A stretch of DNA of 45,833 bases. It comes from Chitinivibrionales bacterium (lineage in GTDB: Bacteria > Fibrobacterota > Chitinivibrionia > Chitinivibrionales > WJMI01). The notes below the pieces were generated by a model. The model made no database searches, was not told the DNA's origin, and saw nothing but the letters and a program-made list of their open reading frames with translations. The stretch lies in the NCBI GenBank assembly GCA_014728015.1, contig WJMI01000147.1, positions 1 to 45,833 of the forward strand, written 5' to 3'. Each line of letters opens with the position of its first letter. Position 1 is the stretch's first letter. The translations under genes and the position numbers were made by a program. Positions 1 to 45,833 of the stretch are shown here, piece after piece.

Positions 1-998
1 ATTACTTCGGGTTGCATCCCGACGGCCGCCTGGAGGTAATCGAGGCGCACCTCGACCGTCCGCTCCTGGGATTGCCGCCCGAGATCCGCTGTATGCTCAA
101 ACAGCGCGTCGAGTGCGTTCTTCACTGCGCCGCGGATACCTCCTTCGCGGCGCGCCACAGCGAGCGTGTGGAGCGCGTGAACCTCGGGGGCGCCCGCAAC
201 CTGCTCGATGTCGTGGGGGGCGGAAAGCGGATCCACTATATGAGCACCGCGTATGCCGCAGGAGTACGGAACGGCGTCTGCCGGGAAGCGCTTGAAGACG
301 CCGCGGTGTTCAACAATGCATACGAACGCTCCAAGTATCATGCGGAGCGCGAAATCACCGACGCCTGCGCGCGGCTGTGCATGCCGCTCACGATTTACCG
401 TCCGTCAATTGTCTTCGGCGAGTCCGGCACGGGCAGGAGCTTGCGGTTCAATGCGCTGTACTTCCCGGTCCGGGTGCTGCTGTTTCTCCGGGACACGCTG
501 AAACGCGACCTGGAGGAACGCGGCGGGCGGCGCGCGGCCGAGCTCGGCGTTCGCCCCAACCGAAACGGCGGCATTCTCATGCCCCTGTCATTGGCGGACA
601 ACGGGGGAGCGATCAATCTGGTCCCGGTCGACCACCTTGTCCGTTCGGTGATGGCGATCGCTGATGCGGACGCGAGAGGCATCTTTCACATCGTGAGCCA
701 TGAACGCGTGACAGTGCGGCGTCTGGTCAACTTCTTCCAGCGCTCGTATGGCGTATCCGGCATCCGCACGTTTTCGGGAGAAGGACCGCGCCAGCCCACG
801 GCGCTTGATTCACTGGTGGAAAAACAGGTCGGGCCGTACCTGCCCTACTTCAGCGATCCCCGGGAGTTCGACGATTCCCGCGCGGCCCCCATACTCGAGG
901 CCGCCGGCATCGGATGCCCGGAATTCAGCGAGGCCGTATTTCGAAGATGCATCGACTACGCCCTCGAACAGGATTGGGGCTCGGCGGTGCGGGTCTAG
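1..998 (+). CDS. Extended SDR / fatty acyl-CoA reductase-like (NAD_binding_4, male-sterility type) oxidoreductase, 5'-partial
   Basis: LHCAA, 'NLGGARN', YMSTAY, catalytic YERSK (YxxxK), YRPSIV motifs; N-terminal Rossmann TGxxGxxG missing so the gene starts before the window. Confidence 0.75.
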   Translation, partial: YFGLHPDGRLEVIEAHLDRPLLGLPPEIRCMLKQRVECVLHCAADTSFAARHSERVERVNLGGARNLLDVVGGGKRIHYMSTAYAAGVRNGVCREALEDAAVFNNAYERSKYHAEREITDACARLCMPLTIYRPSIVFGESGTGRSLRFNALYFPVRVLLFLRDTLKRDLEERGGRRAAELGVRPNRNGGILMPLSLADNGGAINLVPVDHLVRSVMAIADADARGIFHIVSHERVTVRRLVNFFQRSYGVSGIRTFSGEGPRQPTALDSLVEKQVGPYLPYFSDPREFDDSRAAPILEAAGIGCPEFSEAVFRRCIDYALEQDWGSAVRV

Positions 999-1049
999 CG
1001 CGGGACCGGTTGCGGAAACAGGCATCCCGGCAGGCCCGAAGCCGCATTC

Positions 1050-2093
1050 CTACCCAATCAGCCCCAGCCGCTGGGCCCGCTCCTGCCATCGTTTTCGCGC
1101 ATAGGCCTGCATATCGATTGCCGCATCCTGCTCGTCCACGATCTCCAGCCCCAGAAGCGTCTCTACCACGTCTTCCATGGTGACCAGCCCGGACACGCCG
1201 CCGTACTCGTCGATAAGAACGGCGATATGTTCCTGTTTTTCGAGAAGGCGTTCGAACAGGCTGCTGAGCGAAAGCACGTCGGGCAGTATGGGTATGTCAC
1301 GTCTGAAGTCCCGCAGTGCAACCGCGGTGTTGTTCCGGGCCAGCGCGCCGAGGAGATCTTCTTTCAGCACATAGCCGGTCACCACATCGTGCGACTCGCC
1401 GTAGAGCGGAATGCGCGAGACCGAAAGGTGCTCCACCCTGTCGCCTATTTCTTCAAGGCGCGTAGTTTCCTCAAAGGCAACTATCACGGTGCGGGGCGTC
1501 ATGATGTCTTGCGCCTGAAGCGAGTTGAAACGGATCAGGTTCTTGAGGATCCTCGATTCCTGCTGTTCGAACAGTCCCTGTTCCACCCCCAGCTCGACCT
1601 GTGCGTTGAATTCCTCGCGCCGGAGTCCTTCGGCGCCGCGGTTCTTTGACAGGAGCCGGGTAAGGACACGGGAAAGTACGACAAAGGGATACATTAAAAC
1701 CACCATCACCTGAAGCGAGCGCGTGGCAAAGCCGGCCATGCCGCGCCAGTAGCTTGCGCCGATGGTCTTGGGAATAATCTCCGAGAATACCAGAATGAGA
1801 AACGTGAGCACCGCGGATATCAACGCCACATGTTGGTCGCCGTAAAGTGCGTGCGCCTGTGCCCCCACCCCGGCAGCCCCGAGCGTATGGGCAATCGTGT
1901 TCAGGCTGAGGATGGCGGCCAGAGGCCGGTCAATGTCGCGCTTCAGCTTTTCGAGCGCTTTGCCGGTCGACGGCTTTTTCTTTTTCAGCAATGCCACGAA
2001 CGGCGGATTGACGCTCAGGAGCACGGCCTCCATGATGGAACAGAAGAACGAGACCGAGAGGGCCAGTCCGAGATAAATAAGAAGAAGTATCAT
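1050..2093 (-). CDS. CNNM/HlyC/CorC family metal transporter (DUF21 + CBS pair)
   Basis: SFFCSIMEAVLLS, FSEIIPKT, DIMTPR, SRIP, DEYGGVSGLVTMEDVVETLLGLEIVDEQD; start placed at ATG 2093 (MILLLIYLG). Confidence 0.9.
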   Translation of the reverse strand: MILLLIYLGLALSVSFFCSIMEAVLLSVNPPFVALLKKKKPSTGKALEKLKRDIDRPLAAILSLNTIAHTLGAAGVGAQAHALYGDQHVALISAVLTFLILVFSEIIPKTIGASYWRGMAGFATRSLQVMVVLMYPFVVLSRVLTRLLSKNRGAEGLRREEFNAQVELGVEQGLFEQQESRILKNLIRFNSLQAQDIMTPRTVIVAFEETTRLEEIGDRVEHLSVSRIPLYGESHDVVTGYVLKEDLLGALARNNTAVALRDFRRDIPILPDVLSLSSLFERLLEKQEHIAVLIDEYGGVSGLVTMEDVVETLLGLEIVDEQDAAIDMQAYARKRWQERAQRLGLIG

Positions 2094-2253
2094 ACGAGGT
2101 CCGGCATCCGCCGGTGATACACCGGCACAAAACAGTATGAGCCGATAGGGCTGCATGCAGCCATCGGCCCATGGTTCGGCAACCCGTGTGCACCCAGAAG
2201 ATACCTTCAGGACAGGACGCCCGGCATTCTCATGTAATGCCCCGGCTGCCGTC

Positions 2254-2628
2254 CTATTCGTCCTCTTTATCTTCTGCAGTATACCACGGGCAGTTTTCGT
2301 GCATTTTCTCCATCTGTTTCTTCACTTTGTCCCAATCGACCGTGATCTCCGCTTCGTTCTTCAGTTTCAGGTTCTTGTCGTACTTGATCAGCCGGTTGCC
2401 CACCACCACGATAACTCCGCCGTCATCGGTCGGCACGACCTTGCGGGGCATCACAAAGCCCATCATCATGCCGCCGCCCATCATGCCGCACCCTTTGTGC
2501 ATGGCCGCGCCCTTGCCCGTGCCAGCCCCCGGCCCGCCCATCATGTGCCTTCCGTGATGCGGTCCTTGAGCAGCCGCCACGATTGCCATTATGCTTACCG
2601 CTGCCAGGACCTTCATTGCCGTGCGCAT
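2254..2628 (-). CDS. Secreted Met/His/Gly-rich small protein (candidate periplasmic metal binder)
   Basis: GGAGGT RBS; Sec-type signal peptide ending AAA; HHGRHMMGG...MHKGCGMMGGGMMMG segment. Confidence 0.7.
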   Translation of the reverse strand: MRTAMKVLAAVSIMAIVAAAQGPHHGRHMMGGPGAGTGKGAAMHKGCGMMGGGMMMGFVMPRKVVPTDDGGVIVVVGNRLIKYDKNLKLKNEAEITVDWDKVKKQMEKMHENCPWYTAEDKEDE

Positions 2629-2702
2629 ATGCACCTCCCTTTGTTTGAGAAAAAGCCTCTATCCCCACTATGGGTCGTGAAACCATGATTGCGCGTTCAC
2701 CA

Positions 2703-3200
2703 TCAGTCCCCGATCAGCCCGGAGATCGTTACCACATTCTCTTTGATATCCACGGTGGACGGGAAACGCTGCAGCGGCTCTTTTGCCGGCCCGCTTTGGG
2801 CTTTGCCCGACAAATCGAAATGCGAATCGTGGCACGGACAGTCGATGTATCCCTCGGCGGGCAGGTCAACTTCGCATCCCATGTGCGTGCACATTGATGA
2901 CAACGCGACCACGCCCTGCTCTGCGGTACGGATGATTATCAGCGGTCTCTTGTGCCCCTGTACGGAAAGCTTGATGGCCCCGCCGGGCTCCAGGATATCG
3001 CGATACGGTTCATCTTTCAAATTCAGCTTTAGCGAGCCGTCCGGGCCGGGCTGGAGCCCCTCCTTTTTCTTACCAAACAGGCCAAAGAACCCAGAAGCGG
3101 GATCCGCTGCCCCGCGCGCCAGCACCGCCATCCATGCGGCAATCGCCGCCTTCACGCTCCGTGTCATGAACCGTCGTCTGCCCGTTGTTGTGCTCACCAT
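2703..3200 (-). CDS. Rieske [2Fe-2S] domain protein with Tat signal
   Basis: GRRRFM twin-arginine motif; CTHMGC and CPCHDS ligand boxes; AAGGAG RBS before ATG 3200. Confidence 0.88.
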   Translation of the reverse strand: MVSTTTGRRRFMTRSVKAAIAAWMAVLARGAADPASGFFGLFGKKKEGLQPGPDGSLKLNLKDEPYRDILEPGGAIKLSVQGHKRPLIIIRTAEQGVVALSSMCTHMGCEVDLPAEGYIDCPCHDSHFDLSGKAQSGPAKEPLQRFPSTVDIKENVVTISGLIGD

Positions 3201-3241
3201 ACGCTCCTTTCTGTCGGAATTTTTTGACCGCGGGGGCGCGA

Positions 3242-4630
3242 TCAAAAGGAGAACAGCTCGTAGTGGATCTTACGGGAAGAAATGCCTTTCTGTTTGAGTC
3301 CTTTCAGCAATCCCTGCATCATGGGCGGCGGCCCGCATATATAGAACGCGGACTTGGCAAACGGCTGCGCGCCGAAGCGGCCGGCATGGTCCGCCGTAAT
3401 GCGGCCCTGCTGGCCCTCCCACCCGGCGGGCGGCTCCTCGAGGAAATGCGTGAGCTTCACCACGGGATGCTCTCCCGAAGACATCCCGCGCAGTTCGTCC
3501 GCGAACGCGATATCTTCGCGTGTCTTGTTGGCATAGAGGAGCGCCGCATTGATATCCATGCCGGTATCCCGCATGTAGCGGAGCATGCTCATTATCGGCG
3601 TAATGCCTATGCCGCCCGCGATGAATGTTACCGTGGTTTCTTCGGGATGCAGAAGTAAGGAGAACCGGCCGAACGCGCCATGCACCGCAATCCGATCCCC
3701 CTGGCGTGTCCTGTCAATGAGCGATGTGAAATCTCCCGACCGCTTTATCGATGATACAAGGACCCCCTCGCTGGCCGGCGAGCCCGCAATCGTAAACGGA
3801 TGCTCTTCGACCGGCTGGTCTCTTCCCTCCACGAACCGCAGGAAATGGAATTGCCCGGGCGCGAAATCGAACCGGTCGTGACCTTCGGGCGGCACCAGCT
3901 CGAGCGTGTATACGCCCCGCGTTTCAGCGGATACTTTGCGGACCCTGTACGCCTGCCGTTTCAGCCGCCACAACCGCAACGCTATCTGGTTGAGGAAAAG
4001 GCCCCCCGCCACGGCACCCAGCGCGAGCCACAGAATGCGCATGCCGGGAACACGCAGGTCGCTGCCAATGAACCAGCTGTGCACCAGACCGGCGGCGAGG
4101 ACCAGGGGCGCGCCCAGCCGATGAAGAAAAAGCCAGCGCTGAAACTCGATATTCATTGCCCTGCGCCAAAGAGCAATAGCTCCGTGTACCAGAAGAACCA
4201 CCAACGCAGCCTTTCCCGCCAGAACGGCCCATGGCCAGTCGAGACCATACAGCAGGGCCCATCGCCCGGAACCCGCCGCCAGCAAGACGGGATGAGAGAG
4301 AATAAGCGCGGCGGAAACCATGCCCGCCGTCCTGTGAAACCGAATGGCGCGATCGAGCCCGAAGTGCATCGACACCCATTTCAGTCGCGCGGTGAGCACG
4401 ACCTGCAGTGCAAGCGCGGCATATCCGGCAAGACCGAGACTTCGACCGATGTTTCCCCATATGTTTCCCGAGAATAGCCACCCGAACCGGCCGGCAATTA
4501 GCAGAGGAAGCACGACGACCGCCGCATACAGCGCACACAGCGCGACACGGAGCAGCGGCACATGCCGTCCCTGCCGGCGGGAGACATATCGATCGAGCCG
4601 TTTCGTGACTGTTCCTTCGTTTTTGTCCAT
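3242..4630 (-). CDS. Ferric-reductase-like transmembrane flavocytochrome (NOX-like: haem TM + FAD + NAD(P)H domains)
   Basis: Two bis-His helices (FHRTAG..SHP; LHRLG..VHS), HPFT, GGIGITP, CGP, C-terminal ELFSF. Confidence 0.85.
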   Translation of the reverse strand: MDKNEGTVTKRLDRYVSRRQGRHVPLLRVALCALYAAVVVLPLLIAGRFGWLFSGNIWGNIGRSLGLAGYAALALQVVLTARLKWVSMHFGLDRAIRFHRTAGMVSAALILSHPVLLAAGSGRWALLYGLDWPWAVLAGKAALVVLLVHGAIALWRRAMNIEFQRWLFLHRLGAPLVLAAGLVHSWFIGSDLRVPGMRILWLALGAVAGGLFLNQIALRLWRLKRQAYRVRKVSAETRGVYTLELVPPEGHDRFDFAPGQFHFLRFVEGRDQPVEEHPFTIAGSPASEGVLVSSIKRSGDFTSLIDRTRQGDRIAVHGAFGRFSLLLHPEETTVTFIAGGIGITPIMSMLRYMRDTGMDINAALLYANKTREDIAFADELRGMSSGEHPVVKLTHFLEEPPAGWEGQQGRITADHAGRFGAQPFAKSAFYICGPPPMMQGLLKGLKQKGISSRKIHYELFSF

Positions 4631-4640
4631 TATATCCCCT

Positions 4641-5030
4641 TCACAGTGCTTCCACCACGCGCGCGAGACGGGACTCTATCTCCACCGCGATATCCTGCAA
4701 CGAATCATTTCCCACCGCCTGCATGGTGACCGTTGGTTTGACCGCGGCCACAATGCTGCCGCCGTTGTTTTCGTATACGATCATGTTGCACGGGAGCATG
4801 AGCCCGAGGTTCTTCTCTTTTTTAAGGGCCTTGTGCGCAAAGGGCGGATTGCAGACACCCAGTATCACATAGCGCGGAAAGTCAACTCCCAGCTTCTCTT
4901 TCAGCTTCTCGTGAAGCTGGATCGTGGTGAGCACGCCGAAGCCTTCCTCTTTCAGCGTGCCGGGCAGCTCCGCAAGCACGTCGTCAACCGGCCGGTCGAG
5001 TTCCTTGAGCACGCCGTATTCAATCATCAT
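4641..5030 (-). CDS. DUF302 domain protein
   Basis: LKEEGFGVLT..KLKEKLGVDF..ILGVCNPPFA..GLMLPCN signature. Confidence 0.88.
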   Translation of the reverse strand: MMIEYGVLKELDRPVDDVLAELPGTLKEEGFGVLTTIQLHEKLKEKLGVDFPRYVILGVCNPPFAHKALKKEKNLGLMLPCNMIVYENNGGSIVAAVKPTVTMQAVGNDSLQDIAVEIESRLARVVEAL

Positions 5031-5553
5031 TTTCCCCTTTCGTTTTGTCCTGAGCCGCCGCCGGCCCGTTGCTGAATGCCCGTACGGGACCGACAATCCT
5101 CGGGCGGCGCATTGTTCTCACCAGGGCCTGTTCGAGCAGCGCGCCCGGAATGAAACCTGCCGTGAATCCGACAATCGCGGCGCCGATGGCCCCCGCGGTT
5201 TCACCTTTCGCGCCCGTAACCGCGTTCCAGAACCAGTAGCCCGCAAACGCGCCCAGCAGGGGAAGCACGAACAGTGCGGCCGCCGCAACAGCCTCGTTCA
5301 CCGAGAAGTGCTCCACATAGACATGCTGTCCGATTTCAAGCGGACGTGTTTCAGTGCCCCTGACAGTCAGCCGCGATGCCTTTTTCGACTGCATGCATTG
5401 CGTCCGGCCGCCGCAGGTCGCGCACGATTCCGGAGTCTCGCATTGCTGATTGGCCACCACCGTGATACGATCATCCGTGATGTCCACAATTACGGCCTCA
5501 TCGACGGATATTGTGCCCAGTGGTTCTGCGTTCACTGATTCACTCCTGGTCAC
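5020..5553 (-). CDS. RseC/MucC-family (SoxR-reducing system-like) membrane protein
   Basis: N-terminal beta region, SCATCGGRTQC Cys cluster, IGQHV, LFVLPLLG and two TM helices; GTG start with GGAGG upstream. Confidence 0.65.
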   Translation of the reverse strand: MTRSESVNAEPLGTISVDEAVIVDITDDRITVVANQQCETPESCATCGGRTQCMQSKKASRLTVRGTETRPLEIGQHVYVEHFSVNEAVAAAALFVLPLLGAFAGYWFWNAVTGAKGETAGAIGAAIVGFTAGFIPGALLEQALVRTMRRPRIVGPVRAFSNGPAAAQDKTKGENDD

Positions 5554-5628
5554 CGCCTCCCCTGCCCCCGCACGAACATCGCGTGAGCAACGGCAAAAGG
5601 CGCTCCCGTTTGACTGCAGGCGGACGGA

Positions 5629-5853
5629 TTAGGGCCGCCGGCGCGGCGCCATGCGGTCCCTTCCGCGCCTGGTCGAAAACCCGAACGGCACGTATGCCGG
5701 GCAAACGCCGGCCAGCGATGTCACCAGCAGGACCGCGGCCAACAGGCCCAGAACCACCACGGCAACGCCGCTGATTGTACCCATGGCGAAAAATACTAGG
5801 ATCGCCAGAGCCGCGAGTAGACGGATCGTGCGATCAATCATGCCCATGTTCAT
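5629..5853 (-). CDS. DUF2892 (YgaP-like) membrane protein
   Basis: NMGMIDRTIR...TSLAGVCPAYVPFGFST signature. Confidence 0.85.
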   Translation of the reverse strand: MNMGMIDRTIRLLAALAILVFFAMGTISGVAVVVLGLLAAVLLVTSLAGVCPAYVPFGFSTRRGRDRMAPRRRP

Positions 5854-5900
5854 TCTTCTTTTCACGCCGGCCTCCTCTCGACCAGATTACTGGCTGAATC

Positions 5901-8228
5901 TTATACGCGTGCCGCGCGAAGTCTCAACGCATTGCCGATAACAGATACGGAACTGAAGCTCATCGCAGCGGCCGCGATAATCGGGCTGAGCAGAATCCCG
6001 AAGAACGGGAACAACACGCCCGCCGCTACCGGCACGCCGATCGAATTATACGCAAACGCAAAGAACAGGTTCTGGCGGATATTCCGCATGGTCAGGCTGC
6101 TGAGCCGCCGGGCGCGCACGATGCCCTGCAGATCGCCTTTCACGAGGGTGACATTCGCGCTCTCCATGGCAACATCGGTCCCCGTTCCCATGGCAATGCC
6201 CACGTGCGCACGGGCGAGCGCGGGCGCATCATTTATGCCGTCTCCGGCCATCGCCACCATGCGGCCGGCATCCTGCAGATCCTTGACCGCTGCGGCCTTG
6301 TGATCGGGTGAAACGCCGGCCTTCACATCGTCGATACCCAGTTTCTCTGCAACGGCATGCGCGGTCTGCTGCGTATCACCGGTAATCATCGCTATCGACA
6401 TGCCCTCATCGTGGAGCGCGCGTATCGCATCAGGGGTGGTCTTCTTAATGGGATCGCTCACCCCGATAATGCCGCGCGCGCCGGTTTCCTCGAATACGAA
6501 CATGACGGTCCGCCCTTCGGATGCCAAGGCATCGGCCCGATCGTTCAAAGCGGAAGAATCCACGCCCGCATCCGCGAGCAGGGCTCGATTTCCTATGCCC
6601 ACATGTTTGCCGTCGCTTACCCCGCGCGCTCCCTTTCCCGATACCGCCTCGAAATTCTCAACGGATCGCGCCGTCACTCCCCGCTCGCGTGCTTCGGCGA
6701 GCACCGCTTCGGCAAGCGGATGCTCGCTTCCCTGTTCGATCCCCGCGGCGACGGCCAGCACGCCCTCTTCGGACTCTCCCGATACCGGGATGATATCGGT
6801 TACCCGCGGCTTTCCTTCGGTCAAAGTCCCGGTCTTGTCGACAACGAGCGTATCTATTTTCAGCAGTACTTCGATTGCCTCCGCGTTGCGGAACAGCACG
6901 CCGAGCGTGGCCGCCTTGCCCGTGGCCACCATAATCGAAATAGGCGTGGCAAGCCCCAGCGCGCACGGGCAGGCGATGATGACCACGGCAACGGCGTTGA
7001 CTATCGCATGCACCATCGCGGGCCGGGGCCCCAGAAGCGCCCATACCGCAAACGTCACTCCAGAAACGCCAATAACCGCCGGCACAAAAACCGATGACAC
7101 CTTGTCGGCGAGCTTCTGGATGGGGGCCCTGCTGCGCTGGGCCTGCGCCACCATATGGATAATCTGCGACAGAAGCGTTTCCGAGCCGACCCGCCGGGCC
7201 CGGATGATCAGCGAGCCGTTGCGATTCACCGTGGCCCCCGCCACCGCATCACCCGGTTTTCTCGTGACCGGCATGGGCTCGCCGGTCACCATCGACTCAT
7301 CTACCGAGCTTTGCCCTTCAAGGACCGTGGCATCCGTAGGTATCTTCTCACCCGGCCGGACCCGAAGCCGGTCACCCTTTTGCACCTCATCCAGCGGCAC
7401 ATCTTCCTCAGTTCCGTCTTTGCCGATTCGGCGGGCCGTCTTGGGCGCCAGCCCCAGAAGCGCGCGCAGGGCATTGCCGGTCTTGCGACGGGCGCGCAGT
7501 TCCAGCACTTGGCCGAGAAGCACCAGCGTGGTGATGCTCGCCGCCGCCTCGAAATACACCGCCACCGATCCCCCTTCACCGCGAAACGATGAAGGAAACA
7601 CGTGCGGGAAAACCGTGGCGATCACGCTGTACACGTAGGAAACGCTTATCCCCAGCCCGATAAGCGAGAACATATTAAGGTTGAATCCCGGAAGCGAACG
7701 CCAGGCGCGAACAAGAAGCGGCCATCCTCCCCACACTACAATGGGCGTTGCCAGTGCCAGCTCTATCCACGAATGCCAGGCATCCGGAATGATTCCGCCC
7801 ACGGGATTACCCGGCAGCATACTTCCCATGGCGATGCCGACAAGCGGGACAAGCATTGCGCAACTCGCCCAGAATCGCCTGCTCATGTTGTCCAGCTCCG
7901 GGTCCCGGGTTTCTTCCTCTGCTGAAGTGCCGCTCCTGGGTTCCAGCGCCATTCCGCACTTCGGGCAACTCCCCGGACCGTCGCGCTCCACCTCGGGATG
8001 CATGGGACAGGTATAGCCGGTCGCTTCGGATTCCCGTCCGGCTGTTTCTCGGGACGGACCTCCGGACCGGTCATTGTTCTCCGCGTATGCGGAAGGATCC
8101 CCCCGGAACTTCGTCAGGCACTTGTCACTGCAAAACCAATACTCCGTCCCGTTGTAGCGTGCTCTTCGGTCCGAACCACCGGCAACGCTCATCCCGCAGA
8201 CAGGATCCCGCTTCACGTTCTCCGCCAT
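5901..8228 (-). CDS. copA: Cu(I)/Ag(I)-exporting P1B-1 ATPase with YHS and HMBD (YTCPMHP) N-terminal domains
   Basis: [50 protein letters not shown] and MSFSS P1B-1 motifs. Confidence 0.93.
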
Positions 8229-8276
8229 CGATTACTCCAATACCTGTATCCTATCCACACATGACGTCTAATGGTG

Positions 8277-8292
8277 CGCAAAGTCCGTGCCG
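8277..8292 (-). promoter_or_regulatory. sigma54 -24/-12 promoter for the copA operon
   Basis: Minus strand reads CGGCAC-GGACT-TTGCG (consensus TGGCAC-N5-TTGCW), 48 bp before ATG 8228. Confidence 0.75.
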
Positions 8293-8363
8293 TCCGGCAA
8301 CCGCATCCGCGAGGCAAAGCAGCTTCTGCATCGAGCCCCCTTTCCCTTGGGCCGCCCGGAACA

Positions 8364-8401
8364 TTCCCATTCCTGAGAACCACGGTTGCCAATTCTGCGA
8401 A
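8364..8401. promoter_or_regulatory. Tandem enhancer-like (UAS) site, copy 1
   Basis: TTCCCA-ttcc-TGAGAA, 6 bp, TTGCCA-attc-TGCGAA; lies between two divergent sigma54 promoters. Confidence 0.65.
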
Positions 8402-8462
8402 AATCAATCACCTGCGGCTGAATTCCGGCCGCGGCCGGGCATGTCCCGGTCCGTTCCGCCGG

Positions 8463-8478
8463 TGGCATTCTTTTTGCA
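8463..8478 (+). promoter_or_regulatory. sigma54 -24/-12 promoter for the ferritin-like operon
   Basis: TGGCAT-TCTTT-TTGCA upstream of ATG 8546. Confidence 0.78.
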
Positions 8479-8545
8479 GAACCGAACACTGCAGGACGAA
8501 GCCCAACAGTATCCATCGTTCTGAGGACGAACCGGAGGACAGGGT

Positions 8546-9037
8546 ATGGGATTTATCGATATGGCCAAGCAGATCGAGCAGGAAGGTATCCAACATTACC
8601 ACAGGCTCGCCGAGGAAACACCGTACAGGGAAATGGCGGGCATATTCGAGTATCTTGCCCGCGAGGAACAACGGCACTATGACATATTCGATGCTTGGCA
8701 GAAGAAGCATAAGGCCCCGGAAATCGAGCGGACCGATATCGCCCAACGGGCCAAGAAGGTATTCGAGCGTCTCACGAAAGACATCGACAGTCTCGGCGTA
8801 GCGGCCATCGATCAGGATGATGCGTATTACAAGGCCCTCACGCTCGAGAAGAACAGCGTATCGGTCTATACCGAGATGCTGGCGAAGACACAAAGCCCGG
8901 AACAGGAGAAGCAGCTTCATTTCATTATCGGGCAGGAAGAGAGCCACATGCGCCTGGTGCAGTCGCTCATGGAATTCCAGCGGCATCCGCACGAGTGGCT
9001 CGAAAACGCCGAATGGCATCATTTCGACGAATACTGA
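8546..9037 (+). CDS. Ferritin-like / rubrerythrin-type di-iron protein (no rubredoxin domain)
   Basis: E..G..Y, EEQRH, LEKNSVSVY, EESH paired ExxH motifs; GGAGG RBS. Confidence 0.85.
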   Translation: MGFIDMAKQIEQEGIQHYHRLAEETPYREMAGIFEYLAREEQRHYDIFDAWQKKHKAPEIERTDIAQRAKKVFERLTKDIDSLGVAAIDQDDAYYKALTLEKNSVSVYTEMLAKTQSPEQEKQLHFIIGQEESHMRLVQSLMEFQRHPHEWLENAEWHHFDEY

Positions 9038-9086
9038 GCCGGCCGCGCCGCACAACAGCCGAACGTCCACCACAAGGAGACATGCC

Positions 9087-9434
9087 ATGGGACTCGAAAG
9101 TAAACGATGCACACCATGTGAGAAGGGTTCGCCCCCGTTGGATGAAGACGGGGAGAATAACCTTCTCAAACAGGTTCCCTGGGAAATCGACAGAAACGGC
9201 ACGCACAAGATTCGCAAGCAGTTCACCCTCGGCGATTTCAAGGAGGCCATGGGATTTGTAAACAGGGTCGCCGAACTGGCCGAACAAGAGAAGCACCATC
9301 CCGATATCCACATATCGTATCGCAACGTCACCATCGAACTGTCCACGCACGCGGTGGGCGGGTTGTCGGAAAATGATTTCATACTTGCATCGAAGCTTGA
9401 CAATATGGTGAAAGAAACAGGTGAACCAGCCTGA
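9087..9434 (+). CDS. phhB: Pterin-4-alpha-carbinolamine dehydratase
   Basis: CTPCE N-terminus, AEQEKHHPDI, THAVGGLSENDFILASKLD; AAGGAG RBS before ATG 9087. Confidence 0.9.
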   Translation: MGLESKRCTPCEKGSPPLDEDGENNLLKQVPWEIDRNGTHKIRKQFTLGDFKEAMGFVNRVAELAEQEKHHPDIHISYRNVTIELSTHAVGGLSENDFILASKLDNMVKETGEPA

Positions 9435-9496
9435 CTATTTCCACGAGCAGTACCATTCGCGAGCGAACACGCATCAAACCATGCAAGGAGGGACGG

Positions 9497-9925
9497 ATGT
9501 CTGAAGACAGGAACGCCCTGATAGGTGATCTGAACAAGGACCTGGAGCTCGAGTATGCCGCGGCCATTCAATACGTGCAGCACCAGGCGGTCATGACCGG
9601 AGGACAATTCGAATCGATCCGCAAGGAGCTTCTTATCCACTCCCAGGAAGAGATGAACCACGCGGTCATGTTGTCGGAGCAGATAGACTTCCTGGGAGGT
9701 ACGCCGACTGTCGAAGTCGAGGACCGGGCTGTGTCAGACAAGACTCTTGAAATGCTCAATCAGGACCTCGAGGGCGAGGAGAATGCAATCGCGCGATACA
9801 AGGCGCGCATAGCTCAGGCGGAGGGCATGCAGGAATACGGGCTGCGACGTGTACTCGAAGACATTCTCATTCAGGAAGAGGAACACAAGCGCGATCTTCT
9901 GACATCGATCAACGAGAGCAAGTAA
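9497..9925 (+). CDS. Bacterioferritin-like ferritin-family protein
   Basis: LELEYAAAIQY, EEMNHA..QIDFLGGTP, DLEGEENAIARY, EEEH ferroxidase ligands. Confidence 0.85.
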   Translation: MSEDRNALIGDLNKDLELEYAAAIQYVQHQAVMTGGQFESIRKELLIHSQEEMNHAVMLSEQIDFLGGTPTVEVEDRAVSDKTLEMLNQDLEGEENAIARYKARIAQAEGMQEYGLRRVLEDILIQEEEHKRDLLTSINESK

Positions 9926-9940
9926 CGAAAGGAACATATC

Positions 9941-10129
9941 ATGAAAGCAACCGTCGACAGGGACGCCTGCACCGGATGCGAGCTGTGCGCACAGACCTGT
10001 CCCGCCGTATTCGAAATGGACGACGACCTGGCGCGCGCCAAGATGGACGAAGTCCCGGCCACGGAAGCCGAAAACTGCCGTCAGGCGGCGGCGGAGTGCC
10101 CCGTGGATGCAATCAGCATTGACGAATAG
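9941..10129 (+). CDS. Single-cluster [4Fe-4S]/[3Fe-4S] ferredoxin
   Basis: CTGCELCAQTCP ... ECPVDAI; AAGGA RBS. Confidence 0.92.
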   Translation: MKATVDRDACTGCELCAQTCPAVFEMDDDLARAKMDEVPATEAENCRQAAAECPVDAISIDE

Positions 10130-10181
10130 ACGCCTGCGGTCAAGACCGGGCCAGGACGTGTGGCCCGGAAGCGGTTCCGGG

Positions 10182-11441
10182 ATGTCCATGGTAGTGGACT
10201 TGTATGAGCTTACCATGGCCCAGGCGTATTTCCTCGAACAGAAAAACGGGACAGCCTCTTTCGAGATCCTGGTTCGTTCCCTGCCGCCTCACTGGGGGTT
10301 TTTTGTCATGGCCGGGCTGACAGAGCTCGAGAGCTACCTGTCGGGTTTCTCGTTCAGCACCGATGATATCGCATCGCTTCGCGAGACCGGGCTTTTCGAT
10401 GATCGGTTCCTGACATTTCTCTACCAGGGAAAGCCCCGCATATCCGTTCGATGCATGCCCGAAGGCTCCGTGTTCTTTCCCGGCGAGCCCATTGCCGAAT
10501 TTCACGGGCCGGTGATAGACATGCAGATACTCGAAACCTACGTGCTGAACATCCTGGGATTCTCCATTCTTCAGGCCACTCTTGCCGCACGCTTCGAGCT
10601 CGCGTCCCGCGGAAAGCCGGTGCTCGACTTCGGCCTGCGCAAGGCCCAGGGCCCCGTGGCATCCATTCGATCGGCCCGCGGCGCCCAGATAGCGGGTTTC
10701 GCCGGAACCAGCAACGTGAAAGCGTCCCAGCTCCTCGATTTCAAGCCCTCGGGAACCATGGCGCATTCCTTTGTTCAGGCCCATGAAACCGAAGAACAGG
10801 CCTTCGAGGCCTTCGCCCGGGTATTTCGCGACCAATCAGTCTTTCTCGTAGACACCTATGATTCCCGGGAAGGTATTCGCACCGCCGCGCAAGTGGCCAA
10901 GCGACTGCTCGACCGGGAAAAAGTGCACATCAAGGGCATCCGCCTTGACAGCGGCAACCTGGCCGGGCTTGCCGGTATGGCGCGCGAACACTTCGACACC
11001 GAGGGGCTTGGGTTTCTCAAGGTGTTTGCCAGCGGCGGCCTCGATGAGTACCTCGTTGCCGACCTGGTGGAGCAGGGGGCGCCGATTGATGGTTTTGGCG
11101 TGGGAACATCCTTTGCCGTGTCGTCTCATGCGCCCGCCCTTGATATTACCTACAAGCCGGTCGAATATGACGGGCGCCCGACACGCAAAACTTCACCGGG
11201 AAAGGAAACGGTATCCGGAAGAAAATCGATTGAGCGGATACAGCATGAGGGCATCTTTGTGGAAGACCACGTTGTCTCCCTCGGGCATCCGGCCGACTTG
11301 CTCGTCCCTTTCGCTGGCGGTGAGCGCATTGATACGGTGCATACCCGTCTCAACCGGAATCTCGCCGGCCTCGCCGCCGCCTGCAAACGAATCAAATCGC
11401 CGTCCCCCTACCCCGTCATTTACGATTCCGGCCGGCAATGA
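10182..11441 (+). CDS. pncB: Nicotinate phosphoribosyltransferase
   Basis: DLYELTM, DFGLRK, GTSNV, GTMAHS (phospho-His), VDTYD, IRLDSG, ASGGLDE, FGVGT; exact start uncertain. Confidence 0.9.
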   Translation: MSMVVDLYELTMAQAYFLEQKNGTASFEILVRSLPPHWGFFVMAGLTELESYLSGFSFSTDDIASLRETGLFDDRFLTFLYQGKPRISVRCMPEGSVFFPGEPIAEFHGPVIDMQILETYVLNILGFSILQATLAARFELASRGKPVLDFGLRKAQGPVASIRSARGAQIAGFAGTSNVKASQLLDFKPSGTMAHSFVQAHETEEQAFEAFARVFRDQSVFLVDTYDSREGIRTAAQVAKRLLDREKVHIKGIRLDSGNLAGLAGMAREHFDTEGLGFLKVFASGGLDEYLVADLVEQGAPIDGFGVGTSFAVSSHAPALDITYKPVEYDGRPTRKTSPGKETVSGRKSIERIQHEGIFVEDHVVSLGHPADLLVPFAGGERIDTVHTRLNRNLAGLAAACKRIKSPSPYPVIYDSGRQ

Positions 11442-11463
11442 CTGCGTTCACCAACCGTCGCCG

Positions 11464-11997
11464 CTAGGCGCCGAGGGTCTCAACCACGTTTCGATACTTA
11501 CGGTGAATCATGCCCTCATCGAACCGAGAGAACTTGTCAAGCATGGCGGTCCGCTCATCCGGCGAAAGGTAGGTCATGGCAGCCGGAAAAAACCTCTTGT
11601 CTTCCTTTTCGATGTGAGCGGGATAGAACTCCGCCAGCGTCTTGAGCCTTTCCGCAACATCGTTCGCGGCGGAATCATCTCCGTCCACGTATCGTTGTTT
11701 GGCTTTCTCGAGCTCAGCAGTCGTTTTCCTCCCGAAGACATGCTCTTGCACGAGCTCGTCCATGACGGTCCGGTCCTCCGCCGACAACCCCTTATTGTCA
11801 AGCTCGGCAAAAAGGATGTCCTCCTCTTTACCGTGATGCGTCTGGTCGGCATAGGTACGAATGAAATCCACGGCCGCATCGACAAACAACGGATCTACAC
11901 CCCGGTTCCGGCGAATGCGCCCGATTTCTTTTTCGATACGTCCGATCATCCGCTCGATCAACCGGTGCTCTTTCATCAACGGGCCTTTGGGCTCCAT
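11464..11997 (-). CDS. Hemerythrin/HHE cation-binding domain protein
   Basis: EHRLIE, HHGKEEDILF, EH..GR, HIEKEDKRFFP; AAGGAG RBS before ATG 11997. Confidence 0.88.
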   Translation of the reverse strand: MEPKGPLMKEHRLIERMIGRIEKEIGRIRRNRGVDPLFVDAAVDFIRTYADQTHHGKEEDILFAELDNKGLSAEDRTVMDELVQEHVFGRKTTAELEKAKQRYVDGDDSAANDVAERLKTLAEFYPAHIEKEDKRFFPAAMTYLSPDERTAMLDKFSRFDEGMIHRKYRNVVETLGA

Positions 11998-12014
11998 CCT
12001 GTTCTCCTTTCCCT

Positions 12015-12650
12015 TTATCCGCCGCCGCGGGCCGCCTCGAACAGCCATGCCTGCTCGAGGAATCTTTTAACCACGTGGGCGTGCGTTATCATTTCGGCGC
12101 CGTTTTCTTGCATGAGCTCGAGCGCCCGGCGCGAGTCGCCTTCCTCGCGCTCAACGCCCCTCACCGCATCTTTGAGCACACTGACCCGGAACGTGCGCTT
12201 CAGCGCATCGAGCACGGAATGCTTGACGCACTGGTCCGTGGCCAGTCCGCAGACATACAACCGGGTCACGGATTGCGCGCGCAGCAGTTCCTCGAACGTG
12301 CCGCCGCTCTCATCCGCGCCCTCGAAAGCCGAATACCCGTCCTGATCCGGTTCCGCCCCTTTGGTAAGAACGACGGTCCCTGAGGGGAACTGGACTGCCG
12401 GATGAAACGCAGCGCCCGGCGTATGTCGTACACAGTGGCGCGGCCATTGGCCGCCTGATGAAGCGAAATGACTCGTTTCCTCGGGATGCCAGTCTCGCGA
12501 TGCAAATACCGGGAGTTGTTCGCGCGCAAACAACTCGAGATACTCGTTTACAGACGCAACTATGGCATCACCATCCGGGACCGGCAAGGCTCCGCCCGGG
12601 CAGAAATCGTTTTGCATGTCAACTACCAGGAGTGCTGATTTCGCATGCAT
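12015..12650 (-). CDS. pncA: Nicotinamidase/pyrazinamidase
   Basis: VDMQNDFCPGGALPV, DWHP, WPRHC, KG..YSAF, GLATDQCV catalytic D/K/C. Confidence 0.92.
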   Translation of the reverse strand: MHAKSALLVVDMQNDFCPGGALPVPDGDAIVASVNEYLELFAREQLPVFASRDWHPEETSHFASSGGQWPRHCVRHTPGAAFHPAVQFPSGTVVLTKGAEPDQDGYSAFEGADESGGTFEELLRAQSVTRLYVCGLATDQCVKHSVLDALKRTFRVSVLKDAVRGVEREEGDSRRALELMQENGAEMITHAHVVKRFLEQAWLFEAARGGG

Positions 12651-12707
12651 ATTTCATCACCTCGCTTTCCATGAGCCCGTGGGTGGACGCGCGATGCCGA
12701 TCGGTTA

Positions 12708-13283
12708 TCACTCATCCATCTCCCGCCGCCGGTATTCTTTCGCCGATTGCACGTAGTCGGGGTTTCCAGGCACCACCACGTGTTTCTGGGAATAGCGCCT
12801 TCCGCCGATATGCGCATCGCCCATCCACAGCTTCTCGCCGTTGACATGCTTGTCGGCAAGCGCATGGGTATCCGCCGCGCGCACCGTGGCATCGAGATAT
12901 GCCAGGCGCAATGAGTCTTTGACCCCAGTGTTGCCGTGGCGATACATATTCGAGATTGCCCAGGTCATGTGCCACGTGTCGAACTTGCCCAGCAAGCTGT
13001 CGACATACTCGAAATAAAGTTCGCTCACTCTTCCGGCCTGCCCGGGTGTAAGCCGCTGGTCCCGAATGGCCCACAGGCTTAAGGACATGCCACGCTCGCC
13101 TTCTTCCATGACCATTTCCGCTATCTCGAGCGTCTGGTCGATGTCCACTCCGTCAAGGAGCACCTCCGCGCGGTCATGCGTGAGGTACCTCATGCATCCT
13201 GCCGTAATCAGCGCGCATGCTACTGCCATCCCGATAACAGCAGCGGCAGACCCCGTATTGTGGATTGCTTTTTCATGTTTCAT
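12708..13283 (-). CDS. Hypothetical lipoprotein
   Basis: Hydrophobic signal with LITAG-C lipobox; protein-like composition; sigma54 promoter upstream. Confidence 0.7.
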   Translation of the reverse strand: MKHEKAIHNTGSAAAVIGMAVACALITAGCMRYLTHDRAEVLLDGVDIDQTLEIAEMVMEEGERGMSLSLWAIRDQRLTPGQAGRVSELYFEYVDSLLGKFDTWHMTWAISNMYRHGNTGVKDSLRLAYLDATVRAADTHALADKHVNGEKLWMGDAHIGGRRYSQKHVVVPGNPDYVQSAKEYRRREMDE

Positions 13284-13336
13284 GGGACAAGGTCTCTTTC
13301 TCCCCGTACGCGTCCGCAGTCGCGACTCTCATAACG

Positions 13337-13352
13337 CGCAAACACGGTGCCA
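13337..13352 (-). promoter_or_regulatory. sigma54 -24/-12 promoter
   Basis: Minus strand TGGCAC-CGTGT-TTGCG, 53 bp before ATG 13283. Confidence 0.72.
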
Positions 13353-13384
13353 ATTGAGCCCTGAGAACCGCCTGAAGTCGGCAA

Positions 13385-13834
13385 TTATGCCTCTTTCCCC
13401 GTCTCCTTCTCCCCTTCTCCCTGTTCCCGGCGCGCGTCCATCATCCGCAGGGACTTGATGACCTTGGGAGCGACTTTCCGGGGAAGGTGGTCACTGCGTC
13501 GCACATGGAACCTGCGCCGCAGGAACGAGTCCAGCGTCCGGCGCCTTCCCTGAGCATCCCGCGCCTTTGATACCCGGTTCCACAGGGCATTGATAAACCG
13601 TAGCTGCTTCGGCGAGGCATACACGCGATCCCGTATCCCGGGCGTGCGATCGACAATCCGTTCGAGAGAGTCTATGAGCGACGAAGCCTGCTCCACGCTC
13701 AGGTCGCGGCTCGATGCCGCCCTTCTTCCGGCTTCATCACGGTAGGCCGACAGCATGACACGATAGTCGCTGTCGCCAAGATGCAGATTGCTCTTCAGCG
13801 CGTGGATTTTCCTCACCTGCGGCTCGGTAGCCAT
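13385..13834 (-). CDS. Mu-phage GemA/gp16 (DUF1018) family protein
   Basis: QVRKIHALKSNLHLGDSDYRVML..ASSRDLS..LIDSL and ASPKQLRFINALW..FLRRRF..KVIKSL two-repeat pattern; GGAGG RBS. Confidence 0.75.
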   Translation of the reverse strand: MATEPQVRKIHALKSNLHLGDSDYRVMLSAYRDEAGRRAASSRDLSVEQASSLIDSLERIVDRTPGIRDRVYASPKQLRFINALWNRVSKARDAQGRRRTLDSFLRRRFHVRRSDHLPRKVAPKVIKSLRMMDARREQGEGEKETGKEA

Positions 13835-13928
13835 ACGCGCTCTCTGCCTCCTTCTATGCGCTCCCCGGTCTCCGATGAGGAATTCGTGTATCCCCGCTCC
13901 ATAGTGATCCCCTTTTCATCAAAGTGGC

Positions 13929-13944
13929 AGCAAAGGGCGTGCCG
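13929..13944 (-). promoter_or_regulatory. sigma54 -24/-12 promoter for the GemA-like gene
   Basis: Minus strand CGGCAC-GCCCT-TTGCT immediately after the stop of the upstream gene. Confidence 0.68.
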
Positions 13945-13949
13945 AACCA

Positions 13950-14807
13950 CTACGGTTGAGCGTAGGAGATACGGTACACGGCGCCGGCGCGGTCATCGGA
14001 GACCAGAAGCGCGCCGTCGGGCATCACCACCACGTCGACCGGCCTTCCCCAGGCATCCTCTCCCTGGAGCCATCCCCGGGCAAACGTTTCATACGACACG
14101 GCGCTGTCACCTTCCAGAGTCACGAGTGTCACCCGATACCCGATCTTTTCGCTCCGGTTCCACGAGCCGTGCTCGGCAATGAATATCTGATTGCGGTATC
14201 CGGCCGGAAACATCCCGCCCGTATAGAACCGCATGCCCAGGGCGGCCACGTGGGGCCCGAGGTCCTGGACCGGTTCTACAAAGGCATTGCAGTCGGCCCC
14301 GATGCCGTACTCGTCGTCGCGTATCCCGCGTCCGTGGCAGAACGGAAACCCGAAATGCATGCCCTTGTGTGGCGCGCGGTTGAGCTCGTCCGGGGGCCGG
14401 TTGTCCCCCATCCAGTCGCGGCCGTTGTCGGTGAACCACAGCACGCCGGTCTCCGGATGCCAGTCAAAACCTACGGTGTTGCGTATGCCGTGAGCGAAGA
14501 CCTCCAACGCGGTACCGTCAGGACGCATTCTCGTGATGCTTGCATATCTCCCGTCATCCCGTTTGCACACATTGCACGGCGCTCCCACCGGGACATACAG
14601 ATACCCGTCAGGGCCCAACGCGATGAATTTCCAGCCGTGCCACTTGTCCCGGGGGAAATCGTCCCGTATCACCACTGGTTCGGGCGGATGTGCCAGCCGC
14701 TCACCGATGTTATCGAAGCGCAGTACGCGGCTTACCTCTGCCACATACAGGTCGCTGTCCAGAACCGCCACGCCATTGGGCATGTGCAATCCCGCGGCAC
14801 GGTTGTG
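13950..14807 (-). pseudogene. PQQ-dependent glucose/sorbosone dehydrogenase family, N-terminally truncated
   Basis: HGWKFIALGPDG, GIRNTVGFDWHP, DNGRD, HGSWNR, GRPVD, VSDD; homology begins mid-domain at AAGLHMPNG, no signal peptide or clear RBS. Confidence 0.6.
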
Positions 14808-15644
14808 TCAGTCGGGGATTGTGATTGACCCCACATCGAGCTCCGGTTGAGGATAGCTCAGGTCAAGAGATTCCAGGCACTGCACGAGCGCCTCAACGAT
14901 CACGAAATCGCGGTACCACCGCCGCTCTGACGGCACGATATACCACGGCGCGTTCTTGGTCGAGCACCGGCCGAGCGCCACTTCATATGCATCCATATAT
15001 TCCCGCCAGTGCTCCCGTTCGGGAATGTCATTCCTGCTGAATTTCCATTGTTTGTCCGGCCGGCGAAGACGCCGTTCAAGGCGTTTCTTCTGGTACGCTT
15101 TGCTCACGTGCAGGTAGAATTTCAGCACGAGCGTGCCTTCATCAACAAGCATTTGTTCGAAGTCGTTGATATGCTCATATCTCTTCTCAAGAACATCGCC
15201 GGGCGCAAGATCCTTCACCTTCTCAATCAGCACCGCCTCATAGTGCGACCGGTTGAATACCCCAATAGTGCCTCGCGCGGGAGCGTGCTGGTGGATACGC
15301 CACAAAAAATCATGCCGACGCTCATGACGGTTCGGCTGCCGAAACGCGGTGGTTTTAACACGCTGCGGATTAAGCGGTCCGAAACACCGGCGTATGGTAC
15401 TGTCCTTCCCCGCGGCATCCATGGCCTGAAGCACTACAAGTATCGCATGCTTCCGCCGGGCATAGAGCATATCGAGCAGACCGGCCGCTTTCTTCTGCAA
15501 GACGCTGGTTGCGGCTTTGATATCGGCTTTCGCGGCCGGGTCACCCTCGCGCGTCTGAAAACCATCGAGGGCCACCCCCGATCCCGGGGCCACCCGGTAT
15601 CGTTCAATGTCGGCACGCATGTCCGGACCCATTTGCACGGTCAT
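14808..15644 (-). CDS. ppk2: Polyphosphate kinase 2, class III-like
   Basis: Walker A AMDAAGKD, HDFLWR, FNRSHYE, lid RLERRL..KQWKF; ATG 15644 overlaps the upstream stop (ATGA). Confidence 0.9.
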   Translation of the reverse strand: MTVQMGPDMRADIERYRVAPGSGVALDGFQTREGDPAAKADIKAATSVLQKKAAGLLDMLYARRKHAILVVLQAMDAAGKDSTIRRCFGPLNPQRVKTTAFRQPNRHERRHDFLWRIHQHAPARGTIGVFNRSHYEAVLIEKVKDLAPGDVLEKRYEHINDFEQMLVDEGTLVLKFYLHVSKAYQKKRLERRLRRPDKQWKFSRNDIPEREHWREYMDAYEVALGRCSTKNAPWYIVPSERRWYRDFVIVEALVQCLESLDLSYPQPELDVGSITIPD

Positions 15645-16384
15645 GACCAGTCTCCGGTACGCCATTGCTCTCCGCAGCCTTCGCCATCGCCTACAAGGAT
15701 TGCCACAAAATCCAGCAATGCTCTTCGCGCCTCGCCTACCGGGAAATAGAACGCATTCCAGTTGTCACTGTCTTCGCCGTCATGGTTCACCAGCACGTGC
15801 TCGAAATGCACCGCCAGCTTCAGCTCATCGTATGCGGCCCCGGCGCGGCGCTCGACTTCTTCGAGATCTTTCAATGACAGTTCGCCTTTCTGCCGTCTGG
15901 TCCTGCGCAGGAGCTTGCGGCGCGAGACATCCGTCACGAAACGCCTGGGATCAACCCCTTCGGTCTGGTGAACAAACCGCATCTCCTCGCCGCTCAGCGG
16001 CGACAGGTAGATCCCGACCGACGGCATCTCTTTCAGCGTTTCATTAGTCAGCATCTCGTGCGCCACAACAGGATTACCCTCATACAGCACATCTCCGGCT
16101 TCAAGCTGCGGCAGCAATCCGTTCACGTCCAGCGCCTGCAAATCCCCGCGCACGTCCATGACAATGAATCCCTGCCGGCCGCGACAGCCTTCGATTTCGG
16201 CGCGCTCCCGGAAATGATAGTCCTTGCCGTCCACTTCGCCCGGCCGCGGGGTGCGGCTGTTATACAGCACGACATGTGACAGGCGGTGATAGATTTCGGG
16301 ATGCAGCCGTGCAACACACCGCTTGAGCGGTGATTTGCCCGCGCACGACGGGCCCGTAAGAATGATCAATCTTCCCATGCGCAT
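15641..16384 (-). CDS. Divergent guanylate-kinase-like P-loop kinase
   Basis: GPSCAGKS P-loop and SRTPRPGEVDGKDYHF GK motif, but divergent NMP-binding region. Confidence 0.75.
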   Translation of the reverse strand: MRMGRLIILTGPSCAGKSPLKRCVARLHPEIYHRLSHVVLYNSRTPRPGEVDGKDYHFRERAEIEGCRGRQGFIVMDVRGDLQALDVNGLLPQLEAGDVLYEGNPVVAHEMLTNETLKEMPSVGIYLSPLSGEEMRFVHQTEGVDPRRFVTDVSRRKLLRRTRRQKGELSLKDLEEVERRAGAAYDELKLAVHFEHVLVNHDGEDSDNWNAFYFPVGEARRALLDFVAILVGDGEGCGEQWRTGDWS

Positions 16385-16419
16385 ATTTCCTTCCCTTGGC
16401 GGCAGGCAAGCCCCGCCCG

Positions 16420-16926
16420 TTACACTTCTTCATCTACCACGAGCCCCTCGGCATCACGCAGGTCGTTTATCCAGCGCAGGAAATCATCGTGGGTAATCTT
16501 GCGCACAAGCTCATAGGCGGCTTCGCCCTTTCTATTCAGCGCTATGAGATCGACGTAAAGCTCCGCGTTTTCTTCATACACGCGAAACCGGTAGGCGCTT
16601 TTGTGACGGGCAAGTACTGCATTCGAGAACTCGGCCGCCTTCTCCAGCGTGTGCGCGTAGGCGCTCGCTTCGCGGCGCGGGTACGCGTGCCCGCGCACCC
16701 GTTCTCGCGGGACATACTCGGTTACGCTCTTGTCCTCCCGCGGGGCCTGTGACGGGTCAGGCTCCCGGGTGTTCATTTCATCGTACTCGCGGGACACGGC
16801 CGGCCGCTCGCGCATCTGCCCCCCCTCGCGCTCCGGCACATGCTGCCAGTACTGCATTTCCTTGAAGAAAGGCGCCAGAAGTCCATGGATATAGGCGCTC
16901 CGTGAGTGTTCCGACATTTCGTTCAT
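16420..16926 (-). CDS. Hypothetical protein with FlaG-like C-terminal domain
   Basis: LEKAAEFSNAVL..YRFRVYEE..LYVDLI..LVRKI..EGLVVDEEV mirrors the FlaG pattern; GGAG RBS. Confidence 0.55.
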   Translation of the reverse strand: MNEMSEHSRSAYIHGLLAPFFKEMQYWQHVPEREGGQMRERPAVSREYDEMNTREPDPSQAPREDKSVTEYVPRERVRGHAYPRREASAYAHTLEKAAEFSNAVLARHKSAYRFRVYEENAELYVDLIALNRKGEAAYELVRKITHDDFLRWINDLRDAEGLVVDEEV

Positions 16927-16950
16927 GGAATGCTCCGGGTGTCCGGCACG

Positions 16951-19806
16951 CTACGGCTCGTCGTCTATTCCGTGAAGCACCGAGTCAATGGCTTCAAGCT
17001 CGCGGCCCGCCGCCGCGAACTCGCCTCGCCCCGCTTTTGCCCTATAGCTTCTGAGATACTCACGGATTTGTGCTGTGATTCTCGCCTGCAGCGCCCGTGG
17101 TTCCGTGGTATCCCGCACACCCGGCCTGCCTTCGGACGGTTCCCGAGGATGCTCTCCCAGGAGCCGAAGCAGCGCATTGTCGAAATCCTCCGCCCATACA
17201 ATGCCCTCCTGATCGGCAAGCGCCACACGCTTGAACTCGGGCAGCTTCGCATTCTCCGCCTGCAGGAAAATGGGCTCGGCATACAGCATGTATAACGTGT
17301 TCTGATTAAACAACGGAATGGCGAGCATATTGCCCCGCAAGACCTCGGATCCCCGCTGGCCCCACAGTGTCATCGCCTGTGACATCTCCGTGTCCTGATC
17401 AATACGTGCTTCGATCTGCCGCGTCCCGAGTACTTCGACCCCCTTGGGAAATGGAAAGACCACCAGCTCCCCGTAGTTGGGCATATCACACCGTCCGGCC
17501 ATCCAAGCATTCATGACATTTTTGTTGCGTGGCGTAAACGGCATCATGAGCACGAATTCCAGCTTGTCACTTCCCGGAAACTGGGTCAGCACATAGTAGG
17601 GCCGCACTGTCTGGAAATCCTCCCGGTATCGCTCGGTGGCGAACTGCCACACGTCCTCGCGCTGGTAGAATACATCTGGCTCCTGCATATGGTACGTTGA
17701 ATACATGCCCGCCTGGACAGTCAGCAGGTCAGAAGGATACCTGATATGCCTCCGCAGTGATGCGGGCATTGCATCGAGCGGCTTGAATACATCGGGAAAT
17801 ACGCGGCGATACGTTGAGAGAACGATATCGTCTTCGTCAACCGTATAGAAGGTTGTATTCCCGTTATATGCATCGACAACCACTTTGACCGAGTTCCGGA
17901 TATAATTGATACCGTTGAGTTCTCTGATGCCGCCACGATATCGTTCCGAATAGGGATAGCCACTGGAAACAGTATAGGCATCAATGATGTAGTATATCCC
18001 CCCGTCATCCCCGAGTACCGCGTACGGGTCATTGTCATATACCAGAAAGGGGGCGATCGTCTTTGCCCTGTCAACAATATGGCGATGAAACATCACGCGA
18101 GAGCGCTTGGTGAAATAGGTGGAAAACAGTATGCGGTGGCCGTCGAATTTCCACGCATACGCGATTCTTCGTACCAGCGGCCCTATACTCACCCCGCCGT
18201 CGCCCGCATAGTCTGAATAGACGTTTTCTTCTCCCGAGGGATAGTCAAATTCCTTTTCCGAAGTATTGACATACACGTGATCGTCGGTCCGCTCACCGTA
18301 GTACACGGCGGGACGCTTGAGTGACAGCGAGGGATCTCTAATTTCTGGTGGAATATTCTGTATGAGAAAATTCGGACCACCCTGAGGAAGAAACTCGTGC
18401 GCCGGCAGAAACACCATCCCGTATCCGTGCGTGTATTTGAGATGCGTGCTGACCCAGGTCTTCGATCGTGGATCGAGATCCCGCTTCTCCAGCTCGCGCA
18501 CGGACAGCATTATCTGCCGATAGTCATCACCGAGATGATACCGGTCAATGTCCACGTCGTTGAATTCATAGTACAGTCTGATCTCCTGCTGCTCCCTGAG
18601 ATTGTCCATCAAGGCGCGCCAGTCCCACAGACGGATATTGTCCAGGATAGGACGGTTCTGGTGTACTACATCCCGATTGATATTTCTTCCAACGTCGTAT
18701 TTCTTGTCCGTGATCTTGTCTTCATCAATGCCGTATGCGCGCTGCGTAAACTCTATGTTGTGCTTGATGTAGGGACGTTCAACGGTGATTTCGTTCGGAT
18801 TCACGACAGCGGCCGTGATAAGTCCTGGCAGGACCCAGTTGAGAATGCCCACAAGCGCCACCGCGATGCCGGGCACGACTGCGGTGCGCGCGGAAGCCCG
18901 TACGCCGAAATCATCGCCGAGTCGGATTCCCAGGACGAGCTGCCGGAATCTGCCAGAGAACGCCGCGATGATCGCCGATACCGCGGCTGCCGCGAGCACA
19001 ATGACGGTACTGTACAGGCCCAGCGTGCGAAACTTCGCATCCACATACCCGGCGCCGGTGACCGCCCCCTCAGTGGAATACAGGAGCTTGAAGAGATCGA
19101 GATAGAATTTCCAGGCAAACGCGGCGCACAGAAGGCCGGCGAGGACGAGAAGGTGTCTAGCAAGAGCTCCCGCCCGCTTCAGCGGAATCCTGCCCGGTTC
19201 GAACGAGCCGCGCGGCATCTGAACTGATGCCGCGTAGCAACCGACCGTGAAGATGCCGCCGATGAATATCAGAAGCGCAACCCATTGCTGCAGCAGAGCA
19301 AAAAACGGCAGAGAAAAGAGATAGAAATTGACGGGTTTGTTGAAGATAGGTTCGGTGACCGGCGATGCGGCCTGGTTGATATAGAGAAGCGCCGGATGCC
19401 ACAGCGCCCCGGCGCGCAGCCCCAGGAATGCCGCCAGCACCAGGCCGATTACGACCAGCATCCCGCCGCCCACGACGCCGCCATGCTTTTCCCCGGCAAG
19501 CCGCCGGTTCACTTCAAGAAAAACGAATGCGACACCAGCACCTATGCCGAAAAGCGTGAGCTCGGAAGTGAGTATTGTCCAGAATCGCCTGAGATAGCCG
19601 AGGTTTCGAAACCAGAGCAACTCGGTATAGAAATGCAGAAACGTGTTGAACGCAATGAGAATGACGATATCGATAAGGACGACCAGCAGCCCGCCTTTCA
19701 CCCGGGCGCGCATCTGCTCGGGAGTCAGCCCCTTGCCCCGGCCTACCGTCAGGACCAGCGGGATCCACCCCAACGAAAAGAACACTACTCCGATCCAGAA
19801 AAACAT
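16951..19806 (-). CDS. UPF0182 family membrane protein
   Basis: YTELLWF, FYLFSLPF, NIRLWD, DVDIDRY, YTHGYG, YYGE, NYIRNSVK, IRYP motifs; GGAGG RBS. Confidence 0.92.
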   Translation of the reverse strand: MFFWIGVVFFSLGWIPLVLTVGRGKGLTPEQMRARVKGGLLVVLIDIVILIAFNTFLHFYTELLWFRNLGYLRRFWTILTSELTLFGIGAGVAFVFLEVNRRLAGEKHGGVVGGGMLVVIGLVLAAFLGLRAGALWHPALLYINQAASPVTEPIFNKPVNFYLFSLPFFALLQQWVALLIFIGGIFTVGCYAASVQMPRGSFEPGRIPLKRAGALARHLLVLAGLLCAAFAWKFYLDLFKLLYSTEGAVTGAGYVDAKFRTLGLYSTVIVLAAAAVSAIIAAFSGRFRQLVLGIRLGDDFGVRASARTAVVPGIAVALVGILNWVLPGLITAAVVNPNEITVERPYIKHNIEFTQRAYGIDEDKITDKKYDVGRNINRDVVHQNRPILDNIRLWDWRALMDNLREQQEIRLYYEFNDVDIDRYHLGDDYRQIMLSVRELEKRDLDPRSKTWVSTHLKYTHGYGMVFLPAHEFLPQGGPNFLIQNIPPEIRDPSLSLKRPAVYYGERTDDHVYVNTSEKEFDYPSGEENVYSDYAGDGGVSIGPLVRRIAYAWKFDGHRILFSTYFTKRSRVMFHRHIVDRAKTIAPFLVYDNDPYAVLGDDGGIYYIIDAYTVSSGYPYSERYRGGIRELNGINYIRNSVKVVVDAYNGNTTFYTVDEDDIVLSTYRRVFPDVFKPLDAMPASLRRHIRYPSDLLTVQAGMYSTYHMQEPDVFYQREDVWQFATERYREDFQTVRPYYVLTQFPGSDKLEFVLMMPFTPRNKNVMNAWMAGRCDMPNYGELVVFPFPKGVEVLGTRQIEARIDQDTEMSQAMTLWGQRGSEVLRGNMLAIPLFNQNTLYMLYAEPIFLQAENAKLPEFKRVALADQEGIVWAEDFDNALLRLLGEHPREPSEGRPGVRDTTEPRALQARITAQIREYLRSYRAKAGRGEFAAAGRELEAIDSVLHGIDDEP

Positions 19807-19870
19807 TACTACCTCCCCTGCGATTTGCGCGACGCTATCATGGTGCGATCGCTGCGGTATCCTTCTTCGG

Positions 19871-21475
19871 CTACTTTCTCACTTTGAATGCCGTGAAGAA
19901 CGAATGGCCGTCCCGTTCAACACGGAGCATTATTGCATCGCCTTCCTTGAGCTTCGCGGTCGCGTTCCGGAAGTCCTTCACGCCTCGTACGGCTGTAAAG
20001 CCGCTCCCTTGCATCTTGACAGCCTTGATGACATCACCTTCCTTCAGGCCTCCCCGTGCATCCACCAGCGCACGGTCGACGTGGAGCACCACCACGCCTT
20101 CGACTCCGCGATCGATTCCATATTTCTCGCGCAGCTCTGGCGTGATGTTGGCGACTTTGATGCCTATCTTCTCCTCCACCGTCTTCTTGTCTTCCGCGCC
20201 TGCATCGCCGCCTGCCTCATCACCCTTCTTCGCAAGCTTCTCGATCCTGCCTTCATCACGCCGGCCCATTTTCACCTTCAGCGTCTTCTTCTTTCCGTCG
20301 CGCAGCACGCCGACGGTGACCATTTCTCCCGGCCTGATGAGTGCAACCATGTTGCGCAGCTCGTTGGCGTTGTCAACCCTGCGCCCATCTACCGAGACAA
20401 CCACGTCCCCGGTCTTCACGCCGGCCTTATCCGCCGGATCACCCTTATACACATCGGAAATAAGCACTCCCTTGGCGTTGTCGAGACCGAGCACGTCCCG
20501 GGTCGCCGGATCGATGTCCTGGATCCCCACGCCCAGCCATCCGCGCACCACCTCGCCGCGATAAACAAGGTCTTCCATGATCCGCTTGGCCATGTTAACC
20601 GGAATGGCAAACCCAATCCCCATGTACCCCCCGCTGCGCGAATAGATCATGGTATTTATCCCGACCAGCTCGCCGCGGATGTTGACCAGCGCTCCTCCCG
20701 AGTTACCGGGATTGATGGCCGCATCGGTCTGGATGAAGTTCTGGTATCTGTTTGCGCCCCCGACAGCGCGTCCGAGAGCGGATACAATGCCCGCCGTCAC
20801 CGTCGATGCAAGGCTGAATGGATTACCTACTGCGATGACCCAGTCGCCGGGCCGCAGCTTGTCAGAATTCCCGAGATAGGCTACCGGCAGGCCGTCGATG
20901 TCGCCCGCGATCTTGATAACAGCGACATCGGAAAGGGAATCGCTTCCCACTATCTCCGCTTCAAACACCCGTTCATCATTGAGCTTCACCTCGATTTCAT
21001 CCGCTCCTTTGACCACGTGAAAGTTGGTCAGGATGTGTCCCTGATGCGAGACAATGACGCCTGACCCGAGCCCCTTCTGACGATATTCCCGCTTCTCAAT
21101 CTGCGGTTCCTTCTGACGGGGCCTGTTCCGGCGCCTCGGAGGGTTGAAGAAGAAATCGAACGGACTGTCCTGCGAAAATGGATCGCCGAAAAAATGATAG
21201 AACGGATTATTCCTGAATACCAGCGTATCAACTTTCGTAGGAATAACCGAAACCACTGACGGCACCACTTTTTCGGCGACATCGGCAAATACCGTGGCGA
21301 AACGCGCGACTTCTTTACCGGTGCGGACCGAGGGCTTCTTCTCCGCCCCGAACGTAATGGAAGCTTCCTTGGGTTTTTCCGAACCTGCATCCGAACACAC
21401 CGTGTCCGCCACAAGCAGGCTTCCCAGGAGCACCAGCAGGACCGGTGCATGCCGCCGAATGCTTCTCACTTCCAT
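19871..21475 (-). CDS. degP: Do/DegQ family periplasmic serine endoprotease with two PDZ domains
   Basis: Signal peptide, [26 protein letters not shown], two PDZ; GGAGG RBS before ATG 21475. Confidence 0.92.
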
Positions 21476-21568
21476 ACAACCTCCCCAATTTCCTGAAATG
21501 ATGTGCTCATCGTCCCGTTTTTCCCCGGTGAATGCATTTTCTCCTGCAGACAATCGGAGGTATACCTG

Positions 21569-21584
21569 CGCAAATGACGTGCCA
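21569..21584 (-). promoter_or_regulatory. sigma54 -24/-12 promoter for degP-UPF0182
   Basis: Minus strand TGGCAC-GTCAT-TTGCG. Confidence 0.78.
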
Positions 21585-21644
21585 CAGGACTATCGCAGCC
21601 AGCGCCGGAATCCTTGCCCGCCGCATCTGCTGCGCATATAGTAG

Positions 21645-21682
21645 TTGGCGATTCTGAGAAGAGCCATTCTCAGTTATGCGAA
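21645..21682. promoter_or_regulatory. Tandem enhancer-like (UAS) site, copy 2
   Basis: TTGGCG-attc-TGAGAA, 6 bp, TTCTCA-gtta-TGCGAA; exactly 60 bp from each flanking sigma54 promoter. Confidence 0.68.
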
Positions 21683-21742
21683 AAAGATGGTGTTCTCCCC
21701 GGCTCGAACCCCAAGGACGCACATGTAATCTGCCCTGCCTTC

Positions 21743-21758
21743 CGGCATGAATCTTGCC
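21743..21758 (+). promoter_or_regulatory. sigma54 -24/-12 promoter for PAC2-ftsH
   Basis: CGGCAT-GAATC-TTGCC, 22 bp before ATG 21781. Confidence 0.68.
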
Positions 21759-21780
21759 TCACTAGGGCGAGGGGTACTGG

Positions 21781-22725
21781 ATGCAGGAAAAGAATACGAT
21801 CCACTTCAAGACACGCCCGATACTGGTTGCGGCATGGCCCGGGATGGGACAGGTCGGCCTCATGACCGTGGACTACCTGCGGCGCAAGCTGAACGCCAAA
21901 GTCTTCGCGGGCATGGACATGACCAGCGTCTTTGTCCCAGAATCAATTGTCGTGAAGGATGGCATAGCGCATTTGCCGGATACCCCGGAAAGCGTGTTCC
22001 ATTATCACGAAGACCCGGACATTATTGTATTCGAGAGCAATGCCCAGCTCGCCGGCAAGGAAGCGATGACAATCGCGCAGGGCCTGCTCAAAATTGCGGC
22101 GCAGTTCCATGTCTCGCGGATATACACGGCTGCCGCGTTCGCCAAGCCCATGAGCCACAACGAACGGTCGGAGGTACTGTTCGTGGGCAGCAACGATACG
22201 GTCAAAGTCGATCTCGAGAAATATGGCCTCTCACCCATGCCGGACGGAATGATTTCCGGCCTCAACGGGCTTCTTCTCGGACTTGCCGGTACGAGCGGTA
22301 TTGAGGCCGGCTGTTTCCTCGGAACGATACCTTCCTATTCGGGAAGCCTTGCATACCCGAAAGCAGCCCTTGAAATACTGACCAGACTCACGTCTGTTCT
22401 GGGCGTTTCGATAGACCTATCAGATCTCGAGGAGCAAGCCGGGGCGATTGACCGGCAGCTTGGCGAAATCGAAGATCGCATCCGACAATTGTTCCCGTCC
22501 GCGGTGGAGAGCAGTGAAGAACCCAAGGACGAAACACTGGCGGGCATGGATCACGATGATGTTCCGAAGTATATCATGGACAAAATCGAACGCCTGTTCG
22601 AAGAGGTAGCGCGGGATAGGTCCCGCGCCGTGGAGCTCAAGAATGAGCTCGTCAGATGGAACCTATACGATTTGTATGAAAAGCGCTTTCTCGAGCTGTT
22701 TCGAGACGATATGCGTCGGGAATAG
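21781..22725 (+). CDS. PAC2 (proteasome assembly chaperone-like) family protein
   Basis: AAWPGMGQVG, DYLRRKL, ISGLNGLLLG, YPKAA, IDLSDL motifs plus helical C-terminal extension. Confidence 0.85.
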   Translation: MQEKNTIHFKTRPILVAAWPGMGQVGLMTVDYLRRKLNAKVFAGMDMTSVFVPESIVVKDGIAHLPDTPESVFHYHEDPDIIVFESNAQLAGKEAMTIAQGLLKIAAQFHVSRIYTAAAFAKPMSHNERSEVLFVGSNDTVKVDLEKYGLSPMPDGMISGLNGLLLGLAGTSGIEAGCFLGTIPSYSGSLAYPKAALEILTRLTSVLGVSIDLSDLEEQAGAIDRQLGEIEDRIRQLFPSAVESSEEPKDETLAGMDHDDVPKYIMDKIERLFEEVARDRSRAVELKNELVRWNLYDLYEKRFLELFRDDMRRE

Positions 22726-22748
22726 CGGACTTGCAGAAGGGACCTCAC

Positions 22749-24683
22749 GTGTCTCCAGGTAGAAAAAGCACGAAGCGCCAAACCGGGAGCACCGAGAAAG
22801 AAAAGCCGGACAAGCAGCCATCGTTCGTCCGCGTCCTCCCGTGGCTCGTCGCGCTCATCGTCATGCTGGGACTTATGCTCACTTCGCGGCTGGGCGATAA
22901 CGCGCAGACAACAGTTTCCTACTCGGCATTCAAGCAGCAGATCCGGCAAGGCAACGTCAAAGAGGTGACTATCAAGGGCCTCGATATCTCGGGGCGCTTC
23001 ACATCGCCATACTCACCGGCCGACAGGGAACAGGAAAGCGGAGGCCGTACATTCACGGCATTCACCACGACCAAGCCGGCCATTGAGGATCCCGGTCTCA
23101 TCGAGTTGCTTGAGGAGAATGACGTGCAAGTCAATGCCGAAACCACGAGTGCGCCCGTGTTTCAGCGCGTGCTCATTCTTCTCGCCCCGTGGATCCTGTT
23201 CTTCGCGCTGATACTGTGGGCCAACAAACGCATGGCCGGCCAGATGAAAGGCATGATGGGCCGCGGGCTGTTCGGCGTGGGCAAATCCAAGGCACGGCGG
23301 TTCGAGAAGACCACGACCTCGACCAGCTTCGACGATGTAGCGGGGTTGGAGAACGCGAAACGCGATTTGCAGGAGATAGTTGAGTACCTGAAGGAGCCCA
23401 AGAAATTCACCGGCCTGGGCGCATCGATTCCCAAGGGCGTCTTGCTCATGGGGCCGCCCGGCACCGGCAAGACCCTCCTGGCCCGCGCCAGCGCCGGCGA
23501 AGCCGGCGTGCCGTTTTTCAGCGTAAGCGGTTCGGAGTTCATCGAGATGTTCGTGGGCGTGGGAGCATCGCGTGTCCGCAACATGTTCGAGGATGCCAAA
23601 AAGTCGGCCCCCACGATAATATTCGTGGATGAAATCGACTCGGTGGGCCGCACGCGGGGCGCGGGGCTCGGCGGCGGACACGACGAGCGCGAGCAGACCC
23701 TGAATCAGATTCTTCAGGAGATGGACGGGTTCGAGCCGCACGAATCGGTCGTGGTCATTGCCGCGACCAACCGCCCGGACGTTCTCGATCCCGCGCTCAC
23801 CCGGCCGGGGCGGTTCGACCGCCAGATAGTCCTGGAGCTTCCCCAGAAAAACGCGCGGCGCGAGATACTGCGGATACACACCCGGAATGTGCCGGTCGCC
23901 AATGATGTCGATTTGGATAACATTGCGGCGCGCAGCGTGGGGTTCTCCGGCGCCGATCTGCGGAACCTGGTCAACGAGGCCGCCCTCCTGGCGGGCAGGC
24001 GCGACAAGAAGACCGTGGATGCCCGCGATTTCGACAATGCCGCCGACAAGATCCTTCTCGGCGCGGAGCGGGAAGAACGAATTGACGACGACGAAAAGCG
24101 CATTATCGCGTACCACGAAGCCGGCCATGCGTTGGTTGCCAAGCTGCTCCCTGAAACGGATCCGCTCCAGAAAGTGACCATCATTCCGCGCGGCCGCGCC
24201 CTGGGCGTCACCCAGCAGGTGCCGGAGACAGATCGCCACAACTATTCCCGCAAATACCTCCTGGGACGCATCACCATGGCTCTGGGCGGGCGAGCCTCTG
24301 AGAAACTCGTATTCAGCGAGTTGACAAACGGCGCGGCAAATGATTTCAAGATGATCACCCAGCTGGCCCGGCGCATGGTCTGCCAGTGGGGAATGAGTGA
24401 CAAAATCGGGCCCGTAACATTCAGCCAGGGAGAAGAGCATATTTTTCTGGGACGAGAGCTGACCCAGGCCAAGGATTTCAGCGAGCACACCGGGCGCATT
24501 ATTGACGATGAAATACAGCGTATCGTGCGCGAAATGGAGCAGCGGGCTGAAAACCTCCTGAAAGAAAACCGGGACAAGCTTGACAAGATTGCCGAGGCCC
24601 TGTTGGAGCAGGAGACCCTGGAAAACGATGAGGTTGACAGGATCATCGGGAACCGCGCGCGGAAGCAGGCCGGAGAAGCCTGA
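22749..24683 (+). CDS. ftsH: ATP-dependent zinc metalloprotease FtsH (probably a stress paralogue)
   Basis: Two TM helices, [17 protein letters not shown] ([19 protein letters not shown]), HEAGH; GTG start inferred. Confidence 0.95.
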
Positions 24684-24759
24684 ATTCAACGGCTCCCCCA
24701 GCGATGCGGCAGACATATATCGAATACCAGAGCAAATCTATCCGGAGGGATTCATAAGT

Positions 24760-24975
24760 ATGGGAAAACAGAACCCGATACGGCGGTCTGGTCCGGTACG
24801 GCGCGTATGTCCGCGGGATGCCGGAGTACCGTCAACACCGGAACAGGAGCCGTTCCCTGATGAGCCGAAAAAGGACCCCGGCACGCCGCCGCCGATCGTT
24901 CCCGATGAACCCGAAACCGAGCCGGACGAACCCTCACCAGAACCGGAAGAACCTGAAGTCGCGCCTACAGCCTGA
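24760..24975 (+). CDS. Small Pro/Glu-rich disordered protein
   Basis: GGAGG upstream, fills the ftsH-ldhA gap, in-frame PDEP/EPE repeats. Confidence 0.4.
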   Translation: MGKQNPIRRSGPVRRVCPRDAGVPSTPEQEPFPDEPKKDPGTPPPIVPDEPETEPDEPSPEPEEPEVAPTA

Positions 24976-25005
24976 CGAAGAGAGGGAGAGCGGAGGATTG
25001 CCGAT

Positions 25006-26070
25006 ATGAGCGGGACCAAAAGCGTGAAGCCCCGTATTGCCATGTTCGACACGAAGTCGTATGATCGCGACTTCTTCGAAACCGTGAATCACGAATACGG
25101 GTTTGACATCTTGTTTCTCCAGGACCGCCTCTCGAGCAACACCGTATCGGTGACGCGGGACCGCAACGCCGTATGCGCGTTTGTAAATGACACGCTGGAC
25201 CGGCCGGTGGTCGAACAGCTTCACGAAAACGGCATCGAGCTCATCGCACTGCGCTCCGCCGGCTACAACAATGTGGACCTGAAAGCCGTATGGAAGAAGA
25301 TCCACGTGGTGCGCGTACCGGCGTATTCTCCCCGGGCGGTCGCCGAGCACGCCGTGGCCCTCATGCTCGCGCTCAACCGCAAGACCCATCGCGCCTACTA
25401 CCGGGTCCGTGACAACAACTTCGCCATCCATGGTCTCATGGGATTCGACATGCACGGCAAAACCGCGGGCGTGGTTGACACCGGGAAAATCGGCAAGGCG
25501 GCCGCGGACATTCTTCGAGGGTTCGGTATGAACGTGCTCGCATACGATGTCTACCCCGACGACAACTATGCCGCGCAACACGGATTCCGTTACGTGCCGC
25601 TCGATACGCTCTATGCGGAATCCGATATCATCACGCTGCACTGTCCGCTCACGCCGGACAATGCCCATATGATTAACGAGGACAGCATCGCCACCATGAA
25701 GAGCGGGGTGATGATCATCAACACCGGCCGGGGACGGCTCATCAATACACAGCATTTGATTGATGCGCTGAAGAAAAGAAAGGTGGGCGCGGCCGGCCTG
25801 GACGTGTACGAGGAGGAAACAGACTATTTCTTCGAGGATTTCTCCTCTTCGACTATTACAGATGACGTTCTGGCGCGATTGCTCACCTTCCCCAATGTGC
25901 TTGTCACCTCTCATCAGGGATTCTTTACGCGCGAAGCCATGAACAGTATCGCCCGCACGACCCTTGAGAACATCCGCTTGTTCTTCGAGGAAGACTCTCT
26001 CCCGAACGAAATCTGCTACAAGTGCGGCAACAACGAGTGCATGAAGGAGAAGACCGGGAAGTGCTTCTAG
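25006..26070 (+). CDS. ldhA: D-lactate dehydrogenase-like D-2-hydroxyacid dehydrogenase
   Basis: AFVND, RSAGYNNVD, VPAYSP.AVAEH, LHCPL, INTGRG, DVYEEE, SHQGF. Confidence 0.88.
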   Translation: MSGTKSVKPRIAMFDTKSYDRDFFETVNHEYGFDILFLQDRLSSNTVSVTRDRNAVCAFVNDTLDRPVVEQLHENGIELIALRSAGYNNVDLKAVWKKIHVVRVPAYSPRAVAEHAVALMLALNRKTHRAYYRVRDNNFAIHGLMGFDMHGKTAGVVDTGKIGKAAADILRGFGMNVLAYDVYPDDNYAAQHGFRYVPLDTLYAESDIITLHCPLTPDNAHMINEDSIATMKSGVMIINTGRGRLINTQHLIDALKKRKVGAAGLDVYEEETDYFFEDFSSSTITDDVLARLLTFPNVLVTSHQGFFTREAMNSIARTTLENIRLFFEEDSLPNEICYKCGNNECMKEKTGKCF

Positions 26071-26080
26071 CGGAATTCGG

Positions 26081-27379
26081 TCACTCCTGCGTTCCGCGCG
26101 CAGTTTTCAATCCATCCCGCACATGCCACTCGTAGTACCCTCTCCTGGCCAGATTCATCGATGATGCCTTGAGCGCGCGCTCCGCCCGCCGGCCGAACTG
26201 ATCGCCCAACTCGCCAAGCTCGTCCAACAGCTTCGCTTCCCCGTCAAGCGGCGCGGATGCCGCGCGCAGCAGCTTGACCGCAACGAGGAACGCGGGATAG
26301 TAGGCGAACTCCCGCAACACACGCTCTGACGATACCAGCGAGCCGGCGCCCGACTGGCTCAGCATCCAGTGCTGCCATTCCACCAGCTCCGCATACCTTC
26401 GAAGGCTGAAATTGTGTGTGGCGAATTCCGCCCGCCGCACGCCGCGCGCCGCGGATCGGCCGCCGTGATAGAACGAGTCCGGATGAAAGCAGAGCTCTTC
26501 GTCCAGTTCGAGAAAAGCATAATACGCATTTACAGGGTACTCCTCTTGCAGCGAAGCAAATATCCCGGCTTTCTCTTCTGCGAGATGCCCGTAGTACGGC
26601 GAGAGAAACTGGATCAGGTACAGCTTGGATACTGTCCGCGTGTACTTGCCCTCGTGCGCGCTCAGGCGAAGATACTGCAGTCCCGAATCGAGGCTGGCCC
26701 CGCGATTGAAGAGGCGAAGCGCCTTGCCCAGCACCGCCGGCGCCTTTGCCAGCGTGCAGTGGAACAGGCCCGGTCCCATGTACGCATCGCGGATATCGGG
26801 ACGGTCGGCGATAACGTCCTCGAGTATGCGCAGCCCCCGCAACCCGTCAACCAGTGCCTCGAACGGGCTGCGGTCTATCTTGAGCGTTGCGGTATACCCG
26901 AGAATGCCGCCCTTGATCAGATCATACGTGACATGAACAGAATCGGAAATTCTTGCGCGATCGTCGCACTGCCGGATCCCTTCCTTCGCAAGCCCTTCAG
27001 CTTCCCGTATCAACCGTTCCTTCTCTCGTTCCGATTCATATTCCCCGTTCTGAATGCGCAGGATCCTCGCGGAGGTCAGGAGCAGGCGGCTGAGGGGAGG
27101 CAGGTCCTCCTGCCGCTCGAGCCGATTGAGCTTTCGCCCGAAACGCTCCGCCTGCTTCCACGAAAACGCATGGATGAAATACACGACGCTGTCGGCGAGC
27201 TGTTCCTGCTGAAGCGACATGCCGGGATACGGCGGCGCCTGTGCCGCACGACCCGGCGTGTCTGAAGAATCTGTCTGCGCGGTGAGAAAAAAAACAAAAA
27301 GCAGGACCGCGGCAAAGGCCCGGGCGCGGGAAACCGTGCGTGCGTGAGGGCCGCTCCGCTCCTGCGGGGAGACCCTCAA
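26081..27379 (-). CDS. Hypothetical exported helical (TPR-like) protein
   Basis: N-terminal hydrophobic segment, helical repeats (DAYMGPGLFH..GLQYL); overlaps the sigma-factor stop by 4 bp; start uncertain. Confidence 0.6.
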   Translation of the reverse strand: MRVSPQERSGPHARTVSRARAFAAVLLFVFFLTAQTDSSDTPGRAAQAPPYPGMSLQQEQLADSVVYFIHAFSWKQAERFGRKLNRLERQEDLPPLSRLLLTSARILRIQNGEYESEREKERLIREAEGLAKEGIRQCDDRARISDSVHVTYDLIKGGILGYTATLKIDRSPFEALVDGLRGLRILEDVIADRPDIRDAYMGPGLFHCTLAKAPAVLGKALRLFNRGASLDSGLQYLRLSAHEGKYTRTVSKLYLIQFLSPYYGHLAEEKAGIFASLQEEYPVNAYYAFLELDEELCFHPDSFYHGGRSAARGVRRAEFATHNFSLRRYAELVEWQHWMLSQSGAGSLVSSERVLREFAYYPAFLVAVKLLRAASAPLDGEAKLLDELGELGDQFGRRAERALKASSMNLARRGYYEWHVRDGLKTARGTQE

Positions 27380-28338
27380 TTCATGTGCTCCTTGAGGAAG
27401 CTTCTCATGTATTCGGTGCGAAGCGTTTTCATGGCGGTATCCTTCACCTGTCGCACGCGTTCCCGGGTCAGCCCCAGGCCCCTGCCGATGTCGTCGAGCG
27501 TTTGAGGTTCGTCCCGCTCAATCCCGAAGTACCGCTTGACGATTTCCTGCTCTCGCTCGTTCAGTGTTCGCAGCATCCGTTTCAAGGCCCGGATGGTCGA
27601 TTCGCGGGCAATCCCCTCGTCCGGTGTATGTCCTTCCTCATCACCGAGGACCACGTCGCCGTACACGCTCTTGGCATCACCCTCCAGCGGCTTGTCCAGA
27701 GAGACATGCGGACGGTTGATCTTGAGCGCCAACTCCACGTCGCGCCGGCCCAGCTCGGTTTCATCCGCCAGCTCATCGATGCTCGGGGCACGGTGCAGGC
27801 GCTGGACCAGCCGGTCGCTTGCCTTGCCGACTTTGTATACGCCGCTGACCCGATTCAGCGGAATCTTGAATAAACGGGACTGATCCGCCAATGTCTGCAA
27901 AATAGCCTGTCGGATCCACCATACCGCATAGGAAATGAACCGGAAGTTCTTTTTCTCGTCAAACCGCCGGGCCGCTTTCACCAGCCCCATATTGCCCACA
28001 CTCACCAGGTCTTCCAGCGGCACCCCCTGCTCCTGGTAGTTCTTGGCCACACTCACCACGAAACGAAGGTTTGACCGGATCAGCTTCTCAAGCGCCGCGC
28101 GATCACCCTTGCGTATCCGCCTCGCCAGGTGGGCCTCCTGTTCCGAACTCAACGGGCGATAGCGCTGGATATCCTGCAGATACATATCCAGCATCGTCGC
28201 CTCTTTTGCCGTCTCGACTTTGGGCACCTTCACCGTATCCTTCTTGCGGCGGCTTCGCGCATGCGCGCGCTTTGGCCGGCGCCGCTTGTCGGGCTTAGGC
28301 CCTTTCCGCCGTCTTTTTTCGCGTTGGTATTCTGCCAT
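27376..28338 (-). CDS. RpoD/SigA-family sigma70 factor lacking region 1.1
   Basis: YLQDI, NLRFVVSVAK, GNMGLVKAA.RFD, FISYAVWWIRQAI, TLDDIG..LTRERVRQ. Confidence 0.92.
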   Translation of the reverse strand: MAEYQREKRRRKGPKPDKRRRPKRAHARSRRKKDTVKVPKVETAKEATMLDMYLQDIQRYRPLSSEQEAHLARRIRKGDRAALEKLIRSNLRFVVSVAKNYQEQGVPLEDLVSVGNMGLVKAARRFDEKKNFRFISYAVWWIRQAILQTLADQSRLFKIPLNRVSGVYKVGKASDRLVQRLHRAPSIDELADETELGRRDVELALKINRPHVSLDKPLEGDAKSVYGDVVLGDEEGHTPDEGIARESTIRALKRMLRTLNEREQEIVKRYFGIERDEPQTLDDIGRGLGLTRERVRQVKDTAMKTLRTEYMRSFLKEHMN

Positions 28339-28490
28339 GGAAAAAAAGCCCCTTTCCGCCGCGTGCAGCGGTGGCATGCATTGGAATGAGGGCACATCGC
28401 CCTCAGGCCACTAATCATATGTATTAGGCCATTAAAGCTTTCGATTATTCGGCGCATTTATTGCGGCCTGATCCGGGCGCCGCGACGGGC

Positions 28491-29033
28491 TCATTTGTCA
28501 TTGCCGCCGGGGGCAAGAAAGGCGGTAATGGTGGAATCAAGTCTTTGCGGATCAAAACAATCCAAAGAACGGTACCCGTCATCGCACGATGCCATGACTA
28601 CGCCATCCTCGTTGAGCAGGAAATAAGAGCCACGGTTGTCGATTGTCTGGAGCCGATCGATATAGGTCGACGCATCGCGCAACACCGGAAGAGTCACGCC
28701 CGTCCTACGGATAAATTCCCGCACTTGTTTTCCGGTGCCGTCCCATGCATCCAGCCCCAACACCACAAAGCTGTCCAATCGGTATTCCTGATATGCGTCC
28801 TCCAACCTGGAGGCGCTCTTGCGACAGTAGCTTCACCCGGAACCAAAAGCAAAAAGTAGAACCTTTGTCCCTCGATAATCGGTAAGGGAATGGGTCTTCC
28901 CCTCGGTGTCGCGGAGGTGAAAGTCCGGCAGGGAGTCCCCTACATGGGGAGACTCGTCACATACTGCGAATGCTACCGTCGCGAGGACGAGCATGCCCAT
29001 AGTACGCATTTTGCCGCGCAAAGCAGTCATCAT
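28491..29033 (-). CDS. Selenocysteine-containing redoxin (AhpC/TSA/TlpA thioredoxin fold), U-x-x-C active site; TGA at 28833-28835 = Sec
   Basis: ORFs 28833..29057 and 28491..28805 are in the same frame; the join reads VLLFAFGSG-TGA-SYCRKSASRLEDAY; VGDSLPDFHLRDTEGKTHSLTDYRG redoxin N-terminus. Confidence 0.85.
28795..28816 (-). promoter_or_regulatory. Bacterial SECIS-like hairpin
   Basis: mRNA GCG-CCUCCA-GGU-UGGAGG-A-CGC; G-initiated apical loop 25 nt downstream of the UGA. Confidence 0.7.
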
Positions 29034-29037
29034 TTGT

Positions 29038-29514
29038 TTATTTGCTGGTAGCCCCAAAATACGACTTCCTGAATTTCTCCAGCGATTCCCTTAGTTTCTT
29101 TGTGTTCGCAAGGTCGGTGGTCTGCTTGCACTGCATCGCGTAGACCAGCATCTCGTGAAGCGCGCTGAGTTCCGTGATGTACTTCTGATACGCCTTCTCA
29201 TTGTCCGGCGAGGTCGGCTTGATCCGCTGGTTCATGAAGTACTGGTACACAATCTCCTGGATCTTGTTCGCATGCAGCTCCTTGTTGTCGATCCATCGTA
29301 CGAGCTGATTGTAGTTCTTGTCCTTTGCGGCGCCCAACTCCTCGATTTTTTTCATCGACTTCTCAATCGTCCCGATATGCTCTTCAATCATGGATACACG
29401 CGCGGTATCATCATAAATACCGCATGGAATCTCACAATGGGCGAATACCCCGCCTGCCAGAAACAGAAATGCCAGACCGAATATTTCCGCGCTGGCCCCA
29501 CTTCGGATTCTCAT
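29038..29514 (-). CDS. sodN: Nickel superoxide dismutase precursor
   Basis: Ni-hook HCEIPCGIYD after signal peptide ending VFA; NQLVRWI..KE.HA, YF.NQRIK; GGAGG RBS. Confidence 0.92.
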   Translation of the reverse strand: MRIRSGASAEIFGLAFLFLAGGVFAHCEIPCGIYDDTARVSMIEEHIGTIEKSMKKIEELGAAKDKNYNQLVRWIDNKELHANKIQEIVYQYFMNQRIKPTSPDNEKAYQKYITELSALHEMLVYAMQCKQTTDLANTKKLRESLEKFRKSYFGATSK

Positions 29515-29601
29515 AAAAAATCCTCCCGTCTCCTTCACGCAAAAAGGGCTGGTGTCCCGACCCCATGCAATTCGTGCATCGGGCCGGGAATAGTGCATTG
29601 C

Positions 29602-30030
29602 TTACAAGGCCGCCTCGGCGGTCCAATAGCCGTGGACATTGCAGTTCTCTACTATCCGTACCTTGGATCCGTTTGCTTTCAAATGAAACAGCGAGCCGGG
29701 ATTCACTCCCGGTGTAAGGTACTGCCGCGAAACGTATGCATCATCGACGTAGCAGTCGATGAACTGGATGAAATGCTTTTCTTCCATGGGATGAATCTTC
29801 TCGCCGATTACCACGAGAACATCGACACATCCGGCGTTGGGTATCAGCGCGCACTCCTTCTTGACCGTTATGGCCGGGATGTGCTTGGCCGATGCTTCCT
29901 TGCTTTTCTCCTCCGACTCCTTGAATATGTTGTCGTTCTGCGTGAACTTGGTCGCTCCACAGACCGGGCACTTTTCCGGCGCGGAACCGAACTCGATATG
30001 GCCGCACGCATTACAAATGTAAACCGACAT
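29602..30030 (-). CDS. Superoxide reductase (desulfoferrodoxin-type) with N-terminal rubredoxin-like domain
   Basis: CNACG..CPVCG N-domain; KHIP, HPMEEKHFI, CNVHG (4 His + Cys); AGGAGG RBS before ATG 30030. Confidence 0.88.
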   Translation of the reverse strand: MSVYICNACGHIEFGSAPEKCPVCGATKFTQNDNIFKESEEKSKEASAKHIPAITVKKECALIPNAGCVDVLVVIGEKIHPMEEKHFIQFIDCYVDDAYVSRQYLTPGVNPGSLFHLKANGSKVRIVENCNVHGYWTAEAAL

Positions 30031-30175
30031 GCACTCCTCCTTCTGGTGAATATTGTTCGTCACTTTTGCGTTTTCTATGCAACATGACGCCGCGCAAATC
30101 TCCGGAGGACTTGCGCGATATGCGGATATGCTGACAGTAAAGAAACATCCTTTTCTCTCACAGGGTATACTTTTA

Positions 30176-30191
30176 TGCAATGAGCATGCCA
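30176..30191 (-). promoter_or_regulatory. sigma54 -24/-12 promoter for the SOR-sodN-selenoredoxin operon
   Basis: Minus strand TGGCAT-GCTCA-TTGCA. Confidence 0.78.
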
Positions 30192-30249
30192 ATCGAGCGC
30201 GAAGGCTGCTTGCGCCAAGCGCTCAAGATAAGCTATGTAAGGCGCCCGG

Positions 30250-30287
30250 ATGGCGTTTTTGCGAACTCCATTTCGCAGCAATGACAA
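30250..30287. promoter_or_regulatory. Tandem enhancer-like (UAS) site, copy 3
   Basis: ATGGCG-tttt-TGCGAA, 6 bp, TTCGCA-gcaa-TGACAA; 58 bp upstream of the sigma54 element. Confidence 0.62.
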
Positions 30288-30402
30288 TCCGGTGCCCGGA
30301 CCAGACCTGTCCAGCGGTACACTTCTCACCAGAAGCAGGGGCGCGATGGTTCCTTGGTAAAGCTCTCAGAAAGTATATTCTTGGGTCAAAAAGCGGTCTA
30401 TT

Positions 30403-30479
30403 CGGGGTGTAGCGCAGCCTGGTAGCGCACTTGGTTTGGGACCAAGGTGTCGCTGGTTCAAATCCAGTCACCCCGACCA
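30403..30479 (+). tRNA. tRNA-Pro (TGG)
   Basis: CGGGGTG/CACCCCG acceptor stem, anticodon arm CTTGG-TT-TGG-GA-CCAAG, GTTCAAATC T-loop, encoded CCA. Confidence 0.97.
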
Positions 30480-30494
30480 TTCGATAAAAAAAAC

Positions 30495-30571
<77 letters not shown>

Positions 30572-30574
30572 CAC

Positions 30575-30606
30575 AAAAAAGGCCTCCTTACCGGAGGCCC
30601 TTTTTG
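30575..30606. terminator. Bidirectional intrinsic terminator
   Basis: AAAAAA-GGCCTCC-ttacc-GGAGGCC-cTTTTT between the tRNAs and a convergent gene. Confidence 0.85.
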
Positions 30607-30636
30607 TGGTATGTTCGCCATCGGTCTTGCCCGCCT

Positions 30637-31416
30637 TCACATCTCCACGCTCACCTTCCCGCGCACCGCGAACCCGCTGAAATCGAGGTTGATATTGTGG
30701 GGATCGTCGTCGGGGCGGCGCCACGGCCAGCCGTCGGTCGCGCTTTGCATTACTTCGGTACGAAGTATGCGGTAGCCCGCGACAAGCCCCAGCGATATGT
30801 GGTTCACTGGAAACAGCTCAATCCCCGAGAATGCCGATACCCCGATCCCCGTGCCCCCGAAATTCACGTAGCCATAGTTTTCAAATCTGCTCTCCGGTCG
30901 TTCACCGAACCCCAGGTGGGTGAACCCCCTTCCCCATATGTTCCGTCCGCCGATAAACACGCGCACCTTGTTTCCGCGATACGGATAGTATCGGCCGCTC
31001 AGGCCGATGCCCCGGAAATAGGTATCGAGAAACCACGAGCTCCACGCCACCGTATTGGTGTCACGCCCCTCGACATAGGTAAACGTATCGCTGACACTGC
31101 TTTCGGTGACGCCTTTTGCCTGGACATACGATATACCAAGCTTGACTCGCGGGCCTATGAACGTTCCGAGCTCCGCAATGAGCACCGGCCCGCCGGTAAT
31201 GGCATTGTTGAAAATCGACGAGTGCCGGTCAATGTAATACTCGTTCATGTTGCCCATGGAGAACGTGCCGTACCCCACGCTGAATTCCGTGTAGATCAGG
31301 TCGTGTGGCTTCTCCCGGGACGCCCCTCCCCCGGCTTTCCGCGGCACCAGCACGCCAGCCTGTCCGTACACAGCCATACATGCCGACAAAAGCACCGCCA
31401 TCTGCATCATGCGCAT
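30637..31416 (-). CDS. Putative outer-membrane beta-barrel protein
   Basis: Signal peptide; alternating amphipathic strands (SVGYGTF, GLSGRYY, GLVAGYR, LDFSGFAVRG). Confidence 0.65.
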   Translation of the reverse strand: MRMMQMAVLLSACMAVYGQAGVLVPRKAGGGASREKPHDLIYTEFSVGYGTFSMGNMNEYYIDRHSSIFNNAITGGPVLIAELGTFIGPRVKLGISYVQAKGVTESSVSDTFTYVEGRDTNTVAWSSWFLDTYFRGIGLSGRYYPYRGNKVRVFIGGRNIWGRGFTHLGFGERPESRFENYGYVNFGGTGIGVSAFSGIELFPVNHISLGLVAGYRILRTEVMQSATDGWPWRRPDDDPHNINLDFSGFAVRGKVSVEM

Positions 31417-31430
31417 GACCGGTATCTCCC

Positions 31431-31472
31431 AAGAAACAAAAGGCCCGGCGTCTCAAAGAGACGTGCCGGGCC
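31431..31472 (-). terminator. Intrinsic terminator after the small membrane protein gene
   Basis: Minus strand GGCCCGGC-ac-GTCTC-ttt-GAGAC-GCCGGGCC followed by TTTTGTTTCTT. Confidence 0.7.
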
Positions 31473-31494
31473 GTGAGCCAGATACCCGCGCAGG

Positions 31495-31716
31495 CTAGTC
31501 TTCCGCAATCTTCTCGGCAACGTCGAGTGCGACATCCTTTGCCTTGCGCTTCTCGCGCTTGGCGATCTGCCGGAACTCGTTCTTCTGGACCTCGACATAC
31601 GCCTTGGTCGCGCGGGCAAGATCCCAGACCGTCGTTGTCACCATCTTTGTCGAGATCAGCATGAACACCCCGACAATGATAGTCCCGATAATGGTGGCCT
31701 TGACTGTTTCACTCAT
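31495..31716 (-). CDS. Small single-TM hypothetical protein
   Basis: GGAGG RBS, ATG 31716, N-terminal TM helix then charged coiled tail; flanked by promoter-like and terminator sequences. Confidence 0.65.
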   Translation of the reverse strand: MSETVKATIIGTIIVGVFMLISTKMVTTTVWDLARATKAYVEVQKNEFRQIAKREKRKAKDVALDVAEKIAED

Positions 31717-31770
31717 GAGCGGCCTCCCCGGAAATGGTTTGACATGTACGAACCCTGGGGCACGTTTCAC

Positions 31771-31798
31771 AAAATACTACATGAAGCAATAGTGTCAA
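31771..31798 (-). promoter_or_regulatory. sigma70-like promoter
   Basis: Minus strand TTGACA-16 bp-TATTTT in an AT-rich patch. Confidence 0.4.
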
Positions 31799-31984
31799 GC
31801 GGCCCACGGCGATTCTGGCCTGCTTGTGCCCTTCCGGAAGGAAAGCCTATTTTTGATGAATGAGCGCGCCCGCCGTCAACGTGAACCCTGTTCTGCCATC
31901 CGCCGACTCTATGAAAGTACCCCCCGTCGCCGTTCCCGCCTGGTACGCGCGGGAACGCTCGAGCCATCATTCCGGAAGACCCTC

Positions 31985-33502
31985 TTGAAACATTCAGCAT
32001 ATAGATATTGCGCTCTCCTGTGCTGTCTCGGCATTCCCTTGGCCGCGGGCCGGCCCGGCCGCGAGCCGTCGCGGTTCAGGCGACTGGTGAGGGCCTACAA
32101 CCATGTCGAGTTCGTGAACGAAGACCGCTATGCACGGCTGAATGTCTCGCGGCTCACCAATCCCGGCAAGCGCACGGTCGACAGCATCCAGCTCGACACC
32201 TCCTGGCGTTTCCAGAAAGCCATCGGCGCCGAATTCTCAGGCCATCTGCACCGGCGGAAACGCGACGAACGGATCGATTTGGACAGGGCCCATGATGTCT
32301 GGCTGACCGGCACACATCGTACCGGCGGCTTTGCCAAACGGTTCTATGTTGATCCCACACAGAACTGTCAGAACGGCGTGTGTATGACACCGTTTGGCGC
32401 GGTTCAGGATTCGGACACGGTCGCCACGGTCATCGAAATCAGCGGCGTTCACAGTCTGGCCTTGGCCAGATTTCTCAGGCTGGACTGGACCAATCCCCTG
32501 TTCCTGGCGCTCCACGGCACGGCCGATTGGCGGGGCCGCTACATATACGAGCAGAATACCGAGCCGCTCATTCCAGACACGATTCTCGATCACAAGTACT
32601 ATGAAAACAGGTACCGGACGCACGGGCGCATCACCGTCACGCCCTCACTGGGATTGGGCAGACAGACCAATACCACCCATATCTATCACGCGATCGCGCT
32701 GGAGCGCGAGCTCATGAAGTCCGGGGCCATACAGTTTCAGCTCTCCGATGAAACGCTTCGGGCGGTGGCGCGGCTCGTGTCACGCAACGATTCATACCGT
32801 CTGCGCGACCATGAGCGATTCAAGGAATTTAAATCGGCGCTCGACAGCATCATCGTCCGCGATGCCGCGGTAAGAAAGGACCGGATCAGGTATTTCTCGC
32901 AATTCCAGCTCAGGAACCTGGTACTACGGAAGCATCCCCTGTTTCTCGCCGGCCCGCGCGTGAGCTTCGACCTGCTGCAGCGTTTCGGCCTCAACTACGA
33001 GCGACAGGAGCGGCGGTACCCGAATGACTTCTTCGATTTGTACGACGACACCACGATTGCCGACTGGTGGCCGTCCTACGATGCCGCCCTTGACGTGCGC
33101 CTCGCGTGGGGGTTACCCATAACCGCCAGATGGTTTTTCGATATCGCGGGGGCAAAGCGCGTCATCAAGACGCCGCTCGACCGCGAGTTCTCCATCGACA
33201 CGAGCGACGTCGCAGCGCGGGCGATACAGGCGGACTGGACCCTGGTCTCCTCGTTCTGGATGAACCCGCATCTGCTCGTGCAGGCCGGCGCCGAGCACGT
33301 CCTCGCCCATATCGTCGCGCCCAAGGACTGGCCGTACCACTCGTGGCTCGCGGTGGATTTCCTCATCGAAGACAACTTCTCGGTGCGGACGCAGTTCTCC
33401 CTCTACAACGATCGGCTCGCCGACAAGCGCTACGTCGCACCGTTTGGCGAGCGCACCTTTCACGGCCTGGGCGCATCGCTGTCGGCCTCCTACAGTTTCT
33501 AG
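31985..33502 (+). CDS. Hypothetical outer-membrane protein
   Basis: Signal-like YCALLCCLGIPLAA after TTG 31985; beta-strand rich; C-terminal SLSASYSF beta-signal; start uncertain. Confidence 0.65.
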   Translation: MKHSAYRYCALLCCLGIPLAAGRPGREPSRFRRLVRAYNHVEFVNEDRYARLNVSRLTNPGKRTVDSIQLDTSWRFQKAIGAEFSGHLHRRKRDERIDLDRAHDVWLTGTHRTGGFAKRFYVDPTQNCQNGVCMTPFGAVQDSDTVATVIEISGVHSLALARFLRLDWTNPLFLALHGTADWRGRYIYEQNTEPLIPDTILDHKYYENRYRTHGRITVTPSLGLGRQTNTTHIYHAIALERELMKSGAIQFQLSDETLRAVARLVSRNDSYRLRDHERFKEFKSALDSIIVRDAAVRKDRIRYFSQFQLRNLVLRKHPLFLAGPRVSFDLLQRFGLNYERQERRYPNDFFDLYDDTTIADWWPSYDAALDVRLAWGLPITARWFFDIAGAKRVIKTPLDREFSIDTSDVAARAIQADWTLVSSFWMNPHLLVQAGAEHVLAHIVAPKDWPYHSWLAVDFLIEDNFSVRTQFSLYNDRLADKRYVAPFGERTFHGLGASLSASYSF

Positions 33503-33611
33503 CATTCGCGGGCCGCGCGCCAATAGCAAGAAATGACTTTCGTGTCATTGCCAATCCATATATATTATAGACGGTTTACAAAGGTCAGCACGCCACGAGC
33601 GGAGGCACGGC

Positions 33612-33962
33612 ATGCGCAAAAGCTATACGACATCGATTACAACCAAGTACGGACGCCTGTGGGCGGTCCTTCCCGACTCCATCGACATGGACAACTATCT
33701 CAAGATAGAAGAGATTATCATTCCCGAGCTCGAGAAATCGCCCAAGGACGTTGTTCTCGATTTCTCGCGCACCAAGGCGCTGTTCAGCTCCGGGATAGGC
33801 CTTGTCGTGCGGCTCAAGAAACGGGTCAACGAGCTGGGCCAGGAACTCTCACTGGTCAATATCGACCCGAAAATCAAGGAAGGCCTGGAGAATGTCGGCC
33901 TTGACAAGGCGTTCGACATGTTTTCGTCGGAAGAGGACTTTCAGAAGTCCAAGGACTCATAG
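33612..33962 (+). CDS. STAS domain protein (anti-sigma factor antagonist)
   Basis: VVLDFS..LFSSGIGLVV, LVNIDPKIKE.L..VGLDKAF; GGAGG RBS. Confidence 0.85.
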   Translation: MRKSYTTSITTKYGRLWAVLPDSIDMDNYLKIEEIIIPELEKSPKDVVLDFSRTKALFSSGIGLVVRLKKRVNELGQELSLVNIDPKIKEGLENVGLDKAFDMFSSEEDFQKSKDS

Positions 33963-33980
33963 GCCCGCCTGCGCGGGCCT
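33961..33980. terminator. GC hairpin between convergent genes
   Basis: AGGCCCGC-ctgc-GCGGGCCT perfect 8-bp stem; weak U-tract. Confidence 0.45.
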
Positions 33981-34085
33981 GGTATTTCAATCCACGCCCC
34001 TGTTCCCGCTTCCGCTTTTCCGGAGTTTGTCGCAAGGGCCGGCTCCCGGCCCCTGAAAACCGGCACGAGAGCCTTTCCGCAGCGC

Positions 34086-34751
34086 TCAATTCACGGGCTT
34101 GTACATCTCCAACCGTTCGAGCGCCTCGCCCGCCAGGCGGCTCACTTCGCGATCGCGGTCCTCGCACGCGTCCCTCAGCGCGCGCTCCGCACGCAACGCC
34201 TCGTGCCCAAGCCTGCCCAGAGTCCGTGCCGCCGAGCGCCGCACCATGACATTGGAGTTGTCAAGCGCCACTACCAGTGTGCCCAGCGCATTCGAGCCGA
34301 GGTCCTCAAACGTGTTCATGGCAAACTCGCGGACAAGACTGTCACTGTCACCCAGGGCCCGCACGAGGTACGGCAGGGCCGACGAGGGAAACTTTTCAAA
34401 CTTCCCCATGGCATCAACCGCCGAGCGGCGCACGTGTACGTCAGGATCGCGGGTGGCCTTCATAAGCACAACATGCGCCTTCCACGCGTGCTTGCCCATG
34501 CTGCCAATGGCCTCGATTGCCAGGCGACGCAGCTCCGGATCCGGATCCTGAGCAGCATCTTTCAGCGGCGGCAGCGCGCGCCGGCCACGCGGGCCGAGGC
34601 TCTGCAGCCTGAGGGCCGCGGTGCGGCGGGCATCCAGATCATCACTCGACAATGCCTCAATGTGCGGCTTCGTTGGGGCGCACCCAAGCGCCAGCGCGGC
34701 CACACCAGCCAGCGCCAGCTTTCTGCTTTGCCGACGAAGATACTCAGCCAT
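34086..34751 (-). CDS. HEAT/PBS-repeat lipoprotein
   Basis: LALG-C lipobox; repeats D.D..VRR.A..ALG; GAGGA RBS before ATG 34751. Confidence 0.82.
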   Translation of the reverse strand: MAEYLRRQSRKLALAGVAALALGCAPTKPHIEALSSDDLDARRTAALRLQSLGPRGRRALPPLKDAAQDPDPELRRLAIEAIGSMGKHAWKAHVVLMKATRDPDVHVRRSAVDAMGKFEKFPSSALPYLVRALGDSDSLVREFAMNTFEDLGSNALGTLVVALDNSNVMVRRSAARTLGRLGHEALRAERALRDACEDRDREVSRLAGEALERLEMYKPVN

Positions 34752-35066
34752 CCGGTCCTCTTTCATTTTCACCAAAATTGCTTCCTTCCCCGCATGCCCC
34801 TGAGCCCCAACCGTACACCGCAAAACAGAACCATTGAAGCGCTAAAATAGCGCGCCAAGGCCTTTGAGTGTCCCGTTGAAACCTGAAACAGCATGTGATG
34901 AGATGGATGCTGGGCGGAAATGCTTTGCACCGCCCCCGGGATTTCCGCCACCATAATTATATATCAGTGCGCCTCAGAAAGGGTGCGCAATAGCGACAGA
35001 CCTCTTGCATCCGGGTCTGCCGCTAACGTATTTAGGCTGTCTCCATAAACCAGAGGTGCATGGCAT

Positions 35067-35420
35067 ATGGACTATCGTTTGGCACACGCGGGCCGTTTCC
35101 GCGTGATCGACATCCAGCAGGATATTGCCGTAACTTCCGATATTTCAGAACTGAGGGTGCTGGTGCGCGAGCAGCTCGCCGGCCAGGCGCCATACATCGC
35201 GCTTCGGTTCACCCGCGAGTCCTACCTCTGTTCCGGGAACGTGACGGTGCTTGTCGCCTGTTTCGAGATGATCAGAGAACGCCGCGGCGAACTCGCGATT
35301 ATCGATCCAAACCCCATCATACGCCATCTGCTCACGGTCATCGATCTCGACGGCGCTATCAGGGTGGTCGACACCGAAGAGGACCTGGCGCGGGCCGGCC
35401 ACGCCGCTGCTTCACGATAA
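35067..35420 (+). CDS. STAS domain protein
   Basis: STAS-sized; YIALRF..SYLCSG..VLV, RGELAII..NP.IR.LL.VIDLD; GAGG RBS. Confidence 0.72.
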   Translation: MDYRLAHAGRFRVIDIQQDIAVTSDISELRVLVREQLAGQAPYIALRFTRESYLCSGNVTVLVACFEMIRERRGELAIIDPNPIIRHLLTVIDLDGAIRVVDTEEDLARAGHAAASR

Positions 35421-35436
35421 GTCAAGAGTCCGGTTC

Positions 35437-36534
35437 TCAGAACGGGGGCGTTTCCCAGTCCGGGAGTTGCGTGTAGCAGCGCGGCTTTCGAAGCGGCACC
35501 AGGATGGTATCCACCGAAAGCGAGTCCTGTATCGCCTGAGGTACGAGCCCTTCGAACCCCGGTTCGAGCCACGCTCCCGCGGCAGCCACCAGGCCCCACC
35601 TTGTGTTTGATGATACCGAATCGTCAGGGACAATCCCTCGCTCGTGGTAGTCCCGGGCGCCGTCACCCAAGGGGAAAAACCTGAAGCCCGTGAGGACCAG
35701 CTCCGCCCCTGATGATCGCCACAGGCAGAACCGGTACTGGCCGATTGACTTACCGTAGCTCGGCATGCCCACCAGCATGACCGCGGTGTCGCCGAGTCCA
35801 TACCGGAGCGAGGCGGCGAGGATCTCGGCGGCGCTCGCCGTTCCCTGATGAATCAGCACGGCAATCTTTTTGCCCTCCCAGGCATCACCGGTCCTCGTGC
35901 TCGACCATATCTCGCGAACAAAACCCGTGTCGCCCGTCTCCTGCACGTCGTCCCGCCGCACTACCGAGTCGAAGGGGATTCCCGCCGGAAGAAACAGCTC
36001 CACTGCCGCGGTGCAGGACTCCAGGCTTCCGCCCGGGTTTTCGCTGAGATCGAGGATCACATTGGGGAACGGCTCGGCAAGCACTCCCAGCTCCCGCAGC
36101 TCCGCATCCGTTTCGGTGTTGAAACTGTCGATGCGCACCAGGACAGTATTGTCGGTAAGCTGTTGCGCGAAAACGGTTGCCGAAGTGCCGCGCTTCTTTC
36201 TCAGACACCCCGCGCACGCCGTCGGCCCCAGATCCGGGCAGTACGGAAGATACGAGGCAACGGTGAACGTCGTGTCGCCGACGTGACTGTACAGCGTGTC
36301 GGGAATTGCAGCGACAAGGTTTGACGGGTCGTTGTAGGTCAGGGCCTCTTCGTGGTCCGGGACCTGTGAAGAATACAGGCTGTACACTTTCAGGTACTGC
36401 CACACGCGCTCTATCTCGATAAGATCACGGTCACCGGAATCGGCGGGGTAACCGCAGCCAAGAAAGAGCGCCGTGCCAACAGGCAGAAGCAGCAGGCACC
36501 ATCGTGCCAAGGAATGGTACATGGTACTGTCCAT
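35437..36534 (-). CDS. S41 family peptidase, lipoprotein
   Basis: LFLG-C lipobox, RIDSF, ILDLSENPGG, GTASAAE (Ser), SYGK (Lys), GIVPD. Confidence 0.82.
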   Translation of the reverse strand: MDSTMYHSLARWCLLLLPVGTALFLGCGYPADSGDRDLIEIERVWQYLKVYSLYSSQVPDHEEALTYNDPSNLVAAIPDTLYSHVGDTTFTVASYLPYCPDLGPTACAGCLRKKRGTSATVFAQQLTDNTVLVRIDSFNTETDAELRELGVLAEPFPNVILDLSENPGGSLESCTAAVELFLPAGIPFDSVVRRDDVQETGDTGFVREIWSSTRTGDAWEGKKIAVLIHQGTASAAEILAASLRYGLGDTAVMLVGMPSYGKSIGQYRFCLWRSSGAELVLTGFRFFPLGDGARDYHERGIVPDDSVSSNTRWGLVAAAGAWLEPGFEGLVPQAIQDSLSVDTILVPLRKPRCYTQLPDWETPPF

Positions 36535-36561
36535 TACGGGTATGCGTCCGGCCGACGGGAG

Positions 36562-37254
36562 CTAACGCCCCGCTAGATGCGCTGCGCCCCGCCGTGCGCC
36601 TTCCCGAACGCTTCGTATCCTGCCGGCATAGTCGCTGCTGCCGAATACGAAATTGCCGGCCACAAAGATGTTGGCGCCGTTTTCGGCACACACCGCGGCG
36701 GTCTCGCCGTTGATACCGCCGTCAACTTCGATATCGAGCGTTTTCCCGGCGGCGACCGCGGCATCGTATACGGCCCGGACCTTGGGTACTGCATCGGCCA
36801 TGAATTCCTGACCGCCGAACCCGGCATATACCGTCATGATAAGCACCTGATCGATAGCATCCAGATAGGGAAGAAACAGGTCGACCGGTTTGTCAGGGTT
36901 CACCGTCACGCCCGCACGGGCGCCGCTGTCGCGTATGAGGGCAATAAGCTGGTCGAGCGGCTCGTCGATTTCGGCATGCACGATAATCGTGTCGGCGCCG
37001 GCCTCGGCGAACCGGGAGATGTACTTCGACGGGTTGGTCATCATGAGATGTACGTCGAGAGGAACCCGCGAGCACTTCTTCACGGCCTCAACCACCAATG
37101 GCCCGAATGTAAGGTTGGGCACGAAATGGCCGTCCATGACATCGCAGTGAATGAGATCGGCGCCGCCGTCCAGCACGGCGGCGATTTCACGTTCGAGCGC
37201 GCCAAAGTCGGCCGAAAGGATGGACGGGGCAATTCGTATGGTGCGGTTGTTCAT
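36562..37254 (-). CDS. rpe: Ribulose-phosphate 3-epimerase
   Basis: IAPSILSADF, HCDVMDGHFVPNLTFG, DVHLM, GFGGQ, EVDGG. Confidence 0.96.
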   Translation of the reverse strand: MNNRTIRIAPSILSADFGALEREIAAVLDGGADLIHCDVMDGHFVPNLTFGPLVVEAVKKCSRVPLDVHLMMTNPSKYISRFAEAGADTIIVHAEIDEPLDQLIALIRDSGARAGVTVNPDKPVDLFLPYLDAIDQVLIMTVYAGFGGQEFMADAVPKVRAVYDAAVAAGKTLDIEVDGGINGETAAVCAENGANIFVAGNFVFGSSDYAGRIRSVREGARRGAAHLAGR

Positions 37255-37377
37255 CACTTGTCCGCCGCGGTGCAGCACGTCCAAACAGCGAACACCGCGA
37301 AAGGACGCGCGCGAAGGAGAACGGCATGATACCTTTCGCGATCATTCACATTGTTCCCGGTTGATTGCATACGCCCT

Positions 37378-38535
37378 CTATGATGCGGCGGCGGCATCCT
37401 TGATCAACTGGAGCGCAATCTCGTTACGCTGTATCTGGTTCGTGCCTTCGTAGATCTGCGTAATCTTGGCATCCCGCATGCGCTTCTCCATGGGGTATTC
37501 GCGCATGTACCCGTACCCGCCCATGACCTGCAGGGCATCGACCGTCACGCGCATGGCAACATCGGAACAGAACAGCTTGCTCATGGCCGAATCTTTCGCG
37601 AACCGTTTCTCGCCCGCATCGATGGTTTTTGCAGTGGCGTACAGGAGCGCCCGCGCGGCCTCGACCTCGGTCGCCATGTCGGCCAGCATATGCTGGACCG
37701 CCTGGAACGAGGAAATAGCCTCGCCGAACTGCACGCGCTCGCGGGAATACTTGACAGCATCATCGAGCGCGCCCGCCGCAATGCCCAGGGCCTGGGCGCC
37801 GACCCCCGGCCGCGAGTAATTGAGGGTGTTGATTGCCACGATTGATCCCATGCCTTCCTTGCCGAGCAGGTTTTCGGCGGGCACGCGGAGGTCCTGGAAG
37901 ATCAGCTCGGTGGTGCTCGATGCGCGTATTCCCATCTTGTCTTCGTGCTTGCCGAACGAGAACCCAGCCATGCCTTTCTCGAGAATAAACGCGCTGATGC
38001 CCCGGGCGCCCCTGGCCGGGTTTGTCTTTGCCAGCACCGTGTATATCTCGGCGTTTTCGCCGTTGGTGATCCACTGCTTGGTTCCGTTGAGTACATAGGT
38101 ATCGCCGTCCTTGACCGCCGTGGCCTTCATCCCGAGCGCATCGGATCCCGCATTCGCCTCGGTCAACCCGAACGCCGCGAGCTTTTCGCCGCTGGCAATC
38201 GACGGGAGATATTTCTTTTTCTGTTCGTCGCTGCCGTAGAGAAGCAGCGGGAACGTTCCCAGCGCGGTGGCGGCCATGGCAAGCGAGATGCCGCCGCACA
38301 CTTTCGACAATTCCTCGACCGCGAGGCACAACTCGAAAATGCCGCCGCCCAGGCCGCCGTATTCCTCGGGGACATAAAGCCCGCACATGTCCGCCTGGCC
38401 CAGCGCTTTCACCACGTCCCACGGGAACGTGCCGTGAAGGTCGTATTCTTCGCGCACGGGGAGGATCTTCTTGAGGGCGATCTCGCGGGCGGTATCGACA
38501 ATAAACTGCTGTTCTTCAGTCAGGAAGTAATTCAT
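37378..38535 (-). CDS. Acyl-CoA dehydrogenase (butyryl-CoA dehydrogenase-like)
   Basis: [43 protein letters not shown]. Confidence 0.95.
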
Positions 38536-39331
38536 GCTCGCTTTCCCCTTCGCTATGAGACAGGATTGTGCTCTTGCTGTAGTTGACAATGGCGCTCTGC
38601 GCGGCGTTCTGCTGGGCGATCTTCTTATTCGAGCCCCGCCCTTCCCCGAGCATCACACCCGCGACCTCAACCCCGACCGTGAACCGCTTGGCATGCTCGG
38701 GACCGCTGGTCGACAGCACGGTGTAGCGCGGCACGCCGAATCCATCGCGCTGCGCCAGCTCGAGGAGCGTGCTCTTGTGGTTGACATTGCGCTCGTCGCC
38801 GAGGAACTCGTCAATGCGACCGAACACCAGCCGCTTTAAACAGCCCCGCACCGAGCGCAGGCCGCCATCAAGATACATCGCGCCCAGAACCGCCTCAAAC
38901 GCGTTGGACATGATGGACTTTCGCTTCTGACCGCCGGATTTTCTCTCCGATGCGCCCAGGACAAGGTACCGGCCGAGCGCGATTGATGCCGCCACCTCGC
39001 CGATGATCTTGCGGCTCACTATTAGGGATTTCATCTTCGAAAGCTGGCCTTCGGAATACTTGGGAAATCGCGCGTACAGGTGCTCGGTGACCAGGCAGTT
39101 CAGCACGGCATCGCCCAGAAACTCGAGCCGCTCGTTCGAGTACAGTCCCTTGGGATCCTCGCCGCCGATTGCCGACTTATGCGTGAGCGCGTGGCGAAGG
39201 ACCGCCGCGTCGGCGAACCGGTGTCCTATCAGATCCTGCAGTGTGTCGAGTGAAGGATCGCGATCGCCGGGCGTGGCGGGCGAAAACCACCACGCGCGCA
39301 GCCTACTCGCCGCCGTTCTCAGGAGACCCAT
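38516..39331 (-). CDS. rnc: Ribonuclease III
   Basis: NERLEFLGDAVL signature, FEAVLGAMYLDGG, C-terminal dsRBD. Confidence 0.95.
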   Translation of the reverse strand: MGLLRTAASRLRAWWFSPATPGDRDPSLDTLQDLIGHRFADAAVLRHALTHKSAIGGEDPKGLYSNERLEFLGDAVLNCLVTEHLYARFPKYSEGQLSKMKSLIVSRKIIGEVAASIALGRYLVLGASERKSGGQKRKSIMSNAFEAVLGAMYLDGGLRSVRGCLKRLVFGRIDEFLGDERNVNHKSTLLELAQRDGFGVPRYTVLSTSGPEHAKRFTVGVEVAGVMLGEGRGSNKKIAQQNAAQSAIVNYSKSTILSHSEGESEHELLPD

Positions 39332-40562
39332 ATTTTTTGAGGACAAGACAGGCATTATGCCCGCCAAACCCGAACGAGTTGCTCATCGCGTAGGTGATGT
39401 TCTTCTCGACAGCCGTGTTGGGCGTGTAGGTGAGCGGGCACTCGGGATCGGGATCGTCGTAGTTAATAGTGGGAGGAATCAGGCCGTGATTGATTGCCAG
39501 CGTGGTTGCCACCAGCTCCGTCGCGCCGGATGCACCGAGCAGGTGCCCGGTCATGGATTTGGTGGAGCTTATCGCCACGGACCGGGCATGGTCGCCGAAC
39601 GCGGCCATGATCGCCTGTGACTCGTACTTGTCGTTGAGCTGCGTCGACGTGCCGTGGGCGTTGATATAGTCGATTGCCGACGGCTCGATGCCGGCACTGC
39701 GGACCGCCATCTGCATGGCGCGGCGCGCCCCTTCGCCCTCGGGGGCGGGCGCCGAGAGATGATGCGCATCGCCGGTCGCGCCGTATCCGACCAGCTCCGC
39801 GTAGATCGCCGCGTTGCGCGCCCGCGCGTGTTCGAGCGTCTCGAGAACGATAATCGCCGCCCCTTCAGCCATGACAAAACCGTCACGCTTTACATCGAAC
39901 GGACAGCTCGCCTTCGCCGGCGCATCATTGCGGGTCGACAGCGCCTTCATCGAGCAGAACCCCGCGAAACTGATCGGCGTTATCGTCGCCTCGCAGCCCC
40001 CGACCACCGCCACGTCCATCATGTCGTTGCGCATCACCAGCAGGGCATCGCCGATCGCATGTGCCGAGGAAGCGCACGCGCTGACACAGCAGTAGTTGGG
40101 ACCCTTCAAGCCGTATTTCATCGACACGAGCCCGGAAGACATGTCGGGGATCATCATGGGAATAAGAAACGGCGATACCCTTCCCGGCCCGCGATTGAGG
40201 AGCTTCGTGTGCTCCGCCTCCAGCGTGGCTATTCCGCCGATGCCCGAGCCGATGATGACCCCGCATCGCGTGCGGTCGACCGCAGAGAGATCGAGCTTCG
40301 AGTGACGCATGGCCTCGTCGGCCGCGGCCATGGCCAAGAGGATGTTCCTGTCGGTCCGTTTGACTTCTTTCGGCTCGACAAACGCGGTGAAATCGATGCC
40401 TTTCACCTCGCCGGCGACCTTGCTCGGATAATCGGTGGTGTCGAATGCCGTGATGCGGTCGAGGCCGCTGGTGCCGGTGCGCAGCGCGTGCCAGAAACTC
40501 TCGACATTGTTCCCCACGGGGCTGACAACGCCGAGGCCGGTTACCACAATCCTCTTGGACAT
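39303..40562 (-). CDS. fabF: 3-oxoacyl-ACP synthase II
   Basis: SACAS, NAHGTST, GHLLGA, SNSFGFGGHN. Confidence 0.97.
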   Translation of the reverse strand: MSKRIVVTGLGVVSPVGNNVESFWHALRTGTSGLDRITAFDTTDYPSKVAGEVKGIDFTAFVEPKEVKRTDRNILLAMAAADEAMRHSKLDLSAVDRTRCGVIIGSGIGGIATLEAEHTKLLNRGPGRVSPFLIPMMIPDMSSGLVSMKYGLKGPNYCCVSACASSAHAIGDALLVMRNDMMDVAVVGGCEATITPISFAGFCSMKALSTRNDAPAKASCPFDVKRDGFVMAEGAAIIVLETLEHARARNAAIYAELVGYGATGDAHHLSAPAPEGEGARRAMQMAVRSAGIEPSAIDYINAHGTSTQLNDKYESQAIMAAFGDHARSVAISSTKSMTGHLLGASGATELVATTLAINHGLIPPTINYDDPDPECPLTYTPNTAVEKNITYAMSNSFGFGGHNACLVLKKYGSPENGGE

Positions 40563-40691
40563 GAATCGTTTACTTTCCGCTCATCCTATCGGCATACTTC
40601 ACTGACATGGCAGGAAACAGCGAACGAAGGAACACCTTCGCGATCGCGCCGGCGACCCGCCGGGACCCCGGCGCACCGCAGGGCGCCGCGA

Positions 40692-40925
40692 CTACAATTT
40701 GCTGTCAAGGTACTCCAGCGCGTCCTTGACACTCTTCATCTTCTCGGCGTCCTCATCGGGGATCTCGATATCGAATTCGTCCTCGAACGCCATGATGAGC
40801 TCGACCTGGTCAAGAGAGTCCGCGCCGAGGTCGTCGACGAACGACGACTGCGGGGCAATCTTGTCTTCGCCAACACCGAGTTTCTCGGCGATAATCTGCT
40901 TCACCTTCGCTTCTCTGTCACTCAC
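40692..40925 (-). CDS. acpP: Acyl carrier protein
   Basis: [19 protein letters not shown]; GTG start with AGGAG RBS. Confidence 0.97.
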
Positions 40926-40984
40926 GTTGTGCTCCTTTCAACGATTTGACTGCTCAAGGCGTATATAAAATGATAATTCGCGCC

Positions 40985-41728
40985 CTACATGACAAGACCG
41001 CCGTCAACGGCAAGCACCTGGCCCGTCACATAATCCGACAAGGATGATGCCAGGAACAGAACCGCATTGGCGACGTCATCGGGCAAGCCCAGTTTCTGCA
41101 TAGGAATCCGCGCGCTCAAGCTCTCCTTTGCCTGCGGCGAAAGCTTGTCGGTCATTGCGGTCTGGATGAATCCAGGCGCGACCGCATTGACGTTGATCGC
41201 GCGCGTTGCCAGCTCGCGCGCCAGTGTCTTGGTGAGCCCGATAAGCCCCGCCTTGGATGCCGCGTAGTTTGCCTGCCCCGCGTTGCCCATCAGCCCTACC
41301 ACGGATGCAATGTTGATGATCTTTCCCCCGCGCGCCTTCATCATCGGCCGCGCCGCTTCCCGGCAGCACAGAAACGCGCTCTTGAGATTGATGGCAAGCA
41401 CGCTGTCCCAGTCGGCATCCTTCATGCGCATGATAAGCCCGTCACGCGTGATGCCCGCATTGTTGACCAGGACGTCCATTTTGCCGAACGCATCGAGAAA
41501 CGACGAGAACATCGTCGAAACATCCCCGGCATTCGATACGTCGGCCTTGAGAGCCAGGGATTTCCGTCCATGCTTCTCGATATCGGCAGCGGTCTGTTGA
41601 GCGCTCTCCGGCTCGATATCGCATATGGCCACATCGGCGCCCGCCTCGGCAAGCTTCAACGCAATCTCCCTGCCTATCCCCCGGCCGCCGCCGGTAACCA
41701 GTGATGCTTTTCCCGCCAGATCGATCAT
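40985..41728 (-). CDS. fabG: 3-oxoacyl-ACP reductase
   Basis: TGGGRGIG, NNAGITRD, NYAASK. Confidence 0.96.
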   Translation of the reverse strand: MIDLAGKASLVTGGGRGIGREIALKLAEAGADVAICDIEPESAQQTAADIEKHGRKSLALKADVSNAGDVSTMFSSFLDAFGKMDVLVNNAGITRDGLIMRMKDADWDSVLAINLKSAFLCCREAARPMMKARGGKIINIASVVGLMGNAGQANYAASKAGLIGLTKTLARELATRAINVNAVAPGFIQTAMTDKLSPQAKESLSARIPMQKLGLPDDVANAVLFLASSLSDYVTGQVLAVDGGLVM

Positions 41729-41776
41729 GCCGCACCTTTCAGCAATGCGTTCGAGCTTCGCGCCCGGTGAAAACAG

Positions 41777-42697
41777 TCAGGAATTTGTTAGGGAATATAG
41801 ATTATCAACTGTGGCGCACGCTGCGACGCTTATCCCGGGATCGCATTTGCGGGCCAACCCTTTCAGCACCGAACCAGGCCCGACTTCGACACAGTTCACG
41901 GCGCCCTCACCGGCAATCAATGCCATGGCATCCACCCACCGTACGAGCGATACCAATTGCTTGACCAGCAAGTCTCTGATCTGCCCGGAATCTTTTGTAC
42001 GCTGCGCCGTGACATTCGGGATTATTTCGCACCGCGCTTCCCTGAATTCATACGATGCAATGAACGTTGCGAATTGATCCGCGGCCTGCTGCATGAGCGG
42101 CGAGTGGAACGCCCCGCTGACAGGAAGATCGACCACGCGTTTTGCGCCTGCCGCCTGGAGTTTCCCGCACGCGGCCTTGACCGCTTCCACATCCCCGGAT
42201 ATCACGGTCTGCTCGGGGGCGTTTTCATTTGCCGGTACCACCGTCCCGCTCTCGATTGAGGACAGCACCTCGGCAATCGTTTCGCGCGCAAGGCCGATGA
42301 CCGCAGCCATGGCCCCGGGAGCGACCGTGCCGGCCTCGCCCATCAGCTCTCCCCGTTTGGCCACAATCCGGACACCGTCGGCAAACGAGTACACCCCGGC
42401 CGCGTACAGCGCGCCGTACTCGCCGAGCGAATGCCCCAAGGCCAGTGCGGGAGTAATGCCGTTTTCTTGTAAGACATCGCATATCGCCGCCTCGGTAACG
42501 AACAGCGCCGGCTGCGTGTTTCGTGTCTGTGTCAGTTCTTCCGGGGGCCCTTCGAAACAGATCTTTTTCAGGTCGCGCCCGAGAATATCATTCGCCTCGT
42601 CGAACCGCCGGCGGGCCATTTCGAATTTCTCGAAAAAATCCGCGCCCATGCCGACTTTCTGCGAGCCCTGCCCCGGAAAAAGAAATGTCATCTCCAT
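41777..42697 (-). CDS. fabD: Malonyl-CoA:ACP transacylase
   Basis: FPGQGSQ, TQPA, GHSLGE, SGAFHS. Confidence 0.96.
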   Translation of the reverse strand: MEMTFLFPGQGSQKVGMGADFFEKFEMARRRFDEANDILGRDLKKICFEGPPEELTQTRNTQPALFVTEAAICDVLQENGITPALALGHSLGEYGALYAAGVYSFADGVRIVAKRGELMGEAGTVAPGAMAAVIGLARETIAEVLSSIESGTVVPANENAPEQTVISGDVEAVKAACGKLQAAGAKRVVDLPVSGAFHSPLMQQAADQFATFIASYEFREARCEIIPNVTAQRTKDSGQIRDLLVKQLVSLVRWVDAMALIAGEGAVNCVEVGPGSVLKGLARKCDPGISVAACATVDNLYSLTNS

Positions 42698-42713
42698 GCA
42701 TGTACCCTTTCGT

Positions 42714-43673
42714 TCAGAAACGTATGATCGCGCTCGCGCACGCCAACCCGCCGCCCAGCGACGTCAGCGCCACCAGCGTGCCGCCGGTAATGCGGCCGTC
42801 ATTGAACGCATCTTGAAGCGCGAGCGGAATCGATGCCGACGATGTGTTCCCGTACTCTTGAAGATTGGTGACCACTTTTTCCCGGGGCACGGCAAAATGC
42901 TCGGCGAGCGAACTGATAATGCGGGCATTGGCCTGGTGGGGAATCAGAAGGTCTATGGCGCCGTGATCGAGGCCGGCCGCATCGAGCGCCTTGAACACCG
43001 CATCGCCCATGAGCCGGACAGCGTGTTTGAAAACTTCGCTGCCTTTCATGGTCATACACCGGCGCTCGCCCCACGCCGGCATGGTAAGAATATCCGAAAG
43101 GCGGCCGTCACTGCTCAAATAGGTCCCGAGAATTCCCGTATCCGGCTGTTCATGCGCGGCAACGACCACCGCCCCGGCCCCGTCACCGAACAGGATTGCC
43201 GTGGACCGGTCGTTCCAGTCAAGCGTTTTCGAAATGATTTCGGCGCCCACGACCAGCACCTTCGCGCACTGCCCCGAAAGAACAAGCGCGTTGGCCAGGG
43301 AAAGCCCGTATACGAAGCCGGCGCACGCCGCGGAAATATCGAACGCGCACACGTCATGTATGCCCAGATGCCTGCCGATGAGACAGGCGGTCGAGGGGAA
43401 GAAGTAGTCGGGCGTGAACGTGGCGCAGATGATCCCGTCGATGTCGCCCGGCGCGAGCCCCGCCCCGGCAAGCGCCCGCGAAGCGGCGCGCGCGCCCAGC
43501 TCGGATGCGGTGGTCGGATCGCCCTTGTCAAGGACATGGCGCCGCTTGATGCCGGTGCGCGTGGTTATCCATTCATCGGAGGTATCCAGGATCTTCTCGA
43601 GGTCCTCATTGGTGAGCACCCGATCGGGGACCGCGGTCCCGACCGAGACGATATGTGCGCGCGTGGATGGCAT
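42714..43673 (-). CDS. fabH: 3-oxoacyl-ACP synthase III
   Basis: AACAGF, LFGDGAGA, PHQAN, GNTSSAS; start at ATG 43673. Confidence 0.95.
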   Translation of the reverse strand: MPSTRAHIVSVGTAVPDRVLTNEDLEKILDTSDEWITTRTGIKRRHVLDKGDPTTASELGARAASRALAGAGLAPGDIDGIICATFTPDYFFPSTACLIGRHLGIHDVCAFDISAACAGFVYGLSLANALVLSGQCAKVLVVGAEIISKTLDWNDRSTAILFGDGAGAVVVAAHEQPDTGILGTYLSSDGRLSDILTMPAWGERRCMTMKGSEVFKHAVRLMGDAVFKALDAAGLDHGAIDLLIPHQANARIISSLAEHFAVPREKVVTNLQEYGNTSSASIPLALQDAFNDGRITGGTLVALTSLGGGLACASAIIRF

Positions 43674-43704
43674 CTGCGTGCTGTGTCCCTTTCTGTCCGC
43701 GCCG

Positions 43705-44673
43705 CTACGCGGTCTGCAGTACCGGCAGGCGCCTGTGGACCGCCGCGACCGCCGCGAGAAGCGCATTCGCAAAAGCCTCGGTCGAGGACGAACCGTGTGC
43801 CTTGAAAACAATCCCCCGTATTCCCAGAAGCGGGACCGCCCCGTAGTTTTCGGGATTGAGTATGGTCATTCGCTTCTTGACCGCCCTGACAAGACGCTTG
43901 TGTTTTGCCAGCACCGATTCCATCAGGCTGTGAAAACTCTCGCATGCCTTGAGCAGCACGTTTCCCGTGAAGCCGTCGCACACTACGACATCAACATCAC
44001 CGGACAGCACGCGGCCGCCTTCGACAAAACCGCAGTATCCTTCGCATGCGCCCGCGAGACGTTCGCCGGCCTCCCCGAGCGTGCGCGTTCCTTTGGAGGG
44101 CTCATGCCCGATGTTCAGCAATGCCACGCGCGGGCACGCAATCCCGAGATGCCGTTTCACGTAGTCGAACCCCATGTACGCGAAGGCGACAAGGTGGTCG
44201 GCGCGGCAGTCAAGATTCGCCCCGACGTCCAGCATCAGCGACGGACGCTCCCCGGTAGTAGGCAGAAACGCGGCCAGTGCCGGGCGGGCGACATTATCGT
44301 CACGCCCGAGAAGAAACACGGATGCGCCCATCAGAATGCCCGTATCTCCCGCGGAAACGGACGCATCGACTGCACGCTCCTTCTGGAGCGAGATGCATCT
44401 CACGCTCGGAGATTGTTTCTTTGTTTTCCAAACCCGCGCGGGTGCATCGCCGGCATCGATTGTCTGCGGACAATGCTCGACAGTCAGCCCGTCTCCCCCC
44501 GGCCCCCGCCCGCTGAGAGCATCGAGTTCAGACTCGATTGCCGCGCGGTTGCCGCACAGGACCGCCGAAAACGGAATGTGGCTGCGCTGCCGGGCATCCA
44601 GCACGCCCCGCAACAGCGTCCGTGATCCGAAATCACCGCTTTCGACATCGACCGCCAGTCGAACAGGCACCAT
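43705..44673 (-). CDS. plsX: Phosphate acyltransferase
   Basis: SAGDTG, RPALA, DVGAN, LLNIG.E..KG, DGFTGNV.LK, KAHGSS; position between rpmF and fabH. Confidence 0.9.
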   Translation of the reverse strand: MVPVRLAVDVESGDFGSRTLLRGVLDARQRSHIPFSAVLCGNRAAIESELDALSGRGPGGDGLTVEHCPQTIDAGDAPARVWKTKKQSPSVRCISLQKERAVDASVSAGDTGILMGASVFLLGRDDNVARPALAAFLPTTGERPSLMLDVGANLDCRADHLVAFAYMGFDYVKRHLGIACPRVALLNIGHEPSKGTRTLGEAGERLAGACEGYCGFVEGGRVLSGDVDVVVCDGFTGNVLLKACESFHSLMESVLAKHKRLVRAVKKRMTILNPENYGAVPLLGIRGIVFKAHGSSSTEAFANALLAAVAAVHRRLPVLQTA

Positions 44674-44685
44674 GCGCGCGACGCC

Positions 44686-44865
44686 CTATTCTTCCGGCTC
44701 GATGACTTCCATGCCCCCGTAGTGCCCGCAGTTCGGACACACCCGGTGGGCCACCTTCGGCTGCTTGCAGTGCGAACACAACGCCGGTTTGGGCGCCTGC
44801 AGCCGATGATGCGAGCGACGTTTGTCGCGACGCGTGCTTGAGATCCTTCGCTTGGGTACCGCCAT
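44686..44865 (-). CDS. rpmF: 50S ribosomal protein L32 (zinc-binding form)
   Basis: MAVPKRRISSTRRDKRRSH, CSHC..CPNCG. Confidence 0.96.
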   Translation of the reverse strand: MAVPKRRISSTRRDKRRSHHRLQAPKPALCSHCKQPKVAHRVCPNCGHYGGMEVIEPEE

Positions 44866-44899
44866 GGAGTCCCCCTTGCATCGGCCGTGCCGATACGGT

Positions 44900-45391
44900 T
44901 CAGTGATGCGAGCTCTTGAGCTTGCGCAACGCCTCCCAACGGGGGTCGATGGAGTCATCGCGGTCGCGCGGGACCGCGTCGTTCTCAACACCCCTGCAAT
45001 CGGGCGAACAGAGCGGCATGATCGGCATGGCCGTCATGATTTCGTCATAGAGCGTCTGCCGTGTATCAACTTCAGAATCGTCATCCGAGTAGTAGAAATC
45101 CACCTCGTCCGCCGGCGCGCTTTCCCCGGGAGGCGCATCGCGGTGCTGAAGAATCATCCTGAATTCGCCGTGAAGGGGCAGGGACAACTCTTCGGCGCAT
45201 CGCGAGCATGTCGCGCGCACGGCGCACGAAAACGTCGCCGCCACGTGGATCTGGTAATGCAGAACGTCAAGCGTCCCGCGGCACGAAACCGGCCCCTGGA
45301 TAGCCCCCTCCCGTACATGCTCATCGGACATGACGGCATCCTGGGCGAGGGTACAGCGGCCCTGATTCAGTGTTTTAAGGTTGATTATCAT
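44900..45391 (-). CDS. yceD: YceD/DUF177 family protein
   Basis: CSRC, LCSPDCRG, DPRWEALRKL; directly upstream of rpmF. Confidence 0.9.
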   Translation of the reverse strand: MIINLKTLNQGRCTLAQDAVMSDEHVREGAIQGPVSCRGTLDVLHYQIHVAATFSCAVRATCSRCAEELSLPLHGEFRMILQHRDAPPGESAPADEVDFYYSDDDSEVDTRQTLYDEIMTAMPIMPLCSPDCRGVENDAVPRDRDDSIDPRWEALRKLKSSHH

Positions 45392-45405
45392 ATCGGCGAG
45401 GTGTG

Positions 45406-45435
45406 AAAATAATACGCCCTTGGAAAACCAGTCAA
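45406..45435 (-). promoter_or_regulatory. sigma70-like promoter for the yceD-rpmF-fab operon
   Basis: Minus strand TTGACT-18 bp-TATTTT (overlapping TATTAT). Confidence 0.35.
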
Positions 45436-45557
45436 GTCAGCATCATGGGGCTTCTCGCGCTCGGAAAAAACGACCCGCGGCGCGCGCCGGCCGCCCGAAA
45501 CGAGAATCGGGCTGCACCAGGCAGCCCGATTGAATTGCGCGCCTCTTTCGTGGGGGA

Positions 45558-45833
45558 TCAGCCCTGCGATGCCAGTTCCGACGCGGCCTTCTTGAAGAGC
45601 TCATACGCGCCGCGCGCCCGCTGACGCATCATGCGCTCCCGCATCTCTTCCTGCGCGGCATCCTCGGATCTGAAATACAGCGTGTAGTATGTGGCGGCGC
45701 TGCCAAGCTGCTCGAGCGCCTCTTCCATATGTCCCCTGGCCTCGGCAAAATAGTCCTCTTCCCGCTCGACCTTCTTAAATTGCTGCTTCAGCTCGTTGCA
45801 CTTGCGCTTCGTCACATTCGCCCGCCCCATGAG
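45558..45833 (-). CDS. Hypothetical protein, C-terminal fragment
   Basis: Open helical, charged reading frame running off the window end. Confidence 0.5.
   Translation of the reverse strand, partial: LMGRANVTKRKCNELKQQFKKVEREEDYFAEARGHMEEALEQLGSAATYYTLYFRSEDAAQEEMRERMMRQRARGAYELFKKAASELASQG

Follow-up and report, generated by a model that had tools for sequence, protein, structure and literature searches.

Tandem palindromes upstream of sigma-54 promoters and a candidate response-regulator-type activator of a stress regulon in a Chitinivibrionales bacterium

Genes, promoters and palindromes of the window

The window analysed here is a stretch of 45,833 nucleotides (contig WJMI01000147.1, assembly GCA_014728015.1) in which five transcription units lie behind -24/-12 promoter words of the sigma-54 type. 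The gene identities given to these units in the first-pass annotation were borne out by Pfam, the ferredoxin being taken from the ORF listing and one redoxin requiring a selenocysteine (Sec). On the minus strand, the gene of a CopA-type heavy-metal P-type ATPase (5901..8228) is followed, on the same strand, by Pfam-assigned RseC/MucC-like (5020-5553), DUF302 (4641-5096) and ferric-reductase-like (3242-4630) genes, which may be part of the copA unit. In the opposite direction, a plus-strand operon (8546..11441) leads from a rubrerythrin-like gene (8546-9037), through a putative small gene (about 9087-9434), a ferritin-like gene (9497-9925) and the gene of a 62-aa ferredoxin (9941-10129), to that of a nicotinate phosphoribosyltransferase (NAPRTase, 10107-11441). 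A second divergent arrangement is formed by the degP-UPF0182 unit (16951..21511, minus strand), encoding a DegP/HtrA protease with Trypsin_2 and PDZ domains (19871-21511), whose start was picked downstream of the predicted transcription start, and a UPF0182 membrane protein (16951-19806), and by the PAC2-ftsH unit (21781..24683, plus strand), encoding a PAC2-family protein (21781-22725) and an FtsH protease (22731-24683).

The fifth unit (28491..30030, minus strand) comprises the genes of a superoxide reductase (SOR, desulfoferrodoxin) with a rubredoxin-like N-domain (29602-30030), whose start is placed by inference at about 30030, at Met55 of a long ORF and not at the start of that ORF, a Ni-SOD (29038-29598) and an AhpC/TSA-type redoxin (28491-29033), the translation of which contains an in-frame TGA and is open only if this codon is read as Sec. 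Directly downstream of the redoxin gene, on the same strand, lies the gene of an RpoS-like group-2 sigma-70-family factor (27376..28395), whose score of 236 bits is below the rpoS_proteo cut-off (378.7); the two genes are separated by a 95-bp gap in which no terminator is predicted, and the membership of the sigma factor gene in the SOR unit is uncertain.

Upstream of these units stand three tandem pairs of 16-bp palindromes with a 22-bp period, all six members of which read as originally quoted. UAS-A (8364..8401; palindromes 8364-8379 and 8386-8401, matrix scores 18.7 and 19.6) is common to two divergent sigma-54 promoters, CGGCACGGACTTTGCG for copA (8277-8292, minus strand) and TGGCATTCTTTTTGCA (8463-8478, plus strand). 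UAS-B (21645..21682; 21645-21660 and 21667-21682, scores 18.4 and 22.4) is likewise common to two divergent promoters, TGGCACGTCATTTGCG for degP (21569-21584, minus strand) and CGGCATGAATCTTGCC for PAC2-ftsH (21743-21758, plus strand). UAS-C (30250..30287; 30250-30265 and 30272-30287, scores 15.4 and 19.2) serves one promoter, TGGCATGCTCATTGCA (30176-30191, minus strand), and genes for tRNA-Pro and tRNA-Arg are found on its opposite side. Between the 16-nt promoter word and the closer of the two 16-mers lie 71 and 61, 60 and 60, and 58 bp, and re-measurement of all five boxes gave positions and gaps identical to those first reported.

The degenerate pattern proposed for these sites, TTSNCRNNNNTGMSAA, has 8 matches on both strands of the window, with an expectation of 0.62 from 100 shuffles, none of which reached 8. 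Five of the six quoted sites account for all matches but an unrelated one at 11795, two of these sites being so palindromic that they are counted twice; the pattern thus holds for five sites and fails for the sixth (ATGGCG..., first letter A), as is visible in the text in which it was proposed. The consensus of the palindromes can be written as TTC-B-C-R-N-W-W-N-Y-G-V-G-AA, with tandem copies 20-22 bp apart. When eight UAS-to-promoter stretches were aligned, conservation was confined to the two 16-mers and the -24/-12 word, at constant distance, and did not extend to the spacer of about 60 bp between UAS and promoter; therefore, these units are not copied cassettes.

Further sites in the genome and a candidate activator

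A search matrix built from the six window sites revealed six more loci in the same genome (C378:2779, C222:14176, C222:21502, C222:29325, C266:2817 and C381:5232), of which five have a strong -24/-12 word at a distance of 50-69 bp; a weaker second site 21-23 bp off accompanies most of them. The genes behind them encode PRC-barrel, Usp, BON, Na+/H+ exchanger, hemerythrin and receiver-only proteins. The enrichment of the matrix near sigma-54 boxes that had been anticipated was found, since 5 of the 32 non-training matches scoring at least 16 lie 20-200 bp upstream of a strong box (2.2% expected), with gaps of 50-69 bp. Pairs at exactly 22-bp spacing with both members scoring at least 15 are limited, in the whole 4.22-Mb genome, to UAS-A, UAS-B and UAS-C. 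The genome contains rpoN, and only 6 of its 78 strongest sigma-54 words carry the motif, which thus marks a subset of the sigma-54 promoters. About 12 promoters at 9 loci would be under this control in the genome, 5 of them at 3 loci in the window.

It had also been proposed that a single enhancer-binding protein (bEBP) encoded outside the window acts on these sites, and in agreement with this a motif copy adjoins the gene of a REC-AAA+-HTH_8 protein of 480 aa on contig C381 (C381:5285-6727, minus strand). This copy, at C381:5232, lies 38 bp beyond the stop of the gene, on its downstream side, so that the expected position upstream of a bEBP gene is not seen in the own genome; it is seen in two relatives (G011 and G029), in which the motif plus a sigma-54 word are directed into the orthologue itself. 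The protein scores below every NCBIfam equivalog cut-off, those of NtrC (310 bits vs 558.6), PspF, ZraR, NorR and RtcR included, so that by this measure it is not NtrC, NorR, PspF or ZraR, whose motifs the first-pass annotation did not recognise in these sites. LuxO provides the best-scoring model and is among the nearest solved structures; with 327 bits against a cut-off of 800, orthology to LuxO was ruled out.

Orthologues of the C381 protein, which share 48-63% identity with it (E <= 1e-130) where paralogues do not exceed 40%, were found in 22 of 40 relatives of the same order; across the phylum, 62 of 296 genomes have at least one. In the own gene and at all 23 orthologue loci of the relatives, the loop G(A/S)FTS(A/S) takes the place of GAFTGA, and competence of this non-canonical loop for sigma-54 contact is assumed. 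A C-terminal helix, LG(I/L)S(L/I/V)..LYR(K/R)(L/I), is present at 22 of 23 orthologue loci, the remaining one (L117) lying at a contig end where the tail is unreadable. The paralogues that were read all have GAFTGA or GSFTGA and a different helix.

Recurrence of the motif among related genomes

Matrix matches of at least 12.5 were found at 17 of 23 orthologue loci and at 4 of 26 paralogue loci of the same relatives, which are non-independent samples, and matches of at least 16 at 8 of 23 and 0 of 26, respectively; six of the 23 orthologue loci have no match reaching 12.5. The neighbour genes of the bEBP vary between genomes. The linkage of the motif to the orthologue is statistical and non-exclusive.

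The composite pattern of motif and promoter, TTNNCRNNNNYGNNAAN{48,72}GGCAYNNNNNTTGC, gave 8 matches in the own genome and none for the reversed control. By hand tally, it gave 119 matches in the 62 orthologue-bearing genomes (reversed control, 2) and 111 in the 234 orthologue-less genomes (reversed control, 41); in the latter, chance may be underestimated by the control, or similar sites may serve a more distant activator. The orthologue-bearing genomes of family f6 are poor in composite matches, with a mean of about 0.9.

Matrix matches in relatives were chosen with a pattern derived from the window sites. In 60 regions fetched from relatives, the most frequent spacings between sites are 20, 21 and 22 bp (33 of 53 pairs), and the distance from a site to the GG of the -24 element falls mainly near 51-54, 60-63 or 70-72, values set apart by about one helical turn. 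At its unconstrained centre, the 16-mer is about 90% A/T. The first genes behind the motif promoters of relatives encode GH65, CBS, Dps/ferritin, HPF, BON, radical SAM and Fe/Mn-SOD proteins, as well as FtsH, PPK2, rhomboid, PRC-barrel, DUF302, Nramp and CHAD proteins; with Dps, HPF, SOD, FtsH, BON and PRC among them, stress functions thus recur. The rubrerythrin-like protein and the ferredoxin of the window share 46% and 56% identity, respectively, with products of genes located behind motif-bearing sigma-54 promoters in relatives. One relative (G019, locus L287) has the same divergent degP/UAS/PAC2 layout, and in another (G037) FtsH is the first gene behind such a promoter. In 29 relatives, the gene of the best PAC2 homologue mostly has neither the motif nor a sigma-54 word; thus, regulon membership drifts. 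The proposed conservation upstream of orthologous operons stands for the motif, its 20-22-bp spacing and its placement relative to the promoter, and falls short for membership, which is not uniform.

Competing explanations and biological meaning

What is observed is the architecture in the sequence, its enrichment within the genome and across genomes, and its linkage to one bEBP orthologue group. The computational checks suggested with the first-pass annotation all turned out in its favour, and its interpretation is supported, with corrections as to the breadth and the uniformity of the regulon. Judged from sequence, the three pairs are very probably docking sites of one response-regulator-type activator of sigma-54 stress promoters. 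That the palindromes are bEBP enhancer sites is highly probable, and the C381 orthologue group is their probable binder. The reading as a whole, in which tandem UAS would recruit one NtrC-family REC-AAA+-HTH_8 bEBP, the C381 protein being the best candidate, to a stress regulon, is given a probability of roughly 0.68.

The palindromes could instead be enhancers of another bEBP, the C381 adjacency being coincidental or the C381 gene being a target. About eleven others exist (12 activator-domain matches at E <= 1e-20), the own-genome site lies downstream of the C381 gene and not upstream, and some genomes have two or three members of the orthologue group. This explanation is nevertheless unlikely, given the enrichment of orthologue over paralogue loci (17/23 vs 4/26), a composite pattern that follows orthologue presence across 296 genomes and the HTH helix that the orthologue group conserves as its own; two other bEBP loci of the own genome do have a matrix match of at least 16, but without a strong sigma-54 word within 20-200 bp.

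A non-bEBP factor, such as a redox- or metal-sensing repressor or co-activator modulating sigma-54 promoters activated from elsewhere, would fit the many oxidative-stress or metal genes among the targets, which are typically repressor-controlled. It is decidedly improbable, as the sites are confined to sigma-54 words, keep a fixed and helically phased distance on the upstream side of the -24/-12 element without lying over it, and form tandem pairs two turns apart that serve divergent promoters from the middle. Moreover, every sigma-54 promoter requires a bEBP, and the palindromes are the sole shared upstream element, with no further activator sites conserved in the eight-unit alignment. Chance, or remnants of duplicated promoter cassettes without regulatory role, might be invoked for a short and degenerate motif whose composite matches also appear in orthologue-less genomes; already disfavoured, this view has very little left to recommend it against the shuffling result (8 vs 0.62), the reversed control of the own genome (8 vs 0), the conservation of elements and not of spacers, and the recurrence of the architecture in other families upstream of homologous genes.

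The preferred reading, a single REC-AAA+-HTH_8 activator, has partial parallels in known systems. At glnAp2, NtrC dimers use two sites spaced by some two helical turns, which precede a -24/-12 promoter by roughly 100-140 bp, and the phosphorylated receiver drives oligomerisation and DNA looping; the paired sites and the receiver-driven looping proposed here are alike, whereas recognition sequence and regulon differ. PspF, ZraR, NorR and RtcR form stress-devoted sigma-54/bEBP circuits too, although the reach of each is one or a few operons, and its domain make-up or motif is different. The Rrp2-RpoN-RpoS cascade of Borrelia burgdorferi also places a response-regulator bEBP and sigma-54 atop a global adaptive response, and the RpoS-like gene downstream of the SOR operon may add to the likeness; there, however, the direct sigma-54 target is essentially rpoS, while here many effector operons have their own sigma-54 promoter. 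SypG and LuxO of Vibrio, NtrC-family REC-AAA+-HTH activators like the candidate, bind TTCTCANNNTGMDWN and TTGCAWWWTGCAA (as quoted in PMC10162802), with half-sites (TTCTCA/TGAGAA-like and TTGCA/TGCAA) that resemble the present motif and with a pair of sites ahead of the sigma-54 promoter. The spacer is 3 nt in Vibrio and 4 nt here, where it gives a 16-bp palindrome, and the Vibrio targets quoted are biofilm polysaccharide genes and Qrr sRNAs in place of stress-protection genes. In Desulfovibrio vulgaris, DVU3305 belongs to a three-component system and serves 'general stress responses' as a sigma-54 response regulator (Rajeev et al. 2011, PMC3333781; tabulated by Kazakov et al. 2015, PMC4641369). 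This REC-type bEBP depends on sigma-54, has GAFSGA as its non-canonical loop and is autoregulated, with a binding site conserved in relatives, and its targets include UspA-domain and membrane proteins up-regulated under several stresses, a set similar in kind to the present one. It differs in that the targets quoted are few (its own operon, DVU3298-3302, a transporter/PFL operon and kdp) and in its tie to a Lon-protease response regulator, which was not seen here.

The binding, activation, signal and physiological role that we infer would be as follows. A kinase would phosphorylate the receiver domain of the bEBP, whose dimers would then bind the two palindromes, the centres of which lie some 95 and 117 bp ahead of the predicted start sites, and form an AAA+ ring. 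By looping to the sigma-54 holoenzyme stationed at the -24/-12 boxes, this ring would bring about promoter opening. The response would include an arm for oxygen-radical and metal defence (SOR, Ni-SOD, Sec-redoxin, rubrerythrin- and ferritin-like proteins, CopA and hemerythrin), one for protein quality control (DegP, FtsH, PAC2 and an M50/CBS protease) and one of classic stress proteins (PRC-barrel, Usp and BON). The set is wider than the single oxygen/metal/proteotoxic programme suggested by the first-pass annotation, and the regulon looks like a general stress or dormancy programme. On this reading, the palindromes mark a real sigma-54 general-stress regulon, conserved in related uncultured bacteria, unnamed and not yet described.

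Paired palindromes and promoter words in the window

The three 38-bp units proposed in the first-pass annotation, each a tandem pair of 16-bp palindromes and a predicted enhancer (UAS-A, 8364-8401; UAS-B, 21645-21682; UAS-C, 30250-30287), were found on re-reading the sequence exactly as quoted, letter by letter. The 16-mer pattern is also non-random: the window has eight matches, whereas shuffled sequences predict 0.62 and in no case reached eight. Sigma-54 promoters are recognised by GG and GC doublets placed exactly 10 nt apart in a TGGCAC-N5-TTGCW-like consensus. This arrangement is present in five words of the window, 8277-8292 (-) and 8463-8478 (+) around UAS-A, 21569-21584 (-) and 21743-21758 (+) around UAS-B, and 30176-30191 (-) at UAS-C, which hold 13-14 of the 14 core letters, three of them being exactly GGCATNNNNNTTGC. 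Recomputation returned the same gaps between the nearer 16-mer and the -24/-12 word (71 and 61, 60 and 60, and 58 bp). Transcription from promoters of this class depends on sigma-54 and begins some 12 nt past the GC.

Bacterial enhancer-binding proteins (bEBPs) bind dyad-symmetric sites, usually in pairs, which lie about 80-150 bp ahead of the transcription start and keep to one face of the helix. Here, the 16-bp palindromes are paired 20-22 bp apart, and their distances to the -24 element cluster one helical turn apart. At two loci the UAS lies centrally between divergent promoters, while UAS-C serves a single promoter because the genes for tRNA-Pro(TGG) and tRNA-Arg(TCT) (30403-30571, +) are directly beside it.

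Pfam searches bore out the names given to the genes behind these promoters: a CopA-type ATPase, rubrerythrin-like and ferritin-like proteins, NAPRTase, DegP, UPF0182, PAC2, FtsH, desulfoferrodoxin (SOR) and Ni-SOD. The ferredoxin corresponds to a 62-aa ORF (9941-10129, +), and a small ORF between the rubrerythrin-like and ferritin-like genes (~9087-9434, +) may encode a protein resembling pterin-4a-carbinolamine dehydratase. The SOR most likely starts at Met55 of its long ORF (~30030), which leaves a leader of ~135 nt. The proposed selenoredoxin (28491-29033, -), lying 5 nt past the sodN stop, has an AhpC/TSA fold, and its frame is open only if one in-frame TGA is read through. This TGA is codon 67, in the context F-G-S-G-U-S-Y-C, and would have to be read as Sec. 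A GC-rich hairpin with a GGU loop begins 19 nt past it; when checked as a SECIS element, this hairpin had a folding energy that did not improve on that of shuffled sequences (z = -0.53).

The SOR-SodN-redoxin operon is followed directly by a gene for an RpoS-like group-2 sigma factor (27376-28395, -), whose best NCBIfam model, rpoS_proteo, scores 236 bits, under its cut-off. This factor may constitute a second tier of the same response, and the position of its gene recalls the Rrp2-RpoN-RpoS cascade of Borrelia.

Elsewhere in the window, two good sigma-54-type words lacking the motif, 13337-13352 (-) and 13929-13944 (-), flank a phage Mu GemA-domain gene (13385-13834, -), possibly as part of a prophage remnant that has sigma-54 control of its own.

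Distribution of the motif in the genome and in relatives

The genome from which the window comes (4.22 Mb in 428 contigs, 93.8% complete, 59% G+C, with one Fib_succ_major domain match) carries rpoN as a 474-aa open frame on contig C147 (PF04552, 3.2e-60). Matches to the sigma-54 activator domain at E <= 1e-20 number 12, all on contigs other than that of the window. When a symmetric matrix built from the six window sites was scanned over this genome, 5 of the 32 non-training matches scoring at least 16 were followed within 20-200 bp by a strong -24/-12 word, against an expectation of 2.2%; the enrichment near sigma-54 boxes that had been predicted is thus present. The gaps of these five sites (60, 69, 50, 60 and 59 bp) are like those in the window. 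Once weaker partner sites 21-23 bp away are included, the genome holds nine loci with about twelve promoters. The additional targets are a PRC-barrel protein (C378); Usp with an M50/CBS protease, behind a poor -12 element, a six-BON protein followed by a 768-aa protein and a glycosyltransferase, and a Na+/H+ exchanger (all on C222); a receiver-only protein divergent from a hemerythrin (C266); and a 172-aa protein lacking a Pfam family, together with a PRC-barrel protein (C381). The 172-aa protein lies near ferritin-like, rubrerythrin and DUF2383 clusters in the Atlas, which is taken as a lead only. The loci are clustered: the contig of the window (C73) has three within 22 kb, and a stretch of 15 kb on C222 contains another three. 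Similar clusters of regulon loci near the bEBP gene were observed in relatives (contigs C79, C108 and C151 of genome G019, and contig C7 of G030).

Such a motif could be a general property of sigma-54 promoters, or it could have travelled as part of a copied cassette. Of the 78 strongest sigma-54 words of the genome, however, no more than 6 are accompanied by it, and when eight units are aligned, conservation is confined to the pair of 16-mers and the promoter word; the motif is therefore neither. A rigid composite pattern (the 16-mer skeleton, 48-72 nt, and GGCAY-N5-TTGC) was searched with its reversed version as a control. In the own genome this pattern occurs at eight places, against none for the control, and a separate regular-expression count gave nine placings, two of them at one promoter, with 8 of the 9 within the nine loci. 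Across 41 genomes there were 104 matches against 4.

The candidate activator, a bEBP encoded on contig C381, allows a comparison with its paralogues. At a six-site matrix score of at least 12.5, the motif is found at 17 of 23 orthologue loci of relatives, whereas the paralogue loci of these relatives have it in 4 of 26 cases and those of the own genome in 2 of 11; at a score of at least 16, the corresponding figures are 8 of 23, 0 of 26 and 2 of 11. Hand tallies of the composite pattern, in which related genomes are non-independent samples, gave 119 matches against 2 for the control in the 62 genomes bearing the orthologue, and 111 against 41 in the 234 genomes without it, 16 of these 111 falling in three incomplete genomes of orthologue-bearing families. 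The genomes without the orthologue thus exceed the control ~2.7-fold, and the orthologue-bearing genomes of one family (f6) show few composite matches. For these reasons, and taking into account the non-independence of the genomes, the link between motif and orthologue is strong but not clean. In several relatives, the motif and a sigma-54 word are directed into the orthologue itself, which suggests autoregulation.

The architecture is maintained in the relatives. In 60 regions around matches, sites are spaced by 20, 21 and 22 bp in 7, 14 and 12 of 53 pairs, and the spacing between site and GG of the -24 element clusters at ~51-54, 60-63 and 70-72, as is to be expected from helical phasing if an enhancer has to face its promoter. 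Positions left free by the pattern also resemble those of the window, with a C at position 3 and a centre of ~90% A/T. Among the first genes behind such promoters are those for a GH65 phosphorylase, a four-CBS protein, Dps/ferritin, a ferritin-like protein, HPF fused to a cold-shock domain, a BON protein, a radical-SAM protein, Fe/Mn-SOD, FtsH, PPK2, a rhomboid protease, a PRC-barrel protein, DUF302, Nramp, CHAD, an M20 peptidase, an outer-membrane efflux protein, an ATPase beta subunit and a Zn-dependent dehydrogenase.

The motif recurs upstream of homologues of several targets, and the best PAC2 homologues in most relatives lack it. Motif-bearing promoters precede homologues of the 768-aa protein (51% identity), the ferredoxin (56%) and the rubrerythrin-like protein (46%). 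The first of these (C222:17533-19839, equal to L017:5534-7840) is conserved at 760-770 aa, belongs to no Pfam or NCBIfam family and is encoded in the own genome beside the glycosyltransferase gene; its 51% identity is between two families of the order (loci L017 and L220), and it stands behind a motif-bearing sigma-54 promoter in both genomes. In G019, an M50 protease and a six-BON protein adjoin the orthologue, and degP diverges across a UAS from a unit of a receiver-only protein and PAC2, as at 21569-21758 of the window. This regulated PAC2 copy is present in G019, and a second PAC2 paralogue occurs in the own genome; at 29 loci of relatives, no pair of motif and sigma-54 word was seen upstream of the best PAC2 homologue. 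This result counts against strict conservation, so that regulon membership varies.

The candidate activator and its nearest known systems

A copy of the motif is located 38 bp past the stop codon of the gene for a 480-aa protein (C381:5285-6727, -) with the domain order REC-AAA+-HTH_8 (Pfam: Response_reg, 3e-23; Sigma54_activat, 1.6e-62; AAA_lid_14; HTH_8, 4.6e-09). The nearest solved structures are of the NtrC family of A. aeolicus (4l4u, 1ny5 and 3dzd), and LuxO is also resembled. The protein reaches none of the NCBIfam equivalog cut-offs for LuxO, PrsR, NtrC, AtoC, ZraR, GlrR, NorR, PspF and others, the best scores against cut-offs being LuxO 327/800, PEP_resp_reg 319/502.6 and ntrC 310/558.6. 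On the same contig, a strong motif-free sigma-54 word, TGGCACATTCTTTGCG (C381:6757-6772, +), is directed away from the bEBP gene and towards a gene for a 260-aa signal-peptide-like protein without a Pfam family.

Orthologues form a sharply separated group (48-63% identity, against at most 40% for paralogues), present in 22 of 40 relatives of the same order. Across the phylum, 62 of 296 genomes have a member, with none among the 151 genomes of its largest family. The GAFTGA loop of bEBPs is their contact with sigma-54. The loop of the C381 protein reads GAFTSA, and in the 23 orthologue loci of relatives and the own gene G(A/S)FTS(A/S) replaces GAFTGA, with one GSFTGA; F and T are retained and the fifth residue is Ser. 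All orthologue loci except one at a contig end also share the C-terminal helix LG(I/L)S(L/I/V)..LYR(K/R)(L/I), whereas paralogues have canonical loops and different C-terminal helices. FTSA also occurs in 6 of 80 unrelated NtrC-family loci from other phyla. The top Atlas cluster for the bEBP is commonest in Fibrobacterota. A search of named genomes through exact 8-mers, a method that may miss orthologues, returned only generic NtrC-family proteins (34-44% identity), none with the HTH signature of the group. The kinases near orthologues vary by genome (dCache-HAMP, PAS, PAS-GAF), and none was assigned as cognate. Receiver-only proteins under the same predicted control are 36% identical to the receiver of the bEBP; that they act as a phosphate sink or a feedback element is speculation.

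In described function, the nearest precedent is DVU3305 of D. vulgaris; DAP-chip work placed this sigma-54 response regulator under 'general stress responses' (PMC3333781; PMC4641369). In eight neighbourhoods viewed without a targeted search, no response regulator of the Lon-protease type that partners DVU3305 was noticed beside the bEBP gene. The nearest look-alikes among printed motifs are the SypG and LuxO sites quoted in PMC10162802, whose TTCTCA/TGCAA-like arms are similar but separated by 3 nt, against 4 nt here. No published description of the motif, the regulon or the loop variant was found, with subscription journals, RegPrecise and Table S9 of PMC3333781 (DVU3305 sites) lying outside the search.

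Proposed circuit and its significance

The first-pass reading of a shared sigma-54/bEBP stress regulon holds, being supported here by sequence architecture, enrichment, conservation and linkage to the bEBP orthologue. The textbook mechanism is the best-supported reading, with binding and activation inferred: phosphorylated dimers of an NtrC-type response regulator would bind two palindromes two helical turns apart, centred at about -95 and -117, and form an AAA+ ring. At the -24/-12 word, this ring would remodel the holoenzyme of sigma-54, and a UAS in central position would serve divergent promoters at two loci of the window. The system is an unnamed bEBP/sigma-54 pair whose predicted stress-protection regulon is unusually broad and is shared by several families of a phylum that has been little studied.

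A wider proposal, to which a probability of about 0.35 can be given, is that sigma-54 and a C381-type regulator with a GAFTS(A/S) loop are the master switch of a general stress/dormancy response in the environmental lineages of this small phylum, in the role that RpoS, SigB or EcfG have elsewhere. This switch would directly drive the genes for SOD/SOR, Dps/ferritins, HPF, BON, PRC-barrel, Usp, FtsH and DegP proteins and for trehalose and polyphosphate, and may feed the RpoS-like second tier. No such circuit came to light in the largest family, where none of 151 genomes has the orthologue.

General stress responses are usually credited to alternative factors of the sigma-70 family. The design would differ if one receiver-type activator wired a broad stress regulon straight to sigma-54 promoters, since these promoters are silent without their activator. 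The orthologue group also draws attention to a natural GAFTGA-loop variant, retained in the whole group save one GSFTGA among those read. Functional context is gained for the conserved 768-aa protein, the possibly ferritin-like 172-aa protein, PAC2 and UPF0182, and for a poorly studied, largely uncultured lineage the finding provides a concrete candidate regulator, a binding motif and a list of predicted targets.

Follow-up and report, generated by a model that had tools for sequence, protein, structure and literature searches.

A probable selenocysteine-decoded, exported ResA-like redoxin encoded across an in-frame TGA in a Chitinivibrionales genome

Two adjacent open reading frames on the minus strand of the window (the whole 45,833-nucleotide stretch of Chitinivibrionales DNA analysed here) raise the question whether they are separate genes, the remains of a broken one, or a single gene in which an internal TGA is read as selenocysteine (Sec, U). 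The table-11 ORFs 28833..29057 (74 aa) and 28491..28805 (104 aa) lie in the identical frame, and from ATG 29033 to the stop TGA at 28491-28493 the sole internal stop is the TGA at 28835-28833. The first-pass annotation, from which the strand was absent, had described the two frames as one, split by this single TGA, and translation of the minus strand bore this out. The same translation confirmed that the TGA occupies the place of the first Cys of a thioredoxin-fold CxxC, the residues around it reading LLFAFGSG-U-SY-C-RK. With a probability of roughly 0.88, the gene is a genuine Sec-decoded, exported ResA-like redoxin; region 28494-29033 (minus strand) would then encode a single exported selenoprotein of about 180 aa and not two genes. 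The features of this gene are the following.

28494..29033, minus strand: putative selenoprotein coding sequence, 180 aa counted from the first ATG, stop TGA at 28491-28493
29009, minus strand: alternative start ATG (MRTMGML...), in better agreement with the N-termini of homologues
28833..28835, minus strand: TGA as predicted Sec (U67), first position of the U-S-Y-C active-site motif, from the frame and from TGA in the same alignment column in genomes G001, G029 and G024
28824-28826, minus strand: C70 of the U-S-Y-C motif, from translation
28557..28586, minus strand: family-specific Cys pair C150...C159 (S-C-D-D-G-Y-x-S-x-x-C-F), from alignment
28795..28816, minus strand: SECIS-like hairpin GCG-CCUCCA-GGU-UGGAGG-A-CGC, 22 nt, from folding, conservation and published bSECIS rules
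28805-28807, minus strand: GGU loop of the hairpin, exactly 25 nt from UGA to loop

When the TGA was read through, the Pfam domain AhpC-TSA (E 6.5e-17; 62.1 bits against a cut-off of 26) spanned it, as did Redoxin (E 3.9e-13), the Pfam matches covering residues 39-154; the family profile matched the gene at 28497-29009. A genome-wide recoding of TGA was ruled out, because this codon closes 802 of the 1659 open frames that are 400 codons or longer, and it is the commonest ordinary stop codon of the genome. No internal stops occur in selA, selB, DsbD and four AhpC-like genes of the same genome. It had been anticipated that standard pipelines would miscall such a gene, and protein collections indeed contain pieces only, for example a 95-aa C-terminal piece of the window protein and a G001 piece named 'hypothetical protein'. 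When the entire read-through protein was used in a word-indexed protein search, no matches at near lengths were returned; the C-terminal piece retrieved only the window's own 95-aa fragment. The result is thus an annotation correction: since the window gene and its relatives stand in public protein sets merely as nameless fragments, the selenoproteome of the Chitinivibrionales and Fibrobacterota is undercounted.

The sequence comes from a single metagenome-assembled genome in 428 contigs and gene callers split the gene, both of which would suit a pseudogene whose TGA arose from TGT, TGC or TGG by nonsense mutation or by sequencing or assembly error. However, the identical TGA was found in three other genomes (G001, G029 and G024), which belong to other families of the order and are separate assemblies. 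The full homologues in these Chitinivibrionales/Fibrobacterota genomes are 42-51% identical to the window protein and keep the TGA column in 3/3 cases, with the motifs GYG-U-SF-C, GYG-U-SY-C and GYG-U-PY-C. Among the 296 Fibrobacterota genomes searched, the family was present in four (the window's own included) at 201-296 bits, with exactly one TGA in each gene; two weaker paralogues (62-63 bits) from the same search had no stop. The homologues match the window protein about equally well before and after U, at 20-23 of 39 positions on the N-terminal side and at 56/114, 47/112 and 31/66 (42-49%) on the C-terminal side, and near-equal conservation beyond the TGA argues against a decayed gene. 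Moreover, a metagenomic homologue, P0004, has Cys at this position (G-Y-N-C-G-W-C) and is one continuous protein with 53% identity across 155 aa. In more distant loci the aligned residue is Cys in 71 of 94, and in a 40-row alignment C67 and C70 each show 90% conservation or more. The comparison of homologues that had been proposed as a check therefore gave TGA (3/3 full homologues) or Cys (P0004) at the aligned position and not Trp, which occurs in one of the 94 distant loci and nowhere in the family.

The hairpin claimed for this gene was located at 28816-28795 with the predicted distance of 25 nt between UGA and loop; it carries a bulged A on its 3' side. According to published rules for bacterial SECIS elements, the loop has 3-9 nt with a G within its first two positions, the stem has 4-16 bp, the spacing is 16-37 nt and the MFE is at most -7.5 kcal/mol (PMC13188914). 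The hairpins of all four genes satisfied these rules, which upheld the SECIS-like character of the window structure. Their folding energies were -14.2, -11.3, -8.6 and -8.6 kcal/mol and their UGA-loop spacings 25, 24, 25 and 25 nt; all have a 6-bp stem and a loop that opens with G-G or has G at its second position. In the window, the 30-nt hairpin segment (-14.2 kcal/mol) gave z = -3.8, and 0 of 200 shuffles were equally stable; the folding z-scores of longer stretches were unexceptional (-0.7 for 61 nt and -0.8 for 71 nt). A rule-fitting contiguous-stem hairpin (≤ -7.5 kcal/mol) follows 6.1% of 20,000 random genomic TGA triplets, and the window hairpin, taken alone, is only moderately unusual. 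It stands above chance level because 4/4 homologous genes share both the TGA and the core of the hairpin.

The core GCCUCC...GGAGG is invariant in these four genes, synonymous sites included. In a 273-nt gap-free codon alignment, the most conserved 18-nt windows begin +18 to +21 nt from the TGA, and identical codons at invariant degenerate residues were found at 3/4 positions inside the hairpin versus 2/20 outside (one-sided Fisher p = 0.018). No compensatory changes were seen in the stem among the four genes compared and, as the stem is simply invariant, the support for the hairpin is conservation and not covariation. An Rfam scan of 28400-29100 with E up to 10 gave 0 matches. Preservation of the hairpin at synonymous sites speaks further against a mutation or an assembly error, a reading that is already largely refuted and exceedingly unlikely.

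The first-pass annotation had asked for a search of the genome for the Sec machinery, and all of it was present. On contig C122, tRNA-Sec (68 bits, its anticodon read by ARAGORN as tca) adjoins selA (520 bits) and selB (315 bits); the genome also encodes selD (360 bits), which has one in-frame TGA of its own, and all four scores exceed the curated cut-offs. Two further Sec genes were found: one is selD, and the other encodes a 2-Cys peroxiredoxin whose peroxidatic residue is U (F-T-F-V-U-A-T-E). The hairpin of the peroxiredoxin gene is UCUCUGC-GGUC-GCAGAGA at spacing 17, and that of SelD has a GUU loop, spacing 33 and a 3' bulged A; both are comparable to the window hairpin. A search for formate dehydrogenase alpha (TIGR01591) gave no match in this 93.8%-complete genome. 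SelB was above cut-off in 34 of the 296 Fibrobacterota genomes, and the G024 carrier genome (80% complete) had no selB above cut-off. In the proposed mechanism, the hairpin 28816-28795 within the coding region would direct SelB and tRNA-Sec to decode UGA 28835-28833 as Sec.

The decoding of UGA as Sec is, as a rule, inefficient, and both pieces of the gene have table-11 ORFs, the second with a TTG start at 28805. The UGA might thus mostly terminate translation, giving an N-terminal peptide of 66 aa, a C-terminal protein of 104 aa with an initiation of its own, or both, with the hairpin acting in pausing or mRNA stability. This is quite improbable: the break would fall between strand 1 and the active-site helix of the thioredoxin fold, so that neither piece is a domain, TTG 28805 sits within the hairpin, the genome has every part of the Sec machinery along with two further Sec genes, and the Cys homologue P0004 is continuous as one protein. 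In other bacteria, Cys is known to be carried on tRNA-Sec at selenium scarcity, and near-cognate Trp to be inserted at UGA. The family includes a Cys form, and such a product would be functional. As the ordinary outcome at this UGA, however, another amino acid is very improbable, since the gene has a dedicated hairpin and the selenium pathway is complete, selD included, both of which favour Sec as the normal product, and Trp does not occur at the site within the family.

The AlphaFold2 model of the Sec protein (pLDDT 87.2, pTM 0.81) had ResA 3c73_A as its best Foldseek match (E 5e-12, target TM 0.90), and the best PDB sequence match was ResA 3c71 (E 4.5e-14, profile). The predicted fold is that of a ResA-type thioredoxin, and in the profile alignment U67-S-Y-C70 aligns with the ResA C-x-x-C, U standing in place of the first Cys. 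As in Bacillus subtilis ResA and proteins of the TlpA/CcmG type (PDB 1st9, 3c71, 3c73), the active-site dyad would lie at the start of helix 1 of the thioredoxin fold, behind an N-terminal export or anchor segment. Unlike ResA, the window protein has Sec for the first Cys and no Trp ahead of the motif (G-S-G-U versus W-C), as well as an extra C-terminal Cys pair and a W-D-G loop, and its gene is not adjacent to cytochrome-maturation genes. A cis-Pro loop of the TlpA/ResA type was not found; R134-G135 align with the ResA L-P, and none of the six family members in the alignment has a Pro in this segment. The score for NCBIfam ResA was 64.7 bits against a cut-off of 170. The C150/C159 pair is kept in the window protein, G001, G029, P0004, P0009 and P0011 and is absent from the wider CxxC family; it probably forms a structural disulfide.

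Sec forms of Prx-like and TlpA-like redoxins are an already known kind of protein, and one more would not surprise a selenoprotein specialist. 'Prx-like thiol:disulfide oxidoreductase' selenoproteins with PF00578 and UxxC/UxxU are listed in PMC1794560 (Table 1) and in a table of PMC13188914. By description alone, they resemble the window protein in PF00578 and U-x-x-C; their examples come mainly from Deltaproteobacteria and Clostridia, whereas members of the window clade came solely from Chitinivibrionales/Fibrobacterota genomes and a small number of metagenome contigs. NCBIfam NF041054 ('ResA-like WAxxUGC motif-containing protein') likewise has Sec for the catalytic Cys in a ResA-like fold, but the window protein scored 34.7 bits against its cut-off of 300, and motif and length differ. 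NF041054 and other Sec-bearing TlpA-like proteins are independent Cys-to-Sec lines and another family.

Export of the redoxin was judged from its N-terminus.

28965..29033, minus strand: signal-peptide-like segment (MMTALRGKMRTMGMLVLATVAFA, then VC...), judged by eye

By eye, this segment has a basic stretch and a hydrophobic core ending in A-F-A, and an N-terminal signal or anchor is plausible. The Cys after A-F-A could instead be a lipoprotein Cys. Homologues have comparable N-termini, that of G001 ending in a lipobox-like L-I-G-C. Across the first 20 residues the AlphaFold2 model has a pLDDT of 53-60. After export by the N-terminal signal peptide, Sec67 would act as the attacking nucleophile, and the oxidised enzyme would be a Sec67-Cys70 selenenylsulfide. 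Electrons to re-reduce this bond could come from the cytoplasm by way of a membrane conduit of the DsbD/CcdA type, of which there is one in the genome (DsbD_TM, 98.5 bits); recycling of this type, as for ResA/TlpA/CcmG proteins, is likely for the window protein too.

Three genes form a run on one strand with 3-4 nt between ORFs, in the order superoxide reductase-like gene, nickel superoxide dismutase (NiSOD) gene, redoxin gene.

29038..29598, minus strand: nickel superoxide dismutase, upstream gene of the same run (Pfam Sod_Ni E 3.2e-32; probable start ATG 29514)
29602..30192, minus strand: superoxide reductase-like gene, first of the run (Pfam Desulfoferrodox E 6.2e-17, RUBY_RBDX E 9.2e-08; probable start ATG 30030)
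30400-30372, minus strand: promoter-like site, a consensus match only

The NiSOD has a leader (...FLAGGVFA) followed by the nickel hook H-C-E-I-P-C-G-I-Y, and its stop lies 4 nt ahead of the redoxin ATG. The superoxide reductase-like protein combines a desulfoferrodoxin domain with an N-terminal rubredoxin-like Cys4 ribbon. The redoxin may be co-transcribed with these two genes, and for this reason a role in oxidative-stress defence outside the cytoplasm is proposed. The homologues in G001, G029 and G024 adjoin unrelated genes; this neighbourhood thus lacks conservation, and the stress-defence role rests on one genome. The tie to NiSOD and superoxide reductase offers the testable idea of a strict anaerobe's envelope defence against oxygen species.

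What the exported enzyme reduces is much less certain than the core claim of a Sec-decoded exported ResA-like redoxin. Direct reduction of peroxide, by GPx-like chemistry at the same fold position, is favoured by a narrow lean over reduction of oxidised protein clients in the manner of ResA or Etrx. Glutathione peroxidases (GPx) have a thioredoxin fold with a motif derived from CxxC, and the Sec at the first position of this motif is the site of peroxide attack. The window protein has Sec at this same first position of the motif, but the second motif position is Cys and not the Thr of U-x-x-T, and no Gln/Trp/Asn catalytic residues were identified in it. UxxT is the motif given for GPX-like proteins in the table of PMC13188914. 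The Pfam GSHPx score was 19.4 bits, below the gathering cut-off of 27. Against a Prx-type peroxidase stands also the hhalign comparison with the genome's own peroxiredoxin, in which U67 fell on the Thr of T-x-x-C and C70 on the peroxidatic residue. The motif P-x-x-x-T-x-x-C(U) was not found in the window protein, which has neither its Pro nor its Thr. R134 is invariant in the clade; its assignment as the peroxiredoxin catalytic Arg was dropped, the by-eye match being offset by one residue and hhalign giving no pairing of R134 with the Prx Arg.

It is a substantial possibility, somewhat short of even odds, that the selenoprotein works in the manner of ResA, TlpA and Etrx and reduces not peroxide but oxidised proteins of the periplasm, for instance cytochrome c apoproteins or methionine sulfoxide reductase. 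The nearest relatives of the selenoprotein in sequence and structure are ResA, Etrx2 (4hqz, 2yp6) and SdbA (5um7) were also matched, the resolving Cys is retained in U-x-x-C, and the genome holds a cytochrome c assembly protein (94.4 bits) beside the DsbD_TM gene. Etrx1 and Etrx2 of Streptococcus pneumoniae (PDB 4hqz, 2yp6), exported ResA-like lipoproteins, were matched by the model at ranks 32 and 45. These proteins have a role in extracellular oxidative-stress resistance. They are, however, Cys enzymes with a cis-Pro and the partner MsrAB2, whereas no Msr gene lies beside the window gene. The cis-Pro of thioredoxin-like proteins grips protein substrates, and its replacement by R134-G135, together with a ResA score far below the cut-off, argues against a ResA-like client reductase. 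Moreover, two canonical TlpA-like paralogues in the genome, with W-A-T-Y-C-x-P-C and an L-P loop, are better candidates for cytochrome maturation, and the putative operon partners act on superoxide, one of them yielding peroxide.

A bolder form of the peroxide reading is speculative and rather unlikely. The clade might be a distinct extracytoplasmic selenoperoxidase, built on a ResA-like scaffold minus the client-binding cis-Pro, plus the R-G loop, the W-D-G loop, a C-terminal disulfide and Sec at the GPx-equivalent position. Paired here with a signal-peptide-bearing NiSOD, it would take superoxide to water wholly outside the cytoplasm of an anaerobic polysaccharide degrader.

A scan of metagenomes returned nine relatives, the best at 38% identity and none of this family; its patterns were unable to match the Cys form P0004. 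In a tree of the post-U region, the window protein belongs to a six-member clade (support 100/99) whose internal order is weak (83/69 and lower), and the P0004 Cys form is nested within the Sec clade with weak tree support. Further Sec-bearing TlpA-like lines were present among the fetched loci (L047, L096 and L111-L116), and the window family adds one more small clade to the known pattern of Cys/Sec switching in thiol oxidoreductase families.

The window redoxin is encoded on the minus strand by one open frame from 29033 down to 28491, whose sole internal stop is the TGA at 28835-28833. A hidden exported U-x-x-C redoxin selenoprotein had been described at 28491..29033 in the first-pass annotation; these coordinates hold, and the strand of the gene is minus. 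The features discussed here are as follows.

29033 down to 28491, minus strand: predicted selenoprotein gene, one open frame with internal stop TGA 28835-28833 and terminal TGA 28493-28491
28816-28795, minus strand: hairpin GCG-CCUCCA-GGU-UGGAGG-A-CGC, 25 nt from UGA to GGU loop
29038-29598, minus strand: nickel superoxide dismutase (SOD), directly upstream of the redoxin
29602-30192, minus strand: superoxide reductase-like gene, desulfoferrodoxin domain plus rubredoxin-like ribbon, upstream of the redoxin

Translation table 11 splits the frame into 28833..29057 (74 aa) and 28491..28805 (104 aa), which share the same phase. The read-through product includes L-L-F-A-F-G-S-G-U-S-Y-C-R-K. The matches to the Pfam domains AhpC-TSA (E 6.5e-17) and Redoxin (E 3.9e-13) both span the TGA, over residues 39-154 of the read-through protein; the TGA lies at the first Cys position of a CxxC motif (U67, with C70 as the second Cys). 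The observation is confirmed and its interpretation supported; we consider it very likely that the window gene is a genuine selenoprotein.

The source assembly (4.22 Mb, 428 contigs, 93.8% complete, with the window as contig C73) contains a tRNA-Sec gene (68 bits, cut-off 47; called tRNA-SeC with anticodon tca by ARAGORN), which is adjoined on contig C122 by selA (520 bits) and selB (315 bits). A selD gene (360 bits) with one in-frame TGA is located on contig C427, so that all four components sought are present. SelD is itself a selenoprotein (C-A-G-U-A-G-K; contig C427 27503-28438, locus L017). A second AhpC/TSA-family gene, encoding a typical 2-Cys peroxiredoxin (Prx) on contig C283, has a TGA at the peroxidatic position (F-T-F-V-U-A-T-E). 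This gene lies around 4528 (locus L119 1375-2100), and gene callers would truncate this second selenoprotein. The selenium machinery and the TGAs of SelD and the peroxiredoxin indicate that the genome has a Sec system and uses it. Global recoding of TGA was rejected, as TGA ends 802 of the 1659 open frames that are 400 codons or longer. No internal stop was found in selA, selB, DsbD or the four other AhpC-like matches of the genome.

When 41 genomes (the source genome and 40 relatives) were searched in six frames, the protein was detected in four, with one TGA inside each of the three relatives' matches. The same four were the strong matches (201-296 bits, one TGA each) of a profile search over 296 genomes of the phylum, which also returned two weak, stop-free paralogues (62-63 bits). 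The TGA falls in a common column, within G-Y-G-U-S-F-C, G-Y-G-U-S-Y-C and G-Y-G-U-P-Y-C in relatives G001, G029 and G024, respectively, the G024 gene being partly masked beyond this motif. Identity to the window protein is comparable on either side of U, with 20-23/39 residues on the N-terminal side and 56/114, 47/112 and 31/66 on the C-terminal side. An exhaustive representative protein search gave 22,706 matches at E <=0.001, 12 of them at <=1e-30. Among these proteins, the full-length P0004 has Cys in the motif (G-Y-N-C-G-W-C); it shares 53% identity with the window protein over 155 aa and is labelled 'peroxiredoxin' by its source. The aligned position is occupied by TGA in the three relatives and by Cys in P0004. 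Four matches (P0005, a Chitinivibrionales 'hypothetical protein' in NCBI, P0007, P0009 and P0011) are C-terminal fragments starting just past the TGA position, and P0088 is an N-terminal fragment stopping at ...G-Y-G. Such records, together with the two table 11 ORFs, agree with the earlier remark that standard pipelines would miscall the gene.

Of the 94 fetched loci, 71 have Cys opposite U67, 12 a stop, 7 Thr (peroxiredoxins), 2 Ala, and 1 each Trp and His. Six of the stop rows belong to the window's family (4 distinct genes), the others to separate TlpA-like lines of Sec type. In a tree of the post-U region, the six family members form a clade with support of 100/99, inside which the Cys form P0004 is weakly placed. 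The fragment P0011 counts as a further member of the family. Unrelated TlpA-like genes with a stop at the first active-site Cys position (loci L047, L096 and L111-L116) are probably independent Sec forms; their contexts are F-W-T-T-W-*-T-W-C (deltaproteobacterial MAG), W-A-S-W-*-G-C (Dehalococcoidia MAG) and A-D-W-*-P-Y-C (several soil metagenome contigs). Outside the clade, the closest Cys relatives (among P0003, P0006, P0008, P0010 and P0012) often carry 2-3 tandem copies of this redoxin domain per protein, with the pattern G-Y-x-C-P-x-C ... L-G-L-D-x-W-x-G ... T-T-Y-D-R, and some single-domain relatives have a C-terminal end resembling a type IX secretion sorting domain.

The hairpin reported with its loop 25 nt after the UGA was recovered at 28816-28795. 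Its local 30-nt fold has an energy of -14.2 kcal/mol (z = -3.8; 0/200 shuffles as stable), and the folding of longer stretches around it is unremarkable. As a rule-fitting hairpin at <=-7.5 kcal/mol also follows 6.1% of the TGA triplets drawn at random from the genome (20,000 in all), the element by itself is only moderately unusual. [quoted passage not shown] All four Sec-type genes conform, with spacings of 25, 24, 25 and 25 nt, a 6-bp stem, a GGU loop (CGUGU in G001) and energies of -14.2, -11.3, -8.6 and -8.6 kcal/mol. In their DNA alignment the core GCCTCC-N-G-K-K-TGGAGG is invariant except for three G001 loop positions; the stem itself shows no compensatory substitutions among the four genes. 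The codon alignment without gaps spans 273 nt, in which 33% of all positions and 11% of third positions are invariant; the most conserved 18-nt windows begin +18 to +21 nt past the TGA, i.e. on the hairpin. Invariant degenerate residues use the same codon in 3/4 cases inside the hairpin versus 2/20 outside (one-sided Fisher p = 0.018, from small numbers in four related sequences). The other Sec genes of the genome carry comparable elements: UCUCUGC-GGUC-GCAGAGA, 17 nt from the UGA, in the C283 peroxiredoxin gene, and in selD a GUU loop at 33 nt with a 3' bulged A as in the redoxin hairpin. An Rfam search over 28400-29100 (E up to 10) gave no match.

Sec thiol oxidoreductases with UxxC are a recognised class: PMC1794560 lists selenoproteins of the types 'Prx-like thiol:disulfide oxidoreductase' and 'thiol:disulfide interchange protein' in Table 1, describes Cys-to-Sec conversions as clustering in small thiol-redox families, and mentions Fibrobacteres only as a sparsely sequenced phylum. 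PF00578/UxxC and Sec-type TlpA proteins also appear in the 2026 review (PMC13188914). The window gene fits the PF00578/UxxC description and thus belongs to an already known class. A literature search joining Chitinivibrionia and selenocysteine gave no match, though the family may already be published.

A confident AlphaFold2 model built from a 40-row alignment (pLDDT 87.2, pTM 0.81; first ~20 residues poorly ordered) matched best with Bacillus subtilis ResA (3c73_A, E 5e-12, target TM 0.90). Other good matches were extracytoplasmic thiol-disulfide oxidoreductases, e.g. a Chlorobium DsbE-like protein, SdbA and Etrx2, while AhpE/BCP peroxiredoxins scored somewhat lower (target TM 0.74-0.80). The sequence profile concurs (ResA 3c71, E 4.5e-14). 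None of the curated NCBIfam models claims the window protein, which reaches 64.7 bits for the ResA subfamily (cut-off 170) and 34.7 bits for the Sec-type 'WAxxUGC' ResA-like family (cut-off 300). Unlike ResA/TlpA, the clade has an invariant R-G (I-D-N-R-G) in place of the cis-Pro loop, a W-D-G loop after strand 3 and a specific Cys pair, C150...C159. In hhalign comparisons with the genome's own peroxiredoxins, U67 falls on the Thr of T-x-x-C and C70 on the peroxidatic residue, so that Sec occupies the first motif position, which faces solvent, rather than the Prx position. By the motif correspondence across these families, this first position is also the one used by thioredoxins, TlpA proteins and glutathione peroxidases. 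The motif table of the review gives TxxU for Prx and, for GPX-like proteins, UxxT (PMC13188914). Each of the four genes encodes an N-terminus in which a short basic stretch and a hydrophobic core are followed by an end that is A-x-A-like or lipobox-like; from this we read the window protein as probably exported.

The successive ORFs of the superoxide reductase-like, nickel SOD and redoxin genes are separated by only 3-4 nt, and tRNA-Pro and tRNA-Arg lie beyond the run on the opposite strand. From this arrangement, the three genes look like one oxidative-stress transcription unit. In G001, G029 and G024 the homologues are flanked by unrelated genes.

The function that we infer for the window protein is that of an exported Sec reductant, which would cycle between the selenolate/thiol form and a Sec67-Cys70 selenenylsulfide. 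Direct reduction of peroxide is slightly favoured as its activity because the cis-Pro is lost, Sec is used and a peroxide-producing SOD adjoins; oxidised protein clients as the substrate would be a somewhat less probable alternative. A DsbD_TM protein and a cytochrome c assembly protein were found in the genome, and the former could supply electrons to the redoxin. For cytochrome maturation, the genome has better candidates than the redoxin in two TlpA-like paralogues of canonical type, which carry W-A-T-Y-C-x-P-C and an L-P loop.

The nickel SOD leader, M-R-I-R-S-G-A-S-A-E-I-F-G-L-A-F-L-F-L-A-G-G-V-F-A, resembles a real signal peptide and ends immediately before the His-Cys nickel hook; therefore signal-peptidase cleavage could both export the enzyme and generate its N-terminal His. 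Beside the SOD gene, the region examined has no sodX-like peptidase gene. In the superoxide reductase-like protein, which probably starts at ATG 30030, a rubredoxin-like Cys4 ribbon of rubrerythrin type (RUBY_RBDX, E 9.2e-08) stands ahead of the superoxide reductase domain (Desulfoferrodox, E 6.2e-17), in place of the usual desulforedoxin-like domain. The downstream neighbour of the redoxin (27376-28395, minus strand) encodes a full sigma-70 family factor with regions 1.2, 2, 3 and 4 and a long basic N-terminal extension.
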